Part shown: positions 1 to 64,000 of the stretch, piece by piece
How positions within the stretch are numbered: the stretch's first letter is position 1
How the letters are laid out: each line of letters begins with the position of its first letter
Assembly (NCBI GenBank): GCA_963782465.1
Contig: CAWAJR010000002.1
Location: 383,691-447,690 of the forward strand
Direction: 5' to 3'
DNA length: 64,000 bases
From: an uncultured Actinomycetes bacterium
GTDB taxonomy: Bacteria; Actinomycetota; Acidimicrobiia; IMCC26256; PALSA-610
Position numbers and translations under genes: made by a program
The notes under the pieces: generated by a model
Told to the model about the DNA's origin: nothing
The model's database searches: none
The model's input: the letters and a program-made list of their open reading frames with translations, nothing else

Positions 1-285
1 CCCGCGCAACTCTTCGGCCTGCGCGACCGCGGCGAATTGCGAGAGGGTTACCGGGCCGACATCGTGGTGTTCGATCCCGAGACGATCGCGTGCGACGAAG
101 TTCACCTCGTCGACGACCTGCCCGGCGGCTCGGCGCGTCTCTACGCCGACGCCATCGGCGTGCAGCGCGTGCTCGTGAACGGCACGACGAGCGTGATCGA
201 CGGCAAGGCGACCGACGCCCGCGCGGGCACGGTGATGCGCTCCGGCCGCGACACCCGAACGGTGCCGATCCCGGCCGACGCCTGA
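1..285 (+). CDS. 3' end of an amidohydrolase-superfamily gene (D-aminoacylase / N-acyl-D-amino-acid deacylase-like); 5' end lies outside the window
   Basis: Frame 1 is open from base 1 to TGA at 283-285. The translation ..LFGLRDRGELREGYRADIVVFDPETI..VLVNG.. looks like the C-terminal segment of D-aminoacylases. Codons are GC3-rich. Confidence 0.6.
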   Translation, partial: PAQLFGLRDRGELREGYRADIVVFDPETIACDEVHLVDDLPGGSARLYADAIGVQRVLVNGTTSVIDGKATDARAGTVMRSGRDTRTVPIPADA

Positions 286-352
286 CGTTGCGGGCGGCCC
301 GGGCCGCCCGGCGTTCGGAGCCGCACCGCAGGGTGGTTGGTATTCTGCGCCG

Positions 353-1648
353 GTGAGCGACCTTCTCGAACGACTCGATGCGCGCACGGCACGCATCGCG
401 ATCCTCGGCCAGGGCTATGTCGGCCTGGTCGTGGCGATGCGAGCGAGCGAGGCGGGCTTCCCCGTCGTCGGGTACGAGCCCGACCCCCGTCGTTACGAGG
501 CGCTGTGCGACGCACGCAGCTACGTCGTCGACGTTCCCGACGAAGTACTCCAGGCGGCACTCGACCGCGGGTACCGCCCGACGACCGACCCGGCCGACCT
601 CGCCGGGTTCGACGTCGCGGTGATCAGCGTCCCGACCCCGCTGCACGAGGGCCTTCCCGACCTGTCGTTCGTGACGTCGGCCGCCGAGGCGACCGCTGCG
701 GCCCTGCAGCCCGGCGCGCTCGTGATCCTCGAATCGACGACCTACCCGGGGACGACCGAGGAGCTGGTCGCACCGATCCTCGAGCGGGTCACCGGCCTGC
801 AGCCCGGCACCGACTACCTGCTCGGGTACTCCCCCGAACGGATCGACCCCGGCAACCCGCTCTACGGCCTCACGAACACGCCCAAGGTGATCTCCGGGGT
901 CGACGAAGCGTCGCTCGAAGCGGTGCGCCGTTTCTACGGGACCTTCGTCGAGAAGCTCGTACCGATGGACAGCACCGCCGACGCCGAATTGGTGAAGCTC
1001 ATCGAGAACACGTTCCGGCACGTCAACATCGCGCTCATGAACGAACTGGCGGTGTTCGCGAGCGAACTCGGCATGAACGTGTGGAAGGCCGTCGACGCGG
1101 CGGCGACGAAACCGTTCGGGTTCATGCCGTTCTACCCGGGCCCCGGCGTCGGCGGCCATTGCCTGCCCGTCGATCCGAGCTACCTGTCGTGGCGGGTGAA
1201 ACGCCAGCTCGGGCACACGTTCCGCTTCGTCGAACTCGCCAACGAAGTGAACGACCACATGCCGGCCTACGTGGTGCGCCGTATCGGCGATCAGCTCAAC
1301 CGCGACGAGAAAGCCTTCCACGGTTCGCGCGTGCTGGTACTCGGCCTCGCGTACAAGCCCAACACCGGCGACGCGCGCGAGTCGCCCAGCCTGCCGGTGA
1401 TCGAGGGCCTGCGCCGCCTTGGCGCAACGGTCGCGATCGCGGAGCCCTACGTCGAAGACATGCGCCTCTCCCCCGACATCGAACGGGTCGAGTGCACGCC
1501 GGAGGAAGTGCGAGCCGCCGACATCGTCGTCATCATCACCGACCACGACGAGTTCGACTACGAGATGGTCCAGCGCGAGGCAGCCCGCATCTTCGACACC
1601 CGTAACCGCTACCGCGACTCCGGCGCCGCCAACGTCGAACGCCTCTAG
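353..1648 (+). CDS. Nucleotide-sugar 6-dehydrogenase (UDP-glucose/GDP-mannose dehydrogenase family; WbpA/TviB-like)
   Basis: 431-aa ORF with the Rossmann motif ILGQGYVGL and the catalytic-Cys motif GPGVGGHCLPVDPSYL. The three-domain layout is typical of the family. GTG start. Confidence 0.9.
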   Translation: MSDLLERLDARTARIAILGQGYVGLVVAMRASEAGFPVVGYEPDPRRYEALCDARSYVVDVPDEVLQAALDRGYRPTTDPADLAGFDVAVISVPTPLHEGLPDLSFVTSAAEATAAALQPGALVILESTTYPGTTEELVAPILERVTGLQPGTDYLLGYSPERIDPGNPLYGLTNTPKVISGVDEASLEAVRRFYGTFVEKLVPMDSTADAELVKLIENTFRHVNIALMNELAVFASELGMNVWKAVDAAATKPFGFMPFYPGPGVGGHCLPVDPSYLSWRVKRQLGHTFRFVELANEVNDHMPAYVVRRIGDQLNRDEKAFHGSRVLVLGLAYKPNTGDARESPSLPVIEGLRRLGATVAIAEPYVEDMRLSPDIERVECTPEEVRAADIVVIITDHDEFDYEMVQREAARIFDTRNRYRDSGAANVERL

Positions 1649-1659
1649 GGCGAGAGACC

Positions 1660-2586
1660 ATGCAAGCACTCGTGACCGGCGGCGCCGGCTTCATCGGCTC
1701 CAACCTCGCCGACCGTCTCCTCGCCGACGGTCATTCGGTTCGCATCCTCGACGATCTCTTCACCGGCTTCCGCGACAACGTTGCGGCCGCGGCCGAGTTC
1801 GTCGAGGGCAGCGTGGCCGACGAAGCGCTCGTGCGCGACGCGGTCGCCGGTTGCGACGTCGTGTTCCACCAGGCCGCGCACAAGGCGGTGCTGCGGTCGG
1901 TCGAACAACCGCTCACGACCGATATGGCGAACACGCACGGCACGCTCACCGTGCTGAAAGCCGCGCTCGACGGCGGCGTGCGCCGCGTCGTCTACGCGTC
2001 TTCGAGCAGCGTGTACGGCGGCGCCGATGTGGTGCCGACACCGGAATCGCAGCCGCTGATGCCCCGGTCGCCGTACGCGGTGAGCAAGTTGGCCGCCGAG
2101 CACTACTGCCGCGTGTTCCACGAGCTGTACGGCCTCGAGACGGTCGCGCTGCGTTACTTCAACGTGTTCGGGCCGCGTCAACGCCCCGACTCGACGTACG
2201 CGGCGGTGATCCCGTTGTTCATCGACGCGCTGCTTTCCGGCCGGCCGCCGACGGTGCACGGCGACGGCGGCCAGAGTCGCGACTTCACCTACATCGACGA
2301 TGTCGTCGACGTGAACCTCGCGGCCGCGACGGCGCCGGCCGCGGCGTGCGCAGGGAACGTCTACAACGTGGCCGGCGGCGACGACACCACCCTGCTCGAA
2401 CTTCTCGCCGTGCTCGGTCGCGTGCTCGAGGTCACCCCCGAACCGACCTTCGAGCCGCCGCGCGCCGGCGACGTGCGCCGCAGCCGCGGCGACGGTCGCG
2501 CCGCGACACGAGATCTCGGTTTCACCTGCCGGGTGCCCCTCGAAGCAGGATTGCGCTCGACGGTCGACTGGTTACGTACCCGCTGA
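1660..2586 (+). CDS. NAD-dependent nucleotide-sugar epimerase/dehydratase (extended SDR)
   Basis: Contains VTGGAGFIGSNL, SSSSVYG and YAVSKLAAE (YxxxK). It starts 11 nt after the upstream stop, so it is probably co-transcribed. Confidence 0.9.
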   Translation: MQALVTGGAGFIGSNLADRLLADGHSVRILDDLFTGFRDNVAAAAEFVEGSVADEALVRDAVAGCDVVFHQAAHKAVLRSVEQPLTTDMANTHGTLTVLKAALDGGVRRVVYASSSSVYGGADVVPTPESQPLMPRSPYAVSKLAAEHYCRVFHELYGLETVALRYFNVFGPRQRPDSTYAAVIPLFIDALLSGRPPTVHGDGGQSRDFTYIDDVVDVNLAAATAPAAACAGNVYNVAGGDDTTLLELLAVLGRVLEVTPEPTFEPPRAGDVRRSRGDGRAATRDLGFTCRVPLEAGLRSTVDWLRTR

Positions 2587-2595
2587 CGCGAACGG

Positions 2596-4097
2596 TCAGT
2601 ACGCGCCCTTGTGGCGCAAGAGCACCGGGAACGTGCGCAAGATGATCATGAGGTCGGTGATCAGCGACCAGTTGTCGACGTAGTAGAGGTCGAGCCGTTC
2701 GTACTGTTCGAACGACGCGTTGCTGCGACCGTTCACCTGCCACATGCCGGTGACGCCCGGTTTGACCCGTAACCGTTGCCGCAGACGGGGCGCCCACTTC
2801 GCCGCTTCCGACGGGAGCGCGGGGCGGCGCCGACCATGCTCATCTCGCCCCGCAGCACGTTGAACAGCTGCGGGATTTCGTCGATCGAGAACCGTCGCAA
2901 GACGCGCCCGACGCGCGTGGTGCGCGGGTCGTTCCGGATCTTGAACAGCGGACCGTCGGCTTCGTTCTCGGCTTCGAGCTCCGCCAGGCGCAACTCCGCG
3001 TCGACCGCCATCGTGCGGAACTTGAAGATGGTGAACAGCTCGCCGTCTTTGCCGATGCGCCGCTGGCGGAAGAACACCGGCCCGGGCGAATCGAGCTTGA
3101 TACAGAGCGCGACCAGCAGCGTGAGCGGCGCCGAGATCAGCAGCCCCGCACTGGCGATGGCGACATCGGAGGTGCGCTTCGCGGCGCCTCGCCAGCCCGA
3201 GCGCCGTACCGGAGCAAGGCACACGACCGGGTACCGCCCGAGCGGGCGGACGAGTAGACGCTGCGACGCGACGTCGCGCAGGGTCGAGGACAGCTCGACG
3301 TGCACTCCCGCATCGACCATTTCGCGCGCGAGGTCGTTGCACGTGTCCGCGTCGATCGCGGTCGTCGCGACGACGATGCCGGTGGCGTTGGTCGCCCGCA
3401 CGGCGTCGAGGGTTTTGGACGTCGGGCCGAAGATGACGCGTGAACCGTCGGACGTACGCATGTCGTCGACGAAACCGAGGACGCGGTAGCCGAGCCACGG
3501 TTGGTTGTCGAGCATGTCGGCGATCGCGTGGCCTTCGCCGTTGGCCCCCACGATGATCACGGGGCGCATCATGCGGCCGCGCCGGCGCAACGCCTCGAAC
3601 ACACGGCGGGTTGCTTCACGGTCCGACGCGACGAACGCGAGCGAGAAGGCGAACGTCAGCAGGAGCCACCGCCGCGCGACGGTGACCTGCAACGAGTACG
3701 CACCCAGTGTCATCAACGCGACGGCGACGACAACGGCGTGGAACACCTGGCGGTACTCCTGCGTGCGCGAGGTGATGCGACGCGACGAGTAGAGGCCGTA
3801 GCGCGCGAACACCGCGAGCCACACCGGGACGCTGCCGACGGCGAAGAGCAGGTACCGGTGCGCGGGCTGGCTCCCGTGAACCTCGGCGACGTCGCCCAGC
3901 ACGTAGGCGAGCAGCATCGCCGCAAGGATCGCGACGGAATCGGCGAGCCCGCTCGCCGCTTTCGGGAAGTACGCGCGGCGCCACGGCGTGCGAGCACCGA
4001 TCTGCTCCACATCCGGTGTTTCGAAGGAGGGCGCCCGTTCACCCCCCAGCAACCGAACCGCCATTCCCACTTCCCCCAGACGCCGCAGTTGCGGCAT
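2596..4097 (-). pseudogene. Polyprenyl-phosphate glycosyl-phosphotransferase (WbaP / bacterial sugar transferase family), frame broken by a 1-nt indel near 2821-2837
   Basis: ORF 2733..4388 carries the TM-rich N-terminus and ..SPGPVFFRQRRIG..FKFRTM..DEIPQLFNVLRGEMSMVG. The conserved C-terminus (RPALPSE..KPGVTGMWQVNGRS..LDLYYVDNWSL..KGAY) continues in another frame (ORF 2596..3498). The span is 1502 nt, which is 3n+2. Likely start is ATG 4097, alternatively 4064. Confidence 0.85.
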
Positions 4098-4440
4098 TTC
4101 GTCGTAGTGCTGTGACCTGCGACGCGGCGTGCACGTTTCGTGACACTCCGCGCCCGCGTTCCCGGTATTGCCAGTTCCCCCCAGCCCGTGCAGTCCACGG
4201 CAGCACGCATCGTAACCACGGAGCGTGTTACCCGGCATGTCGAGCCGACGACGCTTCCGCCCAAACCCATGGTCGGCGCCCGCCATCGGTGCGTCGATGT
4301 CAGATGGCACGCACCACGCCCCGTATTCGCGCCAGGAGCGCGATGCGGATGGTGCGGCGACCGTTCGCATTCTGCACGAACTACGCATTCACGCTGAATC
4401 GCCACATTTCTTTTCTTCGTGGCGCTCGAGGCGCGGCGCT

Positions 4441-5352
4441 TCACGCGATGTCGGCGATACCGGCTTCCATCCGCTTGAACGCCCAGTAACCGCCGAAGAA
4501 CCACACCGCGGCACCCAGCCCGGCCAGCGCGAGGTACTGGCCGCGCGGCGGGGCACCGATGAGCACGGTGCGCCGTAAGGCGTCGATCGTCGGACCGAGC
4601 GGGTTGATGAACGCGTACGCGGCACGAGCCGAACGCGGGATGACGTCCCAGCCGAACCCGACGGGCGTGACGAAGAGCCCGAACTGCAGCGCGAGCGGGA
4701 GTGCGGTGCGAAGGTCGCGGATGTACACGACGAGGACCGAGCACAGGATCGCGGCGCCGGTGACGAAGGCCAGCATGATCACGAGGATCAGCGGCACCCA
4801 GATGCTCTCCGGCCGCGGCATGAACTGCAAGACGACGAACAGCACCACGAGCGCGAGCAACGAGAGCACGGCATCGAAACCGGCGACTTCCACACCGCTC
4901 AGCGGGAAGACCTCGCGGGGGCAGGGAACCTTGTTGATCAGCGTGATATTGCTCACGATGCTCGTCGCTCCGTTGCCGATCGCGTTCGAGAAGAACGTCC
5001 ACGGCACGAGCGCAACGTAGGAGAACAAGGGGTACGGCACGTTGTCGGGGACGCCGAGCTTGTGGCCCGTCCCGATCCGCTGGAACAGCACCGTGAAGGC
5101 CACCATCATGACCAACGGCGTGAGGATCGACCAGGCGAAGCCGAGCACCGCCTGCTTGTAGCGCGAGCGGATCGAACGCTCGGCGAGGCTCCGGGTCACT
5201 TCCCGGGCCTCCCACGCGGCGCGTACCGTCCCCACGATCGACAGCCGCACGCGGTACCGCAGCTCGGGCGGCGGCGTGTCGGCGACGACCGGCGCGGCGA
5301 CGGCCAGCTGTTGCGTGAAGCGGGATTCGGGTTCGGTCTCGTCTTCGTTCAC
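4441..5352 (-). CDS. wzm: ABC-2 type polysaccharide export permease (Wzm/TagG-like)
   Basis: The 303-aa C-terminal part of ORF 4441..6156 has six hydrophobic spans and the ABC-2 pattern (..SRYKQAVLGFAWSILTPL..). GTG at 5352 is the first start that does not overlap the divergent GT2 gene. Confidence 0.85.
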   Translation of the reverse strand: MNEDETEPESRFTQQLAVAAPVVADTPPPELRYRVRLSIVGTVRAAWEAREVTRSLAERSIRSRYKQAVLGFAWSILTPLVMMVAFTVLFQRIGTGHKLGVPDNVPYPLFSYVALVPWTFFSNAIGNGATSIVSNITLINKVPCPREVFPLSGVEVAGFDAVLSLLALVVLFVVLQFMPRPESIWVPLILVIMLAFVTGAAILCSVLVVYIRDLRTALPLALQFGLFVTPVGFGWDVIPRSARAAYAFINPLGPTIDALRRTVLIGAPPRGQYLALAGLGAAVWFFGGYWAFKRMEAGIADIA

Positions 5353-5460
5353 GGGCGTGACTGTTCCTCCATCACCAGCGGGGCATCGTACCGGGCCGCC
5401 CCGGGACGATTTCGGGCCCGCGCCGGTACACTCGTCGGGGTTACGACGACGCGGGGGCTC

Positions 5461-6378
5461 ATGGACGGCGATCGCAAACACCACGCGGCCCCAGCCGGCC
5501 GGTCGGCGCGGCCGGCGCCCACGATCAGCGTCATCATCCCCTGCCGGAACGCGGCCACGACGTTGCCCGACCAGCTCGAGGCACTCGCCAAGCAGGACTT
5601 CGACGGGTCGTTCGAGGTCGTCGTGGCCGACAACGGCTCTACCGACGGCAGCCGCGCCGTCGCCGCGAAGTTCGCCGACCGGCTCCCGAAGCTCGCCGTC
5701 GTCGACGCATCGCGCCGACGCGGCCAGGCGTACGCGCGCAATGCCGGCGCGCGCATCGCGACCGGCGACGCACTCTGCTTCGTCGACGCCGACGACGTCG
5801 TCGCGCCCGGCTATCTCACCGCCATGGCAACCGCGCTCGAGGAACACGAGTTCGTTTCGGCTTCGTTCGACTCGAACTCGCTGAACGAAGGCTGGGTACG
5901 CAGGACCCGGCAGGCCTACCAAGAGAACGAGATCAGCCAGACACTCGGCTTTCTGCCCTTTGTCGGCGGCGGCGGCATGGGGATCCGTCGCGAACTGTTC
6001 TGGCGCGTCGGCGGCTTCGACGAAACGTGGTGGGGCGCATGCGAAGACGTCGACTTCTGCTGGCGAACGCAGCGAGAAGGAGCGTCGCTCTTCTTCGTTC
6101 CCGACGCGACGGTTGCGATCCGCTGGCGTTCGACACTGCGCGACCTCTACCGCCAAGGTCGCAACTACGGCCGGGGAGAGCCATACCTGTACCGGGAGTA
6201 CCGAGCGGCCGGAATGCCGGGTACAGGGCTACGACAAGCGTTGAATGAATGGCGCGCGCTGGTAGCGCGTTTGCCATACCTCCGCTCGCGGGGGCAATTT
6301 GCGAACTGGGTCAGGCGTCTGGGGCGAAAATTGGGACGACTGGAAGGAAGCCTGCGCGCACACGTCTTCTACGTTTGA
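5461..6378 (+). CDS. Family-2 glycosyltransferase
   Basis: Contains ISVIIPCRNAA..EVVVADNGSTDGS..FVDADD (GT-A DxD). ATG 5461 lies inside the longer listed ORF 5062..6378. Confidence 0.85.
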   Translation: MDGDRKHHAAPAGRSARPAPTISVIIPCRNAATTLPDQLEALAKQDFDGSFEVVVADNGSTDGSRAVAAKFADRLPKLAVVDASRRRGQAYARNAGARIATGDALCFVDADDVVAPGYLTAMATALEEHEFVSASFDSNSLNEGWVRRTRQAYQENEISQTLGFLPFVGGGGMGIRRELFWRVGGFDETWWGACEDVDFCWRTQREGASLFFVPDATVAIRWRSTLRDLYRQGRNYGRGEPYLYREYRAAGMPGTGLRQALNEWRALVARLPYLRSRGQFANWVRRLGRKLGRLEGSLRAHVFYV

Positions 6379-6397
6379 ACAACTGGAGGACGAAGCA

Positions 6398-7270
6398 GTG
6401 AGTATCGCGACACGGATGCAGGATCGCGCGCGGGCAACGACGAAGCGCCTGACCCAGCAGGCCGGGGAGCGTTTCGAGTGGGGTTTCCAGCGCGCGCTCG
6501 CGACACGCGCTGAACGCGTCGAGCTGAACCCTTATCAAGAAGCGTTCACCCGGTGGAATGCACAACGACTCGGCATCACCCTCGAAGAAAGTCGAGCGCG
6601 CCTCGTGGCGTCGATACGGACGCTACGCGGCGGCCACTCCGGCCTCGCCTTCCGTATCTTCAACGACCTCAGCCATGCGATCTACCAGCCGTTCGTGACC
6701 GACACCGAGCGCGAGGTCTACGCGGCGTACGAGTTCCACTCGTCGGCGCACTTCCTGCGCACGCTGTCGCAGGGGCCGCCAAACTGGCCCGCCGACCATC
6801 CGGTGCTGCGTACGTTCGGCGAGGCCCCGGCGGTCAGCATCCTCGACTTCGGCTGCGGCATGGCGCAACCGTCGATCTCGCTCGCACAACGCCTGATGGC
6901 ACTCGGGACGCGGCCTCGTCTGCTGTTGGCCGACATCCCGACGTTGCGGTTCGAATTCGTCGGTTGGCTCGCCGCCGATTGGGGCATCGAGGCTCGCCAG
7001 TACCCCTGCACACCCGAGCGGCCGGTTCCGGAGATCGAGAAGTGCGATGTGCTGATCGCACGGGAGTTCTTCGAGCACGTGTACGACCCCGTCGGCTACC
7101 TCGAGGTGCTCGACCGCTTGCTGCTCCCGGGCGGCATGCTCGTCACGAACGTCGCCGACCACCACGACGAGTTCATGCACGTGTCACCCGACCTCGCGCC
7201 GCTGCGGGACTCGCTCGTGAACCTCGGTTACGACACCGTGCTGGCGAACCGGGTGTTCCGGAAGCGCTAA
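6398..7270 (+). CDS. Class I SAM-dependent methyltransferase
   Basis: Motif I ILDFGCGMAQ and the post-I acidic LLLAD. GGAGGA sits 8 nt upstream of GTG 6398. It directly follows the GT2 gene. Confidence 0.7.
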   Translation: MSIATRMQDRARATTKRLTQQAGERFEWGFQRALATRAERVELNPYQEAFTRWNAQRLGITLEESRARLVASIRTLRGGHSGLAFRIFNDLSHAIYQPFVTDTEREVYAAYEFHSSAHFLRTLSQGPPNWPADHPVLRTFGEAPAVSILDFGCGMAQPSISLAQRLMALGTRPRLLLADIPTLRFEFVGWLAADWGIEARQYPCTPERPVPEIEKCDVLIAREFFEHVYDPVGYLEVLDRLLLPGGMLVTNVADHHDEFMHVSPDLAPLRDSLVNLGYDTVLANRVFRKR

Positions 7271-7273
7271 CTG

Positions 7274-7889
7274 CTAACGCTCGACGGCGGTCACGGTTGC
7301 GTCGCCCTTGTTCGTCGGCGTGAGTTGCATGATCCGGCTCGGCTTCTCGAACACCACCGCGCCGGCCGGCACGCTCGTGGTGACGAGCGCGTTCGGCCCG
7401 ATCTGTACGTCGTCGCCGATCTGCACCTCGCCCATGACCACCGCGCCGGCCGATCCGGACATGGTTGCCGAGGTGCGGTGCATCCTTCGTCCAACTGCGG
7501 GCACCGTCGCCGAGGGTGACGTTGTGGCGCAGGACGCAGTCGTCACCGATCGTCGCGTACGGGCTGATCACGACGCCGTGCTGGTGACCGAGGAGCAGCC
7601 GGCGGCCGATCTTCGTCTCGGCGTGCAGTTCGAAGCCGTAGAAGTTGCGCACGAACACGAACAACAGCCGGTGCACGCGGCGGGCGATCTTGCCCTCGAT
7701 GCCGCCACGCTCGCGCGCCCAGGCACCGAACCGCTGGACGGCCAACGCCTGGAAACCGGGCAGCGACCAGCGACCGCGATGGCGCGCCAGGTCTTCGCGC
7801 CACAGCGCGACGAGACCGAGTTCTTCGTCAGGGCGCTGGCGCCCTCGAGGTGCCGTTGCCATCATCACCTCCGGCGGTCGGTGCGCCAT
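7274..7889 (-). pseudogene. Hexapeptide-repeat acetyltransferase (CysE/WbpD-like), frame broken near 7441-7455
   Basis: ORF 7173..7961 gives ..GHQHGVVISPYATIGDDCVLRHNVTLG..HLGNHVRIG. The left-handed beta-helix continues in another frame (ORF 7274..7546: ..GAVVMGEVQIGDDVQIGPNALVTTSVPAGAVV..). The span is 616 nt, which is 3n+1. Confidence 0.75.
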
Positions 7890-7900
7890 TGTGCCCGACG

Positions 7901-8977
7901 TCAGTGCGTCGATGCTCGGAGCACCGATTCCACCTCGGCGACGAACTGCGCCGCGAGCCATTCCGGTTGCATGTCGTCGCGGCGGCTGTAGTCACGGGCG
8001 GCGTCGCAATATCGGGCGTAGGTCGCCGGGTCGTCCCACAACGACGCAAGTGCGGCAACCCACTCCTCGGTGGGTGCGTCGAAGTCGACCAACACGCCCC
8101 CCGGCCCTATCGCTTCGACGAGGGCCGGTACCCGGGCGCCGAGCACCGGGATCCCGTTCGACTGCGCCTCGGCAACCACGCGCGGCCGGCTGTCTTCGTA
8201 GGGTGCGAAGAGCACCCGGGCATCGGCGTAGATGCGGTCCAGTTCGCGCACCGACGGGCGTATCTCGACGTTCCCGAGCGGCTCGGCCTTCGCTTCCAGC
8301 TCGCGGCGGATCTCGGGTGTGAAGCGCCAGGCTTCCAGGAACACGAACGGGACGTCGGGCCGAGCCGCGGCGAGCGCCCATGCGATGTCGACGCCCTTGC
8401 GTTGCGAACGGGGGTTCACGAACAAGACGACCTCGCGGGTGCTGTCGGTCCGGTAGGCATCGGTTTCGACCACTGACGGGATCGTCGGGGGTTGCCAGCC
8501 CTTCGGGACGACGAGATCGGTGATCCGCTTCGCGTTGGTGATCACCGCAGTGGGTCTCACCGACCGGTCGTCGAGCAGGACGACACCCTCGACGTCGCGG
8601 AAGTAGTAGATCACCGGCAGGTCGCTCCGGAGCGCGGCACGGGCGACCGAACGGGCGAGGCCCAGCGTCATCCGGCCACCCACGTGCGCGACGACGACGT
8701 CGGGACGGAACGCGTCGATCACCGCTTCCGGCCCGCGGCTGACGTCGGCCGTGCGCCACGCGGGGTACGCGAACTGATCGTCGTCGACGAGGGTCGGGCG
8801 GGTCGGCCGCTTCAGCCGCGAAAGCACCGGGAACCGGACGTCATGAAATTCGTCGGTGGTGGTGAGCAACCCGACTTCGTGACCACGCTCCATCACGCGC
8901 AATGCGAGCTGGTGCGCACTGAGCTGGAGCCCACCCACGCGCGGGAGGTAATGCCGGCTGGTGAACAGCATGCGCAT
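7901..8977 (-). CDS. GT-B (family 4-like) glycosyltransferase
   Basis: 358-aa ORF. The C-terminal domain carries an E-x7-E-like motif (..RPRVVAEAQSNGIPVLGARVPALVEAI..). Confidence 0.8.
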   Translation of the reverse strand: MRMLFTSRHYLPRVGGLQLSAHQLALRVMERGHEVGLLTTTDEFHDVRFPVLSRLKRPTRPTLVDDDQFAYPAWRTADVSRGPEAVIDAFRPDVVVAHVGGRMTLGLARSVARAALRSDLPVIYYFRDVEGVVLLDDRSVRPTAVITNAKRITDLVVPKGWQPPTIPSVVETDAYRTDSTREVVLFVNPRSQRKGVDIAWALAAARPDVPFVFLEAWRFTPEIRRELEAKAEPLGNVEIRPSVRELDRIYADARVLFAPYEDSRPRVVAEAQSNGIPVLGARVPALVEAIGPGGVLVDFDAPTEEWVAALASLWDDPATYARYCDAARDYSRRDDMQPEWLAAQFVAEVESVLRASTH

Positions 8978-8983
8978 CGCCGC

Positions 8984-9938
8984 TTACCGGCCGATCCAGG
9001 CCTGCAACCGACGCTCGAAGGTGAGGCCGTCCCAGTCACCGACGTAGTAGCGCGGCACCCGGTACGGGTTGGTGAACCGGTCGACCCGATCCGGCACGCC
9101 CGTCACCGCGAGGTCGTAACCCGCGTCACGGGCGATGCGCACGCTCGTGGCGTCGAACGCGTCGGCCGACCCGAATGGGTACGCGAACGTCGGCACGGAC
9201 GTGCCGGTCCATTGCGCGAGGCGCGCCCGGCTGTCGACCACTTCCTGCCGCTGGGTCGCTTCGTCGATCATGCTCATCATCGGATGGCGCAAGGTATGCG
9301 AGCCGATCTCGACGACGGGGCTCGTCCCGAGCGCGCGGACGTCTTCCGGGCTGAGCACCGGGGGAACGCGCAGATCGGCCGTCGTCACGCCGAGTTGCGC
9401 GGCGACGTCGGCGACCACCCGTTCGATCTCTTCCGGCGGCCGGCGGCGAACGCGTCTGTGGATCGCTCGGTACGACGCCTCCCGCGACTCGTCGTTCATC
9501 TCGAGGTGCAGTGCCTCGCCGGCGATGTCGACATCGATCGCGGCGGCGGCCTCACCGGGGTGGTCGAGCATGATCGCGGCGAGCCGGTCCTGCCAGAAAC
9601 CGGTGCCCGCTTCGGTGACGCCGACGGTGACGAACATGGTCGCGGGCGCGCTGCGCGCCCGCAGGATCGGTTCGGCCACGGTCAGATTGTCGCAATATCC
9701 GTCGTCGAAGGTGAGCGCGACGCGGCCCGGCGCGTGGCCCCCTTCGAACCACCGTGGTGAGGGGCACGATGTCGGCGTGGCGGAGGATCACGTCGATCTG
9801 CGCCGCGAAACGGTCGTCGCGAACCCGCAGGCCGTGCAGGTCGCGGGCGTCGGGGCCGACCCGGTGGTACATGAGCACGATCGTCGGGGCACGCCGGTCG
9901 AGCAGGCGGCGCGCGACGCGGGTCGGGGAAGGAGGCAC
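8984..9938 (-). pseudogene. Polysaccharide deacetylase (NodB domain), frame broken near 9737-9755
   Basis: The N-terminus ..TIVLMYHRV..FAAQIDVILRHADIVPL.. is in ORF 9552..9938. The NodB core ..GRVALTFDDGY..EIGSHTLRHP..FAYPFG.. is in the frame of ORF 8984..9679. A run of five G lies at the junction. The span is 955 nt, which is 3n+1. Confidence 0.75.
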
Positions 9939-10029
9939 GAGTTACTAGGGTGACGGCTCCACAACGGGTGATGCAAACACTGGCCCACAACTGCCGATGA
10001 CCGCACGCGACCCACAGGCCGGAGGGCCG

Positions 10030-11247
10030 ATGCACCAATGCCGTTCGTGCGGCCACGCACCGCTCGAACCCGTCTTGTCGTTGGGCGAGACACCGCTCGC
10101 GAACTCGCTGCTCGACGCCGCGGCGCTCGACGGGCCCGAGCACCGGTACCCGCTCGACGTGGTGTTCTGCCCCGCCTGCGCACTCGTCCAGATCACCGTT
10201 TCGGTGCCGCCCGAAGCGATGTTCACGGAGTACGCCTACTTCTCGTCGTTCGCCGATACCGTCACCGAGAACGCGCGCCGGCTCGTCGAACGCCTGGTGC
10301 GCGAACGGTCGCTGACCGAGCGCAACCTCGCAATGGAGATCGCCAGCAACGACGGCTACCTCCTGAAGAACTATCTCGCGGCCGGTGTACCGGTACTCGG
10401 CATCGATCCCGCTCGCAACGTCGCGCAGGTCGCGATCGACAACGGCGTACCGACCCGGTGCGACTTCTTCGGCCGCGACCTCGCCGCGCAACTCGTCGCC
10501 GAAGGCCTCCACGCCGACGTGCTCCACGCCAACAACGTGATGGCCCACGTCCCCGACGTGAACGGGGTGGTCGCCGGCATCGCAACCGTGCTCGCGCCCG
10601 GCGGCATCGCCGTCGTCGAAACGCCGTACGTCCGCGAGATGGTCGATCGTCTCGAGTTCGACACGATCTACCACGAACATCTCTTCTACTACTCGCTGTC
10701 GTCGTTCGACGCGCTGCTCCGCCGCAACGGTCTCGTCGCGATCGACGTCGAACAGATACCGATCCACGGGGGCACGCTGCGCATCGTCGCCGCGCACGAG
10801 GGGACGCCGGCCGGCGACGCGGCACGGGCGCTGCTGGCCGAGGAAGCGCACCTCGGGATGGGCGCGATCGACTACTACCGCGACTTCGCGAGCCGGGTCG
10901 ACGGGTTGTGCGACCGTTTGCGCGAGCTGTTGCTCGGTCTGCGAAGCAGCGGGCGGCGTATCGCCGCGTACGGGGCGGCGGCGAAGGGCGCAACCCTGCT
11001 CAACCGGATCGGGGTCGGCGCGGAGACGATCGAGTTCGTCGCCGACCGCAACGTGCACAAGCAGGGTCGCTACATGCCGGGTGTGCACATCCCGATCGTC
11101 GACCCCGAACGCCTACTCACCGACCCTCCCGACTTCGTGCTGCTGCTCGCATGGAACTTCGCCGACGAGGTGATGGCCCAGCAGTCGGCATACCACGAGC
11201 AGGGCGGCCGGTTCATCGTGCCGGTACCCGAACCGGTCATCCGTTAA
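10030..11247 (+). CDS. SAM-dependent C-methyltransferase family protein (NDP-hexose C-methyltransferase-like, N-terminal Cys4 zinc motif)
   Basis: Contains CRSCG..CPAC, then the methyltransferase core (..MEIASNDGYLLK..) and the C-methyltransferase C-terminal domain (..AYGAAAKGATLLN..). GGAGGG lies just upstream of ATG 10030. An alternative start is ATG 9997. Confidence 0.8.
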   Translation: MHQCRSCGHAPLEPVLSLGETPLANSLLDAAALDGPEHRYPLDVVFCPACALVQITVSVPPEAMFTEYAYFSSFADTVTENARRLVERLVRERSLTERNLAMEIASNDGYLLKNYLAAGVPVLGIDPARNVAQVAIDNGVPTRCDFFGRDLAAQLVAEGLHADVLHANNVMAHVPDVNGVVAGIATVLAPGGIAVVETPYVREMVDRLEFDTIYHEHLFYYSLSSFDALLRRNGLVAIDVEQIPIHGGTLRIVAAHEGTPAGDAARALLAEEAHLGMGAIDYYRDFASRVDGLCDRLRELLLGLRSSGRRIAAYGAAAKGATLLNRIGVGAETIEFVADRNVHKQGRYMPGVHIPIVDPERLLTDPPDFVLLLAWNFADEVMAQQSAYHEQGGRFIVPVPEPVIR

Positions 11248-11918
11248 CCGCGACGAGGTGCGCAGCGCGTCGCGGCGGGTAGCGCGAGGACGCGTTCGGC
11301 GAGGGCGAGTTCGGCGGGCGTGGTCACGTGCACGTTCGTGGTCTCGCCGGGCACCGCGCCGACATGGGCACCGAGCGAGAGCAGCAGGCTCGCGTCGTCT
11401 CTCGATTCGGGCGCGTCGCGATGCGCGGCGCGCAGGACACCGGCCTTGAAGGCGTGGGGCATCTGCGCGAAGGCGAGCGGAGCCGAGTTGTCGACCGTCG
11501 CCAACGAGTCGCGCTGCACGGCGACGATCGTTTCGGTGGCCGGGAGCACCGGTACCGCGGCATCGGCGCCGTGACGGACCGCGTCGATCACCGCGCGGAA
11601 CAGCGCCACCGAGGCGAGCGGGTGCGCCGCGTCGTGCACGACGACGATCTCGACCCAGCCGGGTACCGCCGCGAGGCCGCTGCGCACGGAAGCGGCCCGA
11701 GCCTCGCCGCCTTCCACGACCCCCGCGACCGGGACACCGTCCCACTTGGCGCCGGCCGGCAGCACGAGCACGACATCGTCGCAGGCGGCCAGCGCCGTCG
11801 CGACCGACCGGTCGACACAGCGTTCGCCGGCCAGCTCGGCCCACTGCTTGCCACCGCCGAAACGCGCACCGCTCCCGGCCGCCAGCACGATCGCCCAGAT
11901 GTCCACGCCGACCATCAT
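11244..11918 (-). CDS. IspD/TarI-family cytidylyltransferase
   Basis: Contains AIVLAAGSGARFGG.K and ..VVVHDAAHPL... 224 aa. Whether the substrate is MEP, ribitol-5-P or another sugar phosphate cannot be told from the sequence. Confidence 0.8.
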   Translation of the reverse strand: MMVGVDIWAIVLAAGSGARFGGGKQWAELAGERCVDRSVATALAACDDVVLVLPAGAKWDGVPVAGVVEGGEARAASVRSGLAAVPGWVEIVVVHDAAHPLASVALFRAVIDAVRHGADAAVPVLPATETIVAVQRDSLATVDNSAPLAFAQMPHAFKAGVLRAAHRDAPESRDDASLLLSLGAHVGAVPGETTNVHVTTPAELALAERVLALPAATRCAPRRG

Positions 11919-11962
11919 CTCTCGCGCGGGCGCCGCGAACGCGTTTCGTACACTTCCGCGCC

Positions 11963-13242
11963 GTGACGACCTGGACGCGCGTGGCGCGGCGCGCCGCCGA
12001 AGACCGGCCGATCACCGTCGGGGTGTTCGGCGCGGGCTACGTCGGGCGGGGCCTGGTGCACCTGCTGCAGCGCCTCCCGGGCTTCCATCCCGCGTTCGTC
12101 GTGAACCGCACGGTCGCAAGAGGTGTCGATGCGTTCGTCGCGGCAGGAGTGCCGGCCGGCGACGTCGTGGTCACGAACGACGAACGACCGTTTGCCGAAG
12201 CGCTCGCCCGCCGGGCCGCGGTGGTCACCCGCGACGCCGACCTCGCGATCGGCGCCGGCGAGGTCGACGTGCTGGTGGAGGCGACCGGGACCCTCGACTA
12301 CGGCGCGACGGTGATGCTCGCGGCGCTGCGCAACGGCCGAGCTGTCGTCTCGATCAACGCGGAGGTCGACGCGACGATCGGTTGGCTGCTGCACTCGACC
12401 GCCGCCGCGACCGGGGGCATCTACACGATCTGTGACGGCGACCAGCCCGGCGTGCAGATGCGCACCCTCGATCGAGTACGGCACATGGCCTTCGACGTGC
12501 TCGCATCGGTGAACTGCAAACGCCATCTCGACGTCCACCAGTCGATCGAGCAAAGCGCGCCGTACGCCGCACGCGACAACACGAGCATCGCAGTGACGGT
12601 TTCGGCGGGCGACGGAACGAAGATGAACATCGAGCAGGCCGTCGTCGCGAACCTGGCCGCGCTGCCGCCCGAGTGCCGGGGGATGCACGGCGTGCCCACG
12701 ACGCTCGAACGCGCCCTGCCCGACGTGCTGGCCGCGCTCTCGGCCGAGGGCGTCGTCGACTACACGCTGGGCGGCGACTTCGGCGCCGGCGTGTTCGTGA
12801 TCGGTCGCGCACCGGCAGGCGACGCGGACGCGGTGCGCACGCCGTTGCGCTTCTTCAAGCTGGGCGACGGGCCGAGTACCTCGTGTTCAGCCCGTACACG
12901 CTCGTACATTTCGAGATGCCGCGTTCGATCGCCGAAGTCGTGCTCGACCGGTCGCCGCTGTGGAGCCCGGTCGCACCACCAGTGGCCGACGTCGTCGCGA
13001 TCGCCAAGCACGATCTCGCCGCCGGCGACGCCCTCGACGGCATCGGCGGCGACACGTGCTACGGGCAGATCGACACCGTCGCCGGCGCGCGTGAGTTCCT
13101 CCCGGTCGCGTTCGCCGAGCACGCGCGAGTCACGAGACCCGTTGCGCGCGACGAACCGGTCCCGCTCGACGCGGTGGACGTCGACGGCGACGCGCCGATC
13201 GTCGCGCTGCGGCGACGCCAGGAAGCGATGCTCGAACCGTGA
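11963..13242 (+). pseudogene. NAD(P)-binding oxidoreductase with C-terminal SAF domain (COG4091-like), frame broken near 12869-12876
   Basis: The N-part VGVFGAGYVGRG..CDGDQPG..LRFFKLGDGP is in ORF 11963... The C-part EYLVFSPYTLVHFEMP..VVAIAKHDLAAGDALDGIGG (SAF) is in ORF 12673..13242. The span is 1280 nt, which is 3n+2. Confidence 0.7.
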
Positions 13243-13769
13243 AGTTCACCCAGACCGCGATCTCGGGAGTGTGGCTGGTCGATCTCGAACCGCTCGTCGA
13301 CGAGCGCGGCTTCTTCGCGCGCACCTTCTGCGCCGACGAGTTCTCCGCCCGCGGTCTCGACCCCACCGTCGCCCAGTGCAACGTCTCGGTCACGGCGACG
13401 GCCGGTACGGTGCGCGGCTTGCACTACCAGGTCGCGCCGGCCGAGGAGACGAAACTCGTGCGGGTCGTGCGGGGCGCGATCCACGATGTCGCGGTCGACC
13501 TGCGCGCGGGCTCACCGACCTACTGCGGCCATGTCGCGGTGGAGTTGAGCGCCGCCAACCGCCGCGCGCTCTACGTACCCACCGGGTTCGCCCACGGCTT
13601 CCAGACGCTCGTCGACGACACCGAGGTCGAGTACCAGATGGGCGCGCCCTACACGCCCGGAACCGACCGAGGGGTGCGCTACGACGACCCGGCGTTCGGG
13701 ATCGTCTGGCCCCTCCCCGTCTCGACCATCTCCGACCGCGACCGCACCTGGCCCGACGTGCGTCGATAG
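13239..13769 (+). CDS. dTDP-4-dehydrorhamnose 3,5-epimerase-like cupin (RmlC family)
   Basis: Contains ..DERGFF.R.F..GLHYQ..KLVRVVRGAI.DVAVDLR..VP.GFAHGF... Its GTG overlaps the upstream stop (GTGA). Confidence 0.85.
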   Translation: MKFTQTAISGVWLVDLEPLVDERGFFARTFCADEFSARGLDPTVAQCNVSVTATAGTVRGLHYQVAPAEETKLVRVVRGAIHDVAVDLRAGSPTYCGHVAVELSAANRRALYVPTGFAHGFQTLVDDTEVEYQMGAPYTPGTDRGVRYDDPAFGIVWPLPVSTISDRDRTWPDVRR

Positions 13770-13803
13770 CTATCGCTATGCGATAGCTATCGACGCACGT
13801 CGG
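13753..13803. terminator. Perfect 23-bp-arm inverted repeat (5-nt loop) between convergent genes; candidate bidirectional terminator
   Basis: The arm ccgacgtgcgtcgatagctatcg, loop ctatg, and the exact reverse-complement arm. The left arm covers the RmlC-like stop (13767-13769). The right arm ends 4 nt before the TauE stop. There is no U-tract. Confidence 0.5.
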
Positions 13804-13807
13804 CCGG

Positions 13808-14653
13808 TCAGAGGGCGAGGATCTCGCTGATGGCGTAGACGATCGAGATGACCCCGAGCACGATGCCGACGGCGATACGCAACCGGCGTTCGCTGGCGGT
13901 GATCGCGAGGTGCGCGCCCAACCGAGCACCGGGGATCACGCCGATCGAGAGCGGGATCGCGAACCGCCACGCGATGTCACCGAGGAACGCGTGGGTGACG
14001 GTCCCGGGAATCGCCAGGATGCCGACGACGGCGAGCGACGTTGCGATCGCCCGTTTCAACGGCAGCCGCACCCAGCCCGAAAAGGCCGGCACCATCAAGA
14101 TGCCGCCGCCGACCCCGAGCAGCCCGGACAGGCCGCCGGCCGCGAAGCCGATCAGCCCGAAGCGCCACCAGTCGAGGCGGGGCTGCGCAACCTCGGCCTC
14201 GCCGACCGGGACCGCGGCCGCGCCCACCGACGCCGGTGCGGGCGCCGGCGCGACACGCGGGAACGCGGTGCGGTACGCGGTGAACGCGACCAGGGCCGCG
14301 GTCGCGATCATCAGCAGGTGGCCACCACCGGGAACCACTTTGGCCAGCAGTGAACCGCCGACCGAAGACGCGATGCCGAACGAGCCGGTCCAGCGAACGA
14401 TGTCCCACTCCACGAGACCTTCGCGGTGGTAACGCAGGGTGCCCGTGACCGACGACGGGAAGATCGAAGGGAGCGTCGATCCCACGCTCTGGAGGGGCGT
14501 GGCTCCGAGCGAGCGGATCCCGGGCGTCGACACGACTGCACCGCCGATGCCGAACATCCCCGACAGGACGCCGGTGGCAACACCGACGAGGAGGCAGCCG
14601 GCCACCTGCACCGGTTCCGACACGGTCGCGAGCACCATGACCGGTCCGGTCAC
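13808..14653 (-). CDS. TauE/SafE-family anion (sulfite/sulfonate-type) permease
   Basis: Polytopic membrane protein with two copies of the family's G-rich motif (..LSGMFGIGGAVV.. and ..LSGLLGVGGGILMVP..). GTG 14653 overlaps the upstream stop (GTGA). An alternative start is ATG 14638. Confidence 0.8.
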   Translation of the reverse strand: MTGPVMVLATVSEPVQVAGCLLVGVATGVLSGMFGIGGAVVSTPGIRSLGATPLQSVGSTLPSIFPSSVTGTLRYHREGLVEWDIVRWTGSFGIASSVGGSLLAKVVPGGGHLLMIATAALVAFTAYRTAFPRVAPAPAPASVGAAAVPVGEAEVAQPRLDWWRFGLIGFAAGGLSGLLGVGGGILMVPAFSGWVRLPLKRAIATSLAVVGILAIPGTVTHAFLGDIAWRFAIPLSIGVIPGARLGAHLAITASERRLRIAVGIVLGVISIVYAISEILAL

Positions 14654-15680
14654 GTCGGCGCTCCCGTCCAGAAGAAGTGATCGTCGATCTGGCCGGTGCG
14701 CAGCAGGTGCTGCAGCTGCGCGAGCCGCGTGTACGCGCGGTATTCGAAGGTGGTCGCCGGCATGTCGATACTGCGGAAGACGTCGTGGAGTTGCCGGGCC
14801 CCGCGCCCGCGTCCCACTCGCACGTGTAGCCGGGCAGCACGTCACGGATCTTTTCGAACGCGACGCGGTAGCTGCGGTTGTCGGCGCTGGGTTCGCCGAA
14901 CGACACCTTGCAGTCGGTGAAGACAGACCCGACGATTTCCGCGACTTCGCGGACGCGGTAGTTCTGCTCGGTCGCGCCGACGTTCAGGATCTCGCCGTGC
15001 ACACGCTCGCGCGGCGCCTCGAGCACCATCGCGATGGCTCGACCGATGTCGAGGGCGTGCACGAGCGGCCGCCACGGTGTGCCGTCGCTCGTCATGGCGA
15101 TCTGCCCTGTCGTCCACGCCAGACCGGCGAGGTTGTTCAGCACGATGTCGAATCGCATGCGCGGCGATGCCCCGAACGCGGTCGCGTTGCGCAGGAATGT
15201 CGGGGAGAAGTCGTCGGAAGCGAGCGCCCCGACGTCGCGCTCGACCATTGCCTTGCATTCCGCGTACGCGGTTTGCGGGTCGACGGGCGCTTCCTCGTCG
15301 ACGGTTCCGCCCGCCACTCCGTACACACTGCACGACGACGTGTAGACGAAGCGCGTGATCCCCCGCTGCTTCGCGAGCTGCGCGAGCCGGACCGAACCCT
15401 GATGGTTGATCTCGTAGGTGATGGTCGGCGAGAGTTGCCCGACGGGGTCGTTCGAGAGTTCGGCCATGTGGACGATCGCGTCGACACCGTCGAGATCGGC
15501 CGCGTCGAGCAAGCGAATGTCTTTGTCGAGGGTGTACGCGCTGCGGTCGGTGCCGCGGTACAGCCAACCTTCCTTGTAGAACCCGGTGTCGACACCGACG
15601 ACGTCGTGGCCGCGCGCGAGGAGCAGCGGCGCGAGGAGTGAACCGAGATAGCCCTCAGTGCCGGTGACGAGGACGCGCAC
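14650..15680 (-). pseudogene. NAD-dependent epimerase/dehydratase (SDR), frame broken near 14797-14802
   Basis: VLVTGTEGYLGS..SSCSVYG..YAECK.. is read in ORF 13977..15680. The family-typical C-terminus (QLHDVFRSIDMPATTFEYRAYTRLAQLQHLLRTGQIDDHFFW) is read only in a third frame that ends at TGA 14650-14652. The junction is a CCCC/GGGG run. The span is 1031 nt, which is 3n+2. Confidence 0.8.
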
Positions 15681-15686
15681 CGCCGG

Positions 15687-16457
15687 TCAGCCGAGCCACA
15701 CGGCACGTCGTGCCGGGCCGTACTGCAGCAGCGTGCTCACGGTGACGCTGACAAGCGTCCGTTCGTCGAGCAGGTCGCACATGCGGTCGGCGAGTTCGGC
15801 GCGGTCGAACGACGCCGGTTCCGGTTCGTCGAGCCGCACGACCCGCGGGTCGGCGGCGGCGAGCCCGTCGTGGAACAACACGATCGAGCCGGGGCCGATC
15901 TTGGCCGCGGCCCGGTCGACGTATTCGTCGACGGTGCCGGCGTAACAGTCGCGGGTATTCGTGTCCCACACGACGATGTCGAGCCCGAGAGCCCGGGCGA
16001 GCGCGAACGAGCGCCGGTTCTGCTCGCCGTAGGGCGGCCGGAAATGGTGCACGGGCGCCCCGAGGACCGCTTCGAGCCGGCGCTTCCCGCCGCGCACGAC
16101 GGCGACGGCTTCGCGCAGGTTGCAGGCCCGCAGGTTCCGGTGCTCGCCGCCGTGGAGGGCGACTTCGTGGCCGGCCCGGTGGAGCGCCTGCACGATGTCG
16201 GGGTGGCGTTCCGCCTCGGACGCCAGGACGAAGAACGTGCCTCGCGCGCCCCGCGCCTCGAGCGCGGCGGCGATGGCCGGGGTTCGTTGCGGGTGCGGGC
16301 CGTCGTCGTAGGTGAAGGCCACGACGGGAGAGGCGGTGGTGACCGCGACGATCGACCCGACGAAGCGCCGGTCGCCGGCCGACCGGGCGCGGTGCATCGT
16401 GTTGCGCACGGCGGGCGGCGTGACGTCGCGCAGGCGGGTCCGCACGGTGCCTTGCAT
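15687..16457 (-). CDS. Polysaccharide deacetylase (NodB domain)
   Basis: Contains ..VAFTYDDGPH..GHEVALHGGEH..FRPPYG... This is the 256-aa C-terminal part of listed ORF 15687..17807. The upstream part of that ORF runs through the tandem repeat and is not credible coding. Confidence 0.8.
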   Translation of the reverse strand: MQGTVRTRLRDVTPPAVRNTMHRARSAGDRRFVGSIVAVTTASPVVAFTYDDGPHPQRTPAIAAALEARGARGTFFVLASEAERHPDIVQALHRAGHEVALHGGEHRNLRACNLREAVAVVRGGKRRLEAVLGAPVHHFRPPYGEQNRRSFALARALGLDIVVWDTNTRDCYAGTVDEYVDRAAAKIGPGSIVLFHDGLAAADPRVVRLDEPEPASFDRAELADRMCDLLDERTLVSVTVSTLLQYGPARRAVWLG

Positions 16458-16570
16458 CCGGCCGAGGATACTGACGTTCGGTCGCGCTCTGCGCACGGTG
16501 AGGTCCCCACCGCACCCCGTGGTGTACCGTCCGCGCCACCCGGACGGTGCGGAACACTCGATCAACGACG

Positions 16571-16986
16571 AGCCACAAGCGCCGTGGAGTGGTGCCCGAG
16601 CGGGGCCCGAGCGGCCCCGACCGTAGGGAGGAGAGCGGGAACACAAGCGAGGGCTCGCGAACCACACTGCCCGTGGAGCTGTGCCCGAGCGGGGCCCGAG
16701 CGGCCCCGACCGTAGGGAGGAGAGCGGGAACACAAGCGAGGGCTCGCGAACCACACTGCCCGTGGAGCGGTGCCCGAGCGAGCGGCCCCGACCGTAGGGA
16801 GGAGAACGGGAACACAAGCGAGGGCTCGCGAACCACACTGCCCGTGGAGCTGTGCCCGAGCGGGGCCGAGCGGCCCCGACCGTAGGGAGGAGAACGGGAA
16901 CACAAGCGAGGGCTCGCGAACCACACTGCCCGTGGAGCTGTGCCCGAGCGGGGCCCGAGCGGCCCCGACCGTAGGGAGGAGAGCGG
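16571..16986. repeat. Tandem repeat: about 4.6 copies of an 89-bp unit in a divergent intergenic region
   Basis: Unit starts at 16592, 16681, 16770, 16852 and 16940, giving periods of 89, 89, 82 and 88. The unit is gtgcccgagcggggcccgagcggccccgaccgtagggaggagagcgggaacacaagcgagggctcgcgaaccacactgcccgtggagct. Copy 3 lacks 7 nt and copy 4 lacks 1 nt. The last copy is truncated 5 nt before ATG 16992. Confidence 0.95.
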
Positions 16987-16991
16987 AAAAC

Positions 16992-17918
16992 ATGTCCGCG
17001 GTGTTCTTCGATAGTCGTGTGGATGACGACACCCGCCGGGAGCGGATCTACCGCGGCGACATTTTCGTGTTCTCGCCGCGCCCGTCGACCACGGCGTTCG
17101 TGGATTTTGCCCGCGAACTGATCGAGGCGGCGTTCGCGCCCCTCGATCCGGTGGAGGCCCAGCACGAGCTGCCGGTGGAACGGTTCGTCGAGATCGTGGC
17201 GCCGTTGCAGCCTCGCTTCATCCATCATCCGGAGTCGAAGCGGTTGATCCAGGCGATCCTCGACGATTTGGGTTGCGACCTCGGGCAGACGTATTTCGAT
17301 GTGCCGCGCCTGCGCGTCCAGGCCGACGGCGACTACCTGACGGCGGGGGTCGGGTACCGGTTGCACCCGCATCGTGACACTTGGTACGCGGCGCCGATGT
17401 CGCAGGTGAATTGGTGGTCGGCGGTCTACCCGTTCGAGTCGGAGAGCGCGATGGCGTTCTTCCCCCGCTATTTCGACCGGGGTGTGGCGAACGGTTCGCA
17501 CGACTTCGATCTGTACGACTGGAACGCCCGGGGCCGGCGTGATGCGGCGAAGCAGGTCGGGAAGGATGTGCGCGTACAGCCGCATGCGGAGGAAGACGTC
17601 GATCTCGACGCGCAGTTCCGCATCGTGTGCGAGCCGGGAAGCACGATCTTGTTCTCGGGCGCGCAGTTCCATGCGACGGTACCGAACACGTCGGGACGGA
17701 CGCGTTTCAGCGTCGATTTTCGAACGGTGCATCTCGCCGATGTGCTGGCGCAGAAGGGCGCGGTGAACGTCGATTCTCACGGCACGGGTACGACGTTGCG
17801 GGCGCACCTGCGCGCAACCGACCTCGAACCGTTACCCGAATCGGCGGCCCGCATCTACGACCCGAACCCGCCGGAAGACGCGATCCTCGTCTACAAGCCC
17901 GACGACGTCGCGAGCTGA
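16992..17918 (+). CDS. Hypothetical protein, probable Fe(II)/2-oxoglutarate-dependent oxygenase (PhyH-like cupin)
   Basis: ATG 16992 is preceded by GGGAGGAGAG, supplied by the last repeat copy. Candidate facial triad: LHPHRD .. FHATVPNTSGRTRFSVDFR. The function is inferred from motifs only. Confidence 0.6.
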   Translation: MSAVFFDSRVDDDTRRERIYRGDIFVFSPRPSTTAFVDFARELIEAAFAPLDPVEAQHELPVERFVEIVAPLQPRFIHHPESKRLIQAILDDLGCDLGQTYFDVPRLRVQADGDYLTAGVGYRLHPHRDTWYAAPMSQVNWWSAVYPFESESAMAFFPRYFDRGVANGSHDFDLYDWNARGRRDAAKQVGKDVRVQPHAEEDVDLDAQFRIVCEPGSTILFSGAQFHATVPNTSGRTRFSVDFRTVHLADVLAQKGAVNVDSHGTGTTLRAHLRATDLEPLPESAARIYDPNPPEDAILVYKPDDVAS

Positions 17919-17937
17919 TCGGCGAAGGCCCCGGCGT

Positions 17938-18882
17938 TCATTCGGCGCGCCTGGCGTCGTTCGCGACTTCGTACCCACAGGCGGCGAGCAGGTCGCCGGC
18001 CTGAGCCTCGAAGGCGGCCCGGTCTTCGGCCGTCATCTCGGTTCGCCACTTCGACACGACCTTCGGTGGTTCGCGGAGCCGTTGATGGATCTGCGGCTGG
18101 AAGTCGGGCGCGATCACCTCGTCGAACCGTTCGTAGTAACTGAGCATCGCCGGGTCGAACGGAAGATCGTAGAACGCGCAGATCGAGCGGAGCTCCGATT
18201 CGGGCGCGGCCGCCAGGTCTTCGTACCGCACTTCGAGATATCGCGCCGGGCCGAGCATGCGGCCGGCGGTTCGCCCGGCGTTCACGTGTTGCGACCAGTA
18301 CCGGGCGGCACCGGGGACGCGCTTTGGTCCCCATTCGTCGATGCCGGTCACCGAAAGTGCGACGTCGCGGCCGTCGCGCACGATGTGCACGAAACGCGCT
18401 TCGGGGAACAGGCGAGCGAGGAGCGGTAGTTGCAGCACGTAGTTCGGTGTCTTGTCGCCGTAGCGCGCTTTGCCGGCACGGTGGGCGTGCAGCGCGTATA
18501 CGGCCCGGATCGCATCGGCGAACGAGCTTGGCGCGGCCGCTTCGACGGCGCCACGCACTTCGGCTTCGGGGATGGCCCACTGCTGGAAGCGTGCGTGCGC
18601 GCAGAGATCGACCACGAAGGCGTCGGCGTCGAAGCGTCGCCACCAGCGGCGCCGGAACTTCGGCGCGAGCTCGACGATGAAGTACGACTCGCCGGGGATC
18701 GCGAGCTGCGGGTTGGAGTCGAGCATCGCTCGCAGCAACGTCGTGCCGGAGCGCGGGCAGCCGACGACGAACGCGAAGCAGTCGACGCGCGGCGAGTTCA
18801 GGGGCCGACCCGCCGGTCGGTGCCGCCGACCGATGGCGCGGTGCCCCGCTGCCACACGTCGCTCTCGTTGGCAATGTCCCAC
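17938..18882 (-). CDS. Sulfotransferase-family protein
   Basis: 5'-PSB-like motif VVGCPRSGTTLL and 3'-PB-like motif HIVRDGRDVALS. The start is uncertain (GTG 18882 or 18855), and both overlap the wzt 3' end. Confidence 0.8.
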   Translation of the reverse strand: MGHCQRERRVAAGHRAIGRRHRPAGRPLNSPRVDCFAFVVGCPRSGTTLLRAMLDSNPQLAIPGESYFIVELAPKFRRRWWRRFDADAFVVDLCAHARFQQWAIPEAEVRGAVEAAAPSSFADAIRAVYALHAHRAGKARYGDKTPNYVLQLPLLARLFPEARFVHIVRDGRDVALSVTGIDEWGPKRVPGAARYWSQHVNAGRTAGRMLGPARYLEVRYEDLAAAPESELRSICAFYDLPFDPAMLSYYERFDEVIAPDFQPQIHQRLREPPKVVSKWRTEMTAEDRAAFEAQAGDLLAACGYEVANDARRAE

Positions 18883-20051
18883 TCCACTTCGGTGTGCACC
18901 GGCGCCCGGAGCACGACCGCGGTCGGCGGGTCATCGAGCTCGGGGCCGAAGACGTCGAAATGGGTGAGGGGGTGCCACGGTGCGAGCTCGAGGGAGCCGC
19001 GGGAGTGGTCGACGGCCCCGAACCATACGTAGTAGCGACCTCGGGGCAGCGGAAGATGGGTGATCTTCAACCGCACTTCGGTGCCGGTGGCCGACAACTG
19101 CACGTGGTTACGGAACACGAAGATCGGATCGGCGGTACCTTCGCTGATCCCGATGAAGACGCGCGCGTTCGTGTCGTATTGGGCGTCCAACTGGAACTGC
19201 AGTTCGAGCGGGTGCTGCGTCGTCGGCGTCGCCAGGTCGAAGGTCTCGAGGTTGAGGTTCGCAACGCGCACGAGACCACCGGAATCGTCGGCGACCTTGG
19301 CGGCCGCTTCGACCGAACCGCGGTAGGCCGACAAGATCTCCTTGACGGTGCCGTCGGCCATCGCGATGCCGTGGTGCAGCCACACCGCGCGCTGGCAGAT
19401 CGATCCGACGGAGGCAAGGTCGTGCGAGACGTAGACGACGGTGGTGCCCTGGTCGATGACGGCGCGCATGCGGTCGAGGCATCGCTGCTGGAACTGTGCA
19501 TCGCCGACCGCGAGCACTTCGTCGACGAGGAGGATCGCGGGTTCGAGGAACGCGGCCACCGAGAAGCCGAGCCGCATCTGCATACCGCTCGAATAGAACT
19601 TCACCTGCCGGTCGATCGCGAACTCGAGCTGCGCGAAGTCGACGATCGCGTCGAAGCGGGCCATCACCTCGGGCCGCTTCAAGCCGAGGAGGGTCCCGTA
19701 GAGGGCGATGTTCTCACGCCCGGTGAGGTCGGGTTGGATGCCGGCGCGCACCTCGATCAGCGCACCCATACGGCCGACCACGTCGAGCCGCTGCGCGGCG
19801 TACGGCTGCATCACGCCGCAGATGATCTTCAGGAGCGTCGACTTACCGGAGCCGTTGTCGCCGACGAGGCCGACCGACTCGCCCGGTTCGGCCCGCAACG
19901 TGATGTCGCGCAACGCCCACTGCCAGTTGAGGGCCGGACCGCCGAACCGTTCGCGCAGCCGGTCCAACTCGGCCCGCGCCATGCTGGTGCGCAGGTCGGG
20001 GCGGAAGCGCTTCCAGATGCGCTCGGCGTGGATCGTTCCTTCAGGCGCCAT
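18798..20051 (-). CDS. wzt: Polysaccharide ABC-transporter ATP-binding protein (Wzt-like) with a ~170-aa C-terminal extension
   Basis: Walker A GDNGSGKST, signature YSSGMQMRLGF and Walker B ILLVDE. These are followed by a non-NBD, beta-rich C-terminal domain (aa ~250-417). Confidence 0.9.
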   Translation of the reverse strand: MAPEGTIHAERIWKRFRPDLRTSMARAELDRLRERFGGPALNWQWALRDITLRAEPGESVGLVGDNGSGKSTLLKIICGVMQPYAAQRLDVVGRMGALIEVRAGIQPDLTGRENIALYGTLLGLKRPEVMARFDAIVDFAQLEFAIDRQVKFYSSGMQMRLGFSVAAFLEPAILLVDEVLAVGDAQFQQRCLDRMRAVIDQGTTVVYVSHDLASVGSICQRAVWLHHGIAMADGTVKEILSAYRGSVEAAAKVADDSGGLVRVANLNLETFDLATPTTQHPLELQFQLDAQYDTNARVFIGISEGTADPIFVFRNHVQLSATGTEVRLKITHLPLPRGRYYVWFGAVDHSRGSLELAPWHPLTHFDVFGPELDDPPTAVVLRAPVHTEVEWDIANESDVWQRGTAPSVGGTDRRVGP

Positions 20052-21024
20052 TGCGGCTCGTGATGCTACCGGCCAGGTCCAGCGCCAGACGCACGGTCTC
20101 GCGTGACGCGAGCACGGTGGGCTCGATGCGGGCGGCGGCGGCCATCAACCCGCCGATCCTTGAAGGCGAGGGCCCGGTCTCGGCGCGGCGGCGCACGACG
20201 TCGGCGAGGTTGCGGCGCGCCCAGCGTCGCGACGCGCGCCGCAATGCGGGCACGTCGTCGAGTTCTGCGGCGTAGTCGGCCAGGTAGCGACGCTTCACGG
20301 CCTGCACGGCCCGGATCACTTCGAAGTCGGGCCGGTACCCGCCCTGCTCGCCGAGCACCATCGCCCCGGCCTGCACCGTGTCGGACGCCGCGTGCCTGCG
20401 CACCGCGGTGAGCGGCGTGTCGATGTAGCCGACGTCGCCCCGCCGGGCGATGCGCATGAACGCACCCAGATCGGAGGGGCGCCCGTCGGCGGGGTCCCAT
20501 CGCTCACCGAGGATGCAGGTTCGGCGCATCACCGCGCTCGAGAAGTTGATGCGCGCGCCGGCACCGATACAGCGACGGATGAACAGGTCGCCGGGTTCGA
20601 TCACGTCGGCCCGGGTGTGGGTCCAGGTCGCGTACTCCTTCACCACCCGGTCGTCCCCGTCGACGTAGACGAAGGCGGCGTGGGCGACGGCGATGGTGGG
20701 CCACGCGTCGAGCAGCGCGACCTTCCGTTCCAGGTTCTCGGGAAGCATGAGGTCGTCGTCTTGCAACATGGTCACGTAGGGCGCGTCGCCGAGATAGAGC
20801 GAACGGGTGAAGTTGGCGCTCGGCCCGATGTTCTGCTCGAGACGGGCGCTGCGGAAGCGTGGGTCGTCGATACCGGCGACGAACTCCGGGGTCCCGTCGG
20901 TCGAACCGTTGTCGGCGATGAAACACTCGAAGTCGGTGAGCGTCTGATCGGCGACGCTCGCGACGGCGCGGCGTAACAGTTCGACGCGGTTGAACGTGGG
21001 GATCACCACGGTGACTGCGACCAT
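20041..21024 (-). CDS. Family-2 glycosyltransferase
   Basis: Contains VTVVIPTFNR..FIADNGSTDGT..MLQDDD. Confidence 0.85.
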   Translation of the reverse strand: MVAVTVVIPTFNRVELLRRAVASVADQTLTDFECFIADNGSTDGTPEFVAGIDDPRFRSARLEQNIGPSANFTRSLYLGDAPYVTMLQDDDLMLPENLERKVALLDAWPTIAVAHAAFVYVDGDDRVVKEYATWTHTRADVIEPGDLFIRRCIGAGARINFSSAVMRRTCILGERWDPADGRPSDLGAFMRIARRGDVGYIDTPLTAVRRHAASDTVQAGAMVLGEQGGYRPDFEVIRAVQAVKRRYLADYAAELDDVPALRRASRRWARRNLADVVRRRAETGPSPSRIGGLMAAAARIEPTVLASRETVRLALDLAGSITSRNGA

Positions 21025-21025
21025 G

Positions 21026-22399
21026 TCAGCGCGGGTCGCTCTCGTCGTCGGTTTCGGCGAGCAGTTCGTGCTCGATGAGCAGGTCGGCGGCGCCGCGTAC
21101 GACGTCGAACGGCAAGGACGCGCGACGAGCGATGTCGAGCAACGAATGCGACCCGTCGGAAAGGTTGAGCACCCACAGCATCGCCATCTCGGCCGAGTGC
21201 CGATCGACGGCGCCGCCGACGGCGCGGTACAGGCCGCGGCGCCCGAGTTGGGGTTCGCCTTTCGGGTTGCGGTTGCGATAGCGACGGTCGCCCTCGATGA
21301 CGCCGATCACCGCGAGCAAGGTGGTGAGCGCGTCGCCGAGTGACGCGGCCGTGATGAAGTCGAGGTTGTCGGCCGACGTGTGGTACTCGGGGTATTCCCC
21401 GTGCGGTGAGCGGCTCAAGCGACCGACGGGCAGATCGAAACCGGGCGAGCAGTACTGGCGCTCGTCGTACCCGTAGGGGATGAAGTCGAGCGTCGTGAAC
21501 GGTTGCCCGCTCGACGCGAGCACGTGCTCGACGGCGCGATCGACGAGCGTGCCGCCGCGGCGGCTGCGCTTGTAGCTGAACGCGCCCCGGTCGCCGACGC
21601 CCGACAGCACGAGCCCCGCCACGATCCGGCCCACCTCATCCTCGTGCCGGGCCAGCCAGGTGATCGAACCGATCGTGCCCGGGATGAACAGGAAACGGTA
21701 CGTGTGCCGCAGCGCCACACCCTGCAATGCCTGCGCCGCGAAGGTCGCGAGCGCGATCCCGGAGAGGTTGTCGTTCGCCATCGACGGATGGCAGATGTGG
21801 CAGCTCAGCAACACTTCGGTGTCGCGGTCGCCGTCGACCACCGACTCGCCGTAGGTGAGCGAACCCTCGGTGAGCGTCGCGTCGATATCGACTTCGTACT
21901 CGCCATCGGGCAGGGCCTCGAACTGCTCGTGGCTCATACAGATGCCCCACGACCGGTCGTAGTACGAGGTGCGGTAGGGCACGAGCTTCGGCCGGTCGGG
22001 CAGCGTGAAGACGTGCGCGGCGAACGCGTCCCTCGACATGCGCGCGTGCACCGGTTCGCTGTAGCTCACGACATGGAGGTTGTTGTCGGCGAAGTCGACG
22101 ATGCGGCGCCCACTCGGGTCGGTCACCCGGGCGGAGGTGATGTTCCACTCCGGCGGGACGGTCCAATCGAGCACGGGCGTACCGCTCGGAACCTCGGAAA
22201 TCGCGATCGGGACACGCGCGCCGATCCGCCGCAACGTTTCGCGCACGCCGGCCCCGGTGATACTCCGGCAGATCGGGAACAGCTCGCTCGCGAATGCGTA
22301 CATCGCGTCGCCGGCTGCCGCACTCTCGACCTTCGCGCGCACATCGCCGAGTGACGGCGCAGTCACCAGACCTTCCAGGGAGCCTCGCCCCGCTGCCAC
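21026..22399 (-). CDS. DUF4910 / aminopeptidase-like domain protein with C-terminal winged-helix
   Basis: 457 aa. ..LLSCHICHPSMANDNLSGIA.. and ..YHTSADN.. resemble an M28-like fold. The C-terminal ..MLWVLNLSDGSHSLLDIA.. looks like a wHTH. The family assignment is from memory of the motifs. Confidence 0.7.
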   Translation of the reverse strand: MAAGRGSLEGLVTAPSLGDVRAKVESAAAGDAMYAFASELFPICRSITGAGVRETLRRIGARVPIAISEVPSGTPVLDWTVPPEWNITSARVTDPSGRRIVDFADNNLHVVSYSEPVHARMSRDAFAAHVFTLPDRPKLVPYRTSYYDRSWGICMSHEQFEALPDGEYEVDIDATLTEGSLTYGESVVDGDRDTEVLLSCHICHPSMANDNLSGIALATFAAQALQGVALRHTYRFLFIPGTIGSITWLARHEDEVGRIVAGLVLSGVGDRGAFSYKRSRRGGTLVDRAVEHVLASSGQPFTTLDFIPYGYDERQYCSPGFDLPVGRLSRSPHGEYPEYHTSADNLDFITAASLGDALTTLLAVIGVIEGDRRYRNRNPKGEPQLGRRGLYRAVGGAVDRHSAEMAMLWVLNLSDGSHSLLDIARRASLPFDVVRGAADLLIEHELLAETDDESDPR

Positions 22400-23178
22400 A
22401 TCTCGTTCAGCAGCGTGTACTCGCGGTACGTGTCCATGCCGGTCCAGAAGCCTTCGTGCACGAACACACCGAGCTGGCCGTCGCGCGCGACCTTCTGCAT
22501 CGGGCCCTGCTCGAAGAGCAGCTCCGGTTCGTCGGTGAGGTATGAGAGGAACTCGCGTTCGAGCACGAAGAACCCGCCGCTGACGAGCCCTTCGGCCTTG
22601 GTCGGTTTCTCGTCGAACTCGAGTACGACCTCGCCCGACGCGCGCAACTCGCCGTAACGGGAGGTCGGGCGGACGCCGGTGACGGTGCCGATCCGACCGG
22701 ACGCGCGATGGAACGCGAGCAGTTCGTCGATCGCGACGTTCCCGATGCCGTCGCCGTAGGTGAACATGAACGTCTGCGCGTCGATGTACTGCTGCACCCG
22801 GTAGAGGCGACCGCCGGTGCCGGTGAGGAGGCCGGTCTCCGCGCAGGTGATCTCCCAGTCTTCGTCGCCGAGCTGGTTGTGGAACTGGAGTTCGTGCTCA
22901 CCGCGGAGCCTGATCGTGAAGTCGGAGCGGTGTTCGCGGTAACGGAGGAAGTACTCCTTGATCTCCCACCCCTTGTACCCCAGGCACAGGACGAAGCGGC
23001 GAAAGCCGTAGTGGTGGTACAGCTTCATGATGTGCCAGAGGATCGGCTTCTCACCGATGTCGACGAGCGGCTTCGGGATGCTCTCGGTGACTTCGCGCAG
23101 GCGCGTGCCCAACCCGCCGCACAAGATGACGACGGGGATCTCAGACGCCGGCTGCTGGCTTTCGGGAACTGGCAACAT
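22363..23178 (-). CDS. rfbF: Glucose-1-phosphate cytidylyltransferase
   Basis: Contains VVILCGGLGTRLRE..PKPLV.IG.KPILWHIMK.Y..YG...F.LCLGYKG and a C-terminal ..GFW..MDT.RE... GGAGG sits immediately upstream of ATG 23178. Confidence 0.9.
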   Translation of the reverse strand: MLPVPESQQPASEIPVVILCGGLGTRLREVTESIPKPLVDIGEKPILWHIMKLYHHYGFRRFVLCLGYKGWEIKEYFLRYREHRSDFTIRLRGEHELQFHNQLGDEDWEITCAETGLLTGTGGRLYRVQQYIDAQTFMFTYGDGIGNVAIDELLAFHRASGRIGTVTGVRPTSRYGELRASGEVVLEFDEKPTKAEGLVSGGFFVLEREFLSYLTDEPELLFEQGPMQKVARDGQLGVFVHEGFWTGMDTYREYTLLNEMWQRGEAPWKVW

Positions 23179-23258
23179 GTCCTCCACCCGGAAGCGTAGT
23201 AACCGACACCCACCTCGTCGGGCTGGCCGCACGCGAGCGGTCACTAGCATCAGATCCA

Positions 23259-24311
23259 ATGGGCGCCGAGGCACCGCTGCGGGTCGCTGCGTTCCCCGCG
23301 GGCCGGCCCGGGCTCAGCAATCCGTACGCGGCGCTGTTCGCGGCGGCGTTGCGTGAGCAGGGCGCCATCGTCGACAACCTCGAAGTGCGCGCCCTGTTTC
23401 GCTCGCGGTACGACATCATCCACGTCCACTGGCCCGAGTGGATCCTCGACGGGCGGTCGCGACGCCACAAAGCGACGTTCCTCACTGCGCTCGCCTGGTC
23501 TCGACGCCGGGGCGCCCGGGTCGTGTGGACCGTGCACAACATCGGGCACCACGAACGCGCGTCCCGGCCGGCACAGTGGGCCTGGCGCCCCTTCCTCTCC
23601 ATGGTCGACGGCTTCATCAGCCTCACTGCACGCGGCGTCGGTGTCGCCCGTGACGCGTTCCCCGCGTTGCGCGACACCCCGGCGTTCGTCGTCCCCCACG
23701 GCCACTACCGCGATGCGTACCCGCACAGTGTCGGTGCCGAGGCAGCGCGTGCTCGCCTGGGCATACCGATTGGCGGGCGCGTCTACCTGTTCTTCGGGCA
23801 GCTTCGCCCGTACAAGGGCATCACCGACCTGGTTCGAGCCTTCCGAGCGCTCGATGATCCGTCAGCCGTGCTCGTCGTCGCGGGTCGCCCCATCTCCGAC
23901 GACTTGCGCCGCGAGCTCGAGCGCGCCGCAGCCCCCGAACCTCGAGTCCATCTGCACTTCGGTCTCGTGCCGGTCGACGAGGTACAGAACTACTTCGCGG
24001 CCGCCGATGTCGTGGTCCTGCCCTATTCGGAGACGTTCAACTCGGGGGCAGCCATGCTCGCGCTCTCGTTCGACCGACCGATCATCGCTCCGGCAGCCGG
24101 CGCGTTCCCGGAACTGGAGGAGCGACTCGGGCGCGACTGGGTCGCGACCTATTCCGGACCGTTGTCGCCGGACATCTTGGCTGGTGTACCCGTGCCGGCC
24201 TCGGCACAGGCACCCCTCGACGACTACGGATGGGACACCGTCGGCAAGCGCGTGATGTTTGCTTACCGGTCGATCATGGGTCGCGCCCAGAAGTGCTCGC
24301 CGGCCTCTTGA
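23259..24311 (+). CDS. GT-B (family 4-like) glycosyltransferase
   Basis: 350-aa ORF. The C-terminal half carries ..LPYSETFNSGAAMLALSFDRPIIAP.. (E-x7-like motif). Confidence 0.7.
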   Translation: MGAEAPLRVAAFPAGRPGLSNPYAALFAAALREQGAIVDNLEVRALFRSRYDIIHVHWPEWILDGRSRRHKATFLTALAWSRRRGARVVWTVHNIGHHERASRPAQWAWRPFLSMVDGFISLTARGVGVARDAFPALRDTPAFVVPHGHYRDAYPHSVGAEAARARLGIPIGGRVYLFFGQLRPYKGITDLVRAFRALDDPSAVLVVAGRPISDDLRRELERAAAPEPRVHLHFGLVPVDEVQNYFAAADVVVLPYSETFNSGAAMLALSFDRPIIAPAAGAFPELEERLGRDWVATYSGPLSPDILAGVPVPASAQAPLDDYGWDTVGKRVMFAYRSIMGRAQKCSPAS

Positions 24312-24363
24312 GCCGCTCGAGGCCGCGACGGTTTCGAACGAGAGCCGTACGCGAAACTTGTTC

Positions 24364-25593
24364 ATGCTCCGCCTGGCGACGATGTTCGTCGCGCTCGCAA
24401 TCATCAGCGCGAGCGCGCTCGCCTCCAACGCGCTCGCGGTGGCACCGAGCAGGATCGCGGGCGAAGCCAGCATCACTCGATACGTCAACATGCCGGGCGA
24501 TCAGGTCGTCACCGTTCCCGACGGGACCTACACCGGCGGAACGGTGAGCGCTCCGCACCCGGCGACGCACGGCAAGAACCGGGGATGGTTGGTACTCCGA
24601 GCGCGGACAAAGGACGGCGTCGTCGTCGACCTCGCCGGGAACCAGCTGACGCTCGACGCCCAGACCAGCCGGGTGCTGTTCGTCGGTTTTCGCTTCGTGA
24701 ACGGCTCGATACGCGTCTACGGTCACGACATCGCGTTCTGGTACACCGATCACACGTTTTCGGCGCAGGTGTGGGCCAGGCAAGCGGCTGATCCGTCGCA
24801 CCCCGAGCGCGGTTACTACCGCGCACCCCGCACGATCTACGTCGACCAGTCGTCCTCGGTACGGGATTCCTTCTACGGGACTGACGCGCACGACACGGGC
24901 ACGGCATTCTTGATCAGCCGCAGCAGCCAACTCTCGCTGACGGGAGTGCACACATGGAACCTCACCGACGCGGGCCTCGATCCGAACGACGTGGTGCACT
25001 CGGACGCTATCGGCGACGCGACGGGCACCACACACCACTTCTCCATCCGCAGTTCATGGATCGAGGGAAGGATTCTGGTCGAGGATTCCGCCGGCCAAGG
25101 CGGCTCGAAGGGCGGCCCGAATCGCGACATGTTGTTCGAGGACTTGTGGTCTTCGGGTTCTCCGAGCGTTGGTTTCATCTTCACGTCGGGAAAGGCCACG
25201 GAACCTCGCGGCATCTTCGGCCGGCGGGTGCGGGTCCGTTCTTGGGGCCACCACGCGCAGCAGGACCGCATCGACACGATCGACGGCGTGCGCGTCGACC
25301 CCAACGCCGACCCGCGCCGCATTGACATCGTCGACGAGCAGGTCGTGACGACTCCGCCGCCACCGAACGCGAAGAGCCCGGCCGCAACGTGGCGCGCCGA
25401 TCATCCGTACGAGAGCTGGCCGTCGTACTTCGGCTTCGCGAGCTCGTCGCAGGGCACGGGCGCGCTGGGCATCGCACTACTCGCCGCGGGCGTCGTGGCC
25501 TTGCTGGCCACGTCGTTCTTCACCGTTTTCCATCGACGACGTCGTGTTCGCCGAAGTGCGCGCAAGACGACGAACCAGGCAGGCACGGCGTGA
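24364..25593 (+). CDS. Exported, C-terminally membrane-anchored protein of unknown function (paralogue of the C-terminal domain of 27438..29408)
   Basis: Signal peptide MLRLATMFVALAIISASALASNALA. A ~330-aa domain can be aligned by eye with the other copy. The C-terminal TM span ALGIALLAAGVVALLATSFFTVF is followed by an RRRR stop-transfer. Confidence 0.7.
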   Translation: MLRLATMFVALAIISASALASNALAVAPSRIAGEASITRYVNMPGDQVVTVPDGTYTGGTVSAPHPATHGKNRGWLVLRARTKDGVVVDLAGNQLTLDAQTSRVLFVGFRFVNGSIRVYGHDIAFWYTDHTFSAQVWARQAADPSHPERGYYRAPRTIYVDQSSSVRDSFYGTDAHDTGTAFLISRSSQLSLTGVHTWNLTDAGLDPNDVVHSDAIGDATGTTHHFSIRSSWIEGRILVEDSAGQGGSKGGPNRDMLFEDLWSSGSPSVGFIFTSGKATEPRGIFGRRVRVRSWGHHAQQDRIDTIDGVRVDPNADPRRIDIVDEQVVTTPPPPNAKSPAATWRADHPYESWPSYFGFASSSQGTGALGIALLAAGVVALLATSFFTVFHRRRRVRRSARKTTNQAGTA

Positions 25594-27410
25594 TGCACGG
25601 TTTGGCAATGTCGTTCGCGTCCGAAGAGGACGGCCGGCGAGCAGCCTTTGTGCAACGGGCGGTTCGTGTTCTCCAAGTCGTGGCCCAGTCGCCGGCGACC
25701 GTCGTGCGGCAGGCCGGCGGGGCGGTAGTACTCGCGGGGACGTCGGCACACACGTCGGATCTTCCGGGGACCTTCGCGGCTCCGCTCACGGCGACGCTCG
25801 TCAGCGTCGACGGGCAGGTCGTCGAACCGCACAAGCTGCCGCGACTCGCGGACCACGGTCGAGTGGCGTTCGACCGCATCGCGCCTCCCGGCGCAATGCT
25901 CTGCTGGTCGGAACAAACCGCCGAAGTCGTCGCGTACACCGACTCGGTCGGGCTCAAGCAACTCTTCTACGCCGAGGGCACGGGGATGGCACTGTGCGCC
26001 ACCTCGAGCGTCGCGATCGGTGCGGTGCTCGGCCTCGAACTCGACGACGAGGCCATCGCCGCCTTTGCCTTGCTCGGCTACTACGCGGGTACGAGGACAG
26101 CGTTTCGTGGGGTGAAGAAGCTGCCTCCGGCCGGTGCGTGCACGTTGCGCAGCGGACGGGCGGCCATCCACACCTATGCGCAACCAGTGTTCGAGGTGGC
26201 GCGCAGCCGCTCGGGTGATGCGCCGTCGGGCGTGGACGCGGTGCGTACTGCGCTCGGCGCGTGCATTCGCGCCTTTCCCGACGCGACGCTCGAGCTGAGC
26301 GGCGGCATGGACAGCCGGATGATCGTCGCAACGCTCACGCAGCAAGAGCGTCTGCATCGGTCGGCGTTCACACTCGCGTCGAACGACACCGACAACGTGG
26401 CGATCGCTCGCCAGATCGTGGCGCTCGCCGGTTTCGATCACCAAGTTGTCGAGCCGGGCCATGTCGCTGAGCTCGCAGGCTCGAAGCTGGCTGCATTGTG
26501 CCATGACGCATCGCTCGCACGCGACCACGCGACGAATGCGATCGACAGCGCGACCCTCGACTGGGTCGAGCGCGGTTTGCACCAGGGCGGGCGCATCACC
26601 GGGCAGAACGGTGAGTTCGCACGGGGCGTCTACTACCGAGGCATTCCCACCTCGCTCGTCGACCGCCGCGCCGCCTCGGGAGTCGCGGCGCGCGGTCTCG
26701 CCCGCTACGTCACCGACTGGCGCCTCCTCGTCAACCGATCGCTCGACGACCGCCTCTTCCCGCCCGGTTTGCTCGATGCAGGGCGCGACCTCGTTCGGCA
26801 CGAGGTTGCAGCGACACTCGAGCTTCACGCACCCGAGTACACACGCGGGCTCGACGAGTTGTACCTCACGTTGCGCATGAGCCGCTGGGTCGGCCCTGAG
26901 TACAGCGCTTCGGCCACTCGGCGTCCGGTCCTCGCGCCCTTCTTTCATCCGAGCTACCTCGAATGGGCGCGCTCGATGCCGGCGAGCGCGAAGCGGAACG
27001 GACGCGTGTTCGCGCTGGTTCTGACGCGGCTGGACCCCGTGCTTGCCGCGCTGCCCCTCGACCGTCGGACGTACACGATCGCTGATCTCGCGAACGGCAA
27101 CCTGAACGCCCGCCTCGGCAATGCGGCGCGGCTCGCCCGACGCCTCCAAGCGAAAGTCGCGCAACGCGCCCGCGGCGCGGAGATGGCCTATTCCACGACC
27201 CGCACCGTCGCCGGTTCCATCGTCGAACACTGGCGCACCGACCCGAGGGCGCTCGACCCCCTCCTCGGCGTCGGCTTCCTCAGGCCCGAGGGCATTTCCG
27301 ATCTCACGGTGGGTACCGCAACCGAGAGTTCCGCCACGATCGGCTTCCTGATCAGCCTGGCGGGAACGCTCGACATCGTCTCGGCCGCACGGTCGGTCGC
27401 GATTCCCTGA
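25593..27410 (+). CDS. Asparagine synthetase (AsnB)-like adenylating enzyme lacking the N-terminal Cys nucleophile
   Basis: PP-loop-type motif LELSGGMDSR. The ATG overlaps the upstream TGA by 1 nt. The N-terminus is MHGLAMS.., not MCG... Confidence 0.8.
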   Translation: MHGLAMSFASEEDGRRAAFVQRAVRVLQVVAQSPATVVRQAGGAVVLAGTSAHTSDLPGTFAAPLTATLVSVDGQVVEPHKLPRLADHGRVAFDRIAPPGAMLCWSEQTAEVVAYTDSVGLKQLFYAEGTGMALCATSSVAIGAVLGLELDDEAIAAFALLGYYAGTRTAFRGVKKLPPAGACTLRSGRAAIHTYAQPVFEVARSRSGDAPSGVDAVRTALGACIRAFPDATLELSGGMDSRMIVATLTQQERLHRSAFTLASNDTDNVAIARQIVALAGFDHQVVEPGHVAELAGSKLAALCHDASLARDHATNAIDSATLDWVERGLHQGGRITGQNGEFARGVYYRGIPTSLVDRRAASGVAARGLARYVTDWRLLVNRSLDDRLFPPGLLDAGRDLVRHEVAATLELHAPEYTRGLDELYLTLRMSRWVGPEYSASATRRPVLAPFFHPSYLEWARSMPASAKRNGRVFALVLTRLDPVLAALPLDRRTYTIADLANGNLNARLGNAARLARRLQAKVAQRARGAEMAYSTTRTVAGSIVEHWRTDPRALDPLLGVGFLRPEGISDLTVGTATESSATIGFLISLAGTLDIVSAARSVAIP

Positions 27411-27437
27411 TCACGTCGGTCCACCGTCCGGCCGGCG

Positions 27438-29408
27438 TCAGAACAGCGTCGACGCCCAATCGTCGTAGCCGTGGGCGTTGCGCCAGGTCTGTGCCGGGCT
27501 CGGGGTACCCGCCGGCGGCGCGGAGGTGCTGATGCCGCTGTCGACCACGTCGACCCGCGACGGAATGGTGTTGCTGGTGCGGATCTGCTGGCCGTCGATG
27601 ATCTCGAGCCGGTCGAGCCCGTTGTGGTGGCCCCACGATCGGATGTCGATCCGGCGCCCGGAGATGCCGCGTGGCGTCACGGTGCGCTTGGCCGTGAACG
27701 TGAAGCCTCCGCTCGGCGAATTCGACACCCAGGTGCGTTCGAAGTCGAGGTCAACCGGTCCGCCCGACGTTCCGTCCTTGCTGTCTTGGATCATGATCCG
27801 TCCCCGCAACCACGAGTCGAGGACGCGCAACCCCGAGATCTTCCCCCCGACGCCACCGATTACGTCGGGATGCACGACGTCTTGCGGGTCAAGGTCGTCG
27901 TCGGTCATGTTCCAGGCCGACACACCCTGCAGGAGGGTGTCGGTGCTGTTCGACACGAGGAACGCCGAGCCCGTGTCGTGCACGTCGGCGCCGTAGAACG
28001 AGACGCGCTGGGTCGACTGCTTGTCGGCATAGATCGTGCGCGGTGCTCGGTAGGGGCCGCGTTCGGGGTGCGACTTGTCAGGCGCTTGGCCGACCCACGC
28101 CTGCGCGGGGAATGAGTGGTCGGTGTACCAGAACGCGAGGTTGTTCCCGTACGCATAGAGCGAACCGTTGATGAACTTGAAGCCGACGAAGAGCACCCGG
28201 CTCGTCGTCGCGTCGAGCGTCAGCGGCGATCCGGAGAGGTCGACCACCACGCCGTCCTTGGACTCGGCGCGCAGCACGAGCCATCCCTTGTACTTCCCGG
28301 CCGTGGCCGCGTGGGGAGCAGAAACGGTTCCGGCTCGGTACGTCCCGTCGGGGACGGTCAGCACCTGGTCGCCGTGCTGCTGGATGTAGGTGACGATGTT
28401 CGAACCAAGATCGGTCGGGGGTGGTGACGGTGACCCGTCGCCCGGGCTCGTCGTCGGCGTCGTGCTCGGCGTCGTGCTCGGCGATGTGCTCGGCGATGTG
28501 CTCGGCGATGTGCTCGGCGGCACGCCGGGGTGGGTCGCCGGGGACCGGGCGGGGATGGTCGTCGACGGGGCCTTCGAACCGCTCTTGCCGCCGCTGCCCC
28601 GGAAGTACTCGGGGTAGTGCACCGCGGTCCCGTTGGCCGACATGACCTCCCACGAACCACTCGCGAGCCGCACGAGCCCGACGAGCACGCGGCTGCGCAA
28701 CGCGCTCGCGCTGTAGACGCCGGCGCCGTAGCCGTACACGTGACTGTCGTTGGCCGTCAGCCAGTAGCCGTGACCGTGCGAGGGTACGGCGATGCTCGTC
28801 ACGGCTGCGCTCGCGTGCCCCGCGGCGGACCCGTGGAACGCGGCGTGACCAAAGCTGAAGACGCCACCGTCCTGGGCCACGAGCCAGTAGCCGAGGCCGT
28901 CGCGAGTCGGCGCCATCGCCGCGATCGGGCTCTTCAACCGGATGACGGCGGCCGAACCGCGGAAGTGGGCATCACCGAAGCTGAACACCCCACCGTCGGA
29001 GGCAACCAGCCAGTAGCCCCGGCCCGAAGGCGTCGCGGCCATGCCGACGATCGGCTCGTTGAGATGGATCGCGCCGAGTGAACCTTTGAAACGCGCGTTG
29101 CCGAAGCTGAACACGCCGCCGTCGGAGGCCGTCAACCAGTAGCCGTGGCCGGATGGCGTCGCGGCGATGCCGACGATCGGTTCCCTGAGATGGATGCTCT
29201 GGGCGCCGCCGTAGGGACGGGCGTCGCCGAAGCCACGTACGAGGCCGTTCGAGTAGACGACCCAATAGCCACGACCCGAGGGCGTCGAGGCGAACGAGAC
29301 CGGAGCCACCGCCGGTGTCTGCGCCTGGAGCATCCCCTGCCAGCCGCCGATCGCGGCCAGTGTGAGGATGGTCGCACCGATCGCGATCGCGCGTCGACGG
29401 TGTCGCAT
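27438..29408 (-). CDS. Secreted protein: signal peptide, ~5 copies of a 42-aa 'GYWL..DGGVF.FG' repeat, S/T/P linker, C-terminal unknown domain
   Basis: Signal peptide MRHRRRAIAIGATILTLAAIGG... Repeats such as GYWLVASDGGVFSFGDAHFRGSAAVIRLKSPIAAMAPTRDGL. Linker PSTSPSTSPSTSPSTTPSTTPTTSP. The C-domain is paralogous to 24364..25593. Confidence 0.85.
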   Translation of the reverse strand: MRHRRRAIAIGATILTLAAIGGWQGMLQAQTPAVAPVSFASTPSGRGYWVVYSNGLVRGFGDARPYGGAQSIHLREPIVGIAATPSGHGYWLTASDGGVFSFGNARFKGSLGAIHLNEPIVGMAATPSGRGYWLVASDGGVFSFGDAHFRGSAAVIRLKSPIAAMAPTRDGLGYWLVAQDGGVFSFGHAAFHGSAAGHASAAVTSIAVPSHGHGYWLTANDSHVYGYGAGVYSASALRSRVLVGLVRLASGSWEVMSANGTAVHYPEYFRGSGGKSGSKAPSTTIPARSPATHPGVPPSTSPSTSPSTSPSTTPSTTPTTSPGDGSPSPPPTDLGSNIVTYIQQHGDQVLTVPDGTYRAGTVSAPHAATAGKYKGWLVLRAESKDGVVVDLSGSPLTLDATTSRVLFVGFKFINGSLYAYGNNLAFWYTDHSFPAQAWVGQAPDKSHPERGPYRAPRTIYADKQSTQRVSFYGADVHDTGSAFLVSNSTDTLLQGVSAWNMTDDDLDPQDVVHPDVIGGVGGKISGLRVLDSWLRGRIMIQDSKDGTSGGPVDLDFERTWVSNSPSGGFTFTAKRTVTPRGISGRRIDIRSWGHHNGLDRLEIIDGQQIRTSNTIPSRVDVVDSGISTSAPPAGTPSPAQTWRNAHGYDDWASTLF

Positions 29409-29545
29409 AAAGCCCCGGGCCCTTCGTCGGTCCAGGGCTGGCGGTCGGGTTCGGCAACCCGGCTAGGTCCCCCGCAGGACCCCCGTGGCTTTGCGTCCTC
29501 GAATCGCTTCGAGTTTGCCCTTTCGACCCGCCCTGGGTGCTGCCA
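29409..29545 (-). promoter_or_regulatory. Candidate structured 5' leader of the secreted repeat protein
   Basis: On the minus strand, the helix CCAGGGCGGGUCG (29536-29524) pairs with CGACCGCCAGCCCUGG (29447-29432). It encloses a GNRA-capped hairpin CUCGAA-GCGA-UUCGAG (29513-29498) and two further GC hairpins. The element ends about 20 nt before ATG 29408. Confidence 0.3.
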
Positions 29546-29869
29546 GTTGCGTCAGTCCTCGTCACGCAATGTGACGATCGTCTCGCTCACTGGATTCAAT
29601 CGGCAGCGCGTCGTTCGATTCTTAAGGTCGCCACGACGATTTGGTGGACGGAATGTCTGCTTTGTTGGGTAGTGCCCCGAGGTTGCCCGGCCAGAACGCG
29701 TCACCGTCGAAGGTCTTCGGCTGGACGCGTCATCCGAACAATCACGTCGAATCGCCGTTCGCGCCCCAGACGACGCCCGCGTTCCAGCGCGACGGTGGAT
29801 GAGGTCCCACCTTCGAAGTACCGTGCGGCGCCGCCTTGACAACCGTTTGACCGGCAGGGGGAACTTGTC

Positions 29870-30985
29870 ATGCGCGTAACGCGGGCGCGGTCGATGGTTT
29901 CGTCGCGCAACTGGAATCGGGCGCGTGACCTCCTCGCGACGTACGGCGACTTCTACCGCCAGTCGCCGCAGCGCAAGCCGGTGCATCGGCAGGTCGACGA
30001 AGCGGCACGGTTGTGGCGGGCCTACCGTTTCCCGCCGTACCAGTACCTGAAGCACGGCTTGTTCGAACGCGACGTGCGGGGTGACGTCGCCGCGTTCATG
30101 CCGATCGAGTGGTTCCACCGGTTCCGCGACGAGCGAAATACGCCGGACGCCGCGCGTGCAGTCATCGACAAGGCGGAGTTCGGGCGACGGATGGAGGCCG
30201 CCGGCTTGCCGGTTGTGCGTGAGTTGTTCGTCGTCGCGCGCGACCGCACCATCGTGGACGCGGCGCGCCGTCCGGTCAGCTTCGATTCGATGGTTGAGAC
30301 GCTCCTGGAACGACCGGTCACTACCCACTTCGTGAAACCGATGGCGAGCGGACAGGGTCGGGGGGCGTTCCGCGTCCTCGAGCGTGAACAGAAACTTCTC
30401 GTCGACGACGACGTGATCACCGAGGCATGGTTCTTCGAGCGATTGTTCGGCGATCGTCCGCACAAGAACTACGTGGTCCAACCAAACATCTGTCAGCATC
30501 CGTTGCTCGAGCGGCTGAACCCGGCGTCGGTCAATACGGTGCGGATCGACACCTTCATTGACGGCGATCGAGTGCAGATCAGTACCGCGCTGTTGCGAAC
30601 AAGCGACGGTACGTGCTGCACCGACAACCTCTCGACCGGTGGCTTCATCGTGGAGATCGATGTCGCCACCGGAGCCCTCGGGGCTGAAGCCCGAACCAAG
30701 CCGGGGCTTTCGCGTCGGTATGTCAGCGCTCATCCCGTGACGGGGTTTGTCTTCGACGGTGTGGTGCTACCGCACTGGGACGCGCTCCTCGACTGTGTTC
30801 GCCGCGGCGCCGAAGCGTTGCCCTCGTTGGGTTCCATCGGCTGGGACGTCGCCATCACGGCCGACGGCCCACTGTTCATCGAGGCTAATCACACCTACGA
30901 TTTCTCGACCCAGCAAGAAGGCGCTCGCGGGTTACGCGACACGCCTCTCGGCTGTGCTGTTCGCGAACGTTATGGGTTGGGTTGA
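29870..30985 (+). CDS. ATP-grasp protein of the sugar-transfer-associated type (ATPgrasp_ST-like)
   Basis: 371 aa. ..HFVKPMASGQGRG.. is followed by ..NTVRIDTF.. and ..GGFIVEIDVATG..WDVAIT.DGPLFIEAN.., the usual ATP-grasp C-terminal layout. Confidence 0.7.
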   Translation: MRVTRARSMVSSRNWNRARDLLATYGDFYRQSPQRKPVHRQVDEAARLWRAYRFPPYQYLKHGLFERDVRGDVAAFMPIEWFHRFRDERNTPDAARAVIDKAEFGRRMEAAGLPVVRELFVVARDRTIVDAARRPVSFDSMVETLLERPVTTHFVKPMASGQGRGAFRVLEREQKLLVDDDVITEAWFFERLFGDRPHKNYVVQPNICQHPLLERLNPASVNTVRIDTFIDGDRVQISTALLRTSDGTCCTDNLSTGGFIVEIDVATGALGAEARTKPGLSRRYVSAHPVTGFVFDGVVLPHWDALLDCVRRGAEALPSLGSIGWDVAITADGPLFIEANHTYDFSTQQEGARGLRDTPLGCAVRERYGLG

Positions 30986-31653
30986 CGACATTTCTGCGAC
31001 GTCTTGCCGACGTCGAAGCCTCCGAGTCCTTGTCCAACCGCCTTCGGCGCCGCCGCTTTGCGCGTTTTCAGTCGCTCCTCGCTGAGCTCGAGCACCCGGT
31101 TCGCATCCTCGACGTCGGCGGCACCGAAACGTTCTGGCAGAACATGCGGGTCGAGACGTCCGATTCGATCAGCGTCGTTCTGCTCAACCTCGACGTCACG
31201 GCGCCGACGAGTTCGACGTTCAGCGTCGCGCGCGGCGACGCGACCGACCTTTCGCGCTACGCCGACGGGGCGTTCGATGTTGTGTTCTCCAACTCCGTCA
31301 TCGAGCACGTCGGGGATCTCCACGCGCAACGCCGTATGGCCGATGAAGTGCGGCGGGTGGCGACGCACTACTGGGTTCAGACGCCATGCCGGTGGTTCCC
31401 GATCGAACCTCATTTCCTGTTCCCGCTCTTCGGGGTGATGCCCATCTCGTTGCGAGCCTGGTTCATCAGGCATTTCTCCCTCGGCTGGCGTGAACGGGTA
31501 CCCGATCGAGATGCGTCGTACCGCGCGGCAAGGTCGGTCCGGCTCCTCAGCCGGCGAGAGCTCCAGTCGATGTTCCCCGATGCCGCGTGCCTGCGAGAGC
31601 GGTTCTTCGGGTTGACGAAGTCGTGGATCCTGATCGGCGGCTGGCCGCACTGA
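30982..31653 (+). CDS. Class I SAM-dependent methyltransferase
   Basis: Contains RILDVGG.. and ..FDVVFSNSVIEHV... Its TTG start overlaps the ATP-grasp stop by 4 nt. Confidence 0.8.
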   Translation: MTTFLRRLADVEASESLSNRLRRRRFARFQSLLAELEHPVRILDVGGTETFWQNMRVETSDSISVVLLNLDVTAPTSSTFSVARGDATDLSRYADGAFDVVFSNSVIEHVGDLHAQRRMADEVRRVATHYWVQTPCRWFPIEPHFLFPLFGVMPISLRAWFIRHFSLGWRERVPDRDASYRAARSVRLLSRRELQSMFPDAACLRERFFGLTKSWILIGGWPH

Positions 31654-31714
31654 CATCCGGTACGGGTAGGCGCACCGCCGGGCCCCGCACGGTTGCGTCT
31701 ACCCTGCGCGTCGC

Positions 31715-32638
31715 ATGACCGCATCGCCGCCGATCCTCGTCGTCGGCATCTCTCGCCGGAGCGGTACGAACTATCTCGCCAGCCTGATCTCGCTGCACGA
31801 GGACTGCGCGCCACCGCGGCCACCGCTGGCCGAAGATCATCTGCTGCGCGACGCGACGTTGCTCACGGAGTACGCGCGCCGGGCGTCGGAACGATGGCCG
31901 CTGCGCTGGGGTGATCGCGCCGATGCGCGCACACGGTTGCAGTGGAGCCTTGGTGCGGCGCTCGAGGCATTCCTCGCCGACGGCGTGGCGGCACCACGTG
32001 TCGTGAGCAAGACCCCGAGCCCCGAACATCTCGACCTCCTCCCCGACCTCCTTCCCGACGCGTACGTCATCGTGCTCCTGCGCGACGGGCGCTCGACCGT
32101 GCAATCGATGGTGCGGGGCTTCCGTTTCTCCTTCCACAAAGCCGCGAGCGAATGGGCCGCCGGTGCCGCGTCGATCCTTGCGTTCCAGCGCGATGTCGTG
32201 CCCGCGCACCCGGGGTTGCGGGTGCGGATCGTGAAGTACGAAGACGTCGTCGCCGACACCGAGCGCGAGCTGCGCGCGCTACTCGAGTTCTGCGCGCTCG
32301 ACACGACCCGCTTCGACTTCGCGGCCGCGGTGAATGCACCCGTGATCGGGTCGTCGTTCGTGCGCACCGGTGAGGGCCGGCTCACCTGGCAACCGCAAGC
32401 CCGCACGACCGACTTCTCGCCCACGAGGCGGTTCGAACAATGGGGTGCGGCTTCCCGCGCGCGCTTCGACCATCTCGCCGGCGACCTCCAACGCGCGCTC
32501 GGCTACGAGTCGCCCGCCGTCACGGGTCAGGCCTGGTCGGTGTTCAACCGCGTGGCTGATGCCGCGGCACCCCTTGCGCGGCTCCGCGACGACGCGACCC
32601 AGCGCTACTACGTCCGGAAAGCCCGGCGCCGAGCCTGA
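31715..32638 (+). CDS. Sulfotransferase-family protein
   Basis: Contains PILVVGISRRSGTNYL (PSB-like loop) and VIVLLRDGRSTVQS (3'-PB-like). Confidence 0.75.
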   Translation: MTASPPILVVGISRRSGTNYLASLISLHEDCAPPRPPLAEDHLLRDATLLTEYARRASERWPLRWGDRADARTRLQWSLGAALEAFLADGVAAPRVVSKTPSPEHLDLLPDLLPDAYVIVLLRDGRSTVQSMVRGFRFSFHKAASEWAAGAASILAFQRDVVPAHPGLRVRIVKYEDVVADTERELRALLEFCALDTTRFDFAAAVNAPVIGSSFVRTGEGRLTWQPQARTTDFSPTRRFEQWGAASRARFDHLAGDLQRALGYESPAVTGQAWSVFNRVADAAAPLARLRDDATQRYYVRKARRRA

Positions 32639-32662
32639 AGCGCGATAGGCGGGCAGAACGAG

Positions 32663-32709
32663 AACGCCCCGAGCTCGACCGTTTGCGGGGGAACGGCGAG
32701 CTCGGGGCG
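32663..32709. terminator. Long GC hairpin between convergent sulfotransferase genes
   Basis: The 14-bp arm acgccccgagctcg pairs with cgagctcggggcgt. The loop contains an inner 5-bp stem (ccgtt/aacgg). Confidence 0.5.
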
Positions 32710-32905
32710 TCTCACGACGGCGAGCAGGTTCCCCGCCGGCGATATGGCAACCGGACGGCGCGATGGGCTGTCGGAAAATGCGACGGCCGTACCCCCCGGG
32801 CAACTCATGTGCCTCTCCATTCGTGATCGGCATTTGCCGGCGTGACGCTTGAGCCGCTGGGCGCGATTTGTCCGACAAAATGTCCGATAAGAGGGCGGGC
32901 GCGGC

Positions 32906-33835
32906 CTACGCGATCCCCCAGCCGTCGAAGTCGGGACCGACGAACGGCTTCAGGCGGGCGACGTCGTCGTGGAAGGACGCCCGCAGTTCGGCTGCCCGGC
33001 CCGCGGGGAGGATGCCCGCGTCGAGGTCGACGGGCCGGGTCAGGAGGCGCTCGCCGGCGCGGCGTACGGCAACCGGGGTGCGGTCGACCACGGCCCGGTA
33101 GAGCCGGTTGCCGTGCAGGTGCCGCCACACGGCACGACGGGTGCGTTTCGTCTCGGTACGCCCGCGCTCCTCATCGATGGAGGCAGGCACCTCGCGGTCG
33201 TCGACACCGATGAAACGGAACAATCGGGCCAACGTCGCTTCGCGGTCCGCTTTCAAGGCTTCGGAGGTGAGCACGCAGATCCGGTCCGGATCGAAGAACT
33301 CGAGGTACTGGTCGAGTTGCCATGCATAGCGGCTCGAGTTCAGGTACATCGGTTCTTCAGCCAGCGCCTGCTCGATCGGCCGGGTTTCTCGGCCCCTCGC
33401 CAACTCGTGCAGGTACATCGAGCACGCCCGCGCGACCGGTTCGCGAACCAGGTACACCAACTTCACCTCAGGTACCACTTGCGCGATCCGTGCCGCGACG
33501 CCGGGGAACTGGTCGGCTTGCGAATACGACGGCGAAACCTCGCCGCGGGCGATCGCATCGCCTGCCGCGGCGAAATGCTCGGCGTACCACTCGACGCCTT
33601 CGTCCCAGTGCTTCGACGCGGGGAAGAAATGCAGTTCCTTGGGTGTGGCCATGAAGACCTGCGAGTGGGCCTGGAGGTAGCCGTAGAGGCTGGTGGTTCC
33701 CGATTTCATCGCGCCGATCACCAGGAAGGTCGGCAGTACCAATCCGTCGTTCAACTTCGCCTGCTTGTCGGTGCTGACGGGCAATGGTCGCGCGGTAGCA
33801 CCATCCGGCTCGCAGTTCGTGAGGAGCCCGAGCAT
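32906..33835 (-). CDS. Sulfotransferase (Sulfotransfer_1-like)
   Basis: Contains FLVIGAMKSGTTSLYGYL (5'-PSB) and KLVYLVREPVARACS (3'-PB). Confidence 0.85.
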   Translation of the reverse strand: MLGLLTNCEPDGATARPLPVSTDKQAKLNDGLVLPTFLVIGAMKSGTTSLYGYLQAHSQVFMATPKELHFFPASKHWDEGVEWYAEHFAAAGDAIARGEVSPSYSQADQFPGVAARIAQVVPEVKLVYLVREPVARACSMYLHELARGRETRPIEQALAEEPMYLNSSRYAWQLDQYLEFFDPDRICVLTSEALKADREATLARLFRFIGVDDREVPASIDEERGRTETKRTRRAVWRHLHGNRLYRAVVDRTPVAVRRAGERLLTRPVDLDAGILPAGRAAELRASFHDDVARLKPFVGPDFDGWGIA

Positions 33836-33870
33836 CGGCCATCATTGGGCGAACGGCACGGAAGGGGAAC

Positions 33871-35127
33871 ATGACAGCCGCCGGCCGGACGCGTCGCGTC
33901 CTGATCATCGTCCAGAACCTTCCGGTACCGCTCGACCGGCGCGTCTGGATGGAATGCCAGGCCCTCGTCGACGCCGGCTACGGCGTCACCGTGATCTGCC
34001 CTCGTGGCGACCGGCCCGAAGACCGCTCCCGATTCGAAGTCCTCGACGGCGTGCACATCTACCGGTACCGCAGCGCGCCGCAGGCCGAAGGAGCAACCGG
34101 GTTCTTCTACGAGTTCGCCTACTGCTTCCTCGTCAGCCTCTACCTCGCCGTGAAGGTGTACCGGCGGGAGGGTTTCGACGCGATCCAGGCGTGCAACCCG
34201 CCCGATACGTTCTGGGCGCTCGCACTGCTCTTCCGCCCGCTCGGCGTGCGCTTCGTCTTCGATCAGCACGACATGTGCCCCGAGGTGTACGAGGCACGCT
34301 TCGAGCAACCCTCTCGCGTGCTGCTCGGCGCGCTCAAGCTGCTCGAACGCGCGTCGTACCGAACCGCGCACCAGGTCGTGGTGACGAACACCTTCGAGCG
34401 CGACATCGCGTCGCGGCGAGGGCATCTCGGGCCCGGCGATGTCACTGTCGTGCGCAATGCACCGCGCTCCGACCGCTTCGTCCGCGGTGTCGCGCACCCC
34501 GAACTGAAACGCGGTCGCGACCACCTTTGCTGCTACCTCGGCGTCATGGGGCCACAAGACGGCGTCGACATCGCGATCCGCGCCCTCGACGTGATCGTGC
34601 ACAAGCTGGGTCGCACCGACGTGTCGTTCGCGCTCATGGGGTTCGGCGACTCGTTCGACGAGTTGCAGGCGCTCTGCGAGGAACTGCACGTCGACGACTA
34701 CGTCGAGTTCACGGGCCGGGCCGACGACACGATGATCGGCGAATACCTGTCGACGGCCGATGTCGGGCTCGTGCCCGATCCGCCGACCCGCTTCAACGAC
34801 ACGTCGAGCATGAACAAGACGGTCGAGTACATGGCGTTCGCAGTGCCGCTGGTCGCGTTCGACCTGCGCGAAACCCGCGCGACGGCCGGCGACGCGGGTG
34901 TGTACGTGACCGGCAACGACCCCACTGGCTTCGCCAACGCGGTGCTGATGCTGCTCGACGACCCAGAACGCCGGCGGGTCATGGGCGAGGCCGGGCGGGC
35001 CAAACTCGAGCACGAGTTGGCATGGGAGCACCAGGCCGACGCGTACATCGGCGTCTACAACCGCGTACTGGGCGGTGCGCGTGTGGACGACCACGACCGA
35101 GGAACGTCGCCTCAGGCTGCGTCGTAG
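33871..35127 (+). CDS. GT-B family-4 glycosyltransferase
   Basis: The N-domain begins RVLIIVQNLPVP.D.R. The C-domain carries ..SSMNKTVEYMAFAVPLVAFDL.. (E-x7-E-like). Confidence 0.85.
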   Translation: MTAAGRTRRVLIIVQNLPVPLDRRVWMECQALVDAGYGVTVICPRGDRPEDRSRFEVLDGVHIYRYRSAPQAEGATGFFYEFAYCFLVSLYLAVKVYRREGFDAIQACNPPDTFWALALLFRPLGVRFVFDQHDMCPEVYEARFEQPSRVLLGALKLLERASYRTAHQVVVTNTFERDIASRRGHLGPGDVTVVRNAPRSDRFVRGVAHPELKRGRDHLCCYLGVMGPQDGVDIAIRALDVIVHKLGRTDVSFALMGFGDSFDELQALCEELHVDDYVEFTGRADDTMIGEYLSTADVGLVPDPPTRFNDTSSMNKTVEYMAFAVPLVAFDLRETRATAGDAGVYVTGNDPTGFANAVLMLLDDPERRRVMGEAGRAKLEHELAWEHQADAYIGVYNRVLGGARVDDHDRGTSPQAAS

Positions 35128-36221
35128 AAGCTGCGCACGCCGTCGACCACCTGGTCGATCGCGCCGTCGTCGAGTTCCGGGTAGCAGGGCAACGACACGA
35201 TCGAGTCGGCGAGCGCCTCGGCGACGGGGAAGTCGCCGCGAGCGTGACCGAGGTGCCGGTACGCAGGCTGCAAGTGCAACGGCACCGGGTAGTGCACGCC
35301 GGTGGCGATTTCGCGCGCGGCAAGATGCTTCCGCAAACCATCACGGTCTTCGGCCCGCATGACGTAAAGGTGGTGCACCGGCTCCGCGCCGTCGACGAAG
35401 GTCGGGAACGACAGCCCACCGACATCCGCGAGTGCCTCGTTGTAGCGCTGCGCGCACCGTCGTCGTTTCGCATTGCCCTCGTCGAGAAACCGCAACTTCA
35501 CGCCGAGAACCGCGGCCTGGATCGTGTCGAGGCGGCTGTTCCAACCTTCGACACGATGCTCGTACTTGTCGAGGCGGCCGTGGTCGGCGTAGAGACGGAC
35601 GCGTTCCGCGGTCTCGTCGTCGTTGGTGACCACGGCGCCGGCGTCGCCGTAGGCACCGAGGTTCTTCCCGGGATAGAAGCTGAACGCCCCGGCCCGGCCG
35701 AGCGCACCAACCCGCTTTCCGCGTAGGCGCGCGCCGTGCGCCTGCGCGGCGTCTTCGACGACCATCAGGTGACGCTCCGCGGCGAACCCGTTCACCGCGT
35801 CCATGTCGACCGGATGGCCGTACAGGTGCACCGGTACCACGGCACGCGTGCGATCGGACACGCGCGCCGCGGCCTCTCCGACGTCGAACAACCAGGTGTC
35901 GGGGTTGATGTCGACAAAACGCGGGACGGCACCGACGTGGCCCATCGCCTCCGCGGTGGCAATGAATGTCGTGGGAACGGTGAGCATCTCGTCGCCGGGC
36001 TCGATCTCGAGCGCGCGGAACACAAGGCGCAACGCATCGGTACCGTTGCCCACACCGATCGCGTGTCGCGCCTCGCAATAGGCGGCGAAGGCCGTCTCGA
36101 ACTCGCCGACGGCGGGGCCCTTCACGAACGCGGTCGTCTCGATCACCGCGGCGATCGCGGCGTCGATGTCCGGCTTGAGGTTGTCGTACTGCGAGCGCAG
36201 GTCGACCAGGGGGATCTTCAT
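35112..36221 (-). CDS. DegT/DnrJ/EryC1/StrS-family PLP-dependent sugar aminotransferase (WbpE-like)
   Basis: Contains ..VGNGTDAL..VVEDAAQAHGA..GAFSFYPGKNLGAYGDAGAVVTND.., with the PLP lysine in YPGKNLG. Confidence 0.9.
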   Translation of the reverse strand: MKIPLVDLRSQYDNLKPDIDAAIAAVIETTAFVKGPAVGEFETAFAAYCEARHAIGVGNGTDALRLVFRALEIEPGDEMLTVPTTFIATAEAMGHVGAVPRFVDINPDTWLFDVGEAAARVSDRTRAVVPVHLYGHPVDMDAVNGFAAERHLMVVEDAAQAHGARLRGKRVGALGRAGAFSFYPGKNLGAYGDAGAVVTNDDETAERVRLYADHGRLDKYEHRVEGWNSRLDTIQAAVLGVKLRFLDEGNAKRRRCAQRYNEALADVGGLSFPTFVDGAEPVHHLYVMRAEDRDGLRKHLAAREIATGVHYPVPLHLQPAYRHLGHARGDFPVAEALADSIVSLPCYPELDDGAIDQVVDGVRSFYDAA

Positions 36222-36364
36222 TTGCGATCCTCGCGTGGAGCGGTCGGTTCGGCGGTGGGCAGCGAAAGTCTACGGGGGACGGTCAAGAATTCGCGAACGG
36301 TCCGCCGTCCGGCCGCGCCGGCATCCGCCGATAGCATTCGCCCGCTGCCGGACAGGGGAAGTGG

Positions 36365-37387
36365 ATGGATCCAATCCGTTGCGCAGTGGTCGGTTACGGC
36401 TACTGGGGACCGAATCTCGCGCGAAACATCGCGGCCACCGCGGGAGCGGAACTGGCGGTCCTGTGCGACGCGAACCCGCAACGACGGGGCGCCGCGGCTG
36501 CCGCGTTACCGAACACGCGCGTCGTTGATTCGTTCGACGCGGTGCTGTCAGATCAGACCATCGACAGCGTGGTTCTCGCGACGCCGGCCAGCTCCCATCG
36601 TGAACTCGGTCTTGCCGCGTTGCAGGCCGGCAAGCATGTGCTCGTCGAGAAGCCGCTCGCTATGAACGTCGCAGATGGCGCGGAGCTTGTCGCGGCCGCC
36701 GAAGCCCGCGAACTCGTTCTGATGGCGGGCCACACGTTCCTGTACGAGGCCGCGGTGCAGTACCTCTCCGCCGCGATCGCTCGCGACGAGCTGGGCGATC
36801 TCGTCTACATCTACGCGCAACGGCTGAATCTCGGGCGTCTTCGCAACGACGTCAACGCCATGTGGAACCTTGCGCCCCACGACGTGTCCATCGTCATGCA
36901 CTTGATCGGTCAGCGCCCGGTTTCCGTCGCGGCCCGGGGGATCAGCGCGCTGCAACCGGGCATCGAAGATGCCGTGTTCCTCGTGATCGAGTTCGATCAG
37001 GGAACGCTCGCGCAGGTGCATGTGAGTTGGCTCGACCCGCAAAAGGTGCGCCGCATGGTGTTGATGGGCTCCAAGCAGATGGCCATCTACGACGACGTCT
37101 CGCGCGATGCCGCGGTCACGCTGTTCGACAAGGGCTTCGATGCCGCGCCCGACGATCCGAGCGGGTTCACGATGCGCAACAACGAAGGCACGGTCGTTCC
37201 TCTCGTGCGTCGTGAACCGCTCTCGCTCGAGTGCGAGGAATTCTTCAGCTGCATTCGCACCGGGCGGGAACCACTGACGGGGGGGCGGAGCGCGATCGAG
37301 GTCGTGCGGGTACTGGAAGGAGCGCAGTTGTCCCTCGACCGACGCGGTGAACGAGTTCTTCTCGCCGACGTGGGCGTGGCGTCGTAG
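36365..37387 (+). CDS. Gfo/Idh/MocA-family NAD-dependent sugar oxidoreductase (WbpB-like)
   Basis: Contains CAVVGYGYWGPN.. and ..HVLVEKPLA... 340 aa. It is divergent from the aminotransferase. Confidence 0.85.
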   Translation: MDPIRCAVVGYGYWGPNLARNIAATAGAELAVLCDANPQRRGAAAAALPNTRVVDSFDAVLSDQTIDSVVLATPASSHRELGLAALQAGKHVLVEKPLAMNVADGAELVAAAEARELVLMAGHTFLYEAAVQYLSAAIARDELGDLVYIYAQRLNLGRLRNDVNAMWNLAPHDVSIVMHLIGQRPVSVAARGISALQPGIEDAVFLVIEFDQGTLAQVHVSWLDPQKVRRMVLMGSKQMAIYDDVSRDAAVTLFDKGFDAAPDDPSGFTMRNNEGTVVPLVRREPLSLECEEFFSCIRTGREPLTGGRSAIEVVRVLEGAQLSLDRRGERVLLADVGVAS

Positions 37388-37410
37388 TCCTTCCACTCGA
37401 ACGAGTACGC

Positions 37411-38289
37411 ATGCCCGAAGCACCGTCGTCCCGCTATGTCGCGATCATGCCCGCACGCGACGAGTCGCGTCATCTGCCGGCGACAATCGCATCGATCTCT
37501 GCGCAAACGGTGAAACCCACACTGCTGGTGATCGTCGACGACGGGTCGCACGACGACACACTCGCCATCGCCAACGACGCGGCGGCACGAGAGCCCTGGA
37601 TTCGTGTCGTGGCCCGGCCCGACCGTGGCTTCCGGGCACCCGGGTACGGGGTCATGGACGCGTTCTACGACGGCTACGCGACGGTCGACGTCGAATGGGA
37701 CTTCCTCGTGAAGCTCGACAGTGACGTCGTGCTCGAACCCGACTACTTCGAACGTTGCCTCGCTCGCTTCGCGCTCGATCCGCGGCTCGGTATCGGTGGC
37801 GGTGTGTTCCATGCGCGGACACCCGACGGTCGCTACGAAGAGGAACGCACCCCGCACTTCCACGTACGAGGGGGGTCGAAGATTTATCGCCGGGCCTGTT
37901 GGGACGACATCGGTGGATTGATCCGTCTCACGGGCTGGGACACGTTCGACGAGGTGAAGGCGAACCGGCTGGGCTGGCGTACGGAAACCTTCGACGAAAT
38001 CGTCGTCCGCCACGAGCGCGCGACGGGGGATGCCGCGGGCCAATGGCGGAACGCAGTGAAGAACGGCCGCGCGTGCTTCGTCGTCGGGTACGACCCGGTG
38101 TTCCTTATGCTGCGTTCGATCGGGCGTTTGCGCACCGCACCGCGCCTGAAAGGCCCGGCCGGACTGCTGGTCGGCTACTTCGGCGCGTGGGCCAAACGAG
38201 AACAGCGCGTCGACGATCCCGACACGATTCGCTATATGCGCTCGCAGCAGCGACGCAGGATCACCGGGCGTCAGACAATATGGCGCTGA
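37411..38289 (+). CDS. Family-2 glycosyltransferase
   Basis: Contains VAIMPARDE..LLVIVDDGSHDDT..KLDSD. Confidence 0.8.
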   Translation: MPEAPSSRYVAIMPARDESRHLPATIASISAQTVKPTLLVIVDDGSHDDTLAIANDAAAREPWIRVVARPDRGFRAPGYGVMDAFYDGYATVDVEWDFLVKLDSDVVLEPDYFERCLARFALDPRLGIGGGVFHARTPDGRYEEERTPHFHVRGGSKIYRRACWDDIGGLIRLTGWDTFDEVKANRLGWRTETFDEIVVRHERATGDAAGQWRNAVKNGRACFVVGYDPVFLMLRSIGRLRTAPRLKGPAGLLVGYFGAWAKREQRVDDPDTIRYMRSQQRRRITGRQTIWR

Positions 38290-38307
38290 GCCAGGCCGGA
38301 GCGAAGA

Positions 38308-39486
38308 TCAACCGGTCGAGCCTTCGTCGGCGAGCAGGCCCAGTACCCCGGCGAGTGTGCGCACCCGCGCTTCCCAACTGTGTTCGCGGGCGAATGCCTG
38401 TCGGGCCGCGACCGGTTCCGGACCGACCCCCTCGCGTATGGCATCGTCGACTGCGTCGGCGAAGCTCCCGGCTTCCGACTCCATCCGGATGAGGCTCGTG
38501 GCCAGCCACTCGATCGCGGGCAGCGGCGTCGAGACGACGGGTAACCCGGCCGCCAGGTACTCGAGGGTCTTGAGCGGGAAACTGGCTCGGTTGAAGGCGG
38601 TGTCGGTGTAAGGAACAATCCCGACATCCATCGCCGCGAGATATGAGGGAAGGGCCTCGTACGGGGTGCGGCCAATCCACTGCACGTTGGGCAAGGAACG
38701 CAACCGGTCGAGCTTCTCGGCCGCGAAGGTTGTCTGCTGGTGCCCGATGAGGAGCAGTGAGCGTCCTCGGTTCACGATCGCTTCGAGCAGCGAGAGATCG
38801 ATGCGGTTCGAGATCGCGCCGACGAAACCGACAATGGGACGGGCCAACTCGACGTCGTGCGCCACCTCGGTAACCGGCGCCGAGGCGAACGCGTCGGGGT
38901 CGACCCCGTTGGGAATGAAGATCGGGTCGTACGCGCGCCATCGATCCATGAGGATCGGCGAATGCGCGACGACGATGTCGGCATGGTCGGCGGCCCACTG
39001 CTCGGCCGCGCGAGCTCGTTCGGCCGACCCGCCGGTCAAGTCGGTGGCGGCAGAGAAGTCGTCTTTTGCGTAATAGACGGCAATGCGTTCACCGCACACT
39101 CCGAAGAGCGCACGACCCGGTGCGAACAGCAGAACCGCGTGAACGTCGGAGCCGAGCGCCCGCGTCGCGCGGCGCGTCGCCCGGCGTATCAGCCAGTTCG
39201 TGAACGGGACGAGGGCGGCGCGTCCGGGAAACGGGAGCGCAGGCGGCGTAACGACGGCGATGCGCGGCTGCGCGATGCGCAGACCGAAGCCGGCCAAACC
39301 TCGAAGCCCGTACGCCTTCAGCCGCATCTTGGGTGACAGCGGCGGGTCGACGTAGAGCACCGGCGCGTACTGTGCCAGTGCCTTCGCAACATGGTGGGAG
39401 GCGTACTTCGTACCATCCCACCGGCTGCCAGACACGAGCACGACAAGGTTGCGCCAGTCGTCGGGTACAACGCGGGTCGCGCTCAC
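38308..39486 (-). CDS. GT-B family-4 glycosyltransferase
   Basis: The C-terminal domain carries ..FPLKTLEYLAAGLPVVSTP... It overlaps the upstream GT2 gene by 4 nt. Confidence 0.8.
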   Translation of the reverse strand: MSATRVVPDDWRNLVVLVSGSRWDGTKYASHHVAKALAQYAPVLYVDPPLSPKMRLKAYGLRGLAGFGLRIAQPRIAVVTPPALPFPGRAALVPFTNWLIRRATRRATRALGSDVHAVLLFAPGRALFGVCGERIAVYYAKDDFSAATDLTGGSAERARAAEQWAADHADIVVAHSPILMDRWRAYDPIFIPNGVDPDAFASAPVTEVAHDVELARPIVGFVGAISNRIDLSLLEAIVNRGRSLLLIGHQQTTFAAEKLDRLRSLPNVQWIGRTPYEALPSYLAAMDVGIVPYTDTAFNRASFPLKTLEYLAAGLPVVSTPLPAIEWLATSLIRMESEAGSFADAVDDAIREGVGPEPVAARQAFAREHSWEARVRTLAGVLGLLADEGSTG

Positions 39487-40385
39487 GGCACGGCGATCGG
39501 CCGGTCGAGCGGGCGCAAGAGCGCCCGCAGACCCTCTCGATGGATGCCACGCTCACGCGTGATCCGCAGGGCTTCGTAGAACACCCAAGCTCCGCGGTAC
39601 ACGAGCGTATGGACGGAATTGTGGCGGCGGCGGAACAAGCGCACTTTGTTGCGCATCTGCATCGCCCACAGCGATCCCGACGAGTGGAGGTCGCCGCCGG
39701 AGTGAACCGCGACGGCATCGGGGATGTACCAGGTGACGAAGCCGTGCTCGCGCGCACGTAGCTGGAATTCGACCTCCTCCGAGTACATGAAGAAGGATTC
39801 GTCCCACGGCCCGACGGTGTCGATGCACTCGCGTGACACCATCAACACCGCGCCCGACGCCCAATCGACGGTGTGCGCGCGGGAGTACTCGCCGGGGTCC
39901 CCGACGATCTGGCTCCACTGGGGGAAGCGGCAGGCGCGCGTCCCACCGATGAGCGCTTCGCCCAACACTCGACGAACCGATTGGTCGCGCCGTAGCGAGA
40001 ACACGAGCGCTCCATCGCGGTCGGTGATGCGGGGCGCGCTGCAACCTGCGTTCGGGCGGGCGACGCCGCCCAAGAGTTGGGGCACCATCCCGCCGCCCAT
40101 CTCGATGTCGGGGTTGCACAGCAGCACGGCTTCCGATCCCCGCGCCACCGCAATGCCAGCGTTCAACCCCGCGGCGTAGCCACGATTCTCGTCGCAGTCG
40201 ATCACCGTCGCGCCGGGCCACAACTTGCGGGCACGCGGCACGGTGTCGTCGGTCGATGCGTTGTCGACGATCACGAGCTCATAGGTGACATCCCGCGCCG
40301 CGACCGGGATCGAGTTCGCGAGAGCCTCGAGATGGGCCGCGCTGTTGTACGTCACCACCACGATGCTGACGAGGGGGGCCGGCAC
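39483..40385 (-). CDS. Family-2 glycosyltransferase
   Basis: Contains VSIVVVTYNSA..LVIVDNASTDDT..NRGYAAG.N.G...A....VLLCNPD. Confidence 0.85.
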   Translation of the reverse strand: MPAPLVSIVVVTYNSAAHLEALANSIPVAARDVTYELVIVDNASTDDTVPRARKLWPGATVIDCDENRGYAAGLNAGIAVARGSEAVLLCNPDIEMGGGMVPQLLGGVARPNAGCSAPRITDRDGALVFSLRRDQSVRRVLGEALIGGTRACRFPQWSQIVGDPGEYSRAHTVDWASGAVLMVSRECIDTVGPWDESFFMYSEEVEFQLRAREHGFVTWYIPDAVAVHSGGDLHSSGSLWAMQMRNKVRLFRRRHNSVHTLVYRGAWVFYEALRITRERGIHREGLRALLRPLDRPIAVP

Positions 40386-40402
40386 TTCGTTACGGTCGCC
40401 GC

Positions 40403-42178
40403 TCAGGCGCTTGCCGCCTCACTCGTGGAGCCGTCGTGCCGGCGCCGCTTCGCCGCGCGGTCGCGCAACAGGTCGGCGAACGACTGCACGGTGAGCGCGC
40501 CGGGGAACAGACGCATGAAGATCTTGTCGTGCTGCGCCGCCACGAGCGCATCACGCAGACCGCGGCTGTTCACCATCGGGATGTCGATCGCGCTGACCCG
40601 TTCGAGCATGTTGTCGCGAGCGGCGCCGTCGGTGTGGAACCAATAACGGAACGGGTCGGCACCGAGCGCCGTGGGCGGTGCCGGCTGGAACGCGTTCGAC
40701 TTCCGTATGAGCATCGGGAAGAGCGGGGCCGCGAGCCACGACAGCCGCCGTGAGGCCTCGACCGCGAGCGCCATCTTCGGGTCGGTGTGCATACTGCCGC
40801 CGATCCGGGGCATGTCGGCGAGTTCTGCATCGAGCGACCGGAACAACTCCATCGCGACGTCTTTGTACGCGCGCTGGCCGATCAGCATCGAACGGGGTGC
40901 CTCGAGGAAGTACCGAGTGATGCGGTGATCATGGATCGGCAGCAGCCAGCGACCACGCGACTCGTACAGGCGGTGTTCCATCAGGATCAGTTTTCGTTGC
41001 CGGTTCTCGAGCCCCCAGCGGTAGAGCTCGCCGATCGGGTCGGCGCCCGGATCGAGTTCGGGCAGCGTTTCATCGAGTGATGCCCACTTCACCGCGTCGT
41101 AGTCGAGGTTGAACACCTGCCGCGGCACTGCATCGTCGGCGTCGAGCTGGTAGTTGCGCCAGTAGAGGTAGCGGCGAGCTTGCTCACGCGTGCGAACCGG
41201 CGCGGTGAGCAACCCGTAGTTGAAGTCGGAGAAGCAGCCGCCGTGCCCGGTGAGAAAGGTGTCGACGTCGCGGTCGTAGTGCCGGATCCCCACGCCACAG
41301 GTGAAACGCGTCGTGAACCCGACCGACCGCACCGCCTCGTCGATGAACTTGTCGTTCAGGTACGCCGGCGACAACTCCACGCGGTCGTGCGGCACGCCGA
41401 GCAGTTCGGCCACCCGCCGGCCGACATCCATCTCCGGGTCGCCGGGCGCGCCGTAGGAGAACGCCCGAAAGTCGTCGAGGCCTTCACGCACGAACAGCGC
41501 AGTCAGGAGACGGGTGTCGAGGCCGCCCGAAAGGGCCATGGCCGACGTTCGGCCCGTGGCGTGCAGGTGGCTCGTGATCGAGTGCGCCATCCCGCGCAGC
41601 GCGGCCGCGAGTTGCGCTTCTGACGCCTCGCGCGGCATCGCGTGCGGTACGACGCGGAAGCGCCAGTAGCGATTCGCTTGCACCTGATGGTGCCGCACCC
41701 GCCAGATCGTCGCCGGCGGCATGATCGAGACGCCGCGCGCGAGCGTGCGTTCACCGGTGACGTAACCCAGGCGCATCATGTCGAGAACAGCTGCGTCGTC
41801 GAGTTCGGGGGGCCGGCCGATCGCGTCGGTCAGCGCGTCGACGATCGACCACGGGTCGTTCGACATCAGCAGCTGGTCGCCGACCCTTCCGTGGTACAGC
41901 GGGAAGCTTCCGTCGCGGTCCGTGACGACGACGGCTCCGTCGTCAGTGAAGAACACGGCCGCGAAGCAGCCGTTGAGCTCGTCGGCGGCTCGATCGAGCC
42001 TCGGCCGCTGCCGCCAGAGTGCGTCGGCGACGGCTTCGTTCTCGATGCACCCGTCGTCGGTGAACGCGTACCCGGTCGACCAGGCGAGCCCACCTTCGAT
42101 GGCTCGAGGAGGCGGTCCGAGCCAGATCACGTCGACGTCGCCGCCCGTGTGCGCACCCATCGCGTCCGTGCGAGTCAT
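40403..42178 (-). CDS. Asparagine synthetase (AsnB)-like adenylating enzyme lacking the N-terminal Cys nucleophile
   Basis: PP-loop motif MALSGGLDTR. ATG 42178 is preceded by GGAG and overlaps the Wzy-like stop (ATGA). The N-terminus is MTRTDAMG... Listed ORF 40403..43306 extends further upstream only as an out-of-frame artefact. Confidence 0.8.
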   Translation of the reverse strand: MTRTDAMGAHTGGDVDVIWLGPPPRAIEGGLAWSTGYAFTDDGCIENEAVADALWRQRPRLDRAADELNGCFAAVFFTDDGAVVVTDRDGSFPLYHGRVGDQLLMSNDPWSIVDALTDAIGRPPELDDAAVLDMMRLGYVTGERTLARGVSIMPPATIWRVRHHQVQANRYWRFRVVPHAMPREASEAQLAAALRGMAHSITSHLHATGRTSAMALSGGLDTRLLTALFVREGLDDFRAFSYGAPGDPEMDVGRRVAELLGVPHDRVELSPAYLNDKFIDEAVRSVGFTTRFTCGVGIRHYDRDVDTFLTGHGGCFSDFNYGLLTAPVRTREQARRYLYWRNYQLDADDAVPRQVFNLDYDAVKWASLDETLPELDPGADPIGELYRWGLENRQRKLILMEHRLYESRGRWLLPIHDHRITRYFLEAPRSMLIGQRAYKDVAMELFRSLDAELADMPRIGGSMHTDPKMALAVEASRRLSWLAAPLFPMLIRKSNAFQPAPPTALGADPFRYWFHTDGAARDNMLERVSAIDIPMVNSRGLRDALVAAQHDKIFMRLFPGALTVQSFADLLRDRAAKRRRHDGSTSEAASA

Positions 42179-43643
42179 GGTCCTACTCCAATGCGCTCCC
42201 TGCGCTCCTCGGGTACGTCCACGATGGCAGTGCGGGTACAGATTCGCAAGAGCGCACCGGCGCTGCCGATACCGATGAACAACAAACCGGCGGTGAGCGG
42301 GTACCGGACGATTGCGAGCCCGAAACCGCCCAGCGCGACCGCCGCGATCATGGCGATGAGGCTCCGCGCGAGGTCGCGGTTTGCCGGGTCGCTCGTCGTG
42401 CGGCGGACTTCGCGCGCCGCGCCGACACCGCCGCCCATCGCCACGAGGAGCGCGACCAGACCGACCAGTCCGGTCTCGACGAGCGTGACCAGATACTGGC
42501 TGTCGATGTTGATGACGACCGGTGTCGGGACCGACAACGCGAAGCCGTTCCCGAAGACCGGGTTGTGCCCGATGAGGTTGAACGCGATCCCGGTCGCGTC
42601 GGTACGCGTCGCGATGCTCCCCGTGCCCTGCGTGCCGTTGAACAGGCCGACGATGGTGTCGAACACACCCGGAAGCAGCGTGTTCACCACGACCAGCGTG
42701 ATCACGAGCCCGAGCAGCAGGCGCCAGCGACGGGCCGGCGCCCACGTCGGGAGGATGATCAACGCGACCAGGATCGTCGAGAGCACCGCGGAGCGCGAGA
42801 GCGAAAGCGGGATCGCGGCCGCGATCAGCAACGCCGCAAGACGCGAGCCCGCGCCGCGACGCTCGTACGGGCGTACGCGCCGAGGTGCAACGCCAGCGGG
42901 AGCGTCGCGGCGAGGGCGAGCCCGAATTCGATCGGGTGCCGAGCGGTCCCGGCCACCCGGGCAAGACCGGAGCGCTGGTAGATGAAGCCTTCCTGACCGG
43001 TGGCGTTGAACCCGGGCGGTCGCAGGTACTGCCCGACGTCGAAATGCGCGAAGTACTGCAAGTAGCCGATGAACGCGACGATCGCGCCACCGAGGACGAC
43101 TGCACCGATGACCCGGTTGAGTTGTCGCTTCGTGCGGACGCCGTCGGTGATCGCGACCGCCAGCCCGCACAGTCCGACCACCACGGCCAGGTTCCGGTCG
43201 ATGCTGCGCTGGTCGAGACTCGAAAGCGGGCGCAGCGCGACGACGACGTACTCGGCCAGCGTGACGAACAGCAACGTGAGGACGGCCCGATTGGCTGGCG
43301 ACGCACCCCGGGCCACGCGGCTCACCGGCAACGCCCGGCCGAACGCCCACAACCCGAACGCGACGAAGCCGAAGAACATCGCCCCGGTCACCGCGAACGC
43401 GCCGATCGTGTAGCGCGACGGGATCATCCAGAGCGCGATGGCGTACAGCACGATCACCGTGGTGAGGTCGATGCGCGTGCGGAACAACCACAGGATCACG
43501 AGACCCGTCAGCGCGATCAGACCGGCGACCGGCACCAACCACGCCAGGACCGCGACCGCCAGCAGCCGAACGACGACACTCAGGGCGACGCCGTTCGACG
43601 GCGTCGTTTCGGCGAGGGCGGGCGACTGATCGCCGTCGGTCAC
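42175..43643 (-). pseudogene. Wzy_C-type polytopic membrane protein (O-antigen polymerase/ligase-like), frame broken near 42868-42872
   Basis: The N-terminal TM bundle is in ORF 42825..43643. The C-terminal part, with ..IPLSLSRSAVLSTILVAL.. and further TM spans, is in ORF 42175..43542. The junction is a CCC/GGG run. The span is 1469 nt, which is 3n+2. Confidence 0.75.
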
Positions 43644-44497
43644 GACGCGAAGCCGCTACGGCGGCGAGGTTTCGCCCGCGCGCGACCAGGCTGTTGCTTC
43701 ACGGGTGCCGGCGCCGGAGCGGTCTCCGGTGGTTCTTCGAGATCGATCGAGTCGGGAACACCCGACCCGCGTTCCCATACCGCCGGGCTGTTCCCGCTGG
43801 TGCCCGGTGCGACACCCGGCGCCGCGACCGGCACCGGCGACGGCGATGCAACCCGCATCCGGCGCCGGTCGCGCCGGTTGAGGGCCGACTGTGCCCAACT
43901 CTCGACGAGCAAGGCGACGCTGAGGACCGCCGCGATCGCGAGCGCGATGAACGCGATCAAGGCGCGGGTCCTGGCTGCGTTGAGCGCGGTCGCCTTGGTC
44001 GGGCTCGACAACACCTCGGTGCCGATGCTCTGCGACGCCGTGACACCCTTTTGCCGCTCGAGCGCCGCGATCTCCGACACCGTCTGGGTGAGCACGGCGC
44101 GCGTGGTCGTGACGGCAACGCTCGCCCGGCTGTCCTTGGTGTCGACACGGAGGATCGGCGCGTCCTGGTCGACCGAGACCGTGTAGGCCTTCGTGACCGA
44201 GGGGGCTCGGGCGATGGAAGCCTTCTTCGCGGGGTTGTTCATGACCTCGGCGAAGGCGATGGCGGCCTTGTCGAGCGGAGCGATCGGCAGGAACGGGTTG
44301 CCGTCGGCCGCGGCGGCGTTGTCGGCCAGTGCCGGCGACTTCGTGACCGGCGTGAGCAGCAGCAACGAGCCTTTGGCCTCGTAGGTGGGTTTCACCGACG
44401 CGAGGAGCTGGTGACCGATGATCGCCGCGACCAGGATCGTCGGTACCACGACGATCCAGCGGCGAACCAGGATCCTGAGCAGCGTGCGAAGGTCCAC
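43640..44497 (-). CDS. Wzz-like polysaccharide chain-length determinant (PCP-type topology)
   Basis: The N-terminal TM (RRWIVVVPTILVAAIIG) follows a ..LLRILVRRW.. motif. Then come a ~170-aa extracytoplasmic segment, a second TM (ALIAFIALAIAAVLSVALLV) and a Pro-rich tail. Its stop overlaps the wzy-like GTG (GTGA). Confidence 0.65.
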   Translation of the reverse strand: MDLRTLLRILVRRWIVVVPTILVAAIIGHQLLASVKPTYEAKGSLLLLTPVTKSPALADNAAAADGNPFLPIAPLDKAAIAFAEVMNNPAKKASIARAPSVTKAYTVSVDQDAPILRVDTKDSRASVAVTTTRAVLTQTVSEIAALERQKGVTASQSIGTEVLSSPTKATALNAARTRALIAFIALAIAAVLSVALLVESWAQSALNRRDRRRMRVASPSPVPVAAPGVAPGTSGNSPAVWERGSGVPDSIDLEEPPETAPAPAPVKQQPGRARAKPRRRSGFAS

Positions 44498-44675
44498 GCG
44501 AGTTCTCCGATCGACCGATGAGCTGTGGGCGGAGATTTCGCCTGGCGCGTACGCCGGCCCCCTGTTGGCGCCCCAACGCGCTCAGCGACGATACCAGCCG
44601 GCCACTCATCACTGAGCGCGCGGACGGCCGTCCGGGAAACGAACTACGCTATGGACGAGCGTCGCTGAGATCGGG

Positions 44676-45344
44676 GTGGGCATGAAGTCGTCCTTGCGCC
44701 GTCGCTCGTCCAGGACGGGAAACGCGTGTACGCAGCGGTTCGTCACCCGATCGGTTCGGCGCGCGTCGGCGATGTTCCTCGGCGGGGCACTCTTTTTCCT
44801 GGTCGTGCCGGGCCTGGTTCCCGGCGCCCTCGGTTCGGCGAGCGCCGAAGGTTGTTTCGACGGCAACGGCACGCCGGTGACCTGCCCGACGACGCCGTCG
44901 ACGACACCGCCGAGCACGCTGCCGCCGCCGACGTTGCCGCCCACGACCCAACCGCCCGCGACCCAGCCGACCACGCCGCCGACGGTGGCCCCGCCGACAA
45001 CGCCGCCGGCAACCACGCCCGTGACGACGCCGCGCACGTACCCGACGCAGACGACACCGACGACTCCTCCGACGACTGCGCCGGCCCCCACCACGACGAC
45101 CGTGAAAGCCGCGCGCAAGCCGGTCCCGACGTCGACGAGCAGCACGACGACGACCACCGAGAAGAAGATCGTCGCCGCGCTCCCGGTGTCGAAGGTGCAA
45201 CCACCGAAGTCGGGTGGGAACTCCGTCAACGGTGCCGTCACGTTCATCGCGATCGCGGTCGTCGCGCTGCTGCTGGTGCTCGGGATCCTCGGCCCGGAAT
45301 TGCGCAGCCGGCTCGGCAGCGACCGGCGGCCGTCGGCGATCTGA
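44676..45344 (+). CDS. Exported Pro/Thr-rich low-complexity protein with C-terminal membrane anchor
   Basis: Signal-like MFLGGALFFLVVPGLVPGALGSASA, about 100 aa of PT repeats, and the C-terminal TM AVTFIAIAVVALLLVLGILG. GC3-rich codons favour this strand over the antisense Gly/Val ORF. The start may instead be ATG 44772. Confidence 0.5.
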   Translation: MGMKSSLRRRSSRTGNACTQRFVTRSVRRASAMFLGGALFFLVVPGLVPGALGSASAEGCFDGNGTPVTCPTTPSTTPPSTLPPPTLPPTTQPPATQPTTPPTVAPPTTPPATTPVTTPRTYPTQTTPTTPPTTAPAPTTTTVKAARKPVPTSTSSTTTTTEKKIVAALPVSKVQPPKSGGNSVNGAVTFIAIAVVALLLVLGILGPELRSRLGSDRRPSAI

Positions 45345-45407
45345 TCGGTCAACCCGATCGGGCCGGCCTGATCGTGCTTCAGCCCGGCGAGCGCCGGGCG
45401 CTTCGGG

Positions 45408-48039
45408 TCAGAGGCCTCGCACGACCATCCGCGTGATCGGTTGCCGCAAGCGCAGCGCACCGGTCGACCCGTGGAACTTCGCGTCGCCGAACGAGAAGAT
45501 GCCACCATCGCGACCGAGCAGCCAGTAACCGTGGCCGGTGGGTGTGGCGATCATCTGTACGACGTTCGCGTTCACGTGTTTGCCGAGCATCGACCCGTAG
45601 TAGCCGGCATCGCCGAACGCGTACACCGAACCGTCCGCGTTGGCGACCCAGTAACCACGACCGGTCGGCGTCGGGACGAGTTGCACCGGAGGTGCCGGCA
45701 CTGCCGAGGTGCTCGTACCCCCGTGGAAGTGTGCAGCGCCGAAACCGAAGACCGCGCCGTTCGCGGCCAGCAACCAGTAGCCCTTCCCTGAAGGCGCGGG
45801 CACCATCTGGATGATGGGTGCGGTCAGCGCCAGCGCCCCGGTGGAACCGAAGAACTTCGCGTCGCCGAAGCTGAAGATCCCGCCGTCGGACGCGCGCAGC
45901 CAGTAGCCGTTGCCATCGGGTGTTGCGATCATCTGCACGACCGGCGCCCGCAATGCCAACGCACCCGTCGACCCGTAGAACTTCGCGTCGCCGAACGTGA
46001 ACACACCACCGTCGGACGCCAACAACCAGTACCCACGACCCGACGGCGTCGCGATCATCTGCACGATCGGGGCCCGCAATGCCAACGCACCCGTCGACCC
46101 GTAGAACTTCGCGTCGCCGAACGTGAACACACCACCGTCGGACGCCAACAACCAGTACCCACGACCCGACGGCGTCGCGATCATCTGCACGATCGGGGCC
46201 CGCAATGCCAACGCACCCGTCGACCCGTAGAACTTCGCGTCGCCGAACGTGAACACACCACCGTCGGACGCCAACAACCAGTACCCGTCGCTGGAGATCG
46301 TGCGGGTGCCGGTGACACTGCTGGTCACCGTGACCTTCTCGAAGTCGCGGTAGGTGATCGTGGGCCAGCCGTCGACCATGATCATGTCGCCCAGCACGTG
46401 GGCGGCCCGGTTCCCGGCGGCCACGGTGAGGGTGTCGTCGCCGGTGCCACCGCTGGCGATCACGTTCTTGACGCCGGTGAAGTTGCGCGCCCCGATCGTG
46501 ATGTGGTCGTTGCCCCGCTGGCCGTTCACCATGAGCGTTTCGATGTGCGAGTAATCGATGCGCTCACGCCCGTTCTGAACGTGCGACCCGTTGATCGAGA
46601 TCTGCTCGCCCGTCCCGTTGCCGAACATCGAAAGGCGGTCGACGCCGTTCGTCCCGCTGTCGACGATCTGTACGAGGCCCGCCAGCGCACCGAAGAACAC
46701 GTCGTAGGTGTCGGCGCCGTTGCCGAGGTCGGCATGCAACCCGCGCGAGGCCGAACTGGTGAACCCGGTTTCGTCGGGCCCGTCGGTGCCGACGAAGTTG
46801 ACCGGGCCGCCGCCCACGCCGACCTGCACGTCGATCGAGGCGGTTTGCGGCGCGCTCTTCGCGCCGTGGACATCTTCGGCGCGGAAGGTGAAGCTGTCGG
46901 CGCCCTTGAACTGCGGGCCGGGGTCGTAGATGAAGCTGCCGTCGGCCTTGAGGGTGAGCGTGCCGTGCGACGGCGGTTGCACGAGGAGCGCGGTGAGTGC
47001 GTCGTTCTCGACGTCGGTCGCCCCGAAGAGCACGCCCGGCGCGACGGCTTGCAGCGGGGTGTTGAACGGCGTCGTGAACGTCTGCGGCGTCGCGACCGGA
47101 GCGTCGTTCACCGGCGTGATCGTGATGGTGACGGTCGCGGTGTTCGGAATTGGCGGCGCCGTCGTTGGCGCGGTAGGTGAACGTGTCGGTGCCGTTGTAG
47201 TTGGCGTCGGGGGCGTAGGTGCACGCGCCGGTGGTGGTGGAACACACTGCGGTGCCGTGGGCCGGTTGTGCCACCACGTGGTAGGTGAGCACGTCGGCCG
47301 GGTCGGGATCGGTGGCGCTCAGCGAGAGGCTCACCGACGTGTCTTCGGCGGTCGTTGCCGCCACCGCCGCCGCGACCGGCGGATGGTTGACGGCGGTCAC
47401 GGTGATGTTCACGGTCCCGGAGGCGGACACCGCACCCTGCGGGTCGTGCGCCTGGTACGTGAAGGAGTCGGAACCGGAGAAGTTCGCGGCGGGCGTGTAG
47501 GTGCAGGAGCCATCACTGCTGCACGACACGGTGCCGTTGCCTGCGCTCCCGGCAGTGAAGGTGAGCGTCGAGGGGCTGTCGTCGGTGTCGCTGCCAGTCA
47601 ACGTGATGTCGAGCGGGGTGCCCTCGGAGGTCGTCACCGATCGGTTCGCGACCGTCGGCGCGCTGTTGGTGACGGTGATCGTGACCGTCGCCGGCGCGGC
47701 CGAATCAGAAGTGCCGTCGTTCGCGTTGTAAGTGAACGTGTCGTTGCCGACGAAATTGGCGTCGGGCGCGTAGGAGTACGACCCGTCGGTGTTGAACGTG
47801 AGCGTGCCGTGGACGGCGTCGGTGACGAGCGACGCGGTGAGCGGGTCGTTCTCGGGGTCGGTGTCGTTGCCGAGCACGCCCGGCGCGGCGACCGACAACG
47901 TCGTGTCGTGCACCACCGTTGCGCTGTCGTCGACCGCGGTCGGCGCGGCGCCCGCCGCGTGCGCCGCCGGCGGCGCAAGGCCCGTCGGCACGGCGATCGC
48001 CGCCACCAAGAGCCACGCCATCAACAGAGGCCGCCGCAT
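45408..48039 (-). pseudogene. Giant secreted adhesin-like protein (signal peptide, 4 cadherin/Big-like domains, RTX-like Ca-binding segment, 7 'GYWL..DGGVF.FG' repeats), frame broken near 47153-47158
   Basis: ORF 46564..48132 gives MRRPLLMAWLLVAAIAVP.., then ..VDDSATV..GVLGNDTDPENDPL..TFTYNANDG.. repeats up to ..TFTYRANDGAANS. The next domain (NTATVTITITPVNDAPVAT..) continues in ORF 45408..47111. The span is 2632 nt, which is 3n+1. GGGGAAGG lies upstream of ATG 48039. Confidence 0.8.
45949..46284. repeat. Perfect 126-bp tandem repeat (2.7 copies) inside the adhesin coding region
   Basis: The string cgcaatgccaac.. recurs at 45949, 46075 and 46201 with no mismatch that I can see. It encodes three identical blades GYWLLASDGGVFTFGDAKFYGSTGALALRAPIVQMIATPSGR. 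Confidence 0.95.
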
Positions 48040-48180
48040 GACCTTCCCCACGCGCCCGCTCGCGTCCATGCCTTCCCCAACCCCGCCAAGGTCCTGCTCC
48101 CGAAGCCACGACGGTACACGGTTCCCAACCACGCTCCGTCACCCATGGGCACATCCGCCCGCTTCGGGCGGACGCCACGT

Positions 48181-48537
48181 TCAGGTGGGTTTCACCCCGG
48201 CCCGGCTCCGCACGTGGCGGCGGAGCGCGGCGAGGCGCGCGTCCCACGCGGCACCGACGTCGGTCATCCACGCGACGGCGTCGGTGAACCCGGACGGCGT
48301 CAACCGGTAGCGAACGTTGCGGCCGTCTCGAGCCGCATCGACCAGGCCGGCGTGCTCGAGGGTCGCGAGGTGTTTCACGATCATCTGGCGCGAAACCGGG
48401 ACCCGGCCTACAAGCTCGGTTGCCGTCGCCGGCGCGTCGGCGAGGCACTGCATCACCGTGCGGCGCGTCGGGTCGGAGAGCGCGGCGAAGACCGCGTCGA
48501 GGCCACGTCCTCGCCGATCAGGAGCGGGCAAGGGCAA
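48181..48537 (-). CDS. ArsR/SmtB-family transcriptional regulator
   Basis: Contains ..VFAALSDPTRRTVMQCL......ATELV....VSRQMIVKHLATLEHAGLV......GR.V.YRL.. (wHTH). The probable TTG start at 48537 or 48531 is uncertain. Confidence 0.75.
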   Translation of the reverse strand: MPLPAPDRRGRGLDAVFAALSDPTRRTVMQCLADAPATATELVGRVPVSRQMIVKHLATLEHAGLVDAARDGRNVRYRLTPSGFTDAVAWMTDVGAAWDARLAALRRHVRSRAGVKPT

Positions 48538-49006
48538 GTGCTTCTCCTCGGCGGGTGCCGGAACGATCGGCCGGTCGAGCCGGCGGTTGGAAGCCGATCG
48601 CAACCCGTTCGTCGGCGTGCGCCCGAGGGAGCAAACCCTCGACCTCTCCTTCACCCTCAACCTCGACCAGGGTCTCCCGCACCCGCACGGTGCAGCCGCC
48701 GGCGTTCGGCTCGAGTTCGATGGCGACGGTCGACGCGGGACGCTGATCGTCGCCCTCCCACGTGAAGGCGAGTCGGTCGGGGGGCGAGACGTCGTCGATC
48801 GCGGCGCGCCGCTCGCTCCCGTCGGGGCCACCGACGACGAGTGCCCCGCCGGGGCGCAGGTCGAGCACGACGTCGCCGCCGAACCAGTCGGCGAGCAACG
48901 CCGGGTCGCACAGCGCATCCCATACCTCGGCCGCGCCGGCCGGGAACTGCAACGAGCGTTCCACCGCGGTCGCGCCGTCGGCTTCGCCGTTCGCGGCTTC
49001 GGTCAT
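48518..49006 (-). CDS. SRPBCC (Aha1/START-like) domain protein
   Basis: Contains ..ERSLQFPAGAAEVWDALCDPALLADWF...... AAGGAGG lies 5 nt upstream of ATG 49006. Pairing with an ArsR gene is typical. Confidence 0.75.
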   Translation of the reverse strand: MTEAANGEADGATAVERSLQFPAGAAEVWDALCDPALLADWFGGDVVLDLRPGGALVVGGPDGSERRAAIDDVSPPDRLAFTWEGDDQRPASTVAIELEPNAGGCTVRVRETLVEVEGEGEVEGLLPRAHADERVAIGFQPPARPADRSGTRRGEALALARS

Positions 49007-49021
49007 GGCACCTCCTTGATC

Positions 49022-49084
49022 TGCAACCCCATGGTTGCACACCGTTGCGGCCGCCCGCTATCGTGCAACCATGCGGTTGCACGA
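49022..49084. promoter_or_regulatory. Two related palindromes (TGCAACC-N4-GGTTGCA); candidate ArsR operators in the divergent ArsR-operon/clpP control region
   Basis: IR1 at 49022-49039 is tgcaacc ccat ggttgca. IR2 at 49061-49084 is tcgtgcaacc atgc ggttgcacga, with perfect 10-bp arms. IR2 ends 2 nt before ATG 49086. Confidence 0.5.
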
Positions 49085-49085
49085 T

Positions 49086-49718
49086 ATGCACAGGTCACTC
49101 CTGGCCGACCCGGCGCCCGGGCCCACCGATCCCGAAGGTCGACCCGCCGCGCCGACCTTCCAGGAAGAGTTGTCGCGCCGGATGCTCCGCGGCCGGCGGG
49201 TGATGCTCACCGGCGCCATCGACGACAACGTCGCCAACGCGATCTGTTCGCAACTCCTCGTGCTCGAAGCCGACAGCGACGACCCCGTCACCCTCTACAT
49301 CAATTCGCCGGGCGGTTCGGTCGACAGCGGCTTCGCGATCTACGACACCATGCAGACCCTCGGGTGCCCGGTCGCGACGGTGTGCGTCGGTCTCGCCGCA
49401 TCGATGGCGCAGTTCGTGCTGTGCGCCGGCACCCCCGGGCGCCGGTACGCGCACCGGCACAGCAGCGTGCTGATGCACCAACCCCACGGGGCCGTGCAGG
49501 GGATGGCGACCGACATCGCCATCCAGGCGGAACACTTCGCCTACATGCGGCGGCTGATGGCCGAGCGCACCGCGTTCCACACCGGGCAACCCGTCGAACG
49601 GATCATCGCCGACGCCGATCGCGACAAGTGGTTCACGGCGCAAGAAGCGCTCGAGTACGGCTTCGTCGACGAGATCCTCGACGGACCGCTGCCGGTCTCG
49701 CGACCACATTCGACGTGA
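49086..49718 (+). CDS. clpP: ATP-dependent Clp protease proteolytic subunit
   Basis: Contains ..ICSQLLVLEADSDDPVTLYINSPGGSV..GLAASMAQFVL..LMHQP... The Ser-His-Asp context is conserved. Alternative starts are 49071 and 49035. Confidence 0.85.
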   Translation: MHRSLLADPAPGPTDPEGRPAAPTFQEELSRRMLRGRRVMLTGAIDDNVANAICSQLLVLEADSDDPVTLYINSPGGSVDSGFAIYDTMQTLGCPVATVCVGLAASMAQFVLCAGTPGRRYAHRHSSVLMHQPHGAVQGMATDIAIQAEHFAYMRRLMAERTAFHTGQPVERIIADADRDKWFTAQEALEYGFVDEILDGPLPVSRPHST

Positions 49719-49795
49719 CCTGACAGCGCGCGAACCCGGCCGCGGGCAGCGTTGATCACGCGGGGGTGGTGACTTCCCTTCTACGGTGACGCGCC

Positions 49796-51052
49796 ATGAG
49801 CGACCTCGAACCGACGCCTGCGGTCCTGGTACCGCTCGGCGCGCGGTACCGGCGCCTCTGGGTCGCGACCGCGATCTCGAGCCTCGGCAACGGGGTCTTG
49901 TACGCGGCGATGCCGCTCCTCGCCCGCAATATGACGAAGTCGCCCTCCTCGATCAGCGCCGTCACCGCGTCGACGGCACTGCCCGGCCTCCTCGTCGCGC
50001 TGCACGCCGGTGCCGTTGTCGATCGGCTCGATCGGCGGCGGGTGATGGTCGCGATGGACCTCACCCGGCTCGCCGTCCTGCTCGCGTTCTGCGTGTCGGT
50101 GATCGCCGGGAACGTTCCCCTCCCCGCCATCTACGTCACGGCCTTCGTGCTCGGCGCCGCCGACGTCACCTTCGACGGCGCGGCCCGCTCCGCGCTCCCC
50201 GCGATCGTCCCCGCCGAACGGCTCGATGCCGCCAACGGCCGGCTCGGCGCCGCAACCGACACGATGGACGAGCTGGCCGGCCCGCCCGCGGGCGTGACGC
50301 TGTTCGCGCTCGCCGCCTCGGCACCGTTCCTGTTCGACGCGGGCACGTTCGCGGCGTCCGCGATCCTGCTGTCGACGATCGCCGGTTCGTTCCGCGCCAC
50401 CCGTGACGTCGCGGCACACTCGTTCCGACGAGAGATCGGCGAGGGACTGCGATTCGTGCGCGACTCCCGGACACTGGGCGTCCTCGCGGCCGGCACCGGC
50501 CTGCTCGCGTTCTTCAGTTTGGGCAACCTGTCGGTGCTGGTCTTGTTCGCGCTGTCCTCGAAGGGGCTCGATCTCCCGAGCGTCGGCTACGGCTATCTGC
50601 TGATGACGATCGCGCTCGGTGGGCTCGGCGGCAGCCTCTCGGTCGAGCGCCTCACCCGGCGGTTCGAGCAGGTGCCGGTGCTGACCGCAGCGGTCGCGAT
50701 CAACGGCGCCGCATATCTCTTGCTCGCCGTCGCACACGGCCCGGCGCTCGCAACGGTCGCGACCGTCGCCTGGGGCGCGGCGGTCAGCACCGGGATGATC
50801 GTCTCGATCAGCATGCGCCAGACGCTCACTCCCGATCATCTGCTCGGACGGGTCATGAGCGTGTACCGCGTCCTCGTCGGGTTCGGTGGCGTGACCGGTG
50901 CCCTCCTCGCCGGTGTGCTCGCGGACGCGTTCGGGCTGCGCAGCCCCTATTTCTTCTCCGGCGCGGCGCAACTCGCGCTCGCGCCTCTCTTCGGCATCAC
51001 ATTGCAACACGCGGGGAACACCCGAACGAACGTCGACGGTGGGAGTCTTTGA
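49796..51052 (+). CDS. MFS transporter (12-TM, EntS/MFS_3-like)
   Basis: 418 aa and hydrophobic throughout, with ..GAVVDRLDRRRVM.. in the loop 2-3 motif position. Confidence 0.85.
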   Translation: MSDLEPTPAVLVPLGARYRRLWVATAISSLGNGVLYAAMPLLARNMTKSPSSISAVTASTALPGLLVALHAGAVVDRLDRRRVMVAMDLTRLAVLLAFCVSVIAGNVPLPAIYVTAFVLGAADVTFDGAARSALPAIVPAERLDAANGRLGAATDTMDELAGPPAGVTLFALAASAPFLFDAGTFAASAILLSTIAGSFRATRDVAAHSFRREIGEGLRFVRDSRTLGVLAAGTGLLAFFSLGNLSVLVLFALSSKGLDLPSVGYGYLLMTIALGGLGGSLSVERLTRRFEQVPVLTAAVAINGAAYLLLAVAHGPALATVATVAWGAAVSTGMIVSISMRQTLTPDHLLGRVMSVYRVLVGFGGVTGALLAGVLADAFGLRSPYFFSGAAQLALAPLFGITLQHAGNTRTNVDGGSL

Positions 51053-52545
51053 TGAGCACACTTCGCAGGTACATCCGGGCGGCTGCGGTTGCGATACTGA
51101 CGATCGCGTCGGTGACCGCGTTCTCGGCGGGTGGAGCAGGCGCGTCCGCCGCGTCGGGCACGTTTTGCGCCAGTGGGGACGCGACGATCGTCAACGCGCT
51201 CGCGAACACAACGGTCGATGGGTACATCGCGGGCGCGTTGGCCTTCCGCGGCCTCGCACCCGGTGCGTCAACCGGCGCGTTCCCGATCGCGGCGCTGGTA
51301 TCGGCCGGCTGCCGGACCAGCCAACAGCTGCAGCTCTTCGCCGCGGCATCGTCGCCGCCGGCAGCCGCGCCGGCGACTGGCGCGCTCCTCACCGCGACGT
51401 TCACGGTGGTGTCGCGGCAATCGACCGACGTCCTCGCGATGGTGAGGAGCGGCGGCGCACTCGGCGTCAAACAGTTGACGACCGACGTCGCGCCGAGCTC
51501 GCCGCAGCACGGCGCAATCGTTGTCGTGAACGCGGCGAACGCCGGTGCCGTCGACGTGTACATCGACGGCACGCGCACCAAGACCCATCTCTCCAACGGT
51601 GGACGGGCCCGCACGGATGTCGTGGCCCACGGCACGAGCAGCACCCACCGCGTCAAGTTCACCCGCACGGGCACGAGCACGCCGGTTGCCGCAACGCAGG
51701 CGGTGTCGCTCGGCGACGGAGACGGCACCACCGTGTACCTGACGTCGGCCGGCAACGGCAGCAACGTCGCGACCGTGACCGCGAAATTCGCGGAAGCCGG
51801 CGGTTACCGCATGGTCACCGCCGACGGCGGCGTGTTCGCCTTCGGGAGCGCCCGCTTCTTCGGGTCGGCGGGCAACCTTCCGCTCGCCTCCCCGATCGTT
51901 GCCGCCGCGTCGAGCCCCAGCCGCAACGGGTACTGGCTCGCGGCGGCCGATGGCGGTGTGTTCGCGTTCGGCGACGCGCACTTCTTCGGGTCGGCCGCGC
52001 AGCTGCAGCTGAGCGCGCCGGTCGTCGCGATCGCGCCGACCCCGAGCGGGCGCGGCTACTGGCTGGCAACCGCCGACGGCGGCGTCTTCGCGTTCGGCGA
52101 CGCACAGTTCCGCGGGTCGGCGGGAGCGCTTCCCCTCACCGCGCCGGTCGTGAGCTTCGCACCCACCGGGAGCGGCAACGGGTACTACCTGCTCGGCCAG
52201 GATGGCGGCGTCTTCGCGTACGGCGACGCACAGTTCCGCGGTGGCGCGACCCAATCGGGTACCACGCCGGTGGCGATCGGCGTCCCCTCGACCGGTACCG
52301 ACTACTGGGTGTTGTTCGCGAACGGCGGCCGCACCGACGTGGGCGCGGCTCGCTTCTTCCTGTTCCCGCAGCCGAACCCCTGGCCGCCGGTGCAGGCGCC
52401 CCTCGTGTCGATGCTCGCGACCGCAGGCCCGCACGGGCTCTGGGCGGCCGCCGCCGACGGTGGCCTGTTCACCCTCGGGGATGCACCGTTCCGGGGCAAT
52501 CTCGTGACCACACCGCATGCCGCACCGGTCGTCGCGATCATGTAG
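51052..52545 (+). CDS. Secreted protein: signal peptide, DUF4397-like beta-sandwich, ~6 'GYWL..DGGVF.FG' repeats
   Basis: Signal peptide MSTLRRYIRAAAVAILTIASVTAFSAGGAGASA and ..AIVVVNAANAGAVDVYIDG... Repeats such as GYWLATADGGVFAFGDAQFRGSAGALPLTAPVVSFAPTGSGN. The ATG overlaps the MFS stop by 1 nt. Confidence 0.8.
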   Translation: MSTLRRYIRAAAVAILTIASVTAFSAGGAGASAASGTFCASGDATIVNALANTTVDGYIAGALAFRGLAPGASTGAFPIAALVSAGCRTSQQLQLFAAASSPPAAAPATGALLTATFTVVSRQSTDVLAMVRSGGALGVKQLTTDVAPSSPQHGAIVVVNAANAGAVDVYIDGTRTKTHLSNGGRARTDVVAHGTSSTHRVKFTRTGTSTPVAATQAVSLGDGDGTTVYLTSAGNGSNVATVTAKFAEAGGYRMVTADGGVFAFGSARFFGSAGNLPLASPIVAAASSPSRNGYWLAAADGGVFAFGDAHFFGSAAQLQLSAPVVAIAPTPSGRGYWLATADGGVFAFGDAQFRGSAGALPLTAPVVSFAPTGSGNGYYLLGQDGGVFAYGDAQFRGGATQSGTTPVAIGVPSTGTDYWVLFANGGRTDVGAARFFLFPQPNPWPPVQAPLVSMLATAGPHGLWAAAADGGLFTLGDAPFRGNLVTTPHAAPVVAIM

Positions 52546-52578
52546 ACGTTCCGTCTGCCCGTCGCTAGCGTCGCGAGG

Positions 52579-53475
52579 GTGCACGTGCTCGCGGCAACCG
52601 CCGACGGTCTGTTCGCCATCGACGACGACGGCGTCTCGACACGACTGTTCGCGGGCACGGTCGACGCGGTGACGCGCGGCGCGAACGGCGACGCGTGGGC
52701 GATCGCCGGTGGTCACGATCTCCTCCGGGTCGAGGGCGCGGACATCGAGAAGGTCGCGCACACCGCCGACGACCTCACCTGCGTCGTCGCGACGGCCGGC
52801 GACGTGTTCGCCGGCACGGTCGGCGCCCATGTCTTGAAGCTCGACGGTGGCACCTTGACCCGGGTCGAGTCGTTCGACCGTCTCGATCACCGCGACGAAT
52901 GGACGCAACCCTGGGGTGCACCCGGCGACGCGCGATCGTTCGCCACCGACGGTCGCGACACCGTGTTCGTCAACGTGCACGTCGGCGGCGTGCTGCGCAC
53001 GAACGACCGGGGTGCGACGTGGGAACCGACGATCGACCACGAGGTCGACGTCCACCAGGTCGTGCTCGCGCCCGACGGCCGGCTCTTCGCGGCGACGGGC
53101 GTCGCCGGCCTGGCAGTCAGCACCGACGGCGGGACGACGTGGCGCTTCGAGAGCGAAGGGCTGCGCGGCACCTACGCGCGGGCAGTCGCACCCGTGCCCG
53201 GCGGCGTCGTCGTCAGTGCGTCGAACGGGCCGTTCACGCACGAGGGTTCCGTGTACCGCAAAGACGACGGCGACCCGTCGTTCCGCCTCTGCGACATCGG
53301 CCTTCCGCCCCACTTCGACGGCAACATCGACTCGCACTGGCTGGCTGCGAAGGGCGGCAAGGTCGCGTGTGCCGCACCGAGCGGCACGGTTTACCGGAGC
53401 GACGACGCGGGCGAGACCTGGCAGGTGCTCGCGGGAGCGGTGCACCACCCGAACGCGATCCTCGTCATGGACTGA
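52579..53475 (+). CDS. BNR/Asp-box repeat beta-propeller protein (sialidase-fold / Ycf48-like)
   Basis: Asp-boxes TNDRGATWE, STDGGTTWR and SDDAGETWQ. An alternative GTG start is at 52585. Confidence 0.7.
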   Translation: MHVLAATADGLFAIDDDGVSTRLFAGTVDAVTRGANGDAWAIAGGHDLLRVEGADIEKVAHTADDLTCVVATAGDVFAGTVGAHVLKLDGGTLTRVESFDRLDHRDEWTQPWGAPGDARSFATDGRDTVFVNVHVGGVLRTNDRGATWEPTIDHEVDVHQVVLAPDGRLFAATGVAGLAVSTDGGTTWRFESEGLRGTYARAVAPVPGGVVVSASNGPFTHEGSVYRKDDGDPSFRLCDIGLPPHFDGNIDSHWLAAKGGKVACAAPSGTVYRSDDAGETWQVLAGAVHHPNAILVMD

Positions 53476-54937
53476 CCGGCTCGGCACGGCTCGAGTCGAA
53501 ACAGGGTTGCAGCACACCCGACGCCATGGTCGGTTCGATCGCGCGGCAGTTGCGAATCGTCGCGAAGGCGATGGCACCGCCGGCGATCGCGAGCGCGGCC
53601 GACACGTCCATCGCGCGCATGAAGGCATGGGTGAACTGCGACGCCCCGTGCGCGCGGTCGAGGCCGACGGCCCCGGGGAGTACGGCGACGGCGAGCAAAC
53701 CGGCGAGCCGGGCAACCGCATTGTTGACCCCCGACGCGATGCCGGCGCGGGCGTCGTCGACCGCGCCGAGCACCGCCGCGGTGAGCGGCGCGACCGTGGT
53801 CGTGAGCCCGATCCCGAAGACGACCGCGGCCGGGAGTACCGCAGTGACGTAATGATCGCCGGCACCGACCCGGCCGAACATCACCAGACCGGCACCGACG
53901 ACCAACGGGCCGATCGACATCTGCACCCGTGGACCGATCCGCTGGCTCAGCGCACCCGACCACGAGCTGAAGCACAGCATCAGCAGGGTGATCGGCGCCA
54001 GCGACGCGCCGGCTTCGACCGCCGAGTAGTGCAGTACCTGCTGGAGCTGCAACACGATCAGGAAGAACGCCGCGCCGAGCCCCGAGTACACCGCCAGGGT
54101 CGTGGCGTTCGCACCGGAGAACTGCGGGTTGCGGAACAAGCCGAGCGGCAACATCGGTGAGGGCTTACGCGCCTCGACGGCGAAGAACGACACGAGCGCG
54201 CCGACACCGATCACACCGATCGTCACCACGAGCGCGCCGGCATTCGCGTTCATTTCGATCAACGCGTACGCGAGGCATGCGAGTGCGATCGAAATGAGCG
54301 TCGCACCCAAGACGTCGACGTGCGGTGCCTCCGGCGCGCGTGACTCCGGGACATGGCGCAGCGCGACCATCACCGCGGCGATTGCGAGGGGAACGTTGAT
54401 GTAGAAGATCAACCGCCACGACACCGCGTCGACGAGCCAGCCACCGAGGAACGGTCCGATCGCACTCGTCACGCCGGTCAGCCCCGACCAGGCACCCACC
54501 GCCGCGCCACGGTCGTCGCTCGCGAACGAGGCGGAGATCAGCGAGAGGCTGCCGGGTACGAGGAGCGCGCCGGCGGCACCCTGCAACGCACGGGCCGCGA
54601 TCAGCACGCCGATCGTCGGTGCTGCGCCGCACAGCACCGACGCGACCGTGAAACCGGTGAGGCCGTACACGAACATACGCCGGCGGCCGAAGGTGTCGCC
54701 CAGCGAACCGCCGAGCAACAGCAGGGCGGTGAGGGTGACGAGGTACCCGTCGAGGACCCACTGCAGCGCGCGCAGGCCGACCCCGAAGTCGGAGCCGATC
54801 GTCGGCAGCGCGACGTTCACGACTGTGCTGTCGAGGAACGCGATGCCCGACCCGAGTACCGCGGCCACGAGCACCCAGCGGCCGGCGGGGCTCGCCAGCC
54901 GGAGCCCCGGCGCGGGGCCGCTGGTCGTCGTGCTCAC
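53465..54937 (-). CDS. MFS transporter, DHA2 (EmrB/QacA, 14-TM) type
   Basis: Contains ..FLDSTVVNVALPTI..L.WV...Y.L....LLL.GG.LGD.FGRRR.F.. and is long enough for 14 TM spans. Confidence 0.85.
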   Translation of the reverse strand: MSTTTSGPAPGLRLASPAGRWVLVAAVLGSGIAFLDSTVVNVALPTIGSDFGVGLRALQWVLDGYLVTLTALLLLGGSLGDTFGRRRMFVYGLTGFTVASVLCGAAPTIGVLIAARALQGAAGALLVPGSLSLISASFASDDRGAAVGAWSGLTGVTSAIGPFLGGWLVDAVSWRLIFYINVPLAIAAVMVALRHVPESRAPEAPHVDVLGATLISIALACLAYALIEMNANAGALVVTIGVIGVGALVSFFAVEARKPSPMLPLGLFRNPQFSGANATTLAVYSGLGAAFFLIVLQLQQVLHYSAVEAGASLAPITLLMLCFSSWSGALSQRIGPRVQMSIGPLVVGAGLVMFGRVGAGDHYVTAVLPAAVVFGIGLTTTVAPLTAAVLGAVDDARAGIASGVNNAVARLAGLLAVAVLPGAVGLDRAHGASQFTHAFMRAMDVSAALAIAGGAIAFATIRNCRAIEPTMASGVLQPCFDSSRAEPVSP

Positions 54938-55245
54938 GGGTGAGAGGGGCTCGGGCTTTGGCCGGGGATCTCGAAGAGCAGGTCGTCGGGATAGCAGTAG
55001 TACCAGTCTTCACCGGGCTCGAACGACTGCACGATCGGGTCACCGGTCGCCCGCGCGTGCTTCGTCGCGTGCTTTCCCGGCGACGAGTCGCAACAACCGA
55101 CATGCCCGCACGCGGTGCAGCGCCGCAAGTGCACCCAGTGCCCACCGGTGGCGAGACACTCGACGCAGCCGTCGGCGACCGGTGCGACGTCGGTGATCGT
55201 GTCGAGGTGCGTGCAGTCCACGTTCGCCATCGGTGTACTCCTCAT
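54934..55245 (-). CDS. UBP-type zinc-finger domain protein
   Basis: Contains C.H...........C.EC.......WVHLR.C..CGHVGCCDSS...HA.KH. 103 aa. Its stop overlaps the MFS start region. Confidence 0.8.
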   Translation of the reverse strand: MRSTPMANVDCTHLDTITDVAPVADGCVECLATGGHWVHLRRCTACGHVGCCDSSPGKHATKHARATGDPIVQSFEPGEDWYYCYPDDLLFEIPGQSPSPSHP

Positions 55246-55311
55246 CGTGCCGTCGGCGCCGCAACCCCGATGCCGACGGGTTTGTTCCCGGCCGCCGGGC
55301 GACCGGCCGCG

Positions 55312-57219
55312 TCAGGCCCGGGTATTCGCGGTCCAGCTCCGGTGCAGGCCGGCGTAGACGCCGCCAAGTTCGACCAGTTCGTCGTGCGTCCCGCGTTCCA
55401 CGATACGACCCGCGTCGAACACGAGGACGAGGTCGGCGTGTTCCGCGGTCGACAGCCGGTGCGCGACGCTGATCGTCGTTCGACCCTTCGCGACGCGAGC
55501 CAGCGCGTCGGCGAGCGCCCGTTCGGTCTCGGCGTCGACGGCGCTCGTGGCTTCGTCGAGCACGAGCAGCCCGGGCGTGCCGATCTCGGCCCGGGCGAGC
55601 GCGACCAGCTGGCGCTCCCCCACGGAGAGCGACTCACCCCGTTCACCGACACGCGTCGCGAGCCCGTCGGGCAGCCGCAGCAGCCACCACTCGAGACCGA
55701 GGCGGGCGAACGCGCGCTCGACATCGTCGTCGGTCGCGCCGGGAGCCGCCATCCGCACGTTGTCGGCGATCGTGGTATCGAAGAGGAATCCGTCTTGGGG
55801 CACCATGCGTGTGCCGTCGCGCCGCGCGGTCGCGTCGACATCGCGCAGGTCGTGCCCGCCGACGGTCACCACGCCGACGGTCGGGTCGGCGAGACGGCAC
55901 AGGAGTTTCGCGAACGTCGTCTTCCCCGAACCGGTTTCACCGACGATCGCGACGTGTGCGCCCGCCGGGATGTGCACGTTGACGTCGTGCAGCACCGGCT
56001 CGCTCCCCCGGTACGCGAACTCGAGGTGCGCGACGTCGACCGACAGCGCGCCGCGCGGGAAGGTTGCGCCGTGCTCGGGTTCGTGCACGTCGACAGGCAC
56101 TTCGAGCATGGCGAGGATCTTGCGCCAGCCCGAAATCGCCGTCTGGGTCTGGTCGAGGATCTCGCTCAACTCGCCGATCGGGCTGAGGAGCAGGTTGACG
56201 AGGAACATGAACGCGACGACCTTGCCCACGTCGAGCCCCCAGCTGCGGCCGTAGTAGGCGGTGACGACCACGATGGCCCCGATCGCGATCGCGCCGAAGA
56301 GGTCGCCGAGCGGGAACATGGCGGCGAAGTACTTGGCGGCACGGACGCGGGCACGGTACGCGCCGTCGATCCGGTGCCGCAGCCGTCCGCGAGCACGTTC
56401 CTGCAACCCGTACGCCCGGATCACCGCGGCCCCGCCGACGGTCTCGGAGAACTCGGCGAGCATGTCGCCGATGCGCGTGCGTTCCTCGTCGTAGGCAACG
56501 AGCTGACGCTGCTGGAAGGCACGGAAGAGTGGGATGACAGGTGCGTAACAGATCAGCGTGATCACCGTGAGTTGCCACGAGTAGGCGAGCATGACGAGGA
56601 AGGTGCCGACGATGAGCGTGCCGTTCACCAACCACGACATCGCGCCCCACTGCACGAACCGGGCGAGCGTCTCGACGTCGCTCGTCACCCTCGACACGAA
56701 CACGCCGCGCCGAGTGGTGGTGTGCTCGGCCATGCTCAGACGGTGAATGTGCTCGAAGACGCGTACCCGCAAGTTGCACAGCGCCTGTTCGGCCGCCACC
56801 ACAAGCCGGTAGTAGGTGAAGCGGCTGACGACGAGCACGAAGATCGTGATCAGCGCGGCGACCGCGCACGTGAGCGGCACGAACGCGGGGCGATAGCCAT
56901 GGGCGCCGAGGATGCCGCGGTCGAGGATCACCTGGATCAGCACGGGGATCGCGAGTTTTCCCGCCGCGGCGGCCAACGCGAACACGACCGACGCCTTGAT
57001 CGCGGCCCGGAGTTCCGGGCTCGCGCCCAGGCCGCGCCGCAACACGCTGACCGCACCCTCGGGCTCGACGACCTCGTCGTCGTCGAGCATCGCGAAGACG
57101 TGTTCCGTGAATTCGTCGCGTGCCTGGGCCGGCGCCGCATCGGCCACGACGTCATGGGCGGCGCCCTTGCTCGCCTCACCGTTCGCGAGTTCCCGCACCG
57201 CTTCGTCGCGCGCCATCAC
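55312..57219 (-). CDS. ABC exporter, fused permease/ATPase subunit
   Basis: A six-TM domain, then Walker A GETGSGKTT, signature LSVGERQ and Walker B LLVLDEATSAVD. Confidence 0.9.
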   Translation of the reverse strand: MMARDEAVRELANGEASKGAAHDVVADAAPAQARDEFTEHVFAMLDDDEVVEPEGAVSVLRRGLGASPELRAAIKASVVFALAAAAGKLAIPVLIQVILDRGILGAHGYRPAFVPLTCAVAALITIFVLVVSRFTYYRLVVAAEQALCNLRVRVFEHIHRLSMAEHTTTRRGVFVSRVTSDVETLARFVQWGAMSWLVNGTLIVGTFLVMLAYSWQLTVITLICYAPVIPLFRAFQQRQLVAYDEERTRIGDMLAEFSETVGGAAVIRAYGLQERARGRLRHRIDGAYRARVRAAKYFAAMFPLGDLFGAIAIGAIVVVTAYYGRSWGLDVGKVVAFMFLVNLLLSPIGELSEILDQTQTAISGWRKILAMLEVPVDVHEPEHGATFPRGALSVDVAHLEFAYRGSEPVLHDVNVHIPAGAHVAIVGETGSGKTTFAKLLCRLADPTVGVVTVGGHDLRDVDATARRDGTRMVPQDGFLFDTTIADNVRMAAPGATDDDVERAFARLGLEWWLLRLPDGLATRVGERGESLSVGERQLVALARAEIGTPGLLVLDEATSAVDAETERALADALARVAKGRTTISVAHRLSTAEHADLVLVFDAGRIVERGTHDELVELGGVYAGLHRSWTANTRA

Positions 57220-58979
57220 GCCACCTCTTGCTCGTAGGCGCGCACCATCGCCTCGTAGTCGGCGTTGGTCGTGAGCAGTTCGTTGTGCGAGCCCGACGCG
57301 ACGATGCGGCCGTCTTGCATGAACAGCACCCGGTCGGCGAGCGCGATCGTCGACACCCGGTGCGCGACGATCAGCGTCGTCATGTTGAGCTCGTCGCGCA
57401 ACGCGTGCAGGATGCGCGACTCGACGGTGGCGTCGACCGCCGCGGTCGCGTCGTCGAGCAGGAGGAACCGCGGCCGGCGCACCAACGCTCGAGCCAGCGC
57501 GATGCGCTGGCGTTGACCACCTGAGAGCGTCACGCCCCGTTCACCGATCTCGGTTTCGTACTTCGCCGGCAGCGAGTCGACGAAGGTCGACACCTGCGCG
57601 ACTCCCGCGGCCCATCGCACGGCCGTCGTGCCGGCTTCGGCGCCGAGATCGATGTTGTTGGCGAGCGTGTCGGCGAACAGGAACGACTCCTGGAACACGA
57701 GCGCGACGGTCGCCCGCAGCTCCGCACGCGTCGCGACGGCGAGGTCGATCCCACCGACACGAACCACACCCTCGTCGGGGCGGTCGAGCCCGGCCAGGAG
57801 CTCGCACAGCGTGGTCTTGCCGCAGCCCGTCGGGCCGACGAGCGCGACGACCTCGCCCGCGTCGATGTGCAGGGAACAATCGGAGAGCACCGGCTGCGCA
57901 CCTTCGCGATGGCCGTACGTCAGGCGCTCGGCGTCGACTGCGAGGCCGCCGCCGGGCAGGGGCACGGGCCGATCGGCGAGCCGTTCGGGTTGCGCGGCCA
58001 GCACGCCGTCGATGCGATCGAGCGCGACCACCGAACGGGGCATCTCCTCGAGCAGGAACCCGACGACACGCATCGGGAAGGCGAGCAGCGTGAACAGCGA
58101 CATCGCCTGCACGAGGTCGCCCGGGGTGACCGCGCCGGTGGACACGCGCCACCCACCGATCCCGAGGATGGCGATGATCCCGAGGTTCGGCAATGAGTCG
58201 AGCATCGGTTCGAAGAAGGCGCGCAGTCGGCCGACCTCGACGCGCGCCGTGCGGAGGTGATCGGCCGACGTGGCCATACGGTCGATCTCCGCGTCCTCCC
58301 GGCCGAGCGTCTTCACCACCAACGCGCCCTCGAAACTCTCGTGCGCGATCGCGGACACGTCGCCGACGCGTTCCTGTACCTGTTGCGCGGGCCGCTCCAC
58401 CCGGCGCGTGTAGAAGCGGTTCAGGGCCGCCATCGCGGGGAACAGCACGATGCCGACCAGCGTGAGGAGCGGGTCGATCAACAACAGCGCGACGACCGAG
58501 AACACGATGAGCACGACGAGCCCGGTCGAGAACGGGAGCGGGTTGATCACTTCCGCCGCGACCATCACGTCGTTGTCGGCGTGCGCGAGCAACGTGCCGG
58601 TCGCGTGCTCGCGGTGGAACGAAAGGGGAACGTCGAGGTAACGGTCGGCGATCTGGTGTCGCAGCGTCGCCATGTTCGCGGCCGCGCTCATCCCGGCGAA
58701 GTACCGGCGCGTGATCACGCCGGCGCTGCGCACGAACGCGACGGCAACGATCGCGATCGCACCCGCCCAGATCGTGCCGCGCGCGACATGGCCCCGGAAT
58801 GCCGGGATGATCACATGGTCGGTGACGCGGCCGAGCACCACCGTGCCGAGCACTGACGTGAGCGCGAACACGACCGAACCGCACACCGACGTGGCGAACG
58901 GCACCGGGTGCGCCCGAATGAACCGGCGCAGCGTCGCGGCGCCGCGACGCCACAAACTGCGATCGGATGTTTCGAGCAC
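57216..58979 (-). CDS. ABC exporter, fused permease/ATPase subunit (partner of 55312..57219)
   Basis: A six-TM domain, then GPTGCGKTT, LSGGQRQRIALARA and LLLDDATAAVD. A 4-nt overlap with the downstream gene suggests a heterodimer. Confidence 0.9.
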   Translation of the reverse strand: MLETSDRSLWRRGAATLRRFIRAHPVPFATSVCGSVVFALTSVLGTVVLGRVTDHVIIPAFRGHVARGTIWAGAIAIVAVAFVRSAGVITRRYFAGMSAAANMATLRHQIADRYLDVPLSFHREHATGTLLAHADNDVMVAAEVINPLPFSTGLVVLIVFSVVALLLIDPLLTLVGIVLFPAMAALNRFYTRRVERPAQQVQERVGDVSAIAHESFEGALVVKTLGREDAEIDRMATSADHLRTARVEVGRLRAFFEPMLDSLPNLGIIAILGIGGWRVSTGAVTPGDLVQAMSLFTLLAFPMRVVGFLLEEMPRSVVALDRIDGVLAAQPERLADRPVPLPGGGLAVDAERLTYGHREGAQPVLSDCSLHIDAGEVVALVGPTGCGKTTLCELLAGLDRPDEGVVRVGGIDLAVATRAELRATVALVFQESFLFADTLANNIDLGAEAGTTAVRWAAGVAQVSTFVDSLPAKYETEIGERGVTLSGGQRQRIALARALVRRPRFLLLDDATAAVDATVESRILHALRDELNMTTLIVAHRVSTIALADRVLFMQDGRIVASGSHNELLTTNADYEAMVRAYEQEVA

Positions 58980-59049
58980 GTGCGACTTCCTTGCCGGGCC
59001 GGCCTTCGCAGGCTACCGACCGGCGCCGGGGCGAGGTTCCCGAATACGG

Positions 59050-59811
59050 CTAGCGAAGCCGGTCGTCGAGGAAGGGGAAGCGGGCGCGAGTCGCCGCGAC
59101 CACTCCCGGGTCGACGTCGGCGACGAGCACGGTCTCGATGCCGGACGCGGCCACGAGGACCTCACCCATCGGATCGATCACACAACTGTCGCCCGCATAG
59201 TCGAGGCCACCTCCGTTGCCGACCCGGTTGGCGGCGATCACGTACGCCTGGTTCTCGATGGCCCGGGCCCGCAGCAACGCCTGCCAGTGCGAACGCCGGC
59301 TGGCCGGCCAGTTCGCGACCACGACGTAACAGTCGGTTCGGGGGGCGGCGTCCCAGAACAGGTAAGCGAACCGCAGGTCGTAACAGACGAGCGGGGTCAC
59401 ACGCAGACCGTCGACCTCGACCGTGACCGGTGCCGAGCCGGCCGCGTAGTGCTCGTGCTCGCGGCCGTAGCTGAACGGATGGACCTTCGCGTAGCGGGTC
59501 ACGGTTCCGTCGGGCGCGGCCAGGACGAGTTGGTTGAACGGTCGATCCGCGCCCGGGCCGAGTTCCGCGACCGAGGCGCACACCCATGCATCGTGCGCGG
59601 TCGCCTGCTCGACCAGGAAGCTGGTGCTCGGCCCGCCCGGCGGCTCGGCGATCCTCGCCGCGTCCATCGAGAACCCGGTCGCGTACATCTCCGTGAGCGC
59701 GATGAGCCGCGCGCCGGCATGCGCCGCGTTGGTGATCAGCGCCCCGAGACGTTCGAAGTTCGCCTTCGGGTCTTCCCACACGATGTCGTGCTGTACGGCG
59801 GCGACCTTCAC
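59050..59811 (-). CDS. Carbon-nitrogen hydrolase (nitrilase superfamily; omega-amidase/Nit-like)
   Basis: Glu-Lys-Cys triad contexts ALTEMYATGF, RYAKVHPF and PLVCYDLRF. GTG 59811 overlaps the aminotransferase stop (GTGA). Confidence 0.85.
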   Translation of the reverse strand: MKVAAVQHDIVWEDPKANFERLGALITNAAHAGARLIALTEMYATGFSMDAARIAEPPGGPSTSFLVEQATAHDAWVCASVAELGPGADRPFNQLVLAAPDGTVTRYAKVHPFSYGREHEHYAAGSAPVTVEVDGLRVTPLVCYDLRFAYLFWDAAPRTDCYVVVANWPASRRSHWQALLRARAIENQAYVIAANRVGNGGGLDYAGDSCVIDPMGEVLVAASGIETVLVADVDPGVVAATRARFPFLDDRLR

Positions 59812-60983
59812 GGGCGGTCCATCTCTCGTAATGCTTTCAATCGGGTGGTCGCTTCCTCCAGCACGTCGAGTCGCTTGCAGAACGCGAACCGCACGAAGGA
59901 GCGACCGAGCTCCTCGTGCTCGTAGAACACGACGTTGGGCACCGCCACCACCCCGCACCGGTCCGGCAACGAACGGCAGAACTCGAGGCCGTCACGCTCG
60001 CCGAACGGTTCGATGTTCGCGGTGACGAAGTAGGTGCCGGCCGGCTCGTACACGTCGAAGCCCGCGGCCGCGAGCCCGGCCCCGAGACGATCGCGCTTCG
60101 TCCGCATGTCGGCCGACAACCCCTCGTAGTACGGGTCGGGGAGGTCGAGCGCGTACGCGATCGCGTACTGGAACGGCGCGCCGTTGACGTAGGTGAGGAA
60201 TTGCTTCGCGGTCCGCACCGCGCTCACCAACGGCTCCGGACCGCACGCCCAGCCGATCTTCCACCCGGTGAACGAGAACGTCTTGCCACCCGACGAGATC
60301 GTGAGGGTGCGATCCCGCATTCCGGGAAGTGACGCGAGCGGGATGTGCACGCCGTCGAACACGATGTGCTCGTACACCTCGTCGGTCACCGCGATCACGT
60401 CGTGCTCGATGCACAGGCGTGCGACCTCGTCGAGTTCCTCGCGGGAGAAGACCTTGCCCGTGGGGTTGTGCGGCGAGTTGAGCAGCACCATCCGGGTGCG
60501 CGGCCCGAACGCGCGCGCCAGTTCGTCGGGATCGAAGGCATAGTGCGGCGGGCGGAGGGTGACGGCCCGAAGGCCGGCACCGGCCATCGCCGCGCACGCG
60601 CGGTACGAGTCGTACGCGGGCTCGAACGTCACGATCTCGTCGCCGGTCTCGCAGAGGGCGAGGATCGCGGCGGCGATCGCTTCCGTCGCGCCCGCGGTGA
60701 CGAGCACCTCCGTCGCGGGATCGACGGCCAGGGAGTAGAAGCGTTGCTGGTGGCGCGCCACCGCGTCGCGCAGTTCGGGGATCCCGATGCCGGGCGGGTA
60801 CTGGTTGCGGCCACCGAGGATCGCGTCGACGGCGACCTGCGCGACCTCGGCCGGACCGTCGGTGTCGGGGAACCCCTGCCCGAGGTTCACCGCGCCCGTC
60901 GCCACGGCCAGCGCCGACATCTCGGCGAAGATCGTCGTCCCGAGGCCCTGCAACCGGGCGTTGAGGTACGGGGCCCTGGTCAC
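59808..60983 (-). CDS. Class I PLP-dependent aminotransferase (YbdL / glutamine-transaminase-K-like)
   Basis: Contains ..NLGQGFPD..NQYPP..GIPELR..NSPHNPTG..SSGGKTFSFTGWKIGW... GTG 60983 overlaps the LLM stop (GTGA). Confidence 0.9.
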   Translation of the reverse strand: MTRAPYLNARLQGLGTTIFAEMSALAVATGAVNLGQGFPDTDGPAEVAQVAVDAILGGRNQYPPGIGIPELRDAVARHQQRFYSLAVDPATEVLVTAGATEAIAAAILALCETGDEIVTFEPAYDSYRACAAMAGAGLRAVTLRPPHYAFDPDELARAFGPRTRMVLLNSPHNPTGKVFSREELDEVARLCIEHDVIAVTDEVYEHIVFDGVHIPLASLPGMRDRTLTISSGGKTFSFTGWKIGWACGPEPLVSAVRTAKQFLTYVNGAPFQYAIAYALDLPDPYYEGLSADMRTKRDRLGAGLAAAGFDVYEPAGTYFVTANIEPFGERDGLEFCRSLPDRCGVVAVPNVVFYEHEELGRSFVRFAFCKRLDVLEEATTRLKALREMDRP

Positions 60984-62089
60984 GACCCGGCGAACTCGGG
61001 GATGACTTTCGTGCCCATCAGTTCGATGGTCTGCATCACCTGCTCGTGCGGGATCTTGTAAGGGTTCACGAGACAGAGCAGGAGGTCGACGCCCGCCTCC
61101 TCGTAGCGACGGCAGGCCTCGATGGCCTGGTCCGGCGTTCCGAGTACGCACGCACCCGAGTCGACGAGGTACTCGAGCGACAGCAGGTCGAGCGAACCGT
61201 CGTCGGCGTGCGCCTTCATCCCCGCCGCGTAGTCGTAGTTGCCGAGCTCCTGGTTCCGTTCCGCCATCCATTCCGCGACCGACGCGATCGCGCGGGCACC
61301 GGTCTTCGGGTACCACTCGAACGACTCGCGCGCGGTCTCGCGCGCTTCGGCCTCGGTTGGGGCGACATGGCACATCGTGAACGTCGCCGCCGCGTTGTTC
61401 ACGAACTTCCCGATCGGGGTCGCGCAGTGGGAGACCGCCTCCCGGTAGATGTCGATCTTCTTCTTCACCTCTTCCGGCGCGACGCCGACCGCGAACGAGC
61501 AGAGCCCGAGCCCGAGCTCACCGATCTGGCGGTGGCCGTCGTCGCTGGTGGTCGCGCCCCACAACGGCGGGTGCGGCTTCTGCAGCGGCTTCGGTTGCAC
61601 CCGGCGTGGTGGCATCTGCCAGTGCTTCCCGGCGAACTCGTAGGTGTCGTTGGTCCAGCACCCGACGACATGCTCGATCGCCTCGCGCCACATCTCGCGC
61701 GTCTCGTGCGGGTCGAGCCCGAACCCTTCGAGCTCGGCACGAGTCGACGAACGGCCGGTGCCGAAGTCGACCCGGCCGTCGGAGAGCAGGTCGAGCACCG
61801 CGACCGACTCCGCGGTACGCACCGGATGGTTGTACGGCTTCGGCATGAGCCGCACGCCGTAACCGATCCGGATCCGTTCGGTGCGGCTCGCGATCGCCCC
61901 GTAGAGCACTTCGGGGTTCGAGCAGTGCGAGTACTCCTCGAGAAAGTGGTGCTCGACCGTCCAGAAGGCGTCGAACCCGACCTGGTCGCCGAGGATCGCC
62001 TCCTCCAGTGTTTCCTTGTACGCCCGGTGCTCGCTCTCCGCGTCCCACGGACGCGCAACCGGGATCTCGTAGAACAGCGCAAATCGCAT
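60980..62089 (-). CDS. Luciferase-like monooxygenase (LLM class flavin/F420-dependent oxidoreductase)
   Basis: Contains MRFALFYE..FDAFWTVEHHF..SNPEVLYGAIA..T.RIRIGYGV... 369 aa. Confidence 0.9.
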   Translation of the reverse strand: MRFALFYEIPVARPWDAESEHRAYKETLEEAILGDQVGFDAFWTVEHHFLEEYSHCSNPEVLYGAIASRTERIRIGYGVRLMPKPYNHPVRTAESVAVLDLLSDGRVDFGTGRSSTRAELEGFGLDPHETREMWREAIEHVVGCWTNDTYEFAGKHWQMPPRRVQPKPLQKPHPPLWGATTSDDGHRQIGELGLGLCSFAVGVAPEEVKKKIDIYREAVSHCATPIGKFVNNAAATFTMCHVAPTEAEARETARESFEWYPKTGARAIASVAEWMAERNQELGNYDYAAGMKAHADDGSLDLLSLEYLVDSGACVLGTPDQAIEACRRYEEAGVDLLLCLVNPYKIPHEQVMQTIELMGTKVIPEFAGS

Positions 62090-62276
62090 CGCGGTGCCGC
62101 TCCCCTCGCCGAATGACCCGCCGGGTTGTGTCGATTTCACCCCCGTGCGGGGGTACAAGTGACACAACCGACGGTGGGTGGCGAGCTTACGAGCAGGCGT
62201 GGGCGGCGCGTGGCACGCAACCACGCCCGGTTCCGTCGCCCGGGTGACGATGATCGCCGCTGGGTAGGAACATCTC

Positions 62277-62609
62277 ATGACGACGCGGGAGGCGACAGGT
62301 TTCCGGGGTATGGGCGTATGGGTGCCGGTCGTCGCCGGGCTGGTCGTCGCGGCCGGGGCGGTCGTCTTCGTGGCCCAGAACGCGCACGGGGTCGCGCTGC
62401 GATTCCTGTGGGTGCACTTCCGCGCGTCGCCGGCGGTACTCGTCCTCGCGACCGCGGTGGTCGCGGTCGCCGTGACGGAGGCGCTCGGCGCGCTCTGGCG
62501 GCGACGCCGGCGCCGCGTGCTCACCGAACGGGAAGAACTCGCCGAACTGCGTACGACGCTCGCTCCCACCGCAGACGCGGAGCAAGACCCGTCGCACGTT
62601 TCACCGTGA
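62277..62609 (+). CDS. Small membrane protein (LapA/DUF1049-like)
   Basis: Two TM spans (VWVPVVAGLVVAAGAVVFV and PAVLVLATAVVAVAVTEALGAL), followed by RRRRRR and a coiled tail. Confidence 0.55.
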   Translation: MTTREATGFRGMGVWVPVVAGLVVAAGAVVFVAQNAHGVALRFLWVHFRASPAVLVLATAVVAVAVTEALGALWRRRRRRVLTEREELAELRTTLAPTADAEQDPSHVSP

Positions 62610-63106
62610 GCCCGGCCGCGTTCACCCGGATCGTCGCCGGGCTCGACGGGCCGATGTTCGTGGTCACCACCGCGAGGAACGGCGAACGGAGCGGCTGCCT
62701 CGTCGGGTTCGCGGGTCAGTGCAGCATCGAACCGCCGCGGTTTTGCGTCTGGATATCGAAGACGAACCACACCTTCCGCGTTGCCGATGACGGCGCGACG
62801 ACAACGGCGGTGCTCGCCGTCCACCCGCTGCGCGCCGGCGACGAACCGATCGCCCGGCTCTTCGGCGAAACCACCGGCGACGACGTCGACAAGTTCGCGC
62901 ACTGCCCATGGGAACCGGGCCCGAAAGGGGTACCAGTACTCAGTTCGTGCGATTGGTTCGCGGGCGAGGTGATCGACCGCATCGACGGCGGCGACCACGT
63001 CGGATATGTCCTCGAACTCCTCGACGGCGGTTCGGCGGCCCATCACCGCGAGTCGCAGCTCGGCTACCAGGCCGTCGCGGATCTCGACGCCGGGCACGCG
63101 CCGTAA
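62606..63106 (+). CDS. Flavin reductase-like FMN-binding domain protein
   Basis: Contains ..MFVVTTA..GERSGCLVGF..Q.S..PPRF.VWIS..N.T... Its GTG overlaps the upstream stop (GTGA). Confidence 0.8.
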   Translation: MSPAAFTRIVAGLDGPMFVVTTARNGERSGCLVGFAGQCSIEPPRFCVWISKTNHTFRVADDGATTTAVLAVHPLRAGDEPIARLFGETTGDDVDKFAHCPWEPGPKGVPVLSSCDWFAGEVIDRIDGGDHVGYVLELLDGGSAAHHRESQLGYQAVADLDAGHAP

Positions 63107-63378
63107 CGCCGCGTGGCCCCGCCGGATTGGGACTTTCGGTCCCTGCGCGGCGCGGCCCGCTCACCCGATCATGTTGGCAATGCGCGACATCACCATCGCC
63201 GACGCGACCGGGAGCCCCTGGCCCGCCAACGAAGCCGAGCCGGGGCACCTGTCGGTCATCTCGCGTCCCTGCCCGCGCACCGTACGCGTCGACGGCACCC
63301 TCGAAGCCGACGGCTTTTGCGCGGGCTGCGGGGCCTGCCTGTTCCCCGTGCTCGAAGCGTGGGCCTGACGCTTCGGGC

Positions 63379-63861
63379 CTAGAGCGCGCCCTCGATCGCG
63401 CTGACGATCTCGGGCGCTTCCGGGTCGACCATCGGGCTGAAGCGGGCGAGCACGTCGCCGTCGCGCGACACGAGGAACTTCTCGAAGTTCCAGCGGATGT
63501 CGCCGGTGTGGCCCTCCGCGTCGGCCTCCGGTGTGAGCTGCTGGTAGAGCTCGTGGCGACCGTCGCCGTTCACCTCGATCTTCTCGAACATCGGGAACGT
63601 GACGCTGTAGCTCGTCTCGCAGAAGGTCTTGATCTCGTCGGCCGTACCCGGTTCCTGCGCGCCGAACTGATTGCAGGGGAACCCCAGTACCGCGAAGCCA
63701 CGGTCGCGATACTGCTCGTAGAGGTGTTGCAGCCCGCTGTACTGCGGGGTGAGCCCGCACTGCGACGCGACGTTCACAACCAGGGCGACGTTGCCTCGCT
63801 GCTTGGCGAGGGCGTCTTGCGAACCGTCGAGCGCGGCGACGGAAACGTCGTAGACCGACAT
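63379..63861 (-). CDS. Glutathione peroxidase
   Basis: Contains VVNVASQCGLTPQY, LGFPCNQFG.QEPG and WNFEKFLV. Confidence 0.9.
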   Translation of the reverse strand: MSVYDVSVAALDGSQDALAKQRGNVALVVNVASQCGLTPQYSGLQHLYEQYRDRGFAVLGFPCNQFGAQEPGTADEIKTFCETSYSVTFPMFEKIEVNGDGRHELYQQLTPEADAEGHTGDIRWNFEKFLVSRDGDVLARFSPMVDPEAPEIVSAIEGAL

Positions 63862-63955
63862 GGATGTGCTCCTCTCGTTGGCACCCGCCCGCACCTTAGG
63901 GGGTGCCGGTGCCGTGATGGCAGGCCGGTTCGCCGCGCGGCCGGATCAGAACATC

Positions 63956-64000
63956 ACGATCCGGCGCGCGGTTTCGCCTCGCTCCATCGCCGCGAACGCG
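63956..64000 (-). CDS. 3' end of a gene running off the window; the tail resembles zinc-type dehydrogenase / quinone oxidoreductase C-termini
   Basis: The minus-strand frame reads ..AFAAMERGETARRIVMF and ends at a stop at 63956-63958. Only 14 codons are visible. Confidence 0.3.

Follow-up and report, generated by a model that had tools for sequence, protein, structure and literature searches.

Three sulfotransferase genes in a glycan island

The window, by which we mean the whole 64,000-nucleotide stretch of DNA analysed, comes from an uncultured soil actinobacterium of the class Actinomycetes, known from metagenomes alone. It contains a glycan-biosynthesis island of approximately 45 kb, with Pfam and NCBIfam matches to glycan genes along its whole length, which surrounds three sulfotransferase genes, ST1, ST2, and ST3. 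The sequence-only reading of this DNA had picked out these three open reading frames by their PAPS-type loops, and both the motifs and the Pfam family were confirmed for each of them, with scores far above the gathering scores. ST1 (17938-18882, minus strand), a PAPS-type sulfotransferase from the TPST/CurM-like branch of Sulfotransfer_3, carries the motifs CPRSGTT and RDGRDV and matches PF13469 with an E-value of 1.7e-42. ST2 (31715-32638, plus strand) is a divergent Sulfotransfer_3 protein with RRSGTN and RDGRST (5.1e-21 for PF13469). ST3 (32906-33835, minus strand) belongs to the heparan-sulfate 3-OST/NST-like branch, carries KSGTTS and VREPVARA, and matches both PF13469 (9e-15) and Sulfotransfer_1, PF00685 (6.7e-13). 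A search of every six-frame ORF with profile HMMs for the three subfamilies found exactly three PAPS-type sulfotransferases and no fourth in the window. No transmembrane segments are predicted in any of the three proteins.

Alignment to the TPST, CurM/OLS, HS 3-OST, and 3rnl structures showed that the 5'-PSB loop, the 3'-PB motif, and the catalytic Glu are retained in all three proteins, and the PAPS-loop and catalytic residues are invariant within each subfamily. Across 29 ST1 homologs, these are the RSGxT loop, E33, K112-T-P, and RDGR...S; at E ≤ 1e-10 the family numbers over 5,500 members in the database. The ST2 subfamily is small (36 database matches) and keeps R15, S16, G17, T18, N19, E40, D41, R123, D124, and S131, while K44, T47, T48, E67, R131, P133, R136, and S139 are invariant in the ST3 subfamily. 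The AF2 model of ST1 (pLDDT 95) has the PAPS-sulfotransferase fold, with TPST1/2 and CurM/OLS ST as its best PDB folds, and its best NCBIfam match is the fucose sulfotransferase NoeE, at a score far under the cutoff. ST3 matches 3rnl at 7e-21 and HS 3-OST at 1e-13 in the PDB. Compared with their orthologs in a sister MAG (GCA_025463905.1), ST1, ST2, and ST3 have dN/dS ratios of 0.20, 0.21, and 0.16, respectively, indicating purifying selection on all three. Judged by these residues and ratios, they are genuine and apparently functional PAPS-type sulfotransferases.

The start of ST1 needs some care. Codon 33 is GTC, so there is no start codon at the position where the closest homolog begins, and in frame only GTG 18855 and GTG 18882 could serve as starts; both overlap the 3' end of wzt. 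One of these two is probably the true start. Some ST1 homologs carry N-terminal extensions. The public gene call for ST1, P0001, begins downstream of the PAPS loop. The start of ST3 is probably TTG 33754.

Operons around the three genes and in their relatives

ST1 is preceded on the minus strand by an RfbF-like NTP-transferase (22363-23274), a DUF4910/HTH_47 protein (21026-22399), a GT2 glycosyltransferase (20041-21024), all assigned by Pfam, and wzt (18798-20051), in ORFs that overlap or abut. ST1 converges on a plus-strand PhyH-like gene, which makes it the final gene of the wzt operon, as had been proposed. The NTP-transferase, DUF4910, and GT2 genes occur in the same order in the sister MAG and in a JGI contig. 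Wzt, the ATPase of a glycan ABC exporter (ABC_tran and TagH/Wzt NCBIfam matches), comprises a nucleotide-binding domain (residues 42-249) and a C-terminal domain (residues 250-417, window positions 18801-19304), which was modelled as an eight-strand beta sandwich at moderate confidence (pLDDT 66). The top Foldseek matches of this model are the Wzt carbohydrate-binding domains (CBDs) 8dl0, 5hno, 8dky, 6o14, and 2r5o, and five of the 14 members of this Wzt family have a weak Pfam Wzt_C match; the model thus points to a CBD of the cap-recognising type. Within it, LPLPRGRY is a conserved motif whose two Arg residues could conceivably bind an anion.

The partner permease Wzm (4444-5265, minus strand; ABC2_membrane, galactan-Wzm, and KpsM matches) is 48% identical to the Wzm of locus L003 over 274 aligned residues (270 query residues); a longer ORF at 4441-6156 is over-extended. 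Next to it, a Bac_transf polyprenyl-phosphate sugar-phosphate transferase (2733-4388, minus strand; PF02397 at 6e-42) is the likely initiating enzyme. Elsewhere in the island, a Wzy_C-like membrane protein (approximately 42212-43643, minus strand), located by tblastn with the Wzy_C protein of the sister MAG, adjoins a Wzz-like protein (43640-44497, minus strand) with a weak Pfam match (E 1.1e-4; 22.9 bits, under the gathering score of 25.5). Five transmembrane segments were found in the region of these two genes (42212-44497). The pair hints that the island has a second system, for assembly or for ligation.

ST2 and ST3 are convergent neighbours, as had been noted, with 267 nt between their stop codons. 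ST2 is the third gene of an operon in which a sugar-transfer-associated ATP-grasp protein (29870-30985) and a SAM methyltransferase (30982-31653), both Pfam-assigned, run in the same direction on the plus strand. ST3 is flanked by genes for GT4, DegT aminotransferase, GFO/MocA oxidoreductase, GT2, GT4, and GT2 proteins (33871-40385; Pfam), which are syntenic in sister loci. In the sister MAG, all three sulfotransferases lie in the same gene order on one 31-kb contig, and a 131-kb JGI contig matches this order for ST2 and a sulfotransferase at the ST3 position, over a stretch that ends short of the wzt-ST1 position. The slot beside ST2 is variable: instead of the ATP-grasp and methyltransferase genes, both syntenic relatives have a divergent cytochrome P450 gene 52-60 nt from ST2, and no P450 is present in the window. 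A sulfotransferase and a P450 also form a known pair in Mycobacterium tuberculosis, the Stf3-Cyp128 sulfomenaquinone system.

A further minus-strand operon consists of a polysaccharide deacetylase (15687-16500, start approximate; Polysacc_deac_1 at 5e-28), an SDR NAD-dependent epimerase/dehydratase (14650-15680; PF01370 at 2.2e-42), and a TauE/SafE (TSUP) permease (13808-14653; PF01925 at 1.6e-45) with five hydrophobic segments in a crude scan. The deacetylase match lies in the C-terminal part of a long ORF, and the GC3 profile is coding only from approximately 16500 downwards. As assembled, the SDR reading frame shifts near 14800. Metagenome contigs from two independent runs have an extra C after 14805, and inserting it yields a single 343-residue ORF ending at a TGA that overlaps the TauE start, indicating that the frame break is an assembly error. 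The proposed translational coupling of the two genes is borne out by this repaired frame and by the GTGA overlap, in which the GTG start of TauE meets the SDR stop codon. The contig thus carries at least one proven indel error, and it has other split ORFs.

As previously stated, PAPS-synthesis genes are absent from the window: a Pfam scan of all coding-like ORFs and tblastn searches using the E. coli proteins both found no CysD, CysN, CysC, or CysH. In loci L021 and L027, APS-kinase genes lie approximately 100-150 bp from ST1-family genes, and locus L041 has an APS kinase approximately 8.5 kb from its sulfotransferase, together with cysH- and cysD-like genes.

Alternative readings of the sulfotransferases, Wzt, and TauE

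We find it hardly credible that ST1, ST2, and ST3 are genes in decay, inactive relics, or products of a faulty assembly. The single nucleotide shown to be missing from the SDR gene, the split ORFs, and the position of the ST1 start relative to its homolog and to P0001 would suit this reading, but all three ORFs are full length without internal stops, every motif residue is intact, the dN/dS ratios of 0.16-0.21 speak for constraint, the independent contigs have no indels in the parts of the sulfotransferase genes that they cover, and upstream GTG starts are available to ST1, some of whose homologs are extended at the N-terminus. There is a small but real chance that at least one of the enzymes, most plausibly ST2, has a non-glycan acceptor, such as a tyrosine in a protein or peptide (as with RaxST/TPST-like enzymes), a lipid or isoprenoid quinone, or a small metabolite, with its place in the island due to shared regulation or chance. 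The closest solved structures of ST1 and ST2 are protein-tyrosine (TPST) and acyl-ACP (CurM/OLS) sulfotransferases, so the acceptor is not fixed by the fold; an ST2 homolog is named "protein-tyrosine sulfotransferase" in one source, a gene for a large Big_9/cadherin surface protein lies nearby, and the P450 of both relatives would be equally compatible with a lipid or a small molecule as acceptor. Yet the likeness to TPST and CurM amounts to 21-26% identity limited to the PAPS-binding core, and the true carbohydrate sulfotransferases NodH and NoeE fall in the same Pfam family (PMC11625862). ST2 in the window is codirectional with a sugar-transfer-associated gene rather than paired with a P450, the ST1-wzt operon pairing recurs in distant relatives, and ST3 belongs with the carbohydrate sulfotransferases of the heparan-sulfate type.

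Two narrower proposals concern the partners of these enzymes. ST1 might terminate the chain by sulfating the non-reducing terminal sugar, with the Wzt CBD reading this cap and coupling chain length to export. The CBD has a cap-binding fold, the CBDs of known Wzt systems bind a modification at the chain terminus (PMC9445017, PMC3482155), and ST1 directly follows and overlaps wzt, likewise in the sister MAG. Among 80 metagenome loci selected by the CBD alone, 13 have a sulfotransferase gene within approximately 310 nt of wzt; among the genes immediately downstream of wzt in this clade, sulfotransferases rank second in frequency (11 of 55), and the Arg pair could hold an anion. On the other hand, 61 of the 80 loci have no sulfotransferase, many with ample flanking DNA, and the CBDs of L018, L019, and L075 lack the Arg pair despite nearby sulfotransferases. 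The CBD model is of moderate confidence, sulfation along the chain would explain the adjacency equally well, and two island methyltransferases, one of them at 6299-7270 and divergent from wzm, are conventional cap candidates. Methyl, phosphomethyl, and Kdo caps play this part in known systems, whereas sulfate caps are unreported in the literature searched, and we rate the sulfate cap as improbable. Participation of TauE in sulfation, by importing sulfate for PAPS synthesis or exporting a sulfur by-product, is doubtful, and any part in supplying sulfur is conjecture. TauE is a true member of its family and is translationally coupled to glycan genes of the same island, and the TSUP protein CysZ of Corynebacterium glutamicum is a characterised high-affinity sulfate importer (PMC5840216). 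But no TauE homolog occurs in 162 related loci containing a sulfotransferase or the Wzt CBD (2.04 Mb in total), which leaves the functional link drawn by the sequence-only reading unsupported. TSUP proteins are also ubiquitous, with many paralogs per genome and diverse, mostly unknown substrates (PMC5840216), TauE scores far below all NCBIfam equivalog cutoffs, and its operon partners, the deacetylase and SDR, are not sulfur enzymes.

A predicted sulfated envelope glycan

The gene content of the island is best and most economically read as predicting a sulfated envelope glycan, which we consider probable. This part of the earlier proposal stands on the intact enzymes within a glycan island, while its claims of rarity and of a TauE link do not. 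In the route we envisage, the Bac_transf enzyme would start the glycan on polyprenyl phosphate, and GT2 and GT4 enzymes would extend it in the cytoplasm from unusual nucleotide sugars, among them CDP-hexose derivatives, products of a WbpA/B/E-like amino-uronic-acid route, and AsnS-like amidation. Methyl-, acetyl-, and sulfotransferases would decorate the glycan before its export by Wzm and the CBD-bearing Wzt. ST1, ST2, and ST3 would act as soluble cytoplasmic enzymes on sugar hydroxyl (or amino) groups of one or more lipid-linked glycans, drawing on PAPS synthesised by genes in another part of the genome. We only infer what the acceptor is, where it is sulfated, that PAPS is used, and that the product lies at the cell surface. 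ST1, co-made with Wzt, would most likely act on the ABC-exported polymer, and ST2 and ST3 may share that substrate or modify a second polymer. "Multiply sulfated", in the sense of three enzymes working on one glycan, is unproven because the island seems to contain more than one assembly system and because ST2 and ST3 lie in a separate, evolutionarily variable decoration cassette.

Sulfotransferases in glycan clusters have precedents (PMC8205485, PMC13390465, PMC11641403), the closest being cyanobacterial synechan, the predicted wps-1 cluster of Actinoplanes missouriensis, rhizobial NodH/NoeE, and the mycobacterial Stf enzymes. The earlier list of rhizobial, mycobacterial, cyanobacterial, and marine systems omitted the sulfated capsules of marine Gram-negative bacteria and the 2026 prediction in A. 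missouriensis. Three sulfotransferases had been thought unusual for a high-GC Gram-positive-type genome. In a sample of 81 loci from uncultured Actinomycetota, chosen solely for the presence of an ST1 relative, 52 (64%) have at least two sulfotransferase genes within approximately 20 kb and 29 (36%) have at least three, with up to seven in tandem. Multi-sulfotransferase loci are therefore common among related uncultured bacteria, and the present locus is an ordinary rather than an exceptional example.

A cell-envelope glycan island with three sulfotransferase genes

Gene calling by third-position GC, followed by annotation with Pfam and NCBIfam, delineated a single, large cell-envelope glycan island from approximately 350 to 47,100 of the window, which has a GC content of 65-71%. 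The island encodes at least nine glycosyltransferases (GT2/GT4), SDR epimerases, an initiating Bac_transf phosphoglycosyl transferase, two polysaccharide deacetylases, an RfbF-like NTP-transferase and a DUF4910 protein in the operon of wzt and the first sulfotransferase gene, a sugar-transfer-associated ATP-grasp protein, SAM methyltransferases, and a large Big_9/cadherin surface protein. It also encodes a UDP-sugar 6-dehydrogenase, a GFO/MocA oxidoreductase, a DegT aminotransferase, and two AsnS-like amidotransferases (353-1648, 35112-37387, 25389-27410, and 40442-42178), a set reminiscent of the WbpA/B/E pathway, which would give 2,3-diamino uronic acids, here with amidation. At 9997-13786, genes for a sugar C-methyltransferase (Methyltransf_13/14), an IspD-like cytidylyltransferase, and a DRL-type (DXR-like) oxidoreductase suggest a CDP-activated branched or polyol glycan component. 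Wzy_C-like (42212-43643) and Wzz-like genes are present and no Wzx flippase was recognised in the window, where the clear exporter is Wzm/Wzt. Two proteins without a Pfam match (24259-25593 and 27438-29408) have in common a paralogous domain of approximately 325 aa, which is kept in the sister MAG (GCA_025463905.1) at 58-67% identity, and the 656-aa protein has, in its N-terminal half, repeats that recur in the surface protein (45420-46300) and a DUF4397-like ORF (51790-52540). The pair may be secreted and may bind or process glycans.

The three sulfotransferase ORFs proposed in the sequence-only reading, ST1 (17938-18882, minus strand), ST2 (31715-32638, plus strand), and ST3 (32906-33835, minus strand), were confirmed at these positions together with their motifs, and subfamily HMMs run against the six-frame translation of the window returned exactly these three. 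All of them match Sulfotransfer_3 in Pfam (PF13469), with E values of 1.7e-42, 5.1e-21, and 9e-15 and bit scores of 146.6, 76.4, and 56.0 for ST1, ST2, and ST3, respectively, against a cutoff of 27. The cutoff of PF00685 (22 bits) is passed by ST1 (39.8 bits) and ST3 (49.1 bits), with ST2 below it at 21.4 bits. Alignment to solved structures placed ST1 and ST2 in the TPST/CurM-like branch and ST3 in the heparan-sulfate 3-OST/NST-like branch, where the best match is the bacterial structure 3rnl.

The residues expected for PAPS binding and catalysis are retained in each protein. The 5'-phosphosulfate-binding (PSB) loops (PRSGTT in ST1, RRSGTN in ST2, and KSGTTS in ST3) align to those of TPST, CurM, and 3-OST and are invariant within each subfamily (29 ST1, 22 ST2, and 13 ST3 relatives). 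In the 3'-phosphate-binding motifs (RDGRDVALS, RDGRSTVQS, and REPVARACS, respectively), the Arg and Ser vary little or not at all within each subfamily, with Ser145 of ST1 in the class conserved at 90% or more. The catalytic base of the superfamily is Glu in TPST, CurM, and 3-OST and His in the cytosolic SULTs, and alignment to the TPST, CurM, and 3-OST structures showed that ST1, ST2, and ST3 all keep a Glu at this position. In ST1 it lies 21 residues past the PSB Arg and is invariant (E33 of A1), a spacing that is the same as that of R78 and E99 in TPST2. E40-D41 of ST2 is invariant across its subfamily, as is E67 of ST3, which aligns to the catalytic Glu of 3-OST; the His adjoining that Glu in 3-OST is without conservation in the ST3 subfamily. 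The Lys of a "KTP" motif, which aligns to "KDP" of TPST, is kept in ST1 and ST2. Since the PAPS loops, the R...S motif, and the Glu are all retained, the alignments of ST1, ST2, and ST3 give no sign of the loss of catalytic or PAPS-binding residues that would speak against the assignment.

The sulfotransferase α/β fold was checked on ST1, for which an AF2 model built with its alignment reached a pLDDT of 95 and a pTM of 0.92. The nearest solved folds were, in order, TPST1/2, CurM/OLS, and mycobacterial Stf9 and Stf1, with Foldseek matches to TPST1/2 and the CurM/OLS sulfotransferases at E values of 4e-12 to ~1e-9 and TM scores of 0.61-0.68. A crude hydropathy scan found no hydrophobic segments in ST1, ST2, or ST3, and the three enzymes should therefore be cytoplasmic, a predicted location that fits the use of PAPS and the modification of a lipid-linked glycan before export.

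ST1 is the final gene of a tightly packed minus-strand series that also comprises the NTP-transferase, DUF4910, GT2, and Wzt (18798-20051) genes, and a PhyH-like plus-strand gene converges on it. ST2 is third in an operon with ATP-grasp and methyltransferase genes, and ST3 is convergent with ST2. The TauE/SafE permease gene (TauE, 13808-14653, minus strand) is the last of a deacetylase-SDR-TauE operon. A promoter and terminator scan of 13.6-24 kb returned fewer sites than shuffled sequence. At the position of the ATG start of its closest homolog, ST1 has GTC, and the only in-frame starts left are GTG 18855 and GTG 18882, which overlap wzt by 58 or 85 nt (region 18786-18882); ST1 must therefore begin at an upstream GTG overlapping wzt. 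The public gene call for ST1 (P0001), which runs for 262 aa from M53 and excludes the PAPS-binding loop, is probably a miscall.

The SDR gene (14650-15680, minus strand) as assembled shifts reading frame near 14800. Contigs from two independent metagenome runs, however, carry an extra C after 14805 in a C-run (14795-14810), which restores the frame, and we rejected the reading of this gene as a pseudogene. With the C inserted, the SDR becomes a single ORF of 343 aa whose TGA overlaps the GTG of TauE, so the translational coupling of TauE to the SDR claimed in the sequence-only reading is right. Because the independent contigs hold the missing C, the window carries homopolymer-type assembly errors. 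The Big_9/cadherin-like surface protein (45408-48132, minus strand) is split over two ORFs, 45408-47111 and 46564-48132, that overlap but differ in frame, probably by another indel error rather than a real frameshift, and the split of the Wzy_C-like region probably has the same cause. The sulfotransferase genes are free of indels where the independent contigs overlap them, with 18640-19000, at the start of ST1, lying outside that coverage.

Relatives of the locus and the frequency of multi-sulfotransferase loci

The closest named relative is the sister MAG, labelled Actinomycetia/Actinomycetes bacterium, in which orthologs of ST1, ST2, and ST3 lie on one 31-kb contig in identical gene order. 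Raw BLAST identities are 77% for ST1 and 74% for ST2 (approximately 75% each in codon alignments), and dN/dS is 0.20, 0.21, and 0.16 for ST1, ST2, and ST3, respectively, similar to the neighbouring genes. Near-identical sequence was found in soil metagenomes. A 131-kb JGI metagenome contig matches the order around ST2 and the sulfotransferase at the ST3 position, in a stretch that stops before the position of wzt-ST1. Between conserved flanks, the slot upstream of ST2 holds ATP-grasp and methyltransferase genes here (29870-31653) and a cytochrome P450 in both relatives (8693-9949 of locus L082; the JGI contig). In the JGI contig, the two sulfotransferase genes are additionally separated by genes for a methyltransferase and an ALK_LTK_GRD-domain protein. 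From gene order, the slot looks like a serotype-like variable decoration cassette. We considered a P450 beside ST2 in the present genome and found none within the window. The P450-ST2 adjacency of the sister MAG is reminiscent of cyp128-stf3.

Relatives of ST1 are abundant: more than 5,500 of the candidates scored reached E ≤ 1e-10, and a scan with one genome per species gave at least 574. The best 80 of the latter come almost exclusively from MAGs assigned to Acidimicrobiia, Thermoleophilia/Solirubrobacterales, and Actinomycetes. In these 80 loci and the sister locus (81 in total), sulfotransferase genes were tallied within approximately ±10 kb; a few of the genes are split, so the tallies are not exact. 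Loci with one, two, three, four, five, six, and seven sulfotransferases numbered 29, 23, 12, 9, 4, 2, and 2, respectively. Thus, two or more are present in 64% of the loci and three or more in 36%, which overturns the earlier view that three sulfotransferases would be unusual in a high-GC Gram-positive-type genome. Five loci (L043, L044, L045, L022, and L069) contain tandem same-strand arrays of five to seven ST1-family paralogs within approximately 12 kb, with no Wzt nearby; they are labelled Solirubrobacterales/Thermoleophilia, except for L045, which is labelled Acidimicrobiia.

In the literature, sulfated polysaccharide is treated as rare outside cyanobacteria (PMC8205485), the sulfated capsules of marine Vibrio and Cobetia are chemically proven (PMC11641403, PMC11766843), and sulfated polysaccharide in actinomycetes is still an untested prediction (PMC13390465). 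Because multi-sulfotransferase loci are abundant while the literature offers only a prediction for actinomycetes, this locus type is commonplace by genomics and uncharted in biochemistry.

PAPS supply, the Wzm/Wzt exporter, and the cap question

As the sequence-only reading had noted, PAPS-synthesis genes are missing from the window: CysD, CysN, CysC, and CysH were not found within the 64 kb. Among the related loci, APS-kinase (CysC-like) genes lie approximately 100-150 bp from ST1-family genes in L021 (153-593) and L027 (10970-11524), and L041 (222-1450) has cysH-like, cysD-like, and cysC-like matches approximately 8.5 kb from its sulfotransferase. These neighbours support, at the level of gene context, a PAPS dependence of the ST1 family. 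TauE itself matches PF01925 with 156 bits against a cutoff of 32.6 and has five hydrophobic segments in a crude hydropathy scan; it falls far under the NCBIfam equivalog cutoffs. Its proposed membership in a dedicated sulfated-glycan system found no backing: tblastn at E ≤ 1e-2 returned no TauE homolog in 162 related loci with sulfotransferase or Wzt genes (2.04 Mb). The sister-MAG contig ends before the matching position. The TSUP family is ubiquitous and functionally diverse, with mostly unknown substrates, and includes the CysZ sulfate importer of Corynebacterium glutamicum (PMC5840216). Given the lack of homologs in the 162 loci and the breadth of the family, a role of TauE in sulfation is a guess.

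The exporter consists of the ABC-2 permease Wzm (4444-5265, minus strand) and a Wzt/TagH-type ATPase (18798-20051, minus strand) with its nucleotide-binding domain at aa 42-249. The two genes are 13.5 kb apart in separate operons, and they are adjacent and overlapping in most related loci. Wzt extends approximately 170 residues past the ATPase domain, and this extension is conserved in ten of the genome loci. The C-terminal domain (aa 250-417) was modelled as an eight-strand β sandwich (core pLDDT 76-85), and the PDB structures closest to it are cap-binding domains of Wzt from Aquifex aeolicus, Raoultella terrigena O12, and Escherichia coli O9a (Foldseek E values of 3e-5 to 2e-3; TM scores of 0.48-0.55). 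A word-index homolog search with this domain gave four matches only, and its profile against PDB sequences gave only chance matches, so the assignment as a carbohydrate-binding domain (CBD) draws on the fold search and a weak Pfam Wzt_C signal (5 of 14 members, E = 0.014). Known Wzt C-terminal domains bind the cap at the non-reducing end (PMC9445017, PMC3482155).

To approach the association from the other side, metagenomes were scanned with the CBD as the only query; this gave 206 relatives, from which 80 loci were kept. A sulfotransferase is detectable in 19 of the 80 and lies within approximately 310 nt of wzt in 13. Among the 55 first downstream neighbours of wzt, GT2 is the commonest (16) and a sulfotransferase the second commonest (11). 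The association between Wzt-CBD and sulfotransferases is thus recurrent but not obligatory, and as a pattern of gene neighbourhoods it fits sulfation of the ABC-exported polymer. In one of the CBD-selected loci, an inositol-monophosphatase/CysQ-family gene directly follows wzt.

Three enzymes are candidates for adding a cap, namely ST1 and two methyltransferases (6299-7270 and 30982-31653), and a PDB sequence search showed no likeness to WbdD in any of them; the methyltransferase at 6299-7270, which had no PDB sequence match, was dropped as a WbdD-like terminator. Sulfate itself could be a new chain-terminating cap, with ST1 sulfating the non-reducing terminal sugar and the Wzt CBD reading the sulfate as an export signal through its conserved Arg-rich LPLPRGRY motif. 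The same mechanism would then apply to a whole clade of Wzt-CBD transporters in Actinomycetota that have a sulfotransferase beside them. We regard this proposal as a long shot. A CBD Arg motif that tracks sulfotransferase presence was rejected, because L018, L019, and L075 are without the Arg pair and have sulfotransferases nearby.

Interpretation and comparison with known systems

The best explanation, which we favour with moderate confidence, is that the locus makes one or more envelope glycans sulfated in the cytoplasm. ST1 would be tied to the polymer exported by Wzm/Wzt, and ST2 and ST3 would belong to a variable decoration cassette. The main rival, which we consider unlikely, is that one or more of the three enzymes act on a non-glycan acceptor. 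The mycobacterial enzymes Stf0 (sulfolipid-1), Stf1, Stf3 (sulfomenaquinone, with Cyp128), and Stf9 are likewise actinobacterial, cytoplasmic, and PAPS-dependent and work on envelope molecules, and their acceptors are trehalose, lipids, or quinones rather than Wzm/Wzt-exported polymers. Stf9 and Stf1 are, however, much weaker structural neighbours of ST1 (TM 0.45-0.52) than TPST or CurM. The rhizobial enzymes NodH, NoeE, LpsS, and KpsS are PAPS-dependent and soluble and modify sugar residues in glycoconjugates that are secreted or form part of the envelope; NodH shares the family PF13469 with ST1 and ST2 (PMC11625862), and NoeE is the best NCBIfam match of ST1, although at 59.9 bits against an equivalog cutoff of 500. 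They differ in their Nod factor, LPS, or K-antigen acceptors and Gram-negative hosts, and NodPQ supplies PAPS beside NodH.

Sulfated glycan as the product of the locus, which remains the reading we prefer, has parallels in two gene clusters; in the window, the three sulfotransferase genes are set among at least nine glycosyltransferases and sugar-nucleotide and export genes. The synechan (xss) cluster of Synechocystis sp. PCC 6803, like the window, has several sulfotransferases of different subfamilies amid many glycosyltransferases (PMC8205485). It is Wzx/Wzy-dependent, cyanobacterial, plasmid-borne, experimentally proven, and regulated by XssS/R/Q, with two sulfotransferases (PMC8205485), whereas the window combines Wzm/Wzt and CBD export, an actinomycete host, and three sulfotransferases, has no XssS/R/Q-type regulator, and is known from genes alone. 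In the actinomycete Actinoplanes missouriensis, the EPS cluster wps-1 encodes a methyltransferase and two sulfotransferases of different families. One of the two, WpsH, shares the heparan-sulfate type with ST3, and the sulfated product of wps-1 is predicted, as in the window (PMC13390465, 2026). The cluster differs in being Wzx/Wzy-dependent, in having beside it a CysNC-like gene that produces a phenotype when deleted, and in its genetic tie to sporangium formation (PMC13390465); the window, also characterised by its genes only, has an ABC exporter, no nearby PAPS gene, and Sulfotransfer_3/TPST-like ST1 and ST2.

The E. coli O9a, A. aeolicus, and R. terrigena O12 systems have the same architecture of Wzm, Wzt nucleotide-binding domain, and C-terminal β-sandwich CBD (PMC9445017, PMC3482155). 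The window differs from them in its Gram-positive-type host and a CBD identity of only 15-18%, and no coiled-coil kinase/methyltransferase like WbdD was recognised in it; a sulfotransferase lies beside wzt. Vibrio sp. KMM 8419 and Cobetia marina have chemically proven sulfated surface polysaccharides with analysed biosynthetic clusters (PMC11641403, PMC11766843), but these are capsule-type clusters of Gammaproteobacteria, likened to the window by description only. CysZ of C. glutamicum is an actinobacterial TSUP/TauE (PF01925) sulfate importer encoded in an assimilatory sulfate-reduction operon (PMC5840216), whereas TauE lies in the deacetylase-SDR operon, and the likeness is one of family membership only.

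In the cited literature, chemically proven bacterial sulfated polysaccharides come only from cyanobacteria and a few marine Gram-negatives (PMC8205485, PMC11641403, PMC11766843), and sulfated glycolipids are made by rhizobia and mycobacteria. The window alone does not stand out, and the comparative result is more useful: uncultured soil Actinomycetota (Acidimicrobiia, Thermoleophilia, and Actinomycetes) widely carry multi-sulfotransferase glycan loci, often beside Wzm/Wzt exporters. The pairing of Wzt-CBD with a sulfotransferase leads to a concrete, testable idea on export signals. Should the products of these loci prove to be sulfated, soil Gram-positives would commonly have sulfated envelope glycans, a trait so far overlooked and relevant to cation binding, desiccation tolerance, phage receptors, and soil sulfur pools, and biocatalysis could draw on the loci for new carbohydrate sulfotransferases.

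Follow-up and report, generated by a model that had tools for sequence, protein, structure and literature searches.

A 42-residue tandem repeat found in three proteins of the 64-kb window (the whole stretch of DNA analysed) is a new domain family, with a predicted fold, the β-propeller, that is new for a known functional kind. By its fusion partners and by analogy with phage endolysins, the repeat on balance probably forms a portable, non-catalytic and multivalent propeller with affinity for the wall or surface of Acidimicrobiia cells, one that their phages use as well. Despite its great size the family escapes standard annotation, and recognising the repeat would annotate a targeting domain in thousands of secreted proteins of the Acidimicrobiia, a class with few cultured members that is plentiful in soil, freshwater, marine and acid-mine environments.

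The repeat and its three carrier proteins

A hidden Markov model (HMM) of the window's own copies, run against the six-frame translation, identified exactly 18 copies of the repeat (per-copy E-values 1e-14 to 1e-25), split into five clear copies in protein 1, seven in protein 2 and six in protein 3, with none outside these proteins. The period is exactly 42 residues (126 nt; TRF), and translation of the open reading frames alone already displays the repeat in all three. The first-pass annotation had counted about 18 copies and proposed a consensus; both agree with the present scan, the consensus also with 1,696 blades from 267 homologues, which give the family consensus GYWLVASDGGIFSFGDAxFYGSTGGxxLNxPIVGMAATPDGx with nearly every blade position conserved. 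Signal peptides of the three proteins were called by eye only, from a basic n-region, a hydrophobic stretch and an A-x-A-like site.

Protein 1 (27438..29408, minus strand; 656 residues), defined by its translation, high in-frame GC3 and repeats in the HMM scan, is encoded within a surface-polysaccharide gene cluster and is composed of a signal peptide, the propeller repeats, a Pro/Ser/Thr-rich linker and a C-terminal domain. A 'PVSFASTPSG' strand comes before the five clear blades (28647..29270, minus strand; E 1e-15 to 1e-23 in the six-frame hmmsearch). What may be a degenerate sixth blade, SWEVMSANGTAVHYPEYFRGS (28578..28652, minus strand; residues ~253–277), was recognised only by eye in a consensus alignment, and went undetected in every HMM search. 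The linker, read from the translation (28422..28577, minus strand), contains a 12-nt tandem repeat at 28454–28519 (TRF).

The C-terminal domain of protein 1 (27441..28421, minus strand; 327 residues) is predicted by AF2 and Foldseek to adopt a right-handed parallel β-helix, with a pLDDT of 95.8 and a pTM of 0.94 for the AF2 model. Its Foldseek matches include GH87, PL6, AlgE4/AlgG, RbmB and pectin methylesterase, and the top matches are all β-helix carbohydrate-active enzymes, at weak E-values (3e-4 to 1e-2) and TM-scores of 0.25–0.48. The domain has no Pfam match and no PDB sequence match, and neither search assigns it to a CAZy family (PL6, GH87, GH28, CE8 or AlgG-type); its 70 homologues are all named 'hypothetical', and with them it makes up an orphan family of some 70 members. 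The fold makes the domain a putative lyase, hydrolase or epimerase of polysaccharides. What had been set apart as an unknown ~330-residue domain is now refined to a predicted β-helix.

Protein 2 (45408..48039, minus strand) comprises about 877 residues when an apparent frameshift is read through, as delineated by the open reading frames, translations and a GC3 frame switch near 47150. It consists of a signal peptide, four Big_9/cadherin-like domains (Pfam Big_9/Cadherin_5, E 1e-59 and 6e-16), an RTX-like Gly/Asp-rich segment and seven propeller repeats that end close to the C-terminus (45417..46286, minus strand; hmmsearch E 1e-20 to 1e-25). The frameshift, a 1-nt insertion or 2-nt deletion at 47140..47150 (minus strand; GC3 and ORF frames), falls within the third Big_9 repeat, where ...RANDGAANS|E resumes in another frame as NTATVTITITPVNDAPVA; either protein 2 is a pseudogene or a sequencing error is present. 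The open reading frame 45408..47111 is just the C-terminal part of this protein, to which, given its length and its frameshift, the earlier label of 'giant adhesin' does not apply. In DNA sequence, the first 3.6 repeat units agree with the repeat consensus at 91% (TRF period 126, 45829–46286), so the seventh blade seems to have arisen by recent duplication of a unit.

Protein 3 (51052..52545, plus strand; 497 residues from the ATG), established by translation and its HMM-detected repeats, has a signal peptide, a DUF4397-like N-terminal region (about 51184–51561) and six propeller repeats reaching the C-terminus (about 51802..52548, plus strand; hmmsearch E 1e-14 to 1e-23). The DUF4397 call, carried over from the first reading, is plausible, but scores 27.5 bits against a Pfam cutoff of 30.6.

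Predicted propeller fold and its relation to known families

The AF2 model of the protein 3 repeat region (51781–52542) is all-β, with a pLDDT of 88.1 and a pTM of 0.87, and DSSP assigns three strands and a further short one to each 42 residues. Foldseek returned 922 PDB matches at E ≤ 1e-3, the best 50 of which are all propellers (probability 1.00), as are all the BFVD matches among those listed (probability 1.00). The prediction thus has the features of the β-propeller class, tandem four-stranded antiparallel blades in a closed ring, as had been suggested from the repeat period; closure of the ring and register of the blades are read from the pTM, the DSSP assignment and the Foldseek matches. 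The highest TM-scores, approximately 0.6, are to seven-bladed WD40 proteins, and a close solved relative is absent. Six blades are present in 81 of 86 genomic arrays and in 121 of 178 arrays among diverse representatives; the range of 5–7 copies per protein given earlier describes the window, whereas the canonical number is six.

The repeat had been thought unannotated, and searches of Pfam-A (2025 copy), NCBIfam 20.0 and PDB sequences yielded no family: the first two gave spurious sub-threshold matches only, and no PDB sequence relative was found. For WD40 (PF00400), no HMM match was obtained even at E ≤ 1 in the three window proteins or in 25 family members; nor did NHL, YWTD (Ldl_recept_b), Kelch, PD40, BNR, TECPR or FG-GAP match the repeat region at E ≤ 1, or YVTN the repeat even at that level. 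The PD40, FG-GAP and PQQ matches seen in some homologues fall in separate partner domains.

The nearest sequence pattern is that of the RCC1-like repeats (PF00415/PF13540), which share the order (I/V)V.(I/M)AA...G..(Y/H).L(A/V)...dG.V(F/Y)s(F/W)G....G.(L/S)G.....L..P..V, and RCC1 proteins have the top percentage identity among the BFVD structural matches to the model. RCC1_2 reaches 22.8 bits on protein 2 against a cutoff of 22 as a whole-protein sum, with no single stretch reaching the cutoff; it scores 14–20 bits on protein 3 and matches 3 of 25 family members. A PDB profile search gave the RLD of HERC2 (PDB 4l1m) at E 0.021, and one homologue bears a bona fide RCC1 domain besides the 42-residue repeat. 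RCC1-like membership nevertheless fails, with no individual repeat over the Pfam threshold; RCC1 blades are 51–68 residues long and seven to a ring, whereas here the blades are strictly 42 residues and six is the norm. The first-pass exclusion of WD40, Kelch, NHL, YWTD, PD40 and BNR stands, and that of RCC1 needs the qualification that it is the closest pattern, albeit one to which the repeat does not belong.

Structurally, the four-stranded blades of about 42 residues resemble those of WD40, YVTN and PD40 propellers, and the best Foldseek matches are the designer protein WRAP-T (7bid), mLST8, the Thermomonospora WD40 protein 5yzv and the archaeal YVTN protein 1l0q. The pattern ..PDG..(l)(a)S.s.DG.i..(W/F)(D/G) presumably recalls WD40, which we take as a lead. 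Unlike in these families, the blades are near-identical and extracytoplasmic and number six rather than seven, and TMq to seven-bladed WD40 proteins does not exceed 0.62; the blade length of 42 residues fits the ~40 of WD40.

Highly similar blades are also found in multivalent propeller lectins (tachylectin-2, RSL/BambL, AAL, PLL and the tectonins), and by this likeness would provide one site per blade. Near-identical blades are typical of such lectins as tachylectin-2, RSL and AAL, and RSL builds complete rings from short chains, as three two-blade or two three-blade chains of the present repeat may also do. In contrast to these lectins, the repeat has neither a detectable sequence match nor a specific structural match to them, and carbohydrate binding is here a candidate role.

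Fusion partners and viral versions

An exhaustive HMMER search yielded 20,924 cluster representatives (50% identity clustering, ~21,000 clusters). Acidimicrobiia account for nearly all of the best genomic matches, with several copies per genome, and many members are mislabelled 'ribosomal protein L24E' by JGI. The arrays lie mostly at the extreme C-terminus or right behind the N-terminal signal peptide. Homologues fuse the repeat to dozens of different partners, in keeping with its earlier description as a portable module, and in many members no partner domain can be recognised. In the 120 closest homologues, cell-wall enzymes dominate the recognisable partners: YkuD with or without PG_binding_1 (16), CAP (8), CHAP (7), NlpC/P60 (3), M23 (3), Amidase_3 (3), VanY (2), GH25, glucosaminidase and 3D. 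Wider samples add SpoIID, beta-lactamase2, sedolisin/S8 proteases, GH18, GH43, GH99, Beta_helix and many Ig-like domains. The nutrient-acquisition enzymes among these wider partners would equally suit a substrate-binding CBM.

The repeat is also present in 35 IMG/VR viral contigs and in the GenBank phage GX15bay. Amidase_2 (16 of 34) or GH25 (2 of 34) is found in the viral proteins, with two or three repeats at the C-terminal end, and PHROG endolysin models reach only the N-terminal catalytic part (residues ~20–215). The wall-binding domains of endolysins normally occupy the C-terminal end, and the viral proteins with Amidase_2 or GH25 have this architecture, with a non-catalytic module C-terminal to the enzymatic domain. 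Tail-fibre and ParB genes adjoin the viral repeat genes. Some of the viral contigs may be mis-called prophage or host fragments; the two loci checked look phage-like.

Proposed wall binding and its alternatives

In the mechanism we propose, each 42-residue unit would be one four-stranded blade of a secreted, canonically six-bladed propeller that holds its fused partner on the Acidimicrobiia envelope. The partners so held would be peptidoglycan hydrolases and transpeptidases, proteases, glycosidases and Ig-like 'stalk' proteins, and in this window the β-helix enzyme, the cadherin-like/RTX protein and the DUF4397 protein; in the endolysins of Acidimicrobiia phages, two- or three-blade versions would take the part of the C-terminal wall-binding domain. 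The spectrum of partners and the phage endolysin setting suggest that the target is the cell wall itself or a polymer linked to it. Because the blades are nearly identical in sequence, binding would probably be multivalent, with one equivalent site per blade for a wall polymer of repetitive structure, which would be peptidoglycan or a secondary glycopolymer linked to the wall. The functional assignment draws on guilt by association with the fusion partners and on the parallel with endolysin architecture, and it is in this sense that we infer the binding role, multivalency, the identity of the ligand and ring assembly from the short phage versions.

The closest functional analogy is with the choline-binding repeats (CW_binding_1, PF01473) of pneumococcal LytA and CbpA and the phage Cpl-1 lysin. 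These are short tandem repeats, variable in number, that serve as portable, non-catalytic wall-targeting modules common to host autolysins, surface proteins and the endolysins of the phages; they are β-hairpins of about 20 residues arranged in a solenoid, whose ligand is the phosphocholine of teichoic acids. The present repeat differs in its 42-residue blades, its predicted closed six-blade propeller and its lack of sequence similarity to them. Its architecture, with amidases, CHAP, NlpC/P60, M23, GH25 and L,D-transpeptidases as fusion partners and a C-terminal position in endolysins, suggests a role equal to that of LysM, SH3b, PG_binding_1, SLH, CWB2, GW and LGFP, but none of these is a β-propeller and no Pfam model of theirs matches the repeat. 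PG_binding_1 and the propeller co-occur in the same proteins, and so are not redundant copies of one domain.

The main competing explanation, which we consider unlikely, is that the propeller serves as a lectin or CBM whose ligand is a secreted or capsular glycan in place of the wall itself, here the probably sulfated polysaccharide of the adjacent cluster. This surface glycan biosynthesis region (16716..44497; Pfam scans) encodes three sulfotransferases, GT2 and GT4 glycosyltransferases, a DegT aminotransferase, a GFO oxidoreductase, an NTP-transferase, an ABC ATPase, Asn-synthase-like proteins, an ATP-grasp protein, Wzy_C and Wzz; the gene for protein 1 lies inside it and that for protein 2 at its edge. 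The predicted β-helix resembling polysaccharide lyases and hydrolases in protein 1, the GH18, GH43, GH99 or Beta_helix partners of some homologues and the near-identical blades, which typify multivalent propeller lectins, all agree with such a ligand. However, the 92 ORFs flanking family genes at 51 Acidimicrobiia loci show no enrichment of glycosyltransferase or polysaccharide genes, the commonest partners act on peptidoglycan, and phage endolysins must bind the wall rather than a capsule. The earlier proposal that the neighbouring glycan is the ligand is accordingly unsupported. The lectin/CBM explanation would coincide with wall binding were the ligand a secondary polymer linked to the wall.

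More doubtful still is a WD40-like protein–protein platform docking secreted enzymes on the S-layer, on each other or on a membrane complex. WD40 scaffolds are the best structural matches, with blades of comparable length, and the partners are very diverse; yet scaffold propellers usually have divergent rather than near-identical blades, the use of the repeat in phage endolysins favours a conserved non-protein wall ligand, and the flanks of the family genes gave no sign of a conserved partner gene. It is very improbable that the domain is a secretion or sorting tag like the T9SS C-terminal domain: the extreme C-terminal position in most proteins and the highly varied passengers recall one, but the domain is 250 residues long and internally repetitive, is frequently placed N-terminally after a classical signal peptide, and occurs as two or three blades in phage endolysins, which are released via holins. 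Least credible of all is a catalytic propeller, for instance one with esterase or lactonase activity as in the six-bladed SGL/PON enzymes, since beyond the existence of six-bladed catalytic propellers and one homologue labelled 'Esterase' by NCBI, the 1,696 blades are all equivalent and lack blade-specific catalytic residues, a separate catalytic domain is nearly always fused to the propeller, and no likeness to catalytic propeller families was found in Pfam.

Beyond wall binding as such, we tentatively advance a broader proposal, that the propeller is an undescribed class of cell-wall-binding domain, the first on a β-propeller in the literature searched, acting as a general Acidimicrobiia surface anchor and phage endolysin binding domain; its ligand might be a lineage-specific wall glycopolymer, perhaps the sulfated glycan encoded nearby, and the two- and three-blade phage versions might trimerise and dimerise, respectively, into a six-blade ring. 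If so, the propeller would be a new fold among Gram-positive wall-anchoring and endolysin-binding modules, and a GFP–propeller fusion would provide a ready probe of Acidimicrobiia surfaces and a handle on their poorly known envelope chemistry. The viral arrays contain two, three or six blades, and never four or five; the short arrays fit dimers or trimers that complete a six-blade ring, in which case they would represent natural propeller assembly from fragments.

Copies of the repeat in the window and across the family

The window has a G+C content of ~68%, and its true reading frames were picked by third-position GC (GC3); translation of 27438–29408 (−), 45408–47111 (−) and 51049–52545 (+) makes the repeat visible. 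The repeat copies of the window were made into an HMM, which, run against the six-frame translation of the entire 64 kb, recovered exactly 18 copies (E 1e-14 to 1e-25 each), with none outside the three proteins: five in protein 1 (28647–29270, −), seven in protein 2 (45417–46286, −) and six in protein 3 (51802–52548, +). The period is exactly 42 residues, or 126 nt, so the first-pass annotation of about 18 copies of a ~42-residue repeat in three proteins was borne out. A possible degenerate sixth unit in protein 1, SWEVMSANGTAVHYPEYFRGS, was picked out by eye only and was missed by this HMM. Each of the three proteins starts with a basic and then a hydrophobic stretch that looks like a signal peptide, and an exact-sequence look-up returned no record for proteins 1 and 3.

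Protein 2 had been labelled a giant adhesin, which the ORFs, GC3 and translation led us to reject. A minus-strand ORF upstream of its C-terminal part, starting MRRPLLMAWLLVAAIAVP... at about 48039, encodes three Big_9/Cadherin_5 domains. The high-GC3 frame changes near 47140–47150 (−), within the third of these cadherin-like domains, where ...RANDGAANS/E resumes in another frame as NTATVTITITPVNDAPVA, the usual ending of such a domain. Because the GC3 frame switches and the domain is completed in the other frame, we read this as one gene for a secreted protein of ~877 residues, divided into two ORFs by a frameshift, apparently a 1-nt insertion or 2-nt deletion, that could be a sequencing or assembly error in repeat-rich DNA or could mark a pseudogene. 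At the DNA level, the initial 3.6 repeats of protein 2 show a 91% match to the repeat consensus, against about 75% in the other arrays, a difference that makes its seventh blade look like a recent duplication of the unit.

The repeat is genuine and abundant, and none of the databases searched has a model for it. A word-indexed protein search returned at least 7,999 homologues. When 1.84 billion cluster representatives were searched exhaustively by HMMER with a 25-sequence profile, 20,924 proteins matched at E ≤ 1e-3, of which 11,267 reached E ≤ 1e-30; the longest have about 2,400 residues. When genomes were searched, one per species, the best 80 loci came almost entirely from Acidimicrobiia, Acidimicrobiales or Acidimicrobiaceae MAGs and took in the cultured Acidithrix ferrooxidans PY-F3. 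Several genomes are represented by multiple loci, and at five loci family genes are adjacent in twos or threes. One of the 80 (L062, DATMMX010000039.1) lies in a MAG labelled Candidatus Angelobacter (Acidobacteriota), the rest all being Actinomycetota, and may reflect a binning error or horizontal transfer. ClpP encoded in the window shares 89% identity with that of an 'Actinomycetia bacterium' MAG and 67% with that of an Acidimicrobiia MAG. Across 1,696 blades the consensus is GYWLVASDGGIFSFGDAxFYGSTGGxxLNxPIVGMAATPDGx, with almost all positions conserved and only positions 18, 20, 26, 27, 30 and 42 varying freely.

Database standing and predicted fold of the repeat domain

Neither Pfam-A (2025 copy) nor NCBIfam 20.0 contained a family for the repeat when the three window proteins and 25 family members were scanned. 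Matches to Ribosomal_L24e, SH3_YKFC_2nd, DUF5818 and RCC1_2 were short, spurious, sub-threshold and summed across repeats, and were rejected. Such a sub-threshold Ribosomal_L24e match occurs in 20 of the 25 family members, and many homologues carry the JGI label 'ribosomal protein L24E' (for example P0013, P0037, P0046 and P0049 of the protein search); these names are probably a systematic mis-annotation arising from short matches between GYWLVASDGGIFSFGD-type segments and the L24e model that add up over the repeats. A single-sequence phmmer search of all PDB chains gave 0 matches, and the best PDB match of the family profile, to the RCC1-like domain (RLD) of HERC2, was not significant (E 0.021), its alignment showing the same order of motifs as the repeat. 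The placing of the repeat outside known families thus held in the Pfam-A, NCBIfam and PDB sequence searches, and the repeat is not described in the literature searched.

The fold was modelled on protein 3, whose six-repeat domain was aligned with 24 homologues of that domain. AlphaFold2 returned an all-β structure (pLDDT 88.1, pTM 0.87) whose sole weak part is an insertion in blade 5, with three clear strands per repeat (GYWLxA, GGVFxF and PIVxMA) and one short strand (FxGS). Foldseek found 922 PDB matches at E ≤ 1e-3, and the best 50 of the 922 were all propellers, among them the designer WRAP-T, mLST8, a Thermomonospora WD40 protein and an archaeal YVTN protein. Since the listed matches reach a TM-score of at most 0.62 at 8–16% identity, the model is that of a propeller without a close solved relative; a search of BFVD likewise gave generic propellers, and no specific relative appeared among the matches in either database. 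In sequence pattern the repeat comes closest to RCC1-like repeats, and in blade geometry to WD40/YVTN, but it could not be assigned to any of the named propeller families tested.

The domain is accordingly described here as a predicted six-bladed β-propeller. Six repeats are found in 87 of the 120 closest homologues, in 121 of 178 arrays from diverse representatives and in 81 of 86 arrays from genomes, so that the earlier suggestion of propeller blades agrees with the AlphaFold2 and Foldseek results, whereas its range of five to seven copies gives way to six as the norm. C-terminal arrays of cellular proteins extend from GYW to a few residues past PIVGM, limits that, taken from sequence rather than from coordinates, would fit a 3+1 'velcro' closure. 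Directly downstream of protein 3, a BNR/Asp-box (Ycf48-like) protein (52579–53475, +) represents a second, unrelated propeller-type gene.

Fusion partners and phage versions

The recognisable partners of the repeat in the 120 closest homologues are mostly peptidoglycan enzymes: YkuD L,D-transpeptidase (16, often with PG_binding_1), CAP (8), CHAP (7), NlpC/P60, M23 and Amidase_3 (3 each) and VanY (2), together with GH25, glucosaminidase and 3D domains. Longer and more diverse members add Ig-like stalks (Big_1, Big_3_5, TIG, fn3 and Big_9/cadherin), proteases (S8 and sedolisin), cell-wall and related enzymes (SpoIID and beta-lactamase2) and glycosidases (GH18 and GH99), as well as Beta_helix and DUF4397, both of which are types found in the window. 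This range of partners upholds the earlier view of a portable module. The array stands at the extreme C-terminus in most proteins, or else straight after the signal peptide. A single secreted module that stays constant while its many passengers change is the hallmark of a domain for surface retention or targeting.

The repeat also occurs in phages. A tblastn search of GenBank phages located it in a 1,304-residue protein of phage GX15bay (L116, CDS 42901–46815), annotated as GH25 and adjoining a minor tail protein, and a scan of IMG/VR yielded 35 viral loci. Most of these encode proteins of 220–340 residues with two or three repeats at the C-terminal end; an N-terminal Amidase_2 domain is present in 16 of 34 viral proteins and GH25 in 2 of 34. 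PHROG 'endolysin' models cover only the N-terminal ~200 residues of the repeat-bearing viral proteins, whose gene neighbours include tail fibre and ParB/methyltransferase genes. As we analyse it, the domain order is that of a classical endolysin, with the catalytic domain first and a putative wall-binding domain after it. In pneumococcus, one wall-binding repeat is common to host autolysins and phage lysins, and the present repeat is likewise common to host and phage proteins.

Short viral arrays have two, three or six blades and never four or five, counts that suggest six-blade rings made up of trimers or dimers, in the way that the RSL lectin completes its ring by oligomerisation. Endolysin arrays of exactly two or three blades (L101, 4614–5273; L087, 4419–5378; and others in L085–L112) run from the PIV strand to FxG(S/A); the array ends would fit oligomeric ring assembly in phages and intramolecular closure in cellular proteins. 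Four viral loci (L082, L083, L084 and L116) encode proteins of 1,000–1,300 residues with 6–10 repeats, some split across several arrays; these proteins are candidates for virion-associated lysins or for receptor-binding proteins using the same module.

On this analysis, Acidimicrobiia and their phages probably use the propeller as a multivalent module for cell-wall binding or anchoring. The wall-targeting role is a known one, but within the sources searched the propeller fold is new to it, and no propeller-type endolysin binding domain is described in the literature searched.

The neighbouring glycan cluster and alternative roles

Pfam scans delimit a surface-glycan region at about 16.7–44.5 kb, with genes for GT2, GT4, DegT, oxidoreductase, NTP-transferase, ABC ATPase, Asn-synthase-like, Wzy_C, Wzz and ATP-grasp proteins; three sulfotransferase genes (17938–18930, −; 31715–32638, +; 32906–33835, −) suggest that its product is a sulfated cell-surface polysaccharide. 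The region encloses protein 1 and has protein 2 at its border, which makes the local association behind the proposed binding of the neighbouring glycan real, but this association does not extend to the family: among 92 ORFs flanking family genes at 51 other loci, glycosyltransferases were not enriched and the commonest families were ABC_tran and α/β hydrolases (3 each). With flanks of just 3 kb and heuristic ORF calls, this negative is a weak one. A wall-linked secondary polymer is a possible ligand, and nothing in the evidence singles out the product of this cluster. That the propeller is a lectin for a capsular or secreted glycan, the alternative on which the local association bears, is for us unlikely, and we find it improbable that it serves as a protein-interaction scaffold. 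A sorting tag is a highly improbable role for the domain, and an enzymatic role for the propeller itself is more improbable still.

The C-terminal domain of protein 1 (27441–28421, −), which the first-pass annotation had left as an unknown ~330-residue domain, indeed lacks a Pfam model, and its family is a small orphan one whose roughly 70 members are all 'hypothetical' proteins, most of them stand-alone; its fold is now predicted, very confidently, as a right-handed β-helix. The AlphaFold2 model (pLDDT 95.8) consists of stacked short strands, and its Foldseek matches, which indicate fold-level likeness only (E 3e-4 to 1e-2, TM-score 0.25–0.48), are all right-handed β-helix carbohydrate-active enzymes, namely GH87, PL6 lyases, AlgE4/AlgG epimerases, RbmB, pectin methylesterases and polygalacturonases. 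The domain is a candidate new family of polysaccharide lyases, hydrolases or epimerases, and could plausibly process the polymer of the neighbouring cluster. Within or beside that cluster, the ORFs at 44609–45508 (−), 42825–43643 (−) and 24256–25593 (+) show a strong sign of coding in their high GC3 and have no Pfam match; 44609–45508 shares ~100 nt with the 3′ end of the protein 2 gene and includes a tandem repeat of 15 nt (44916–44979).
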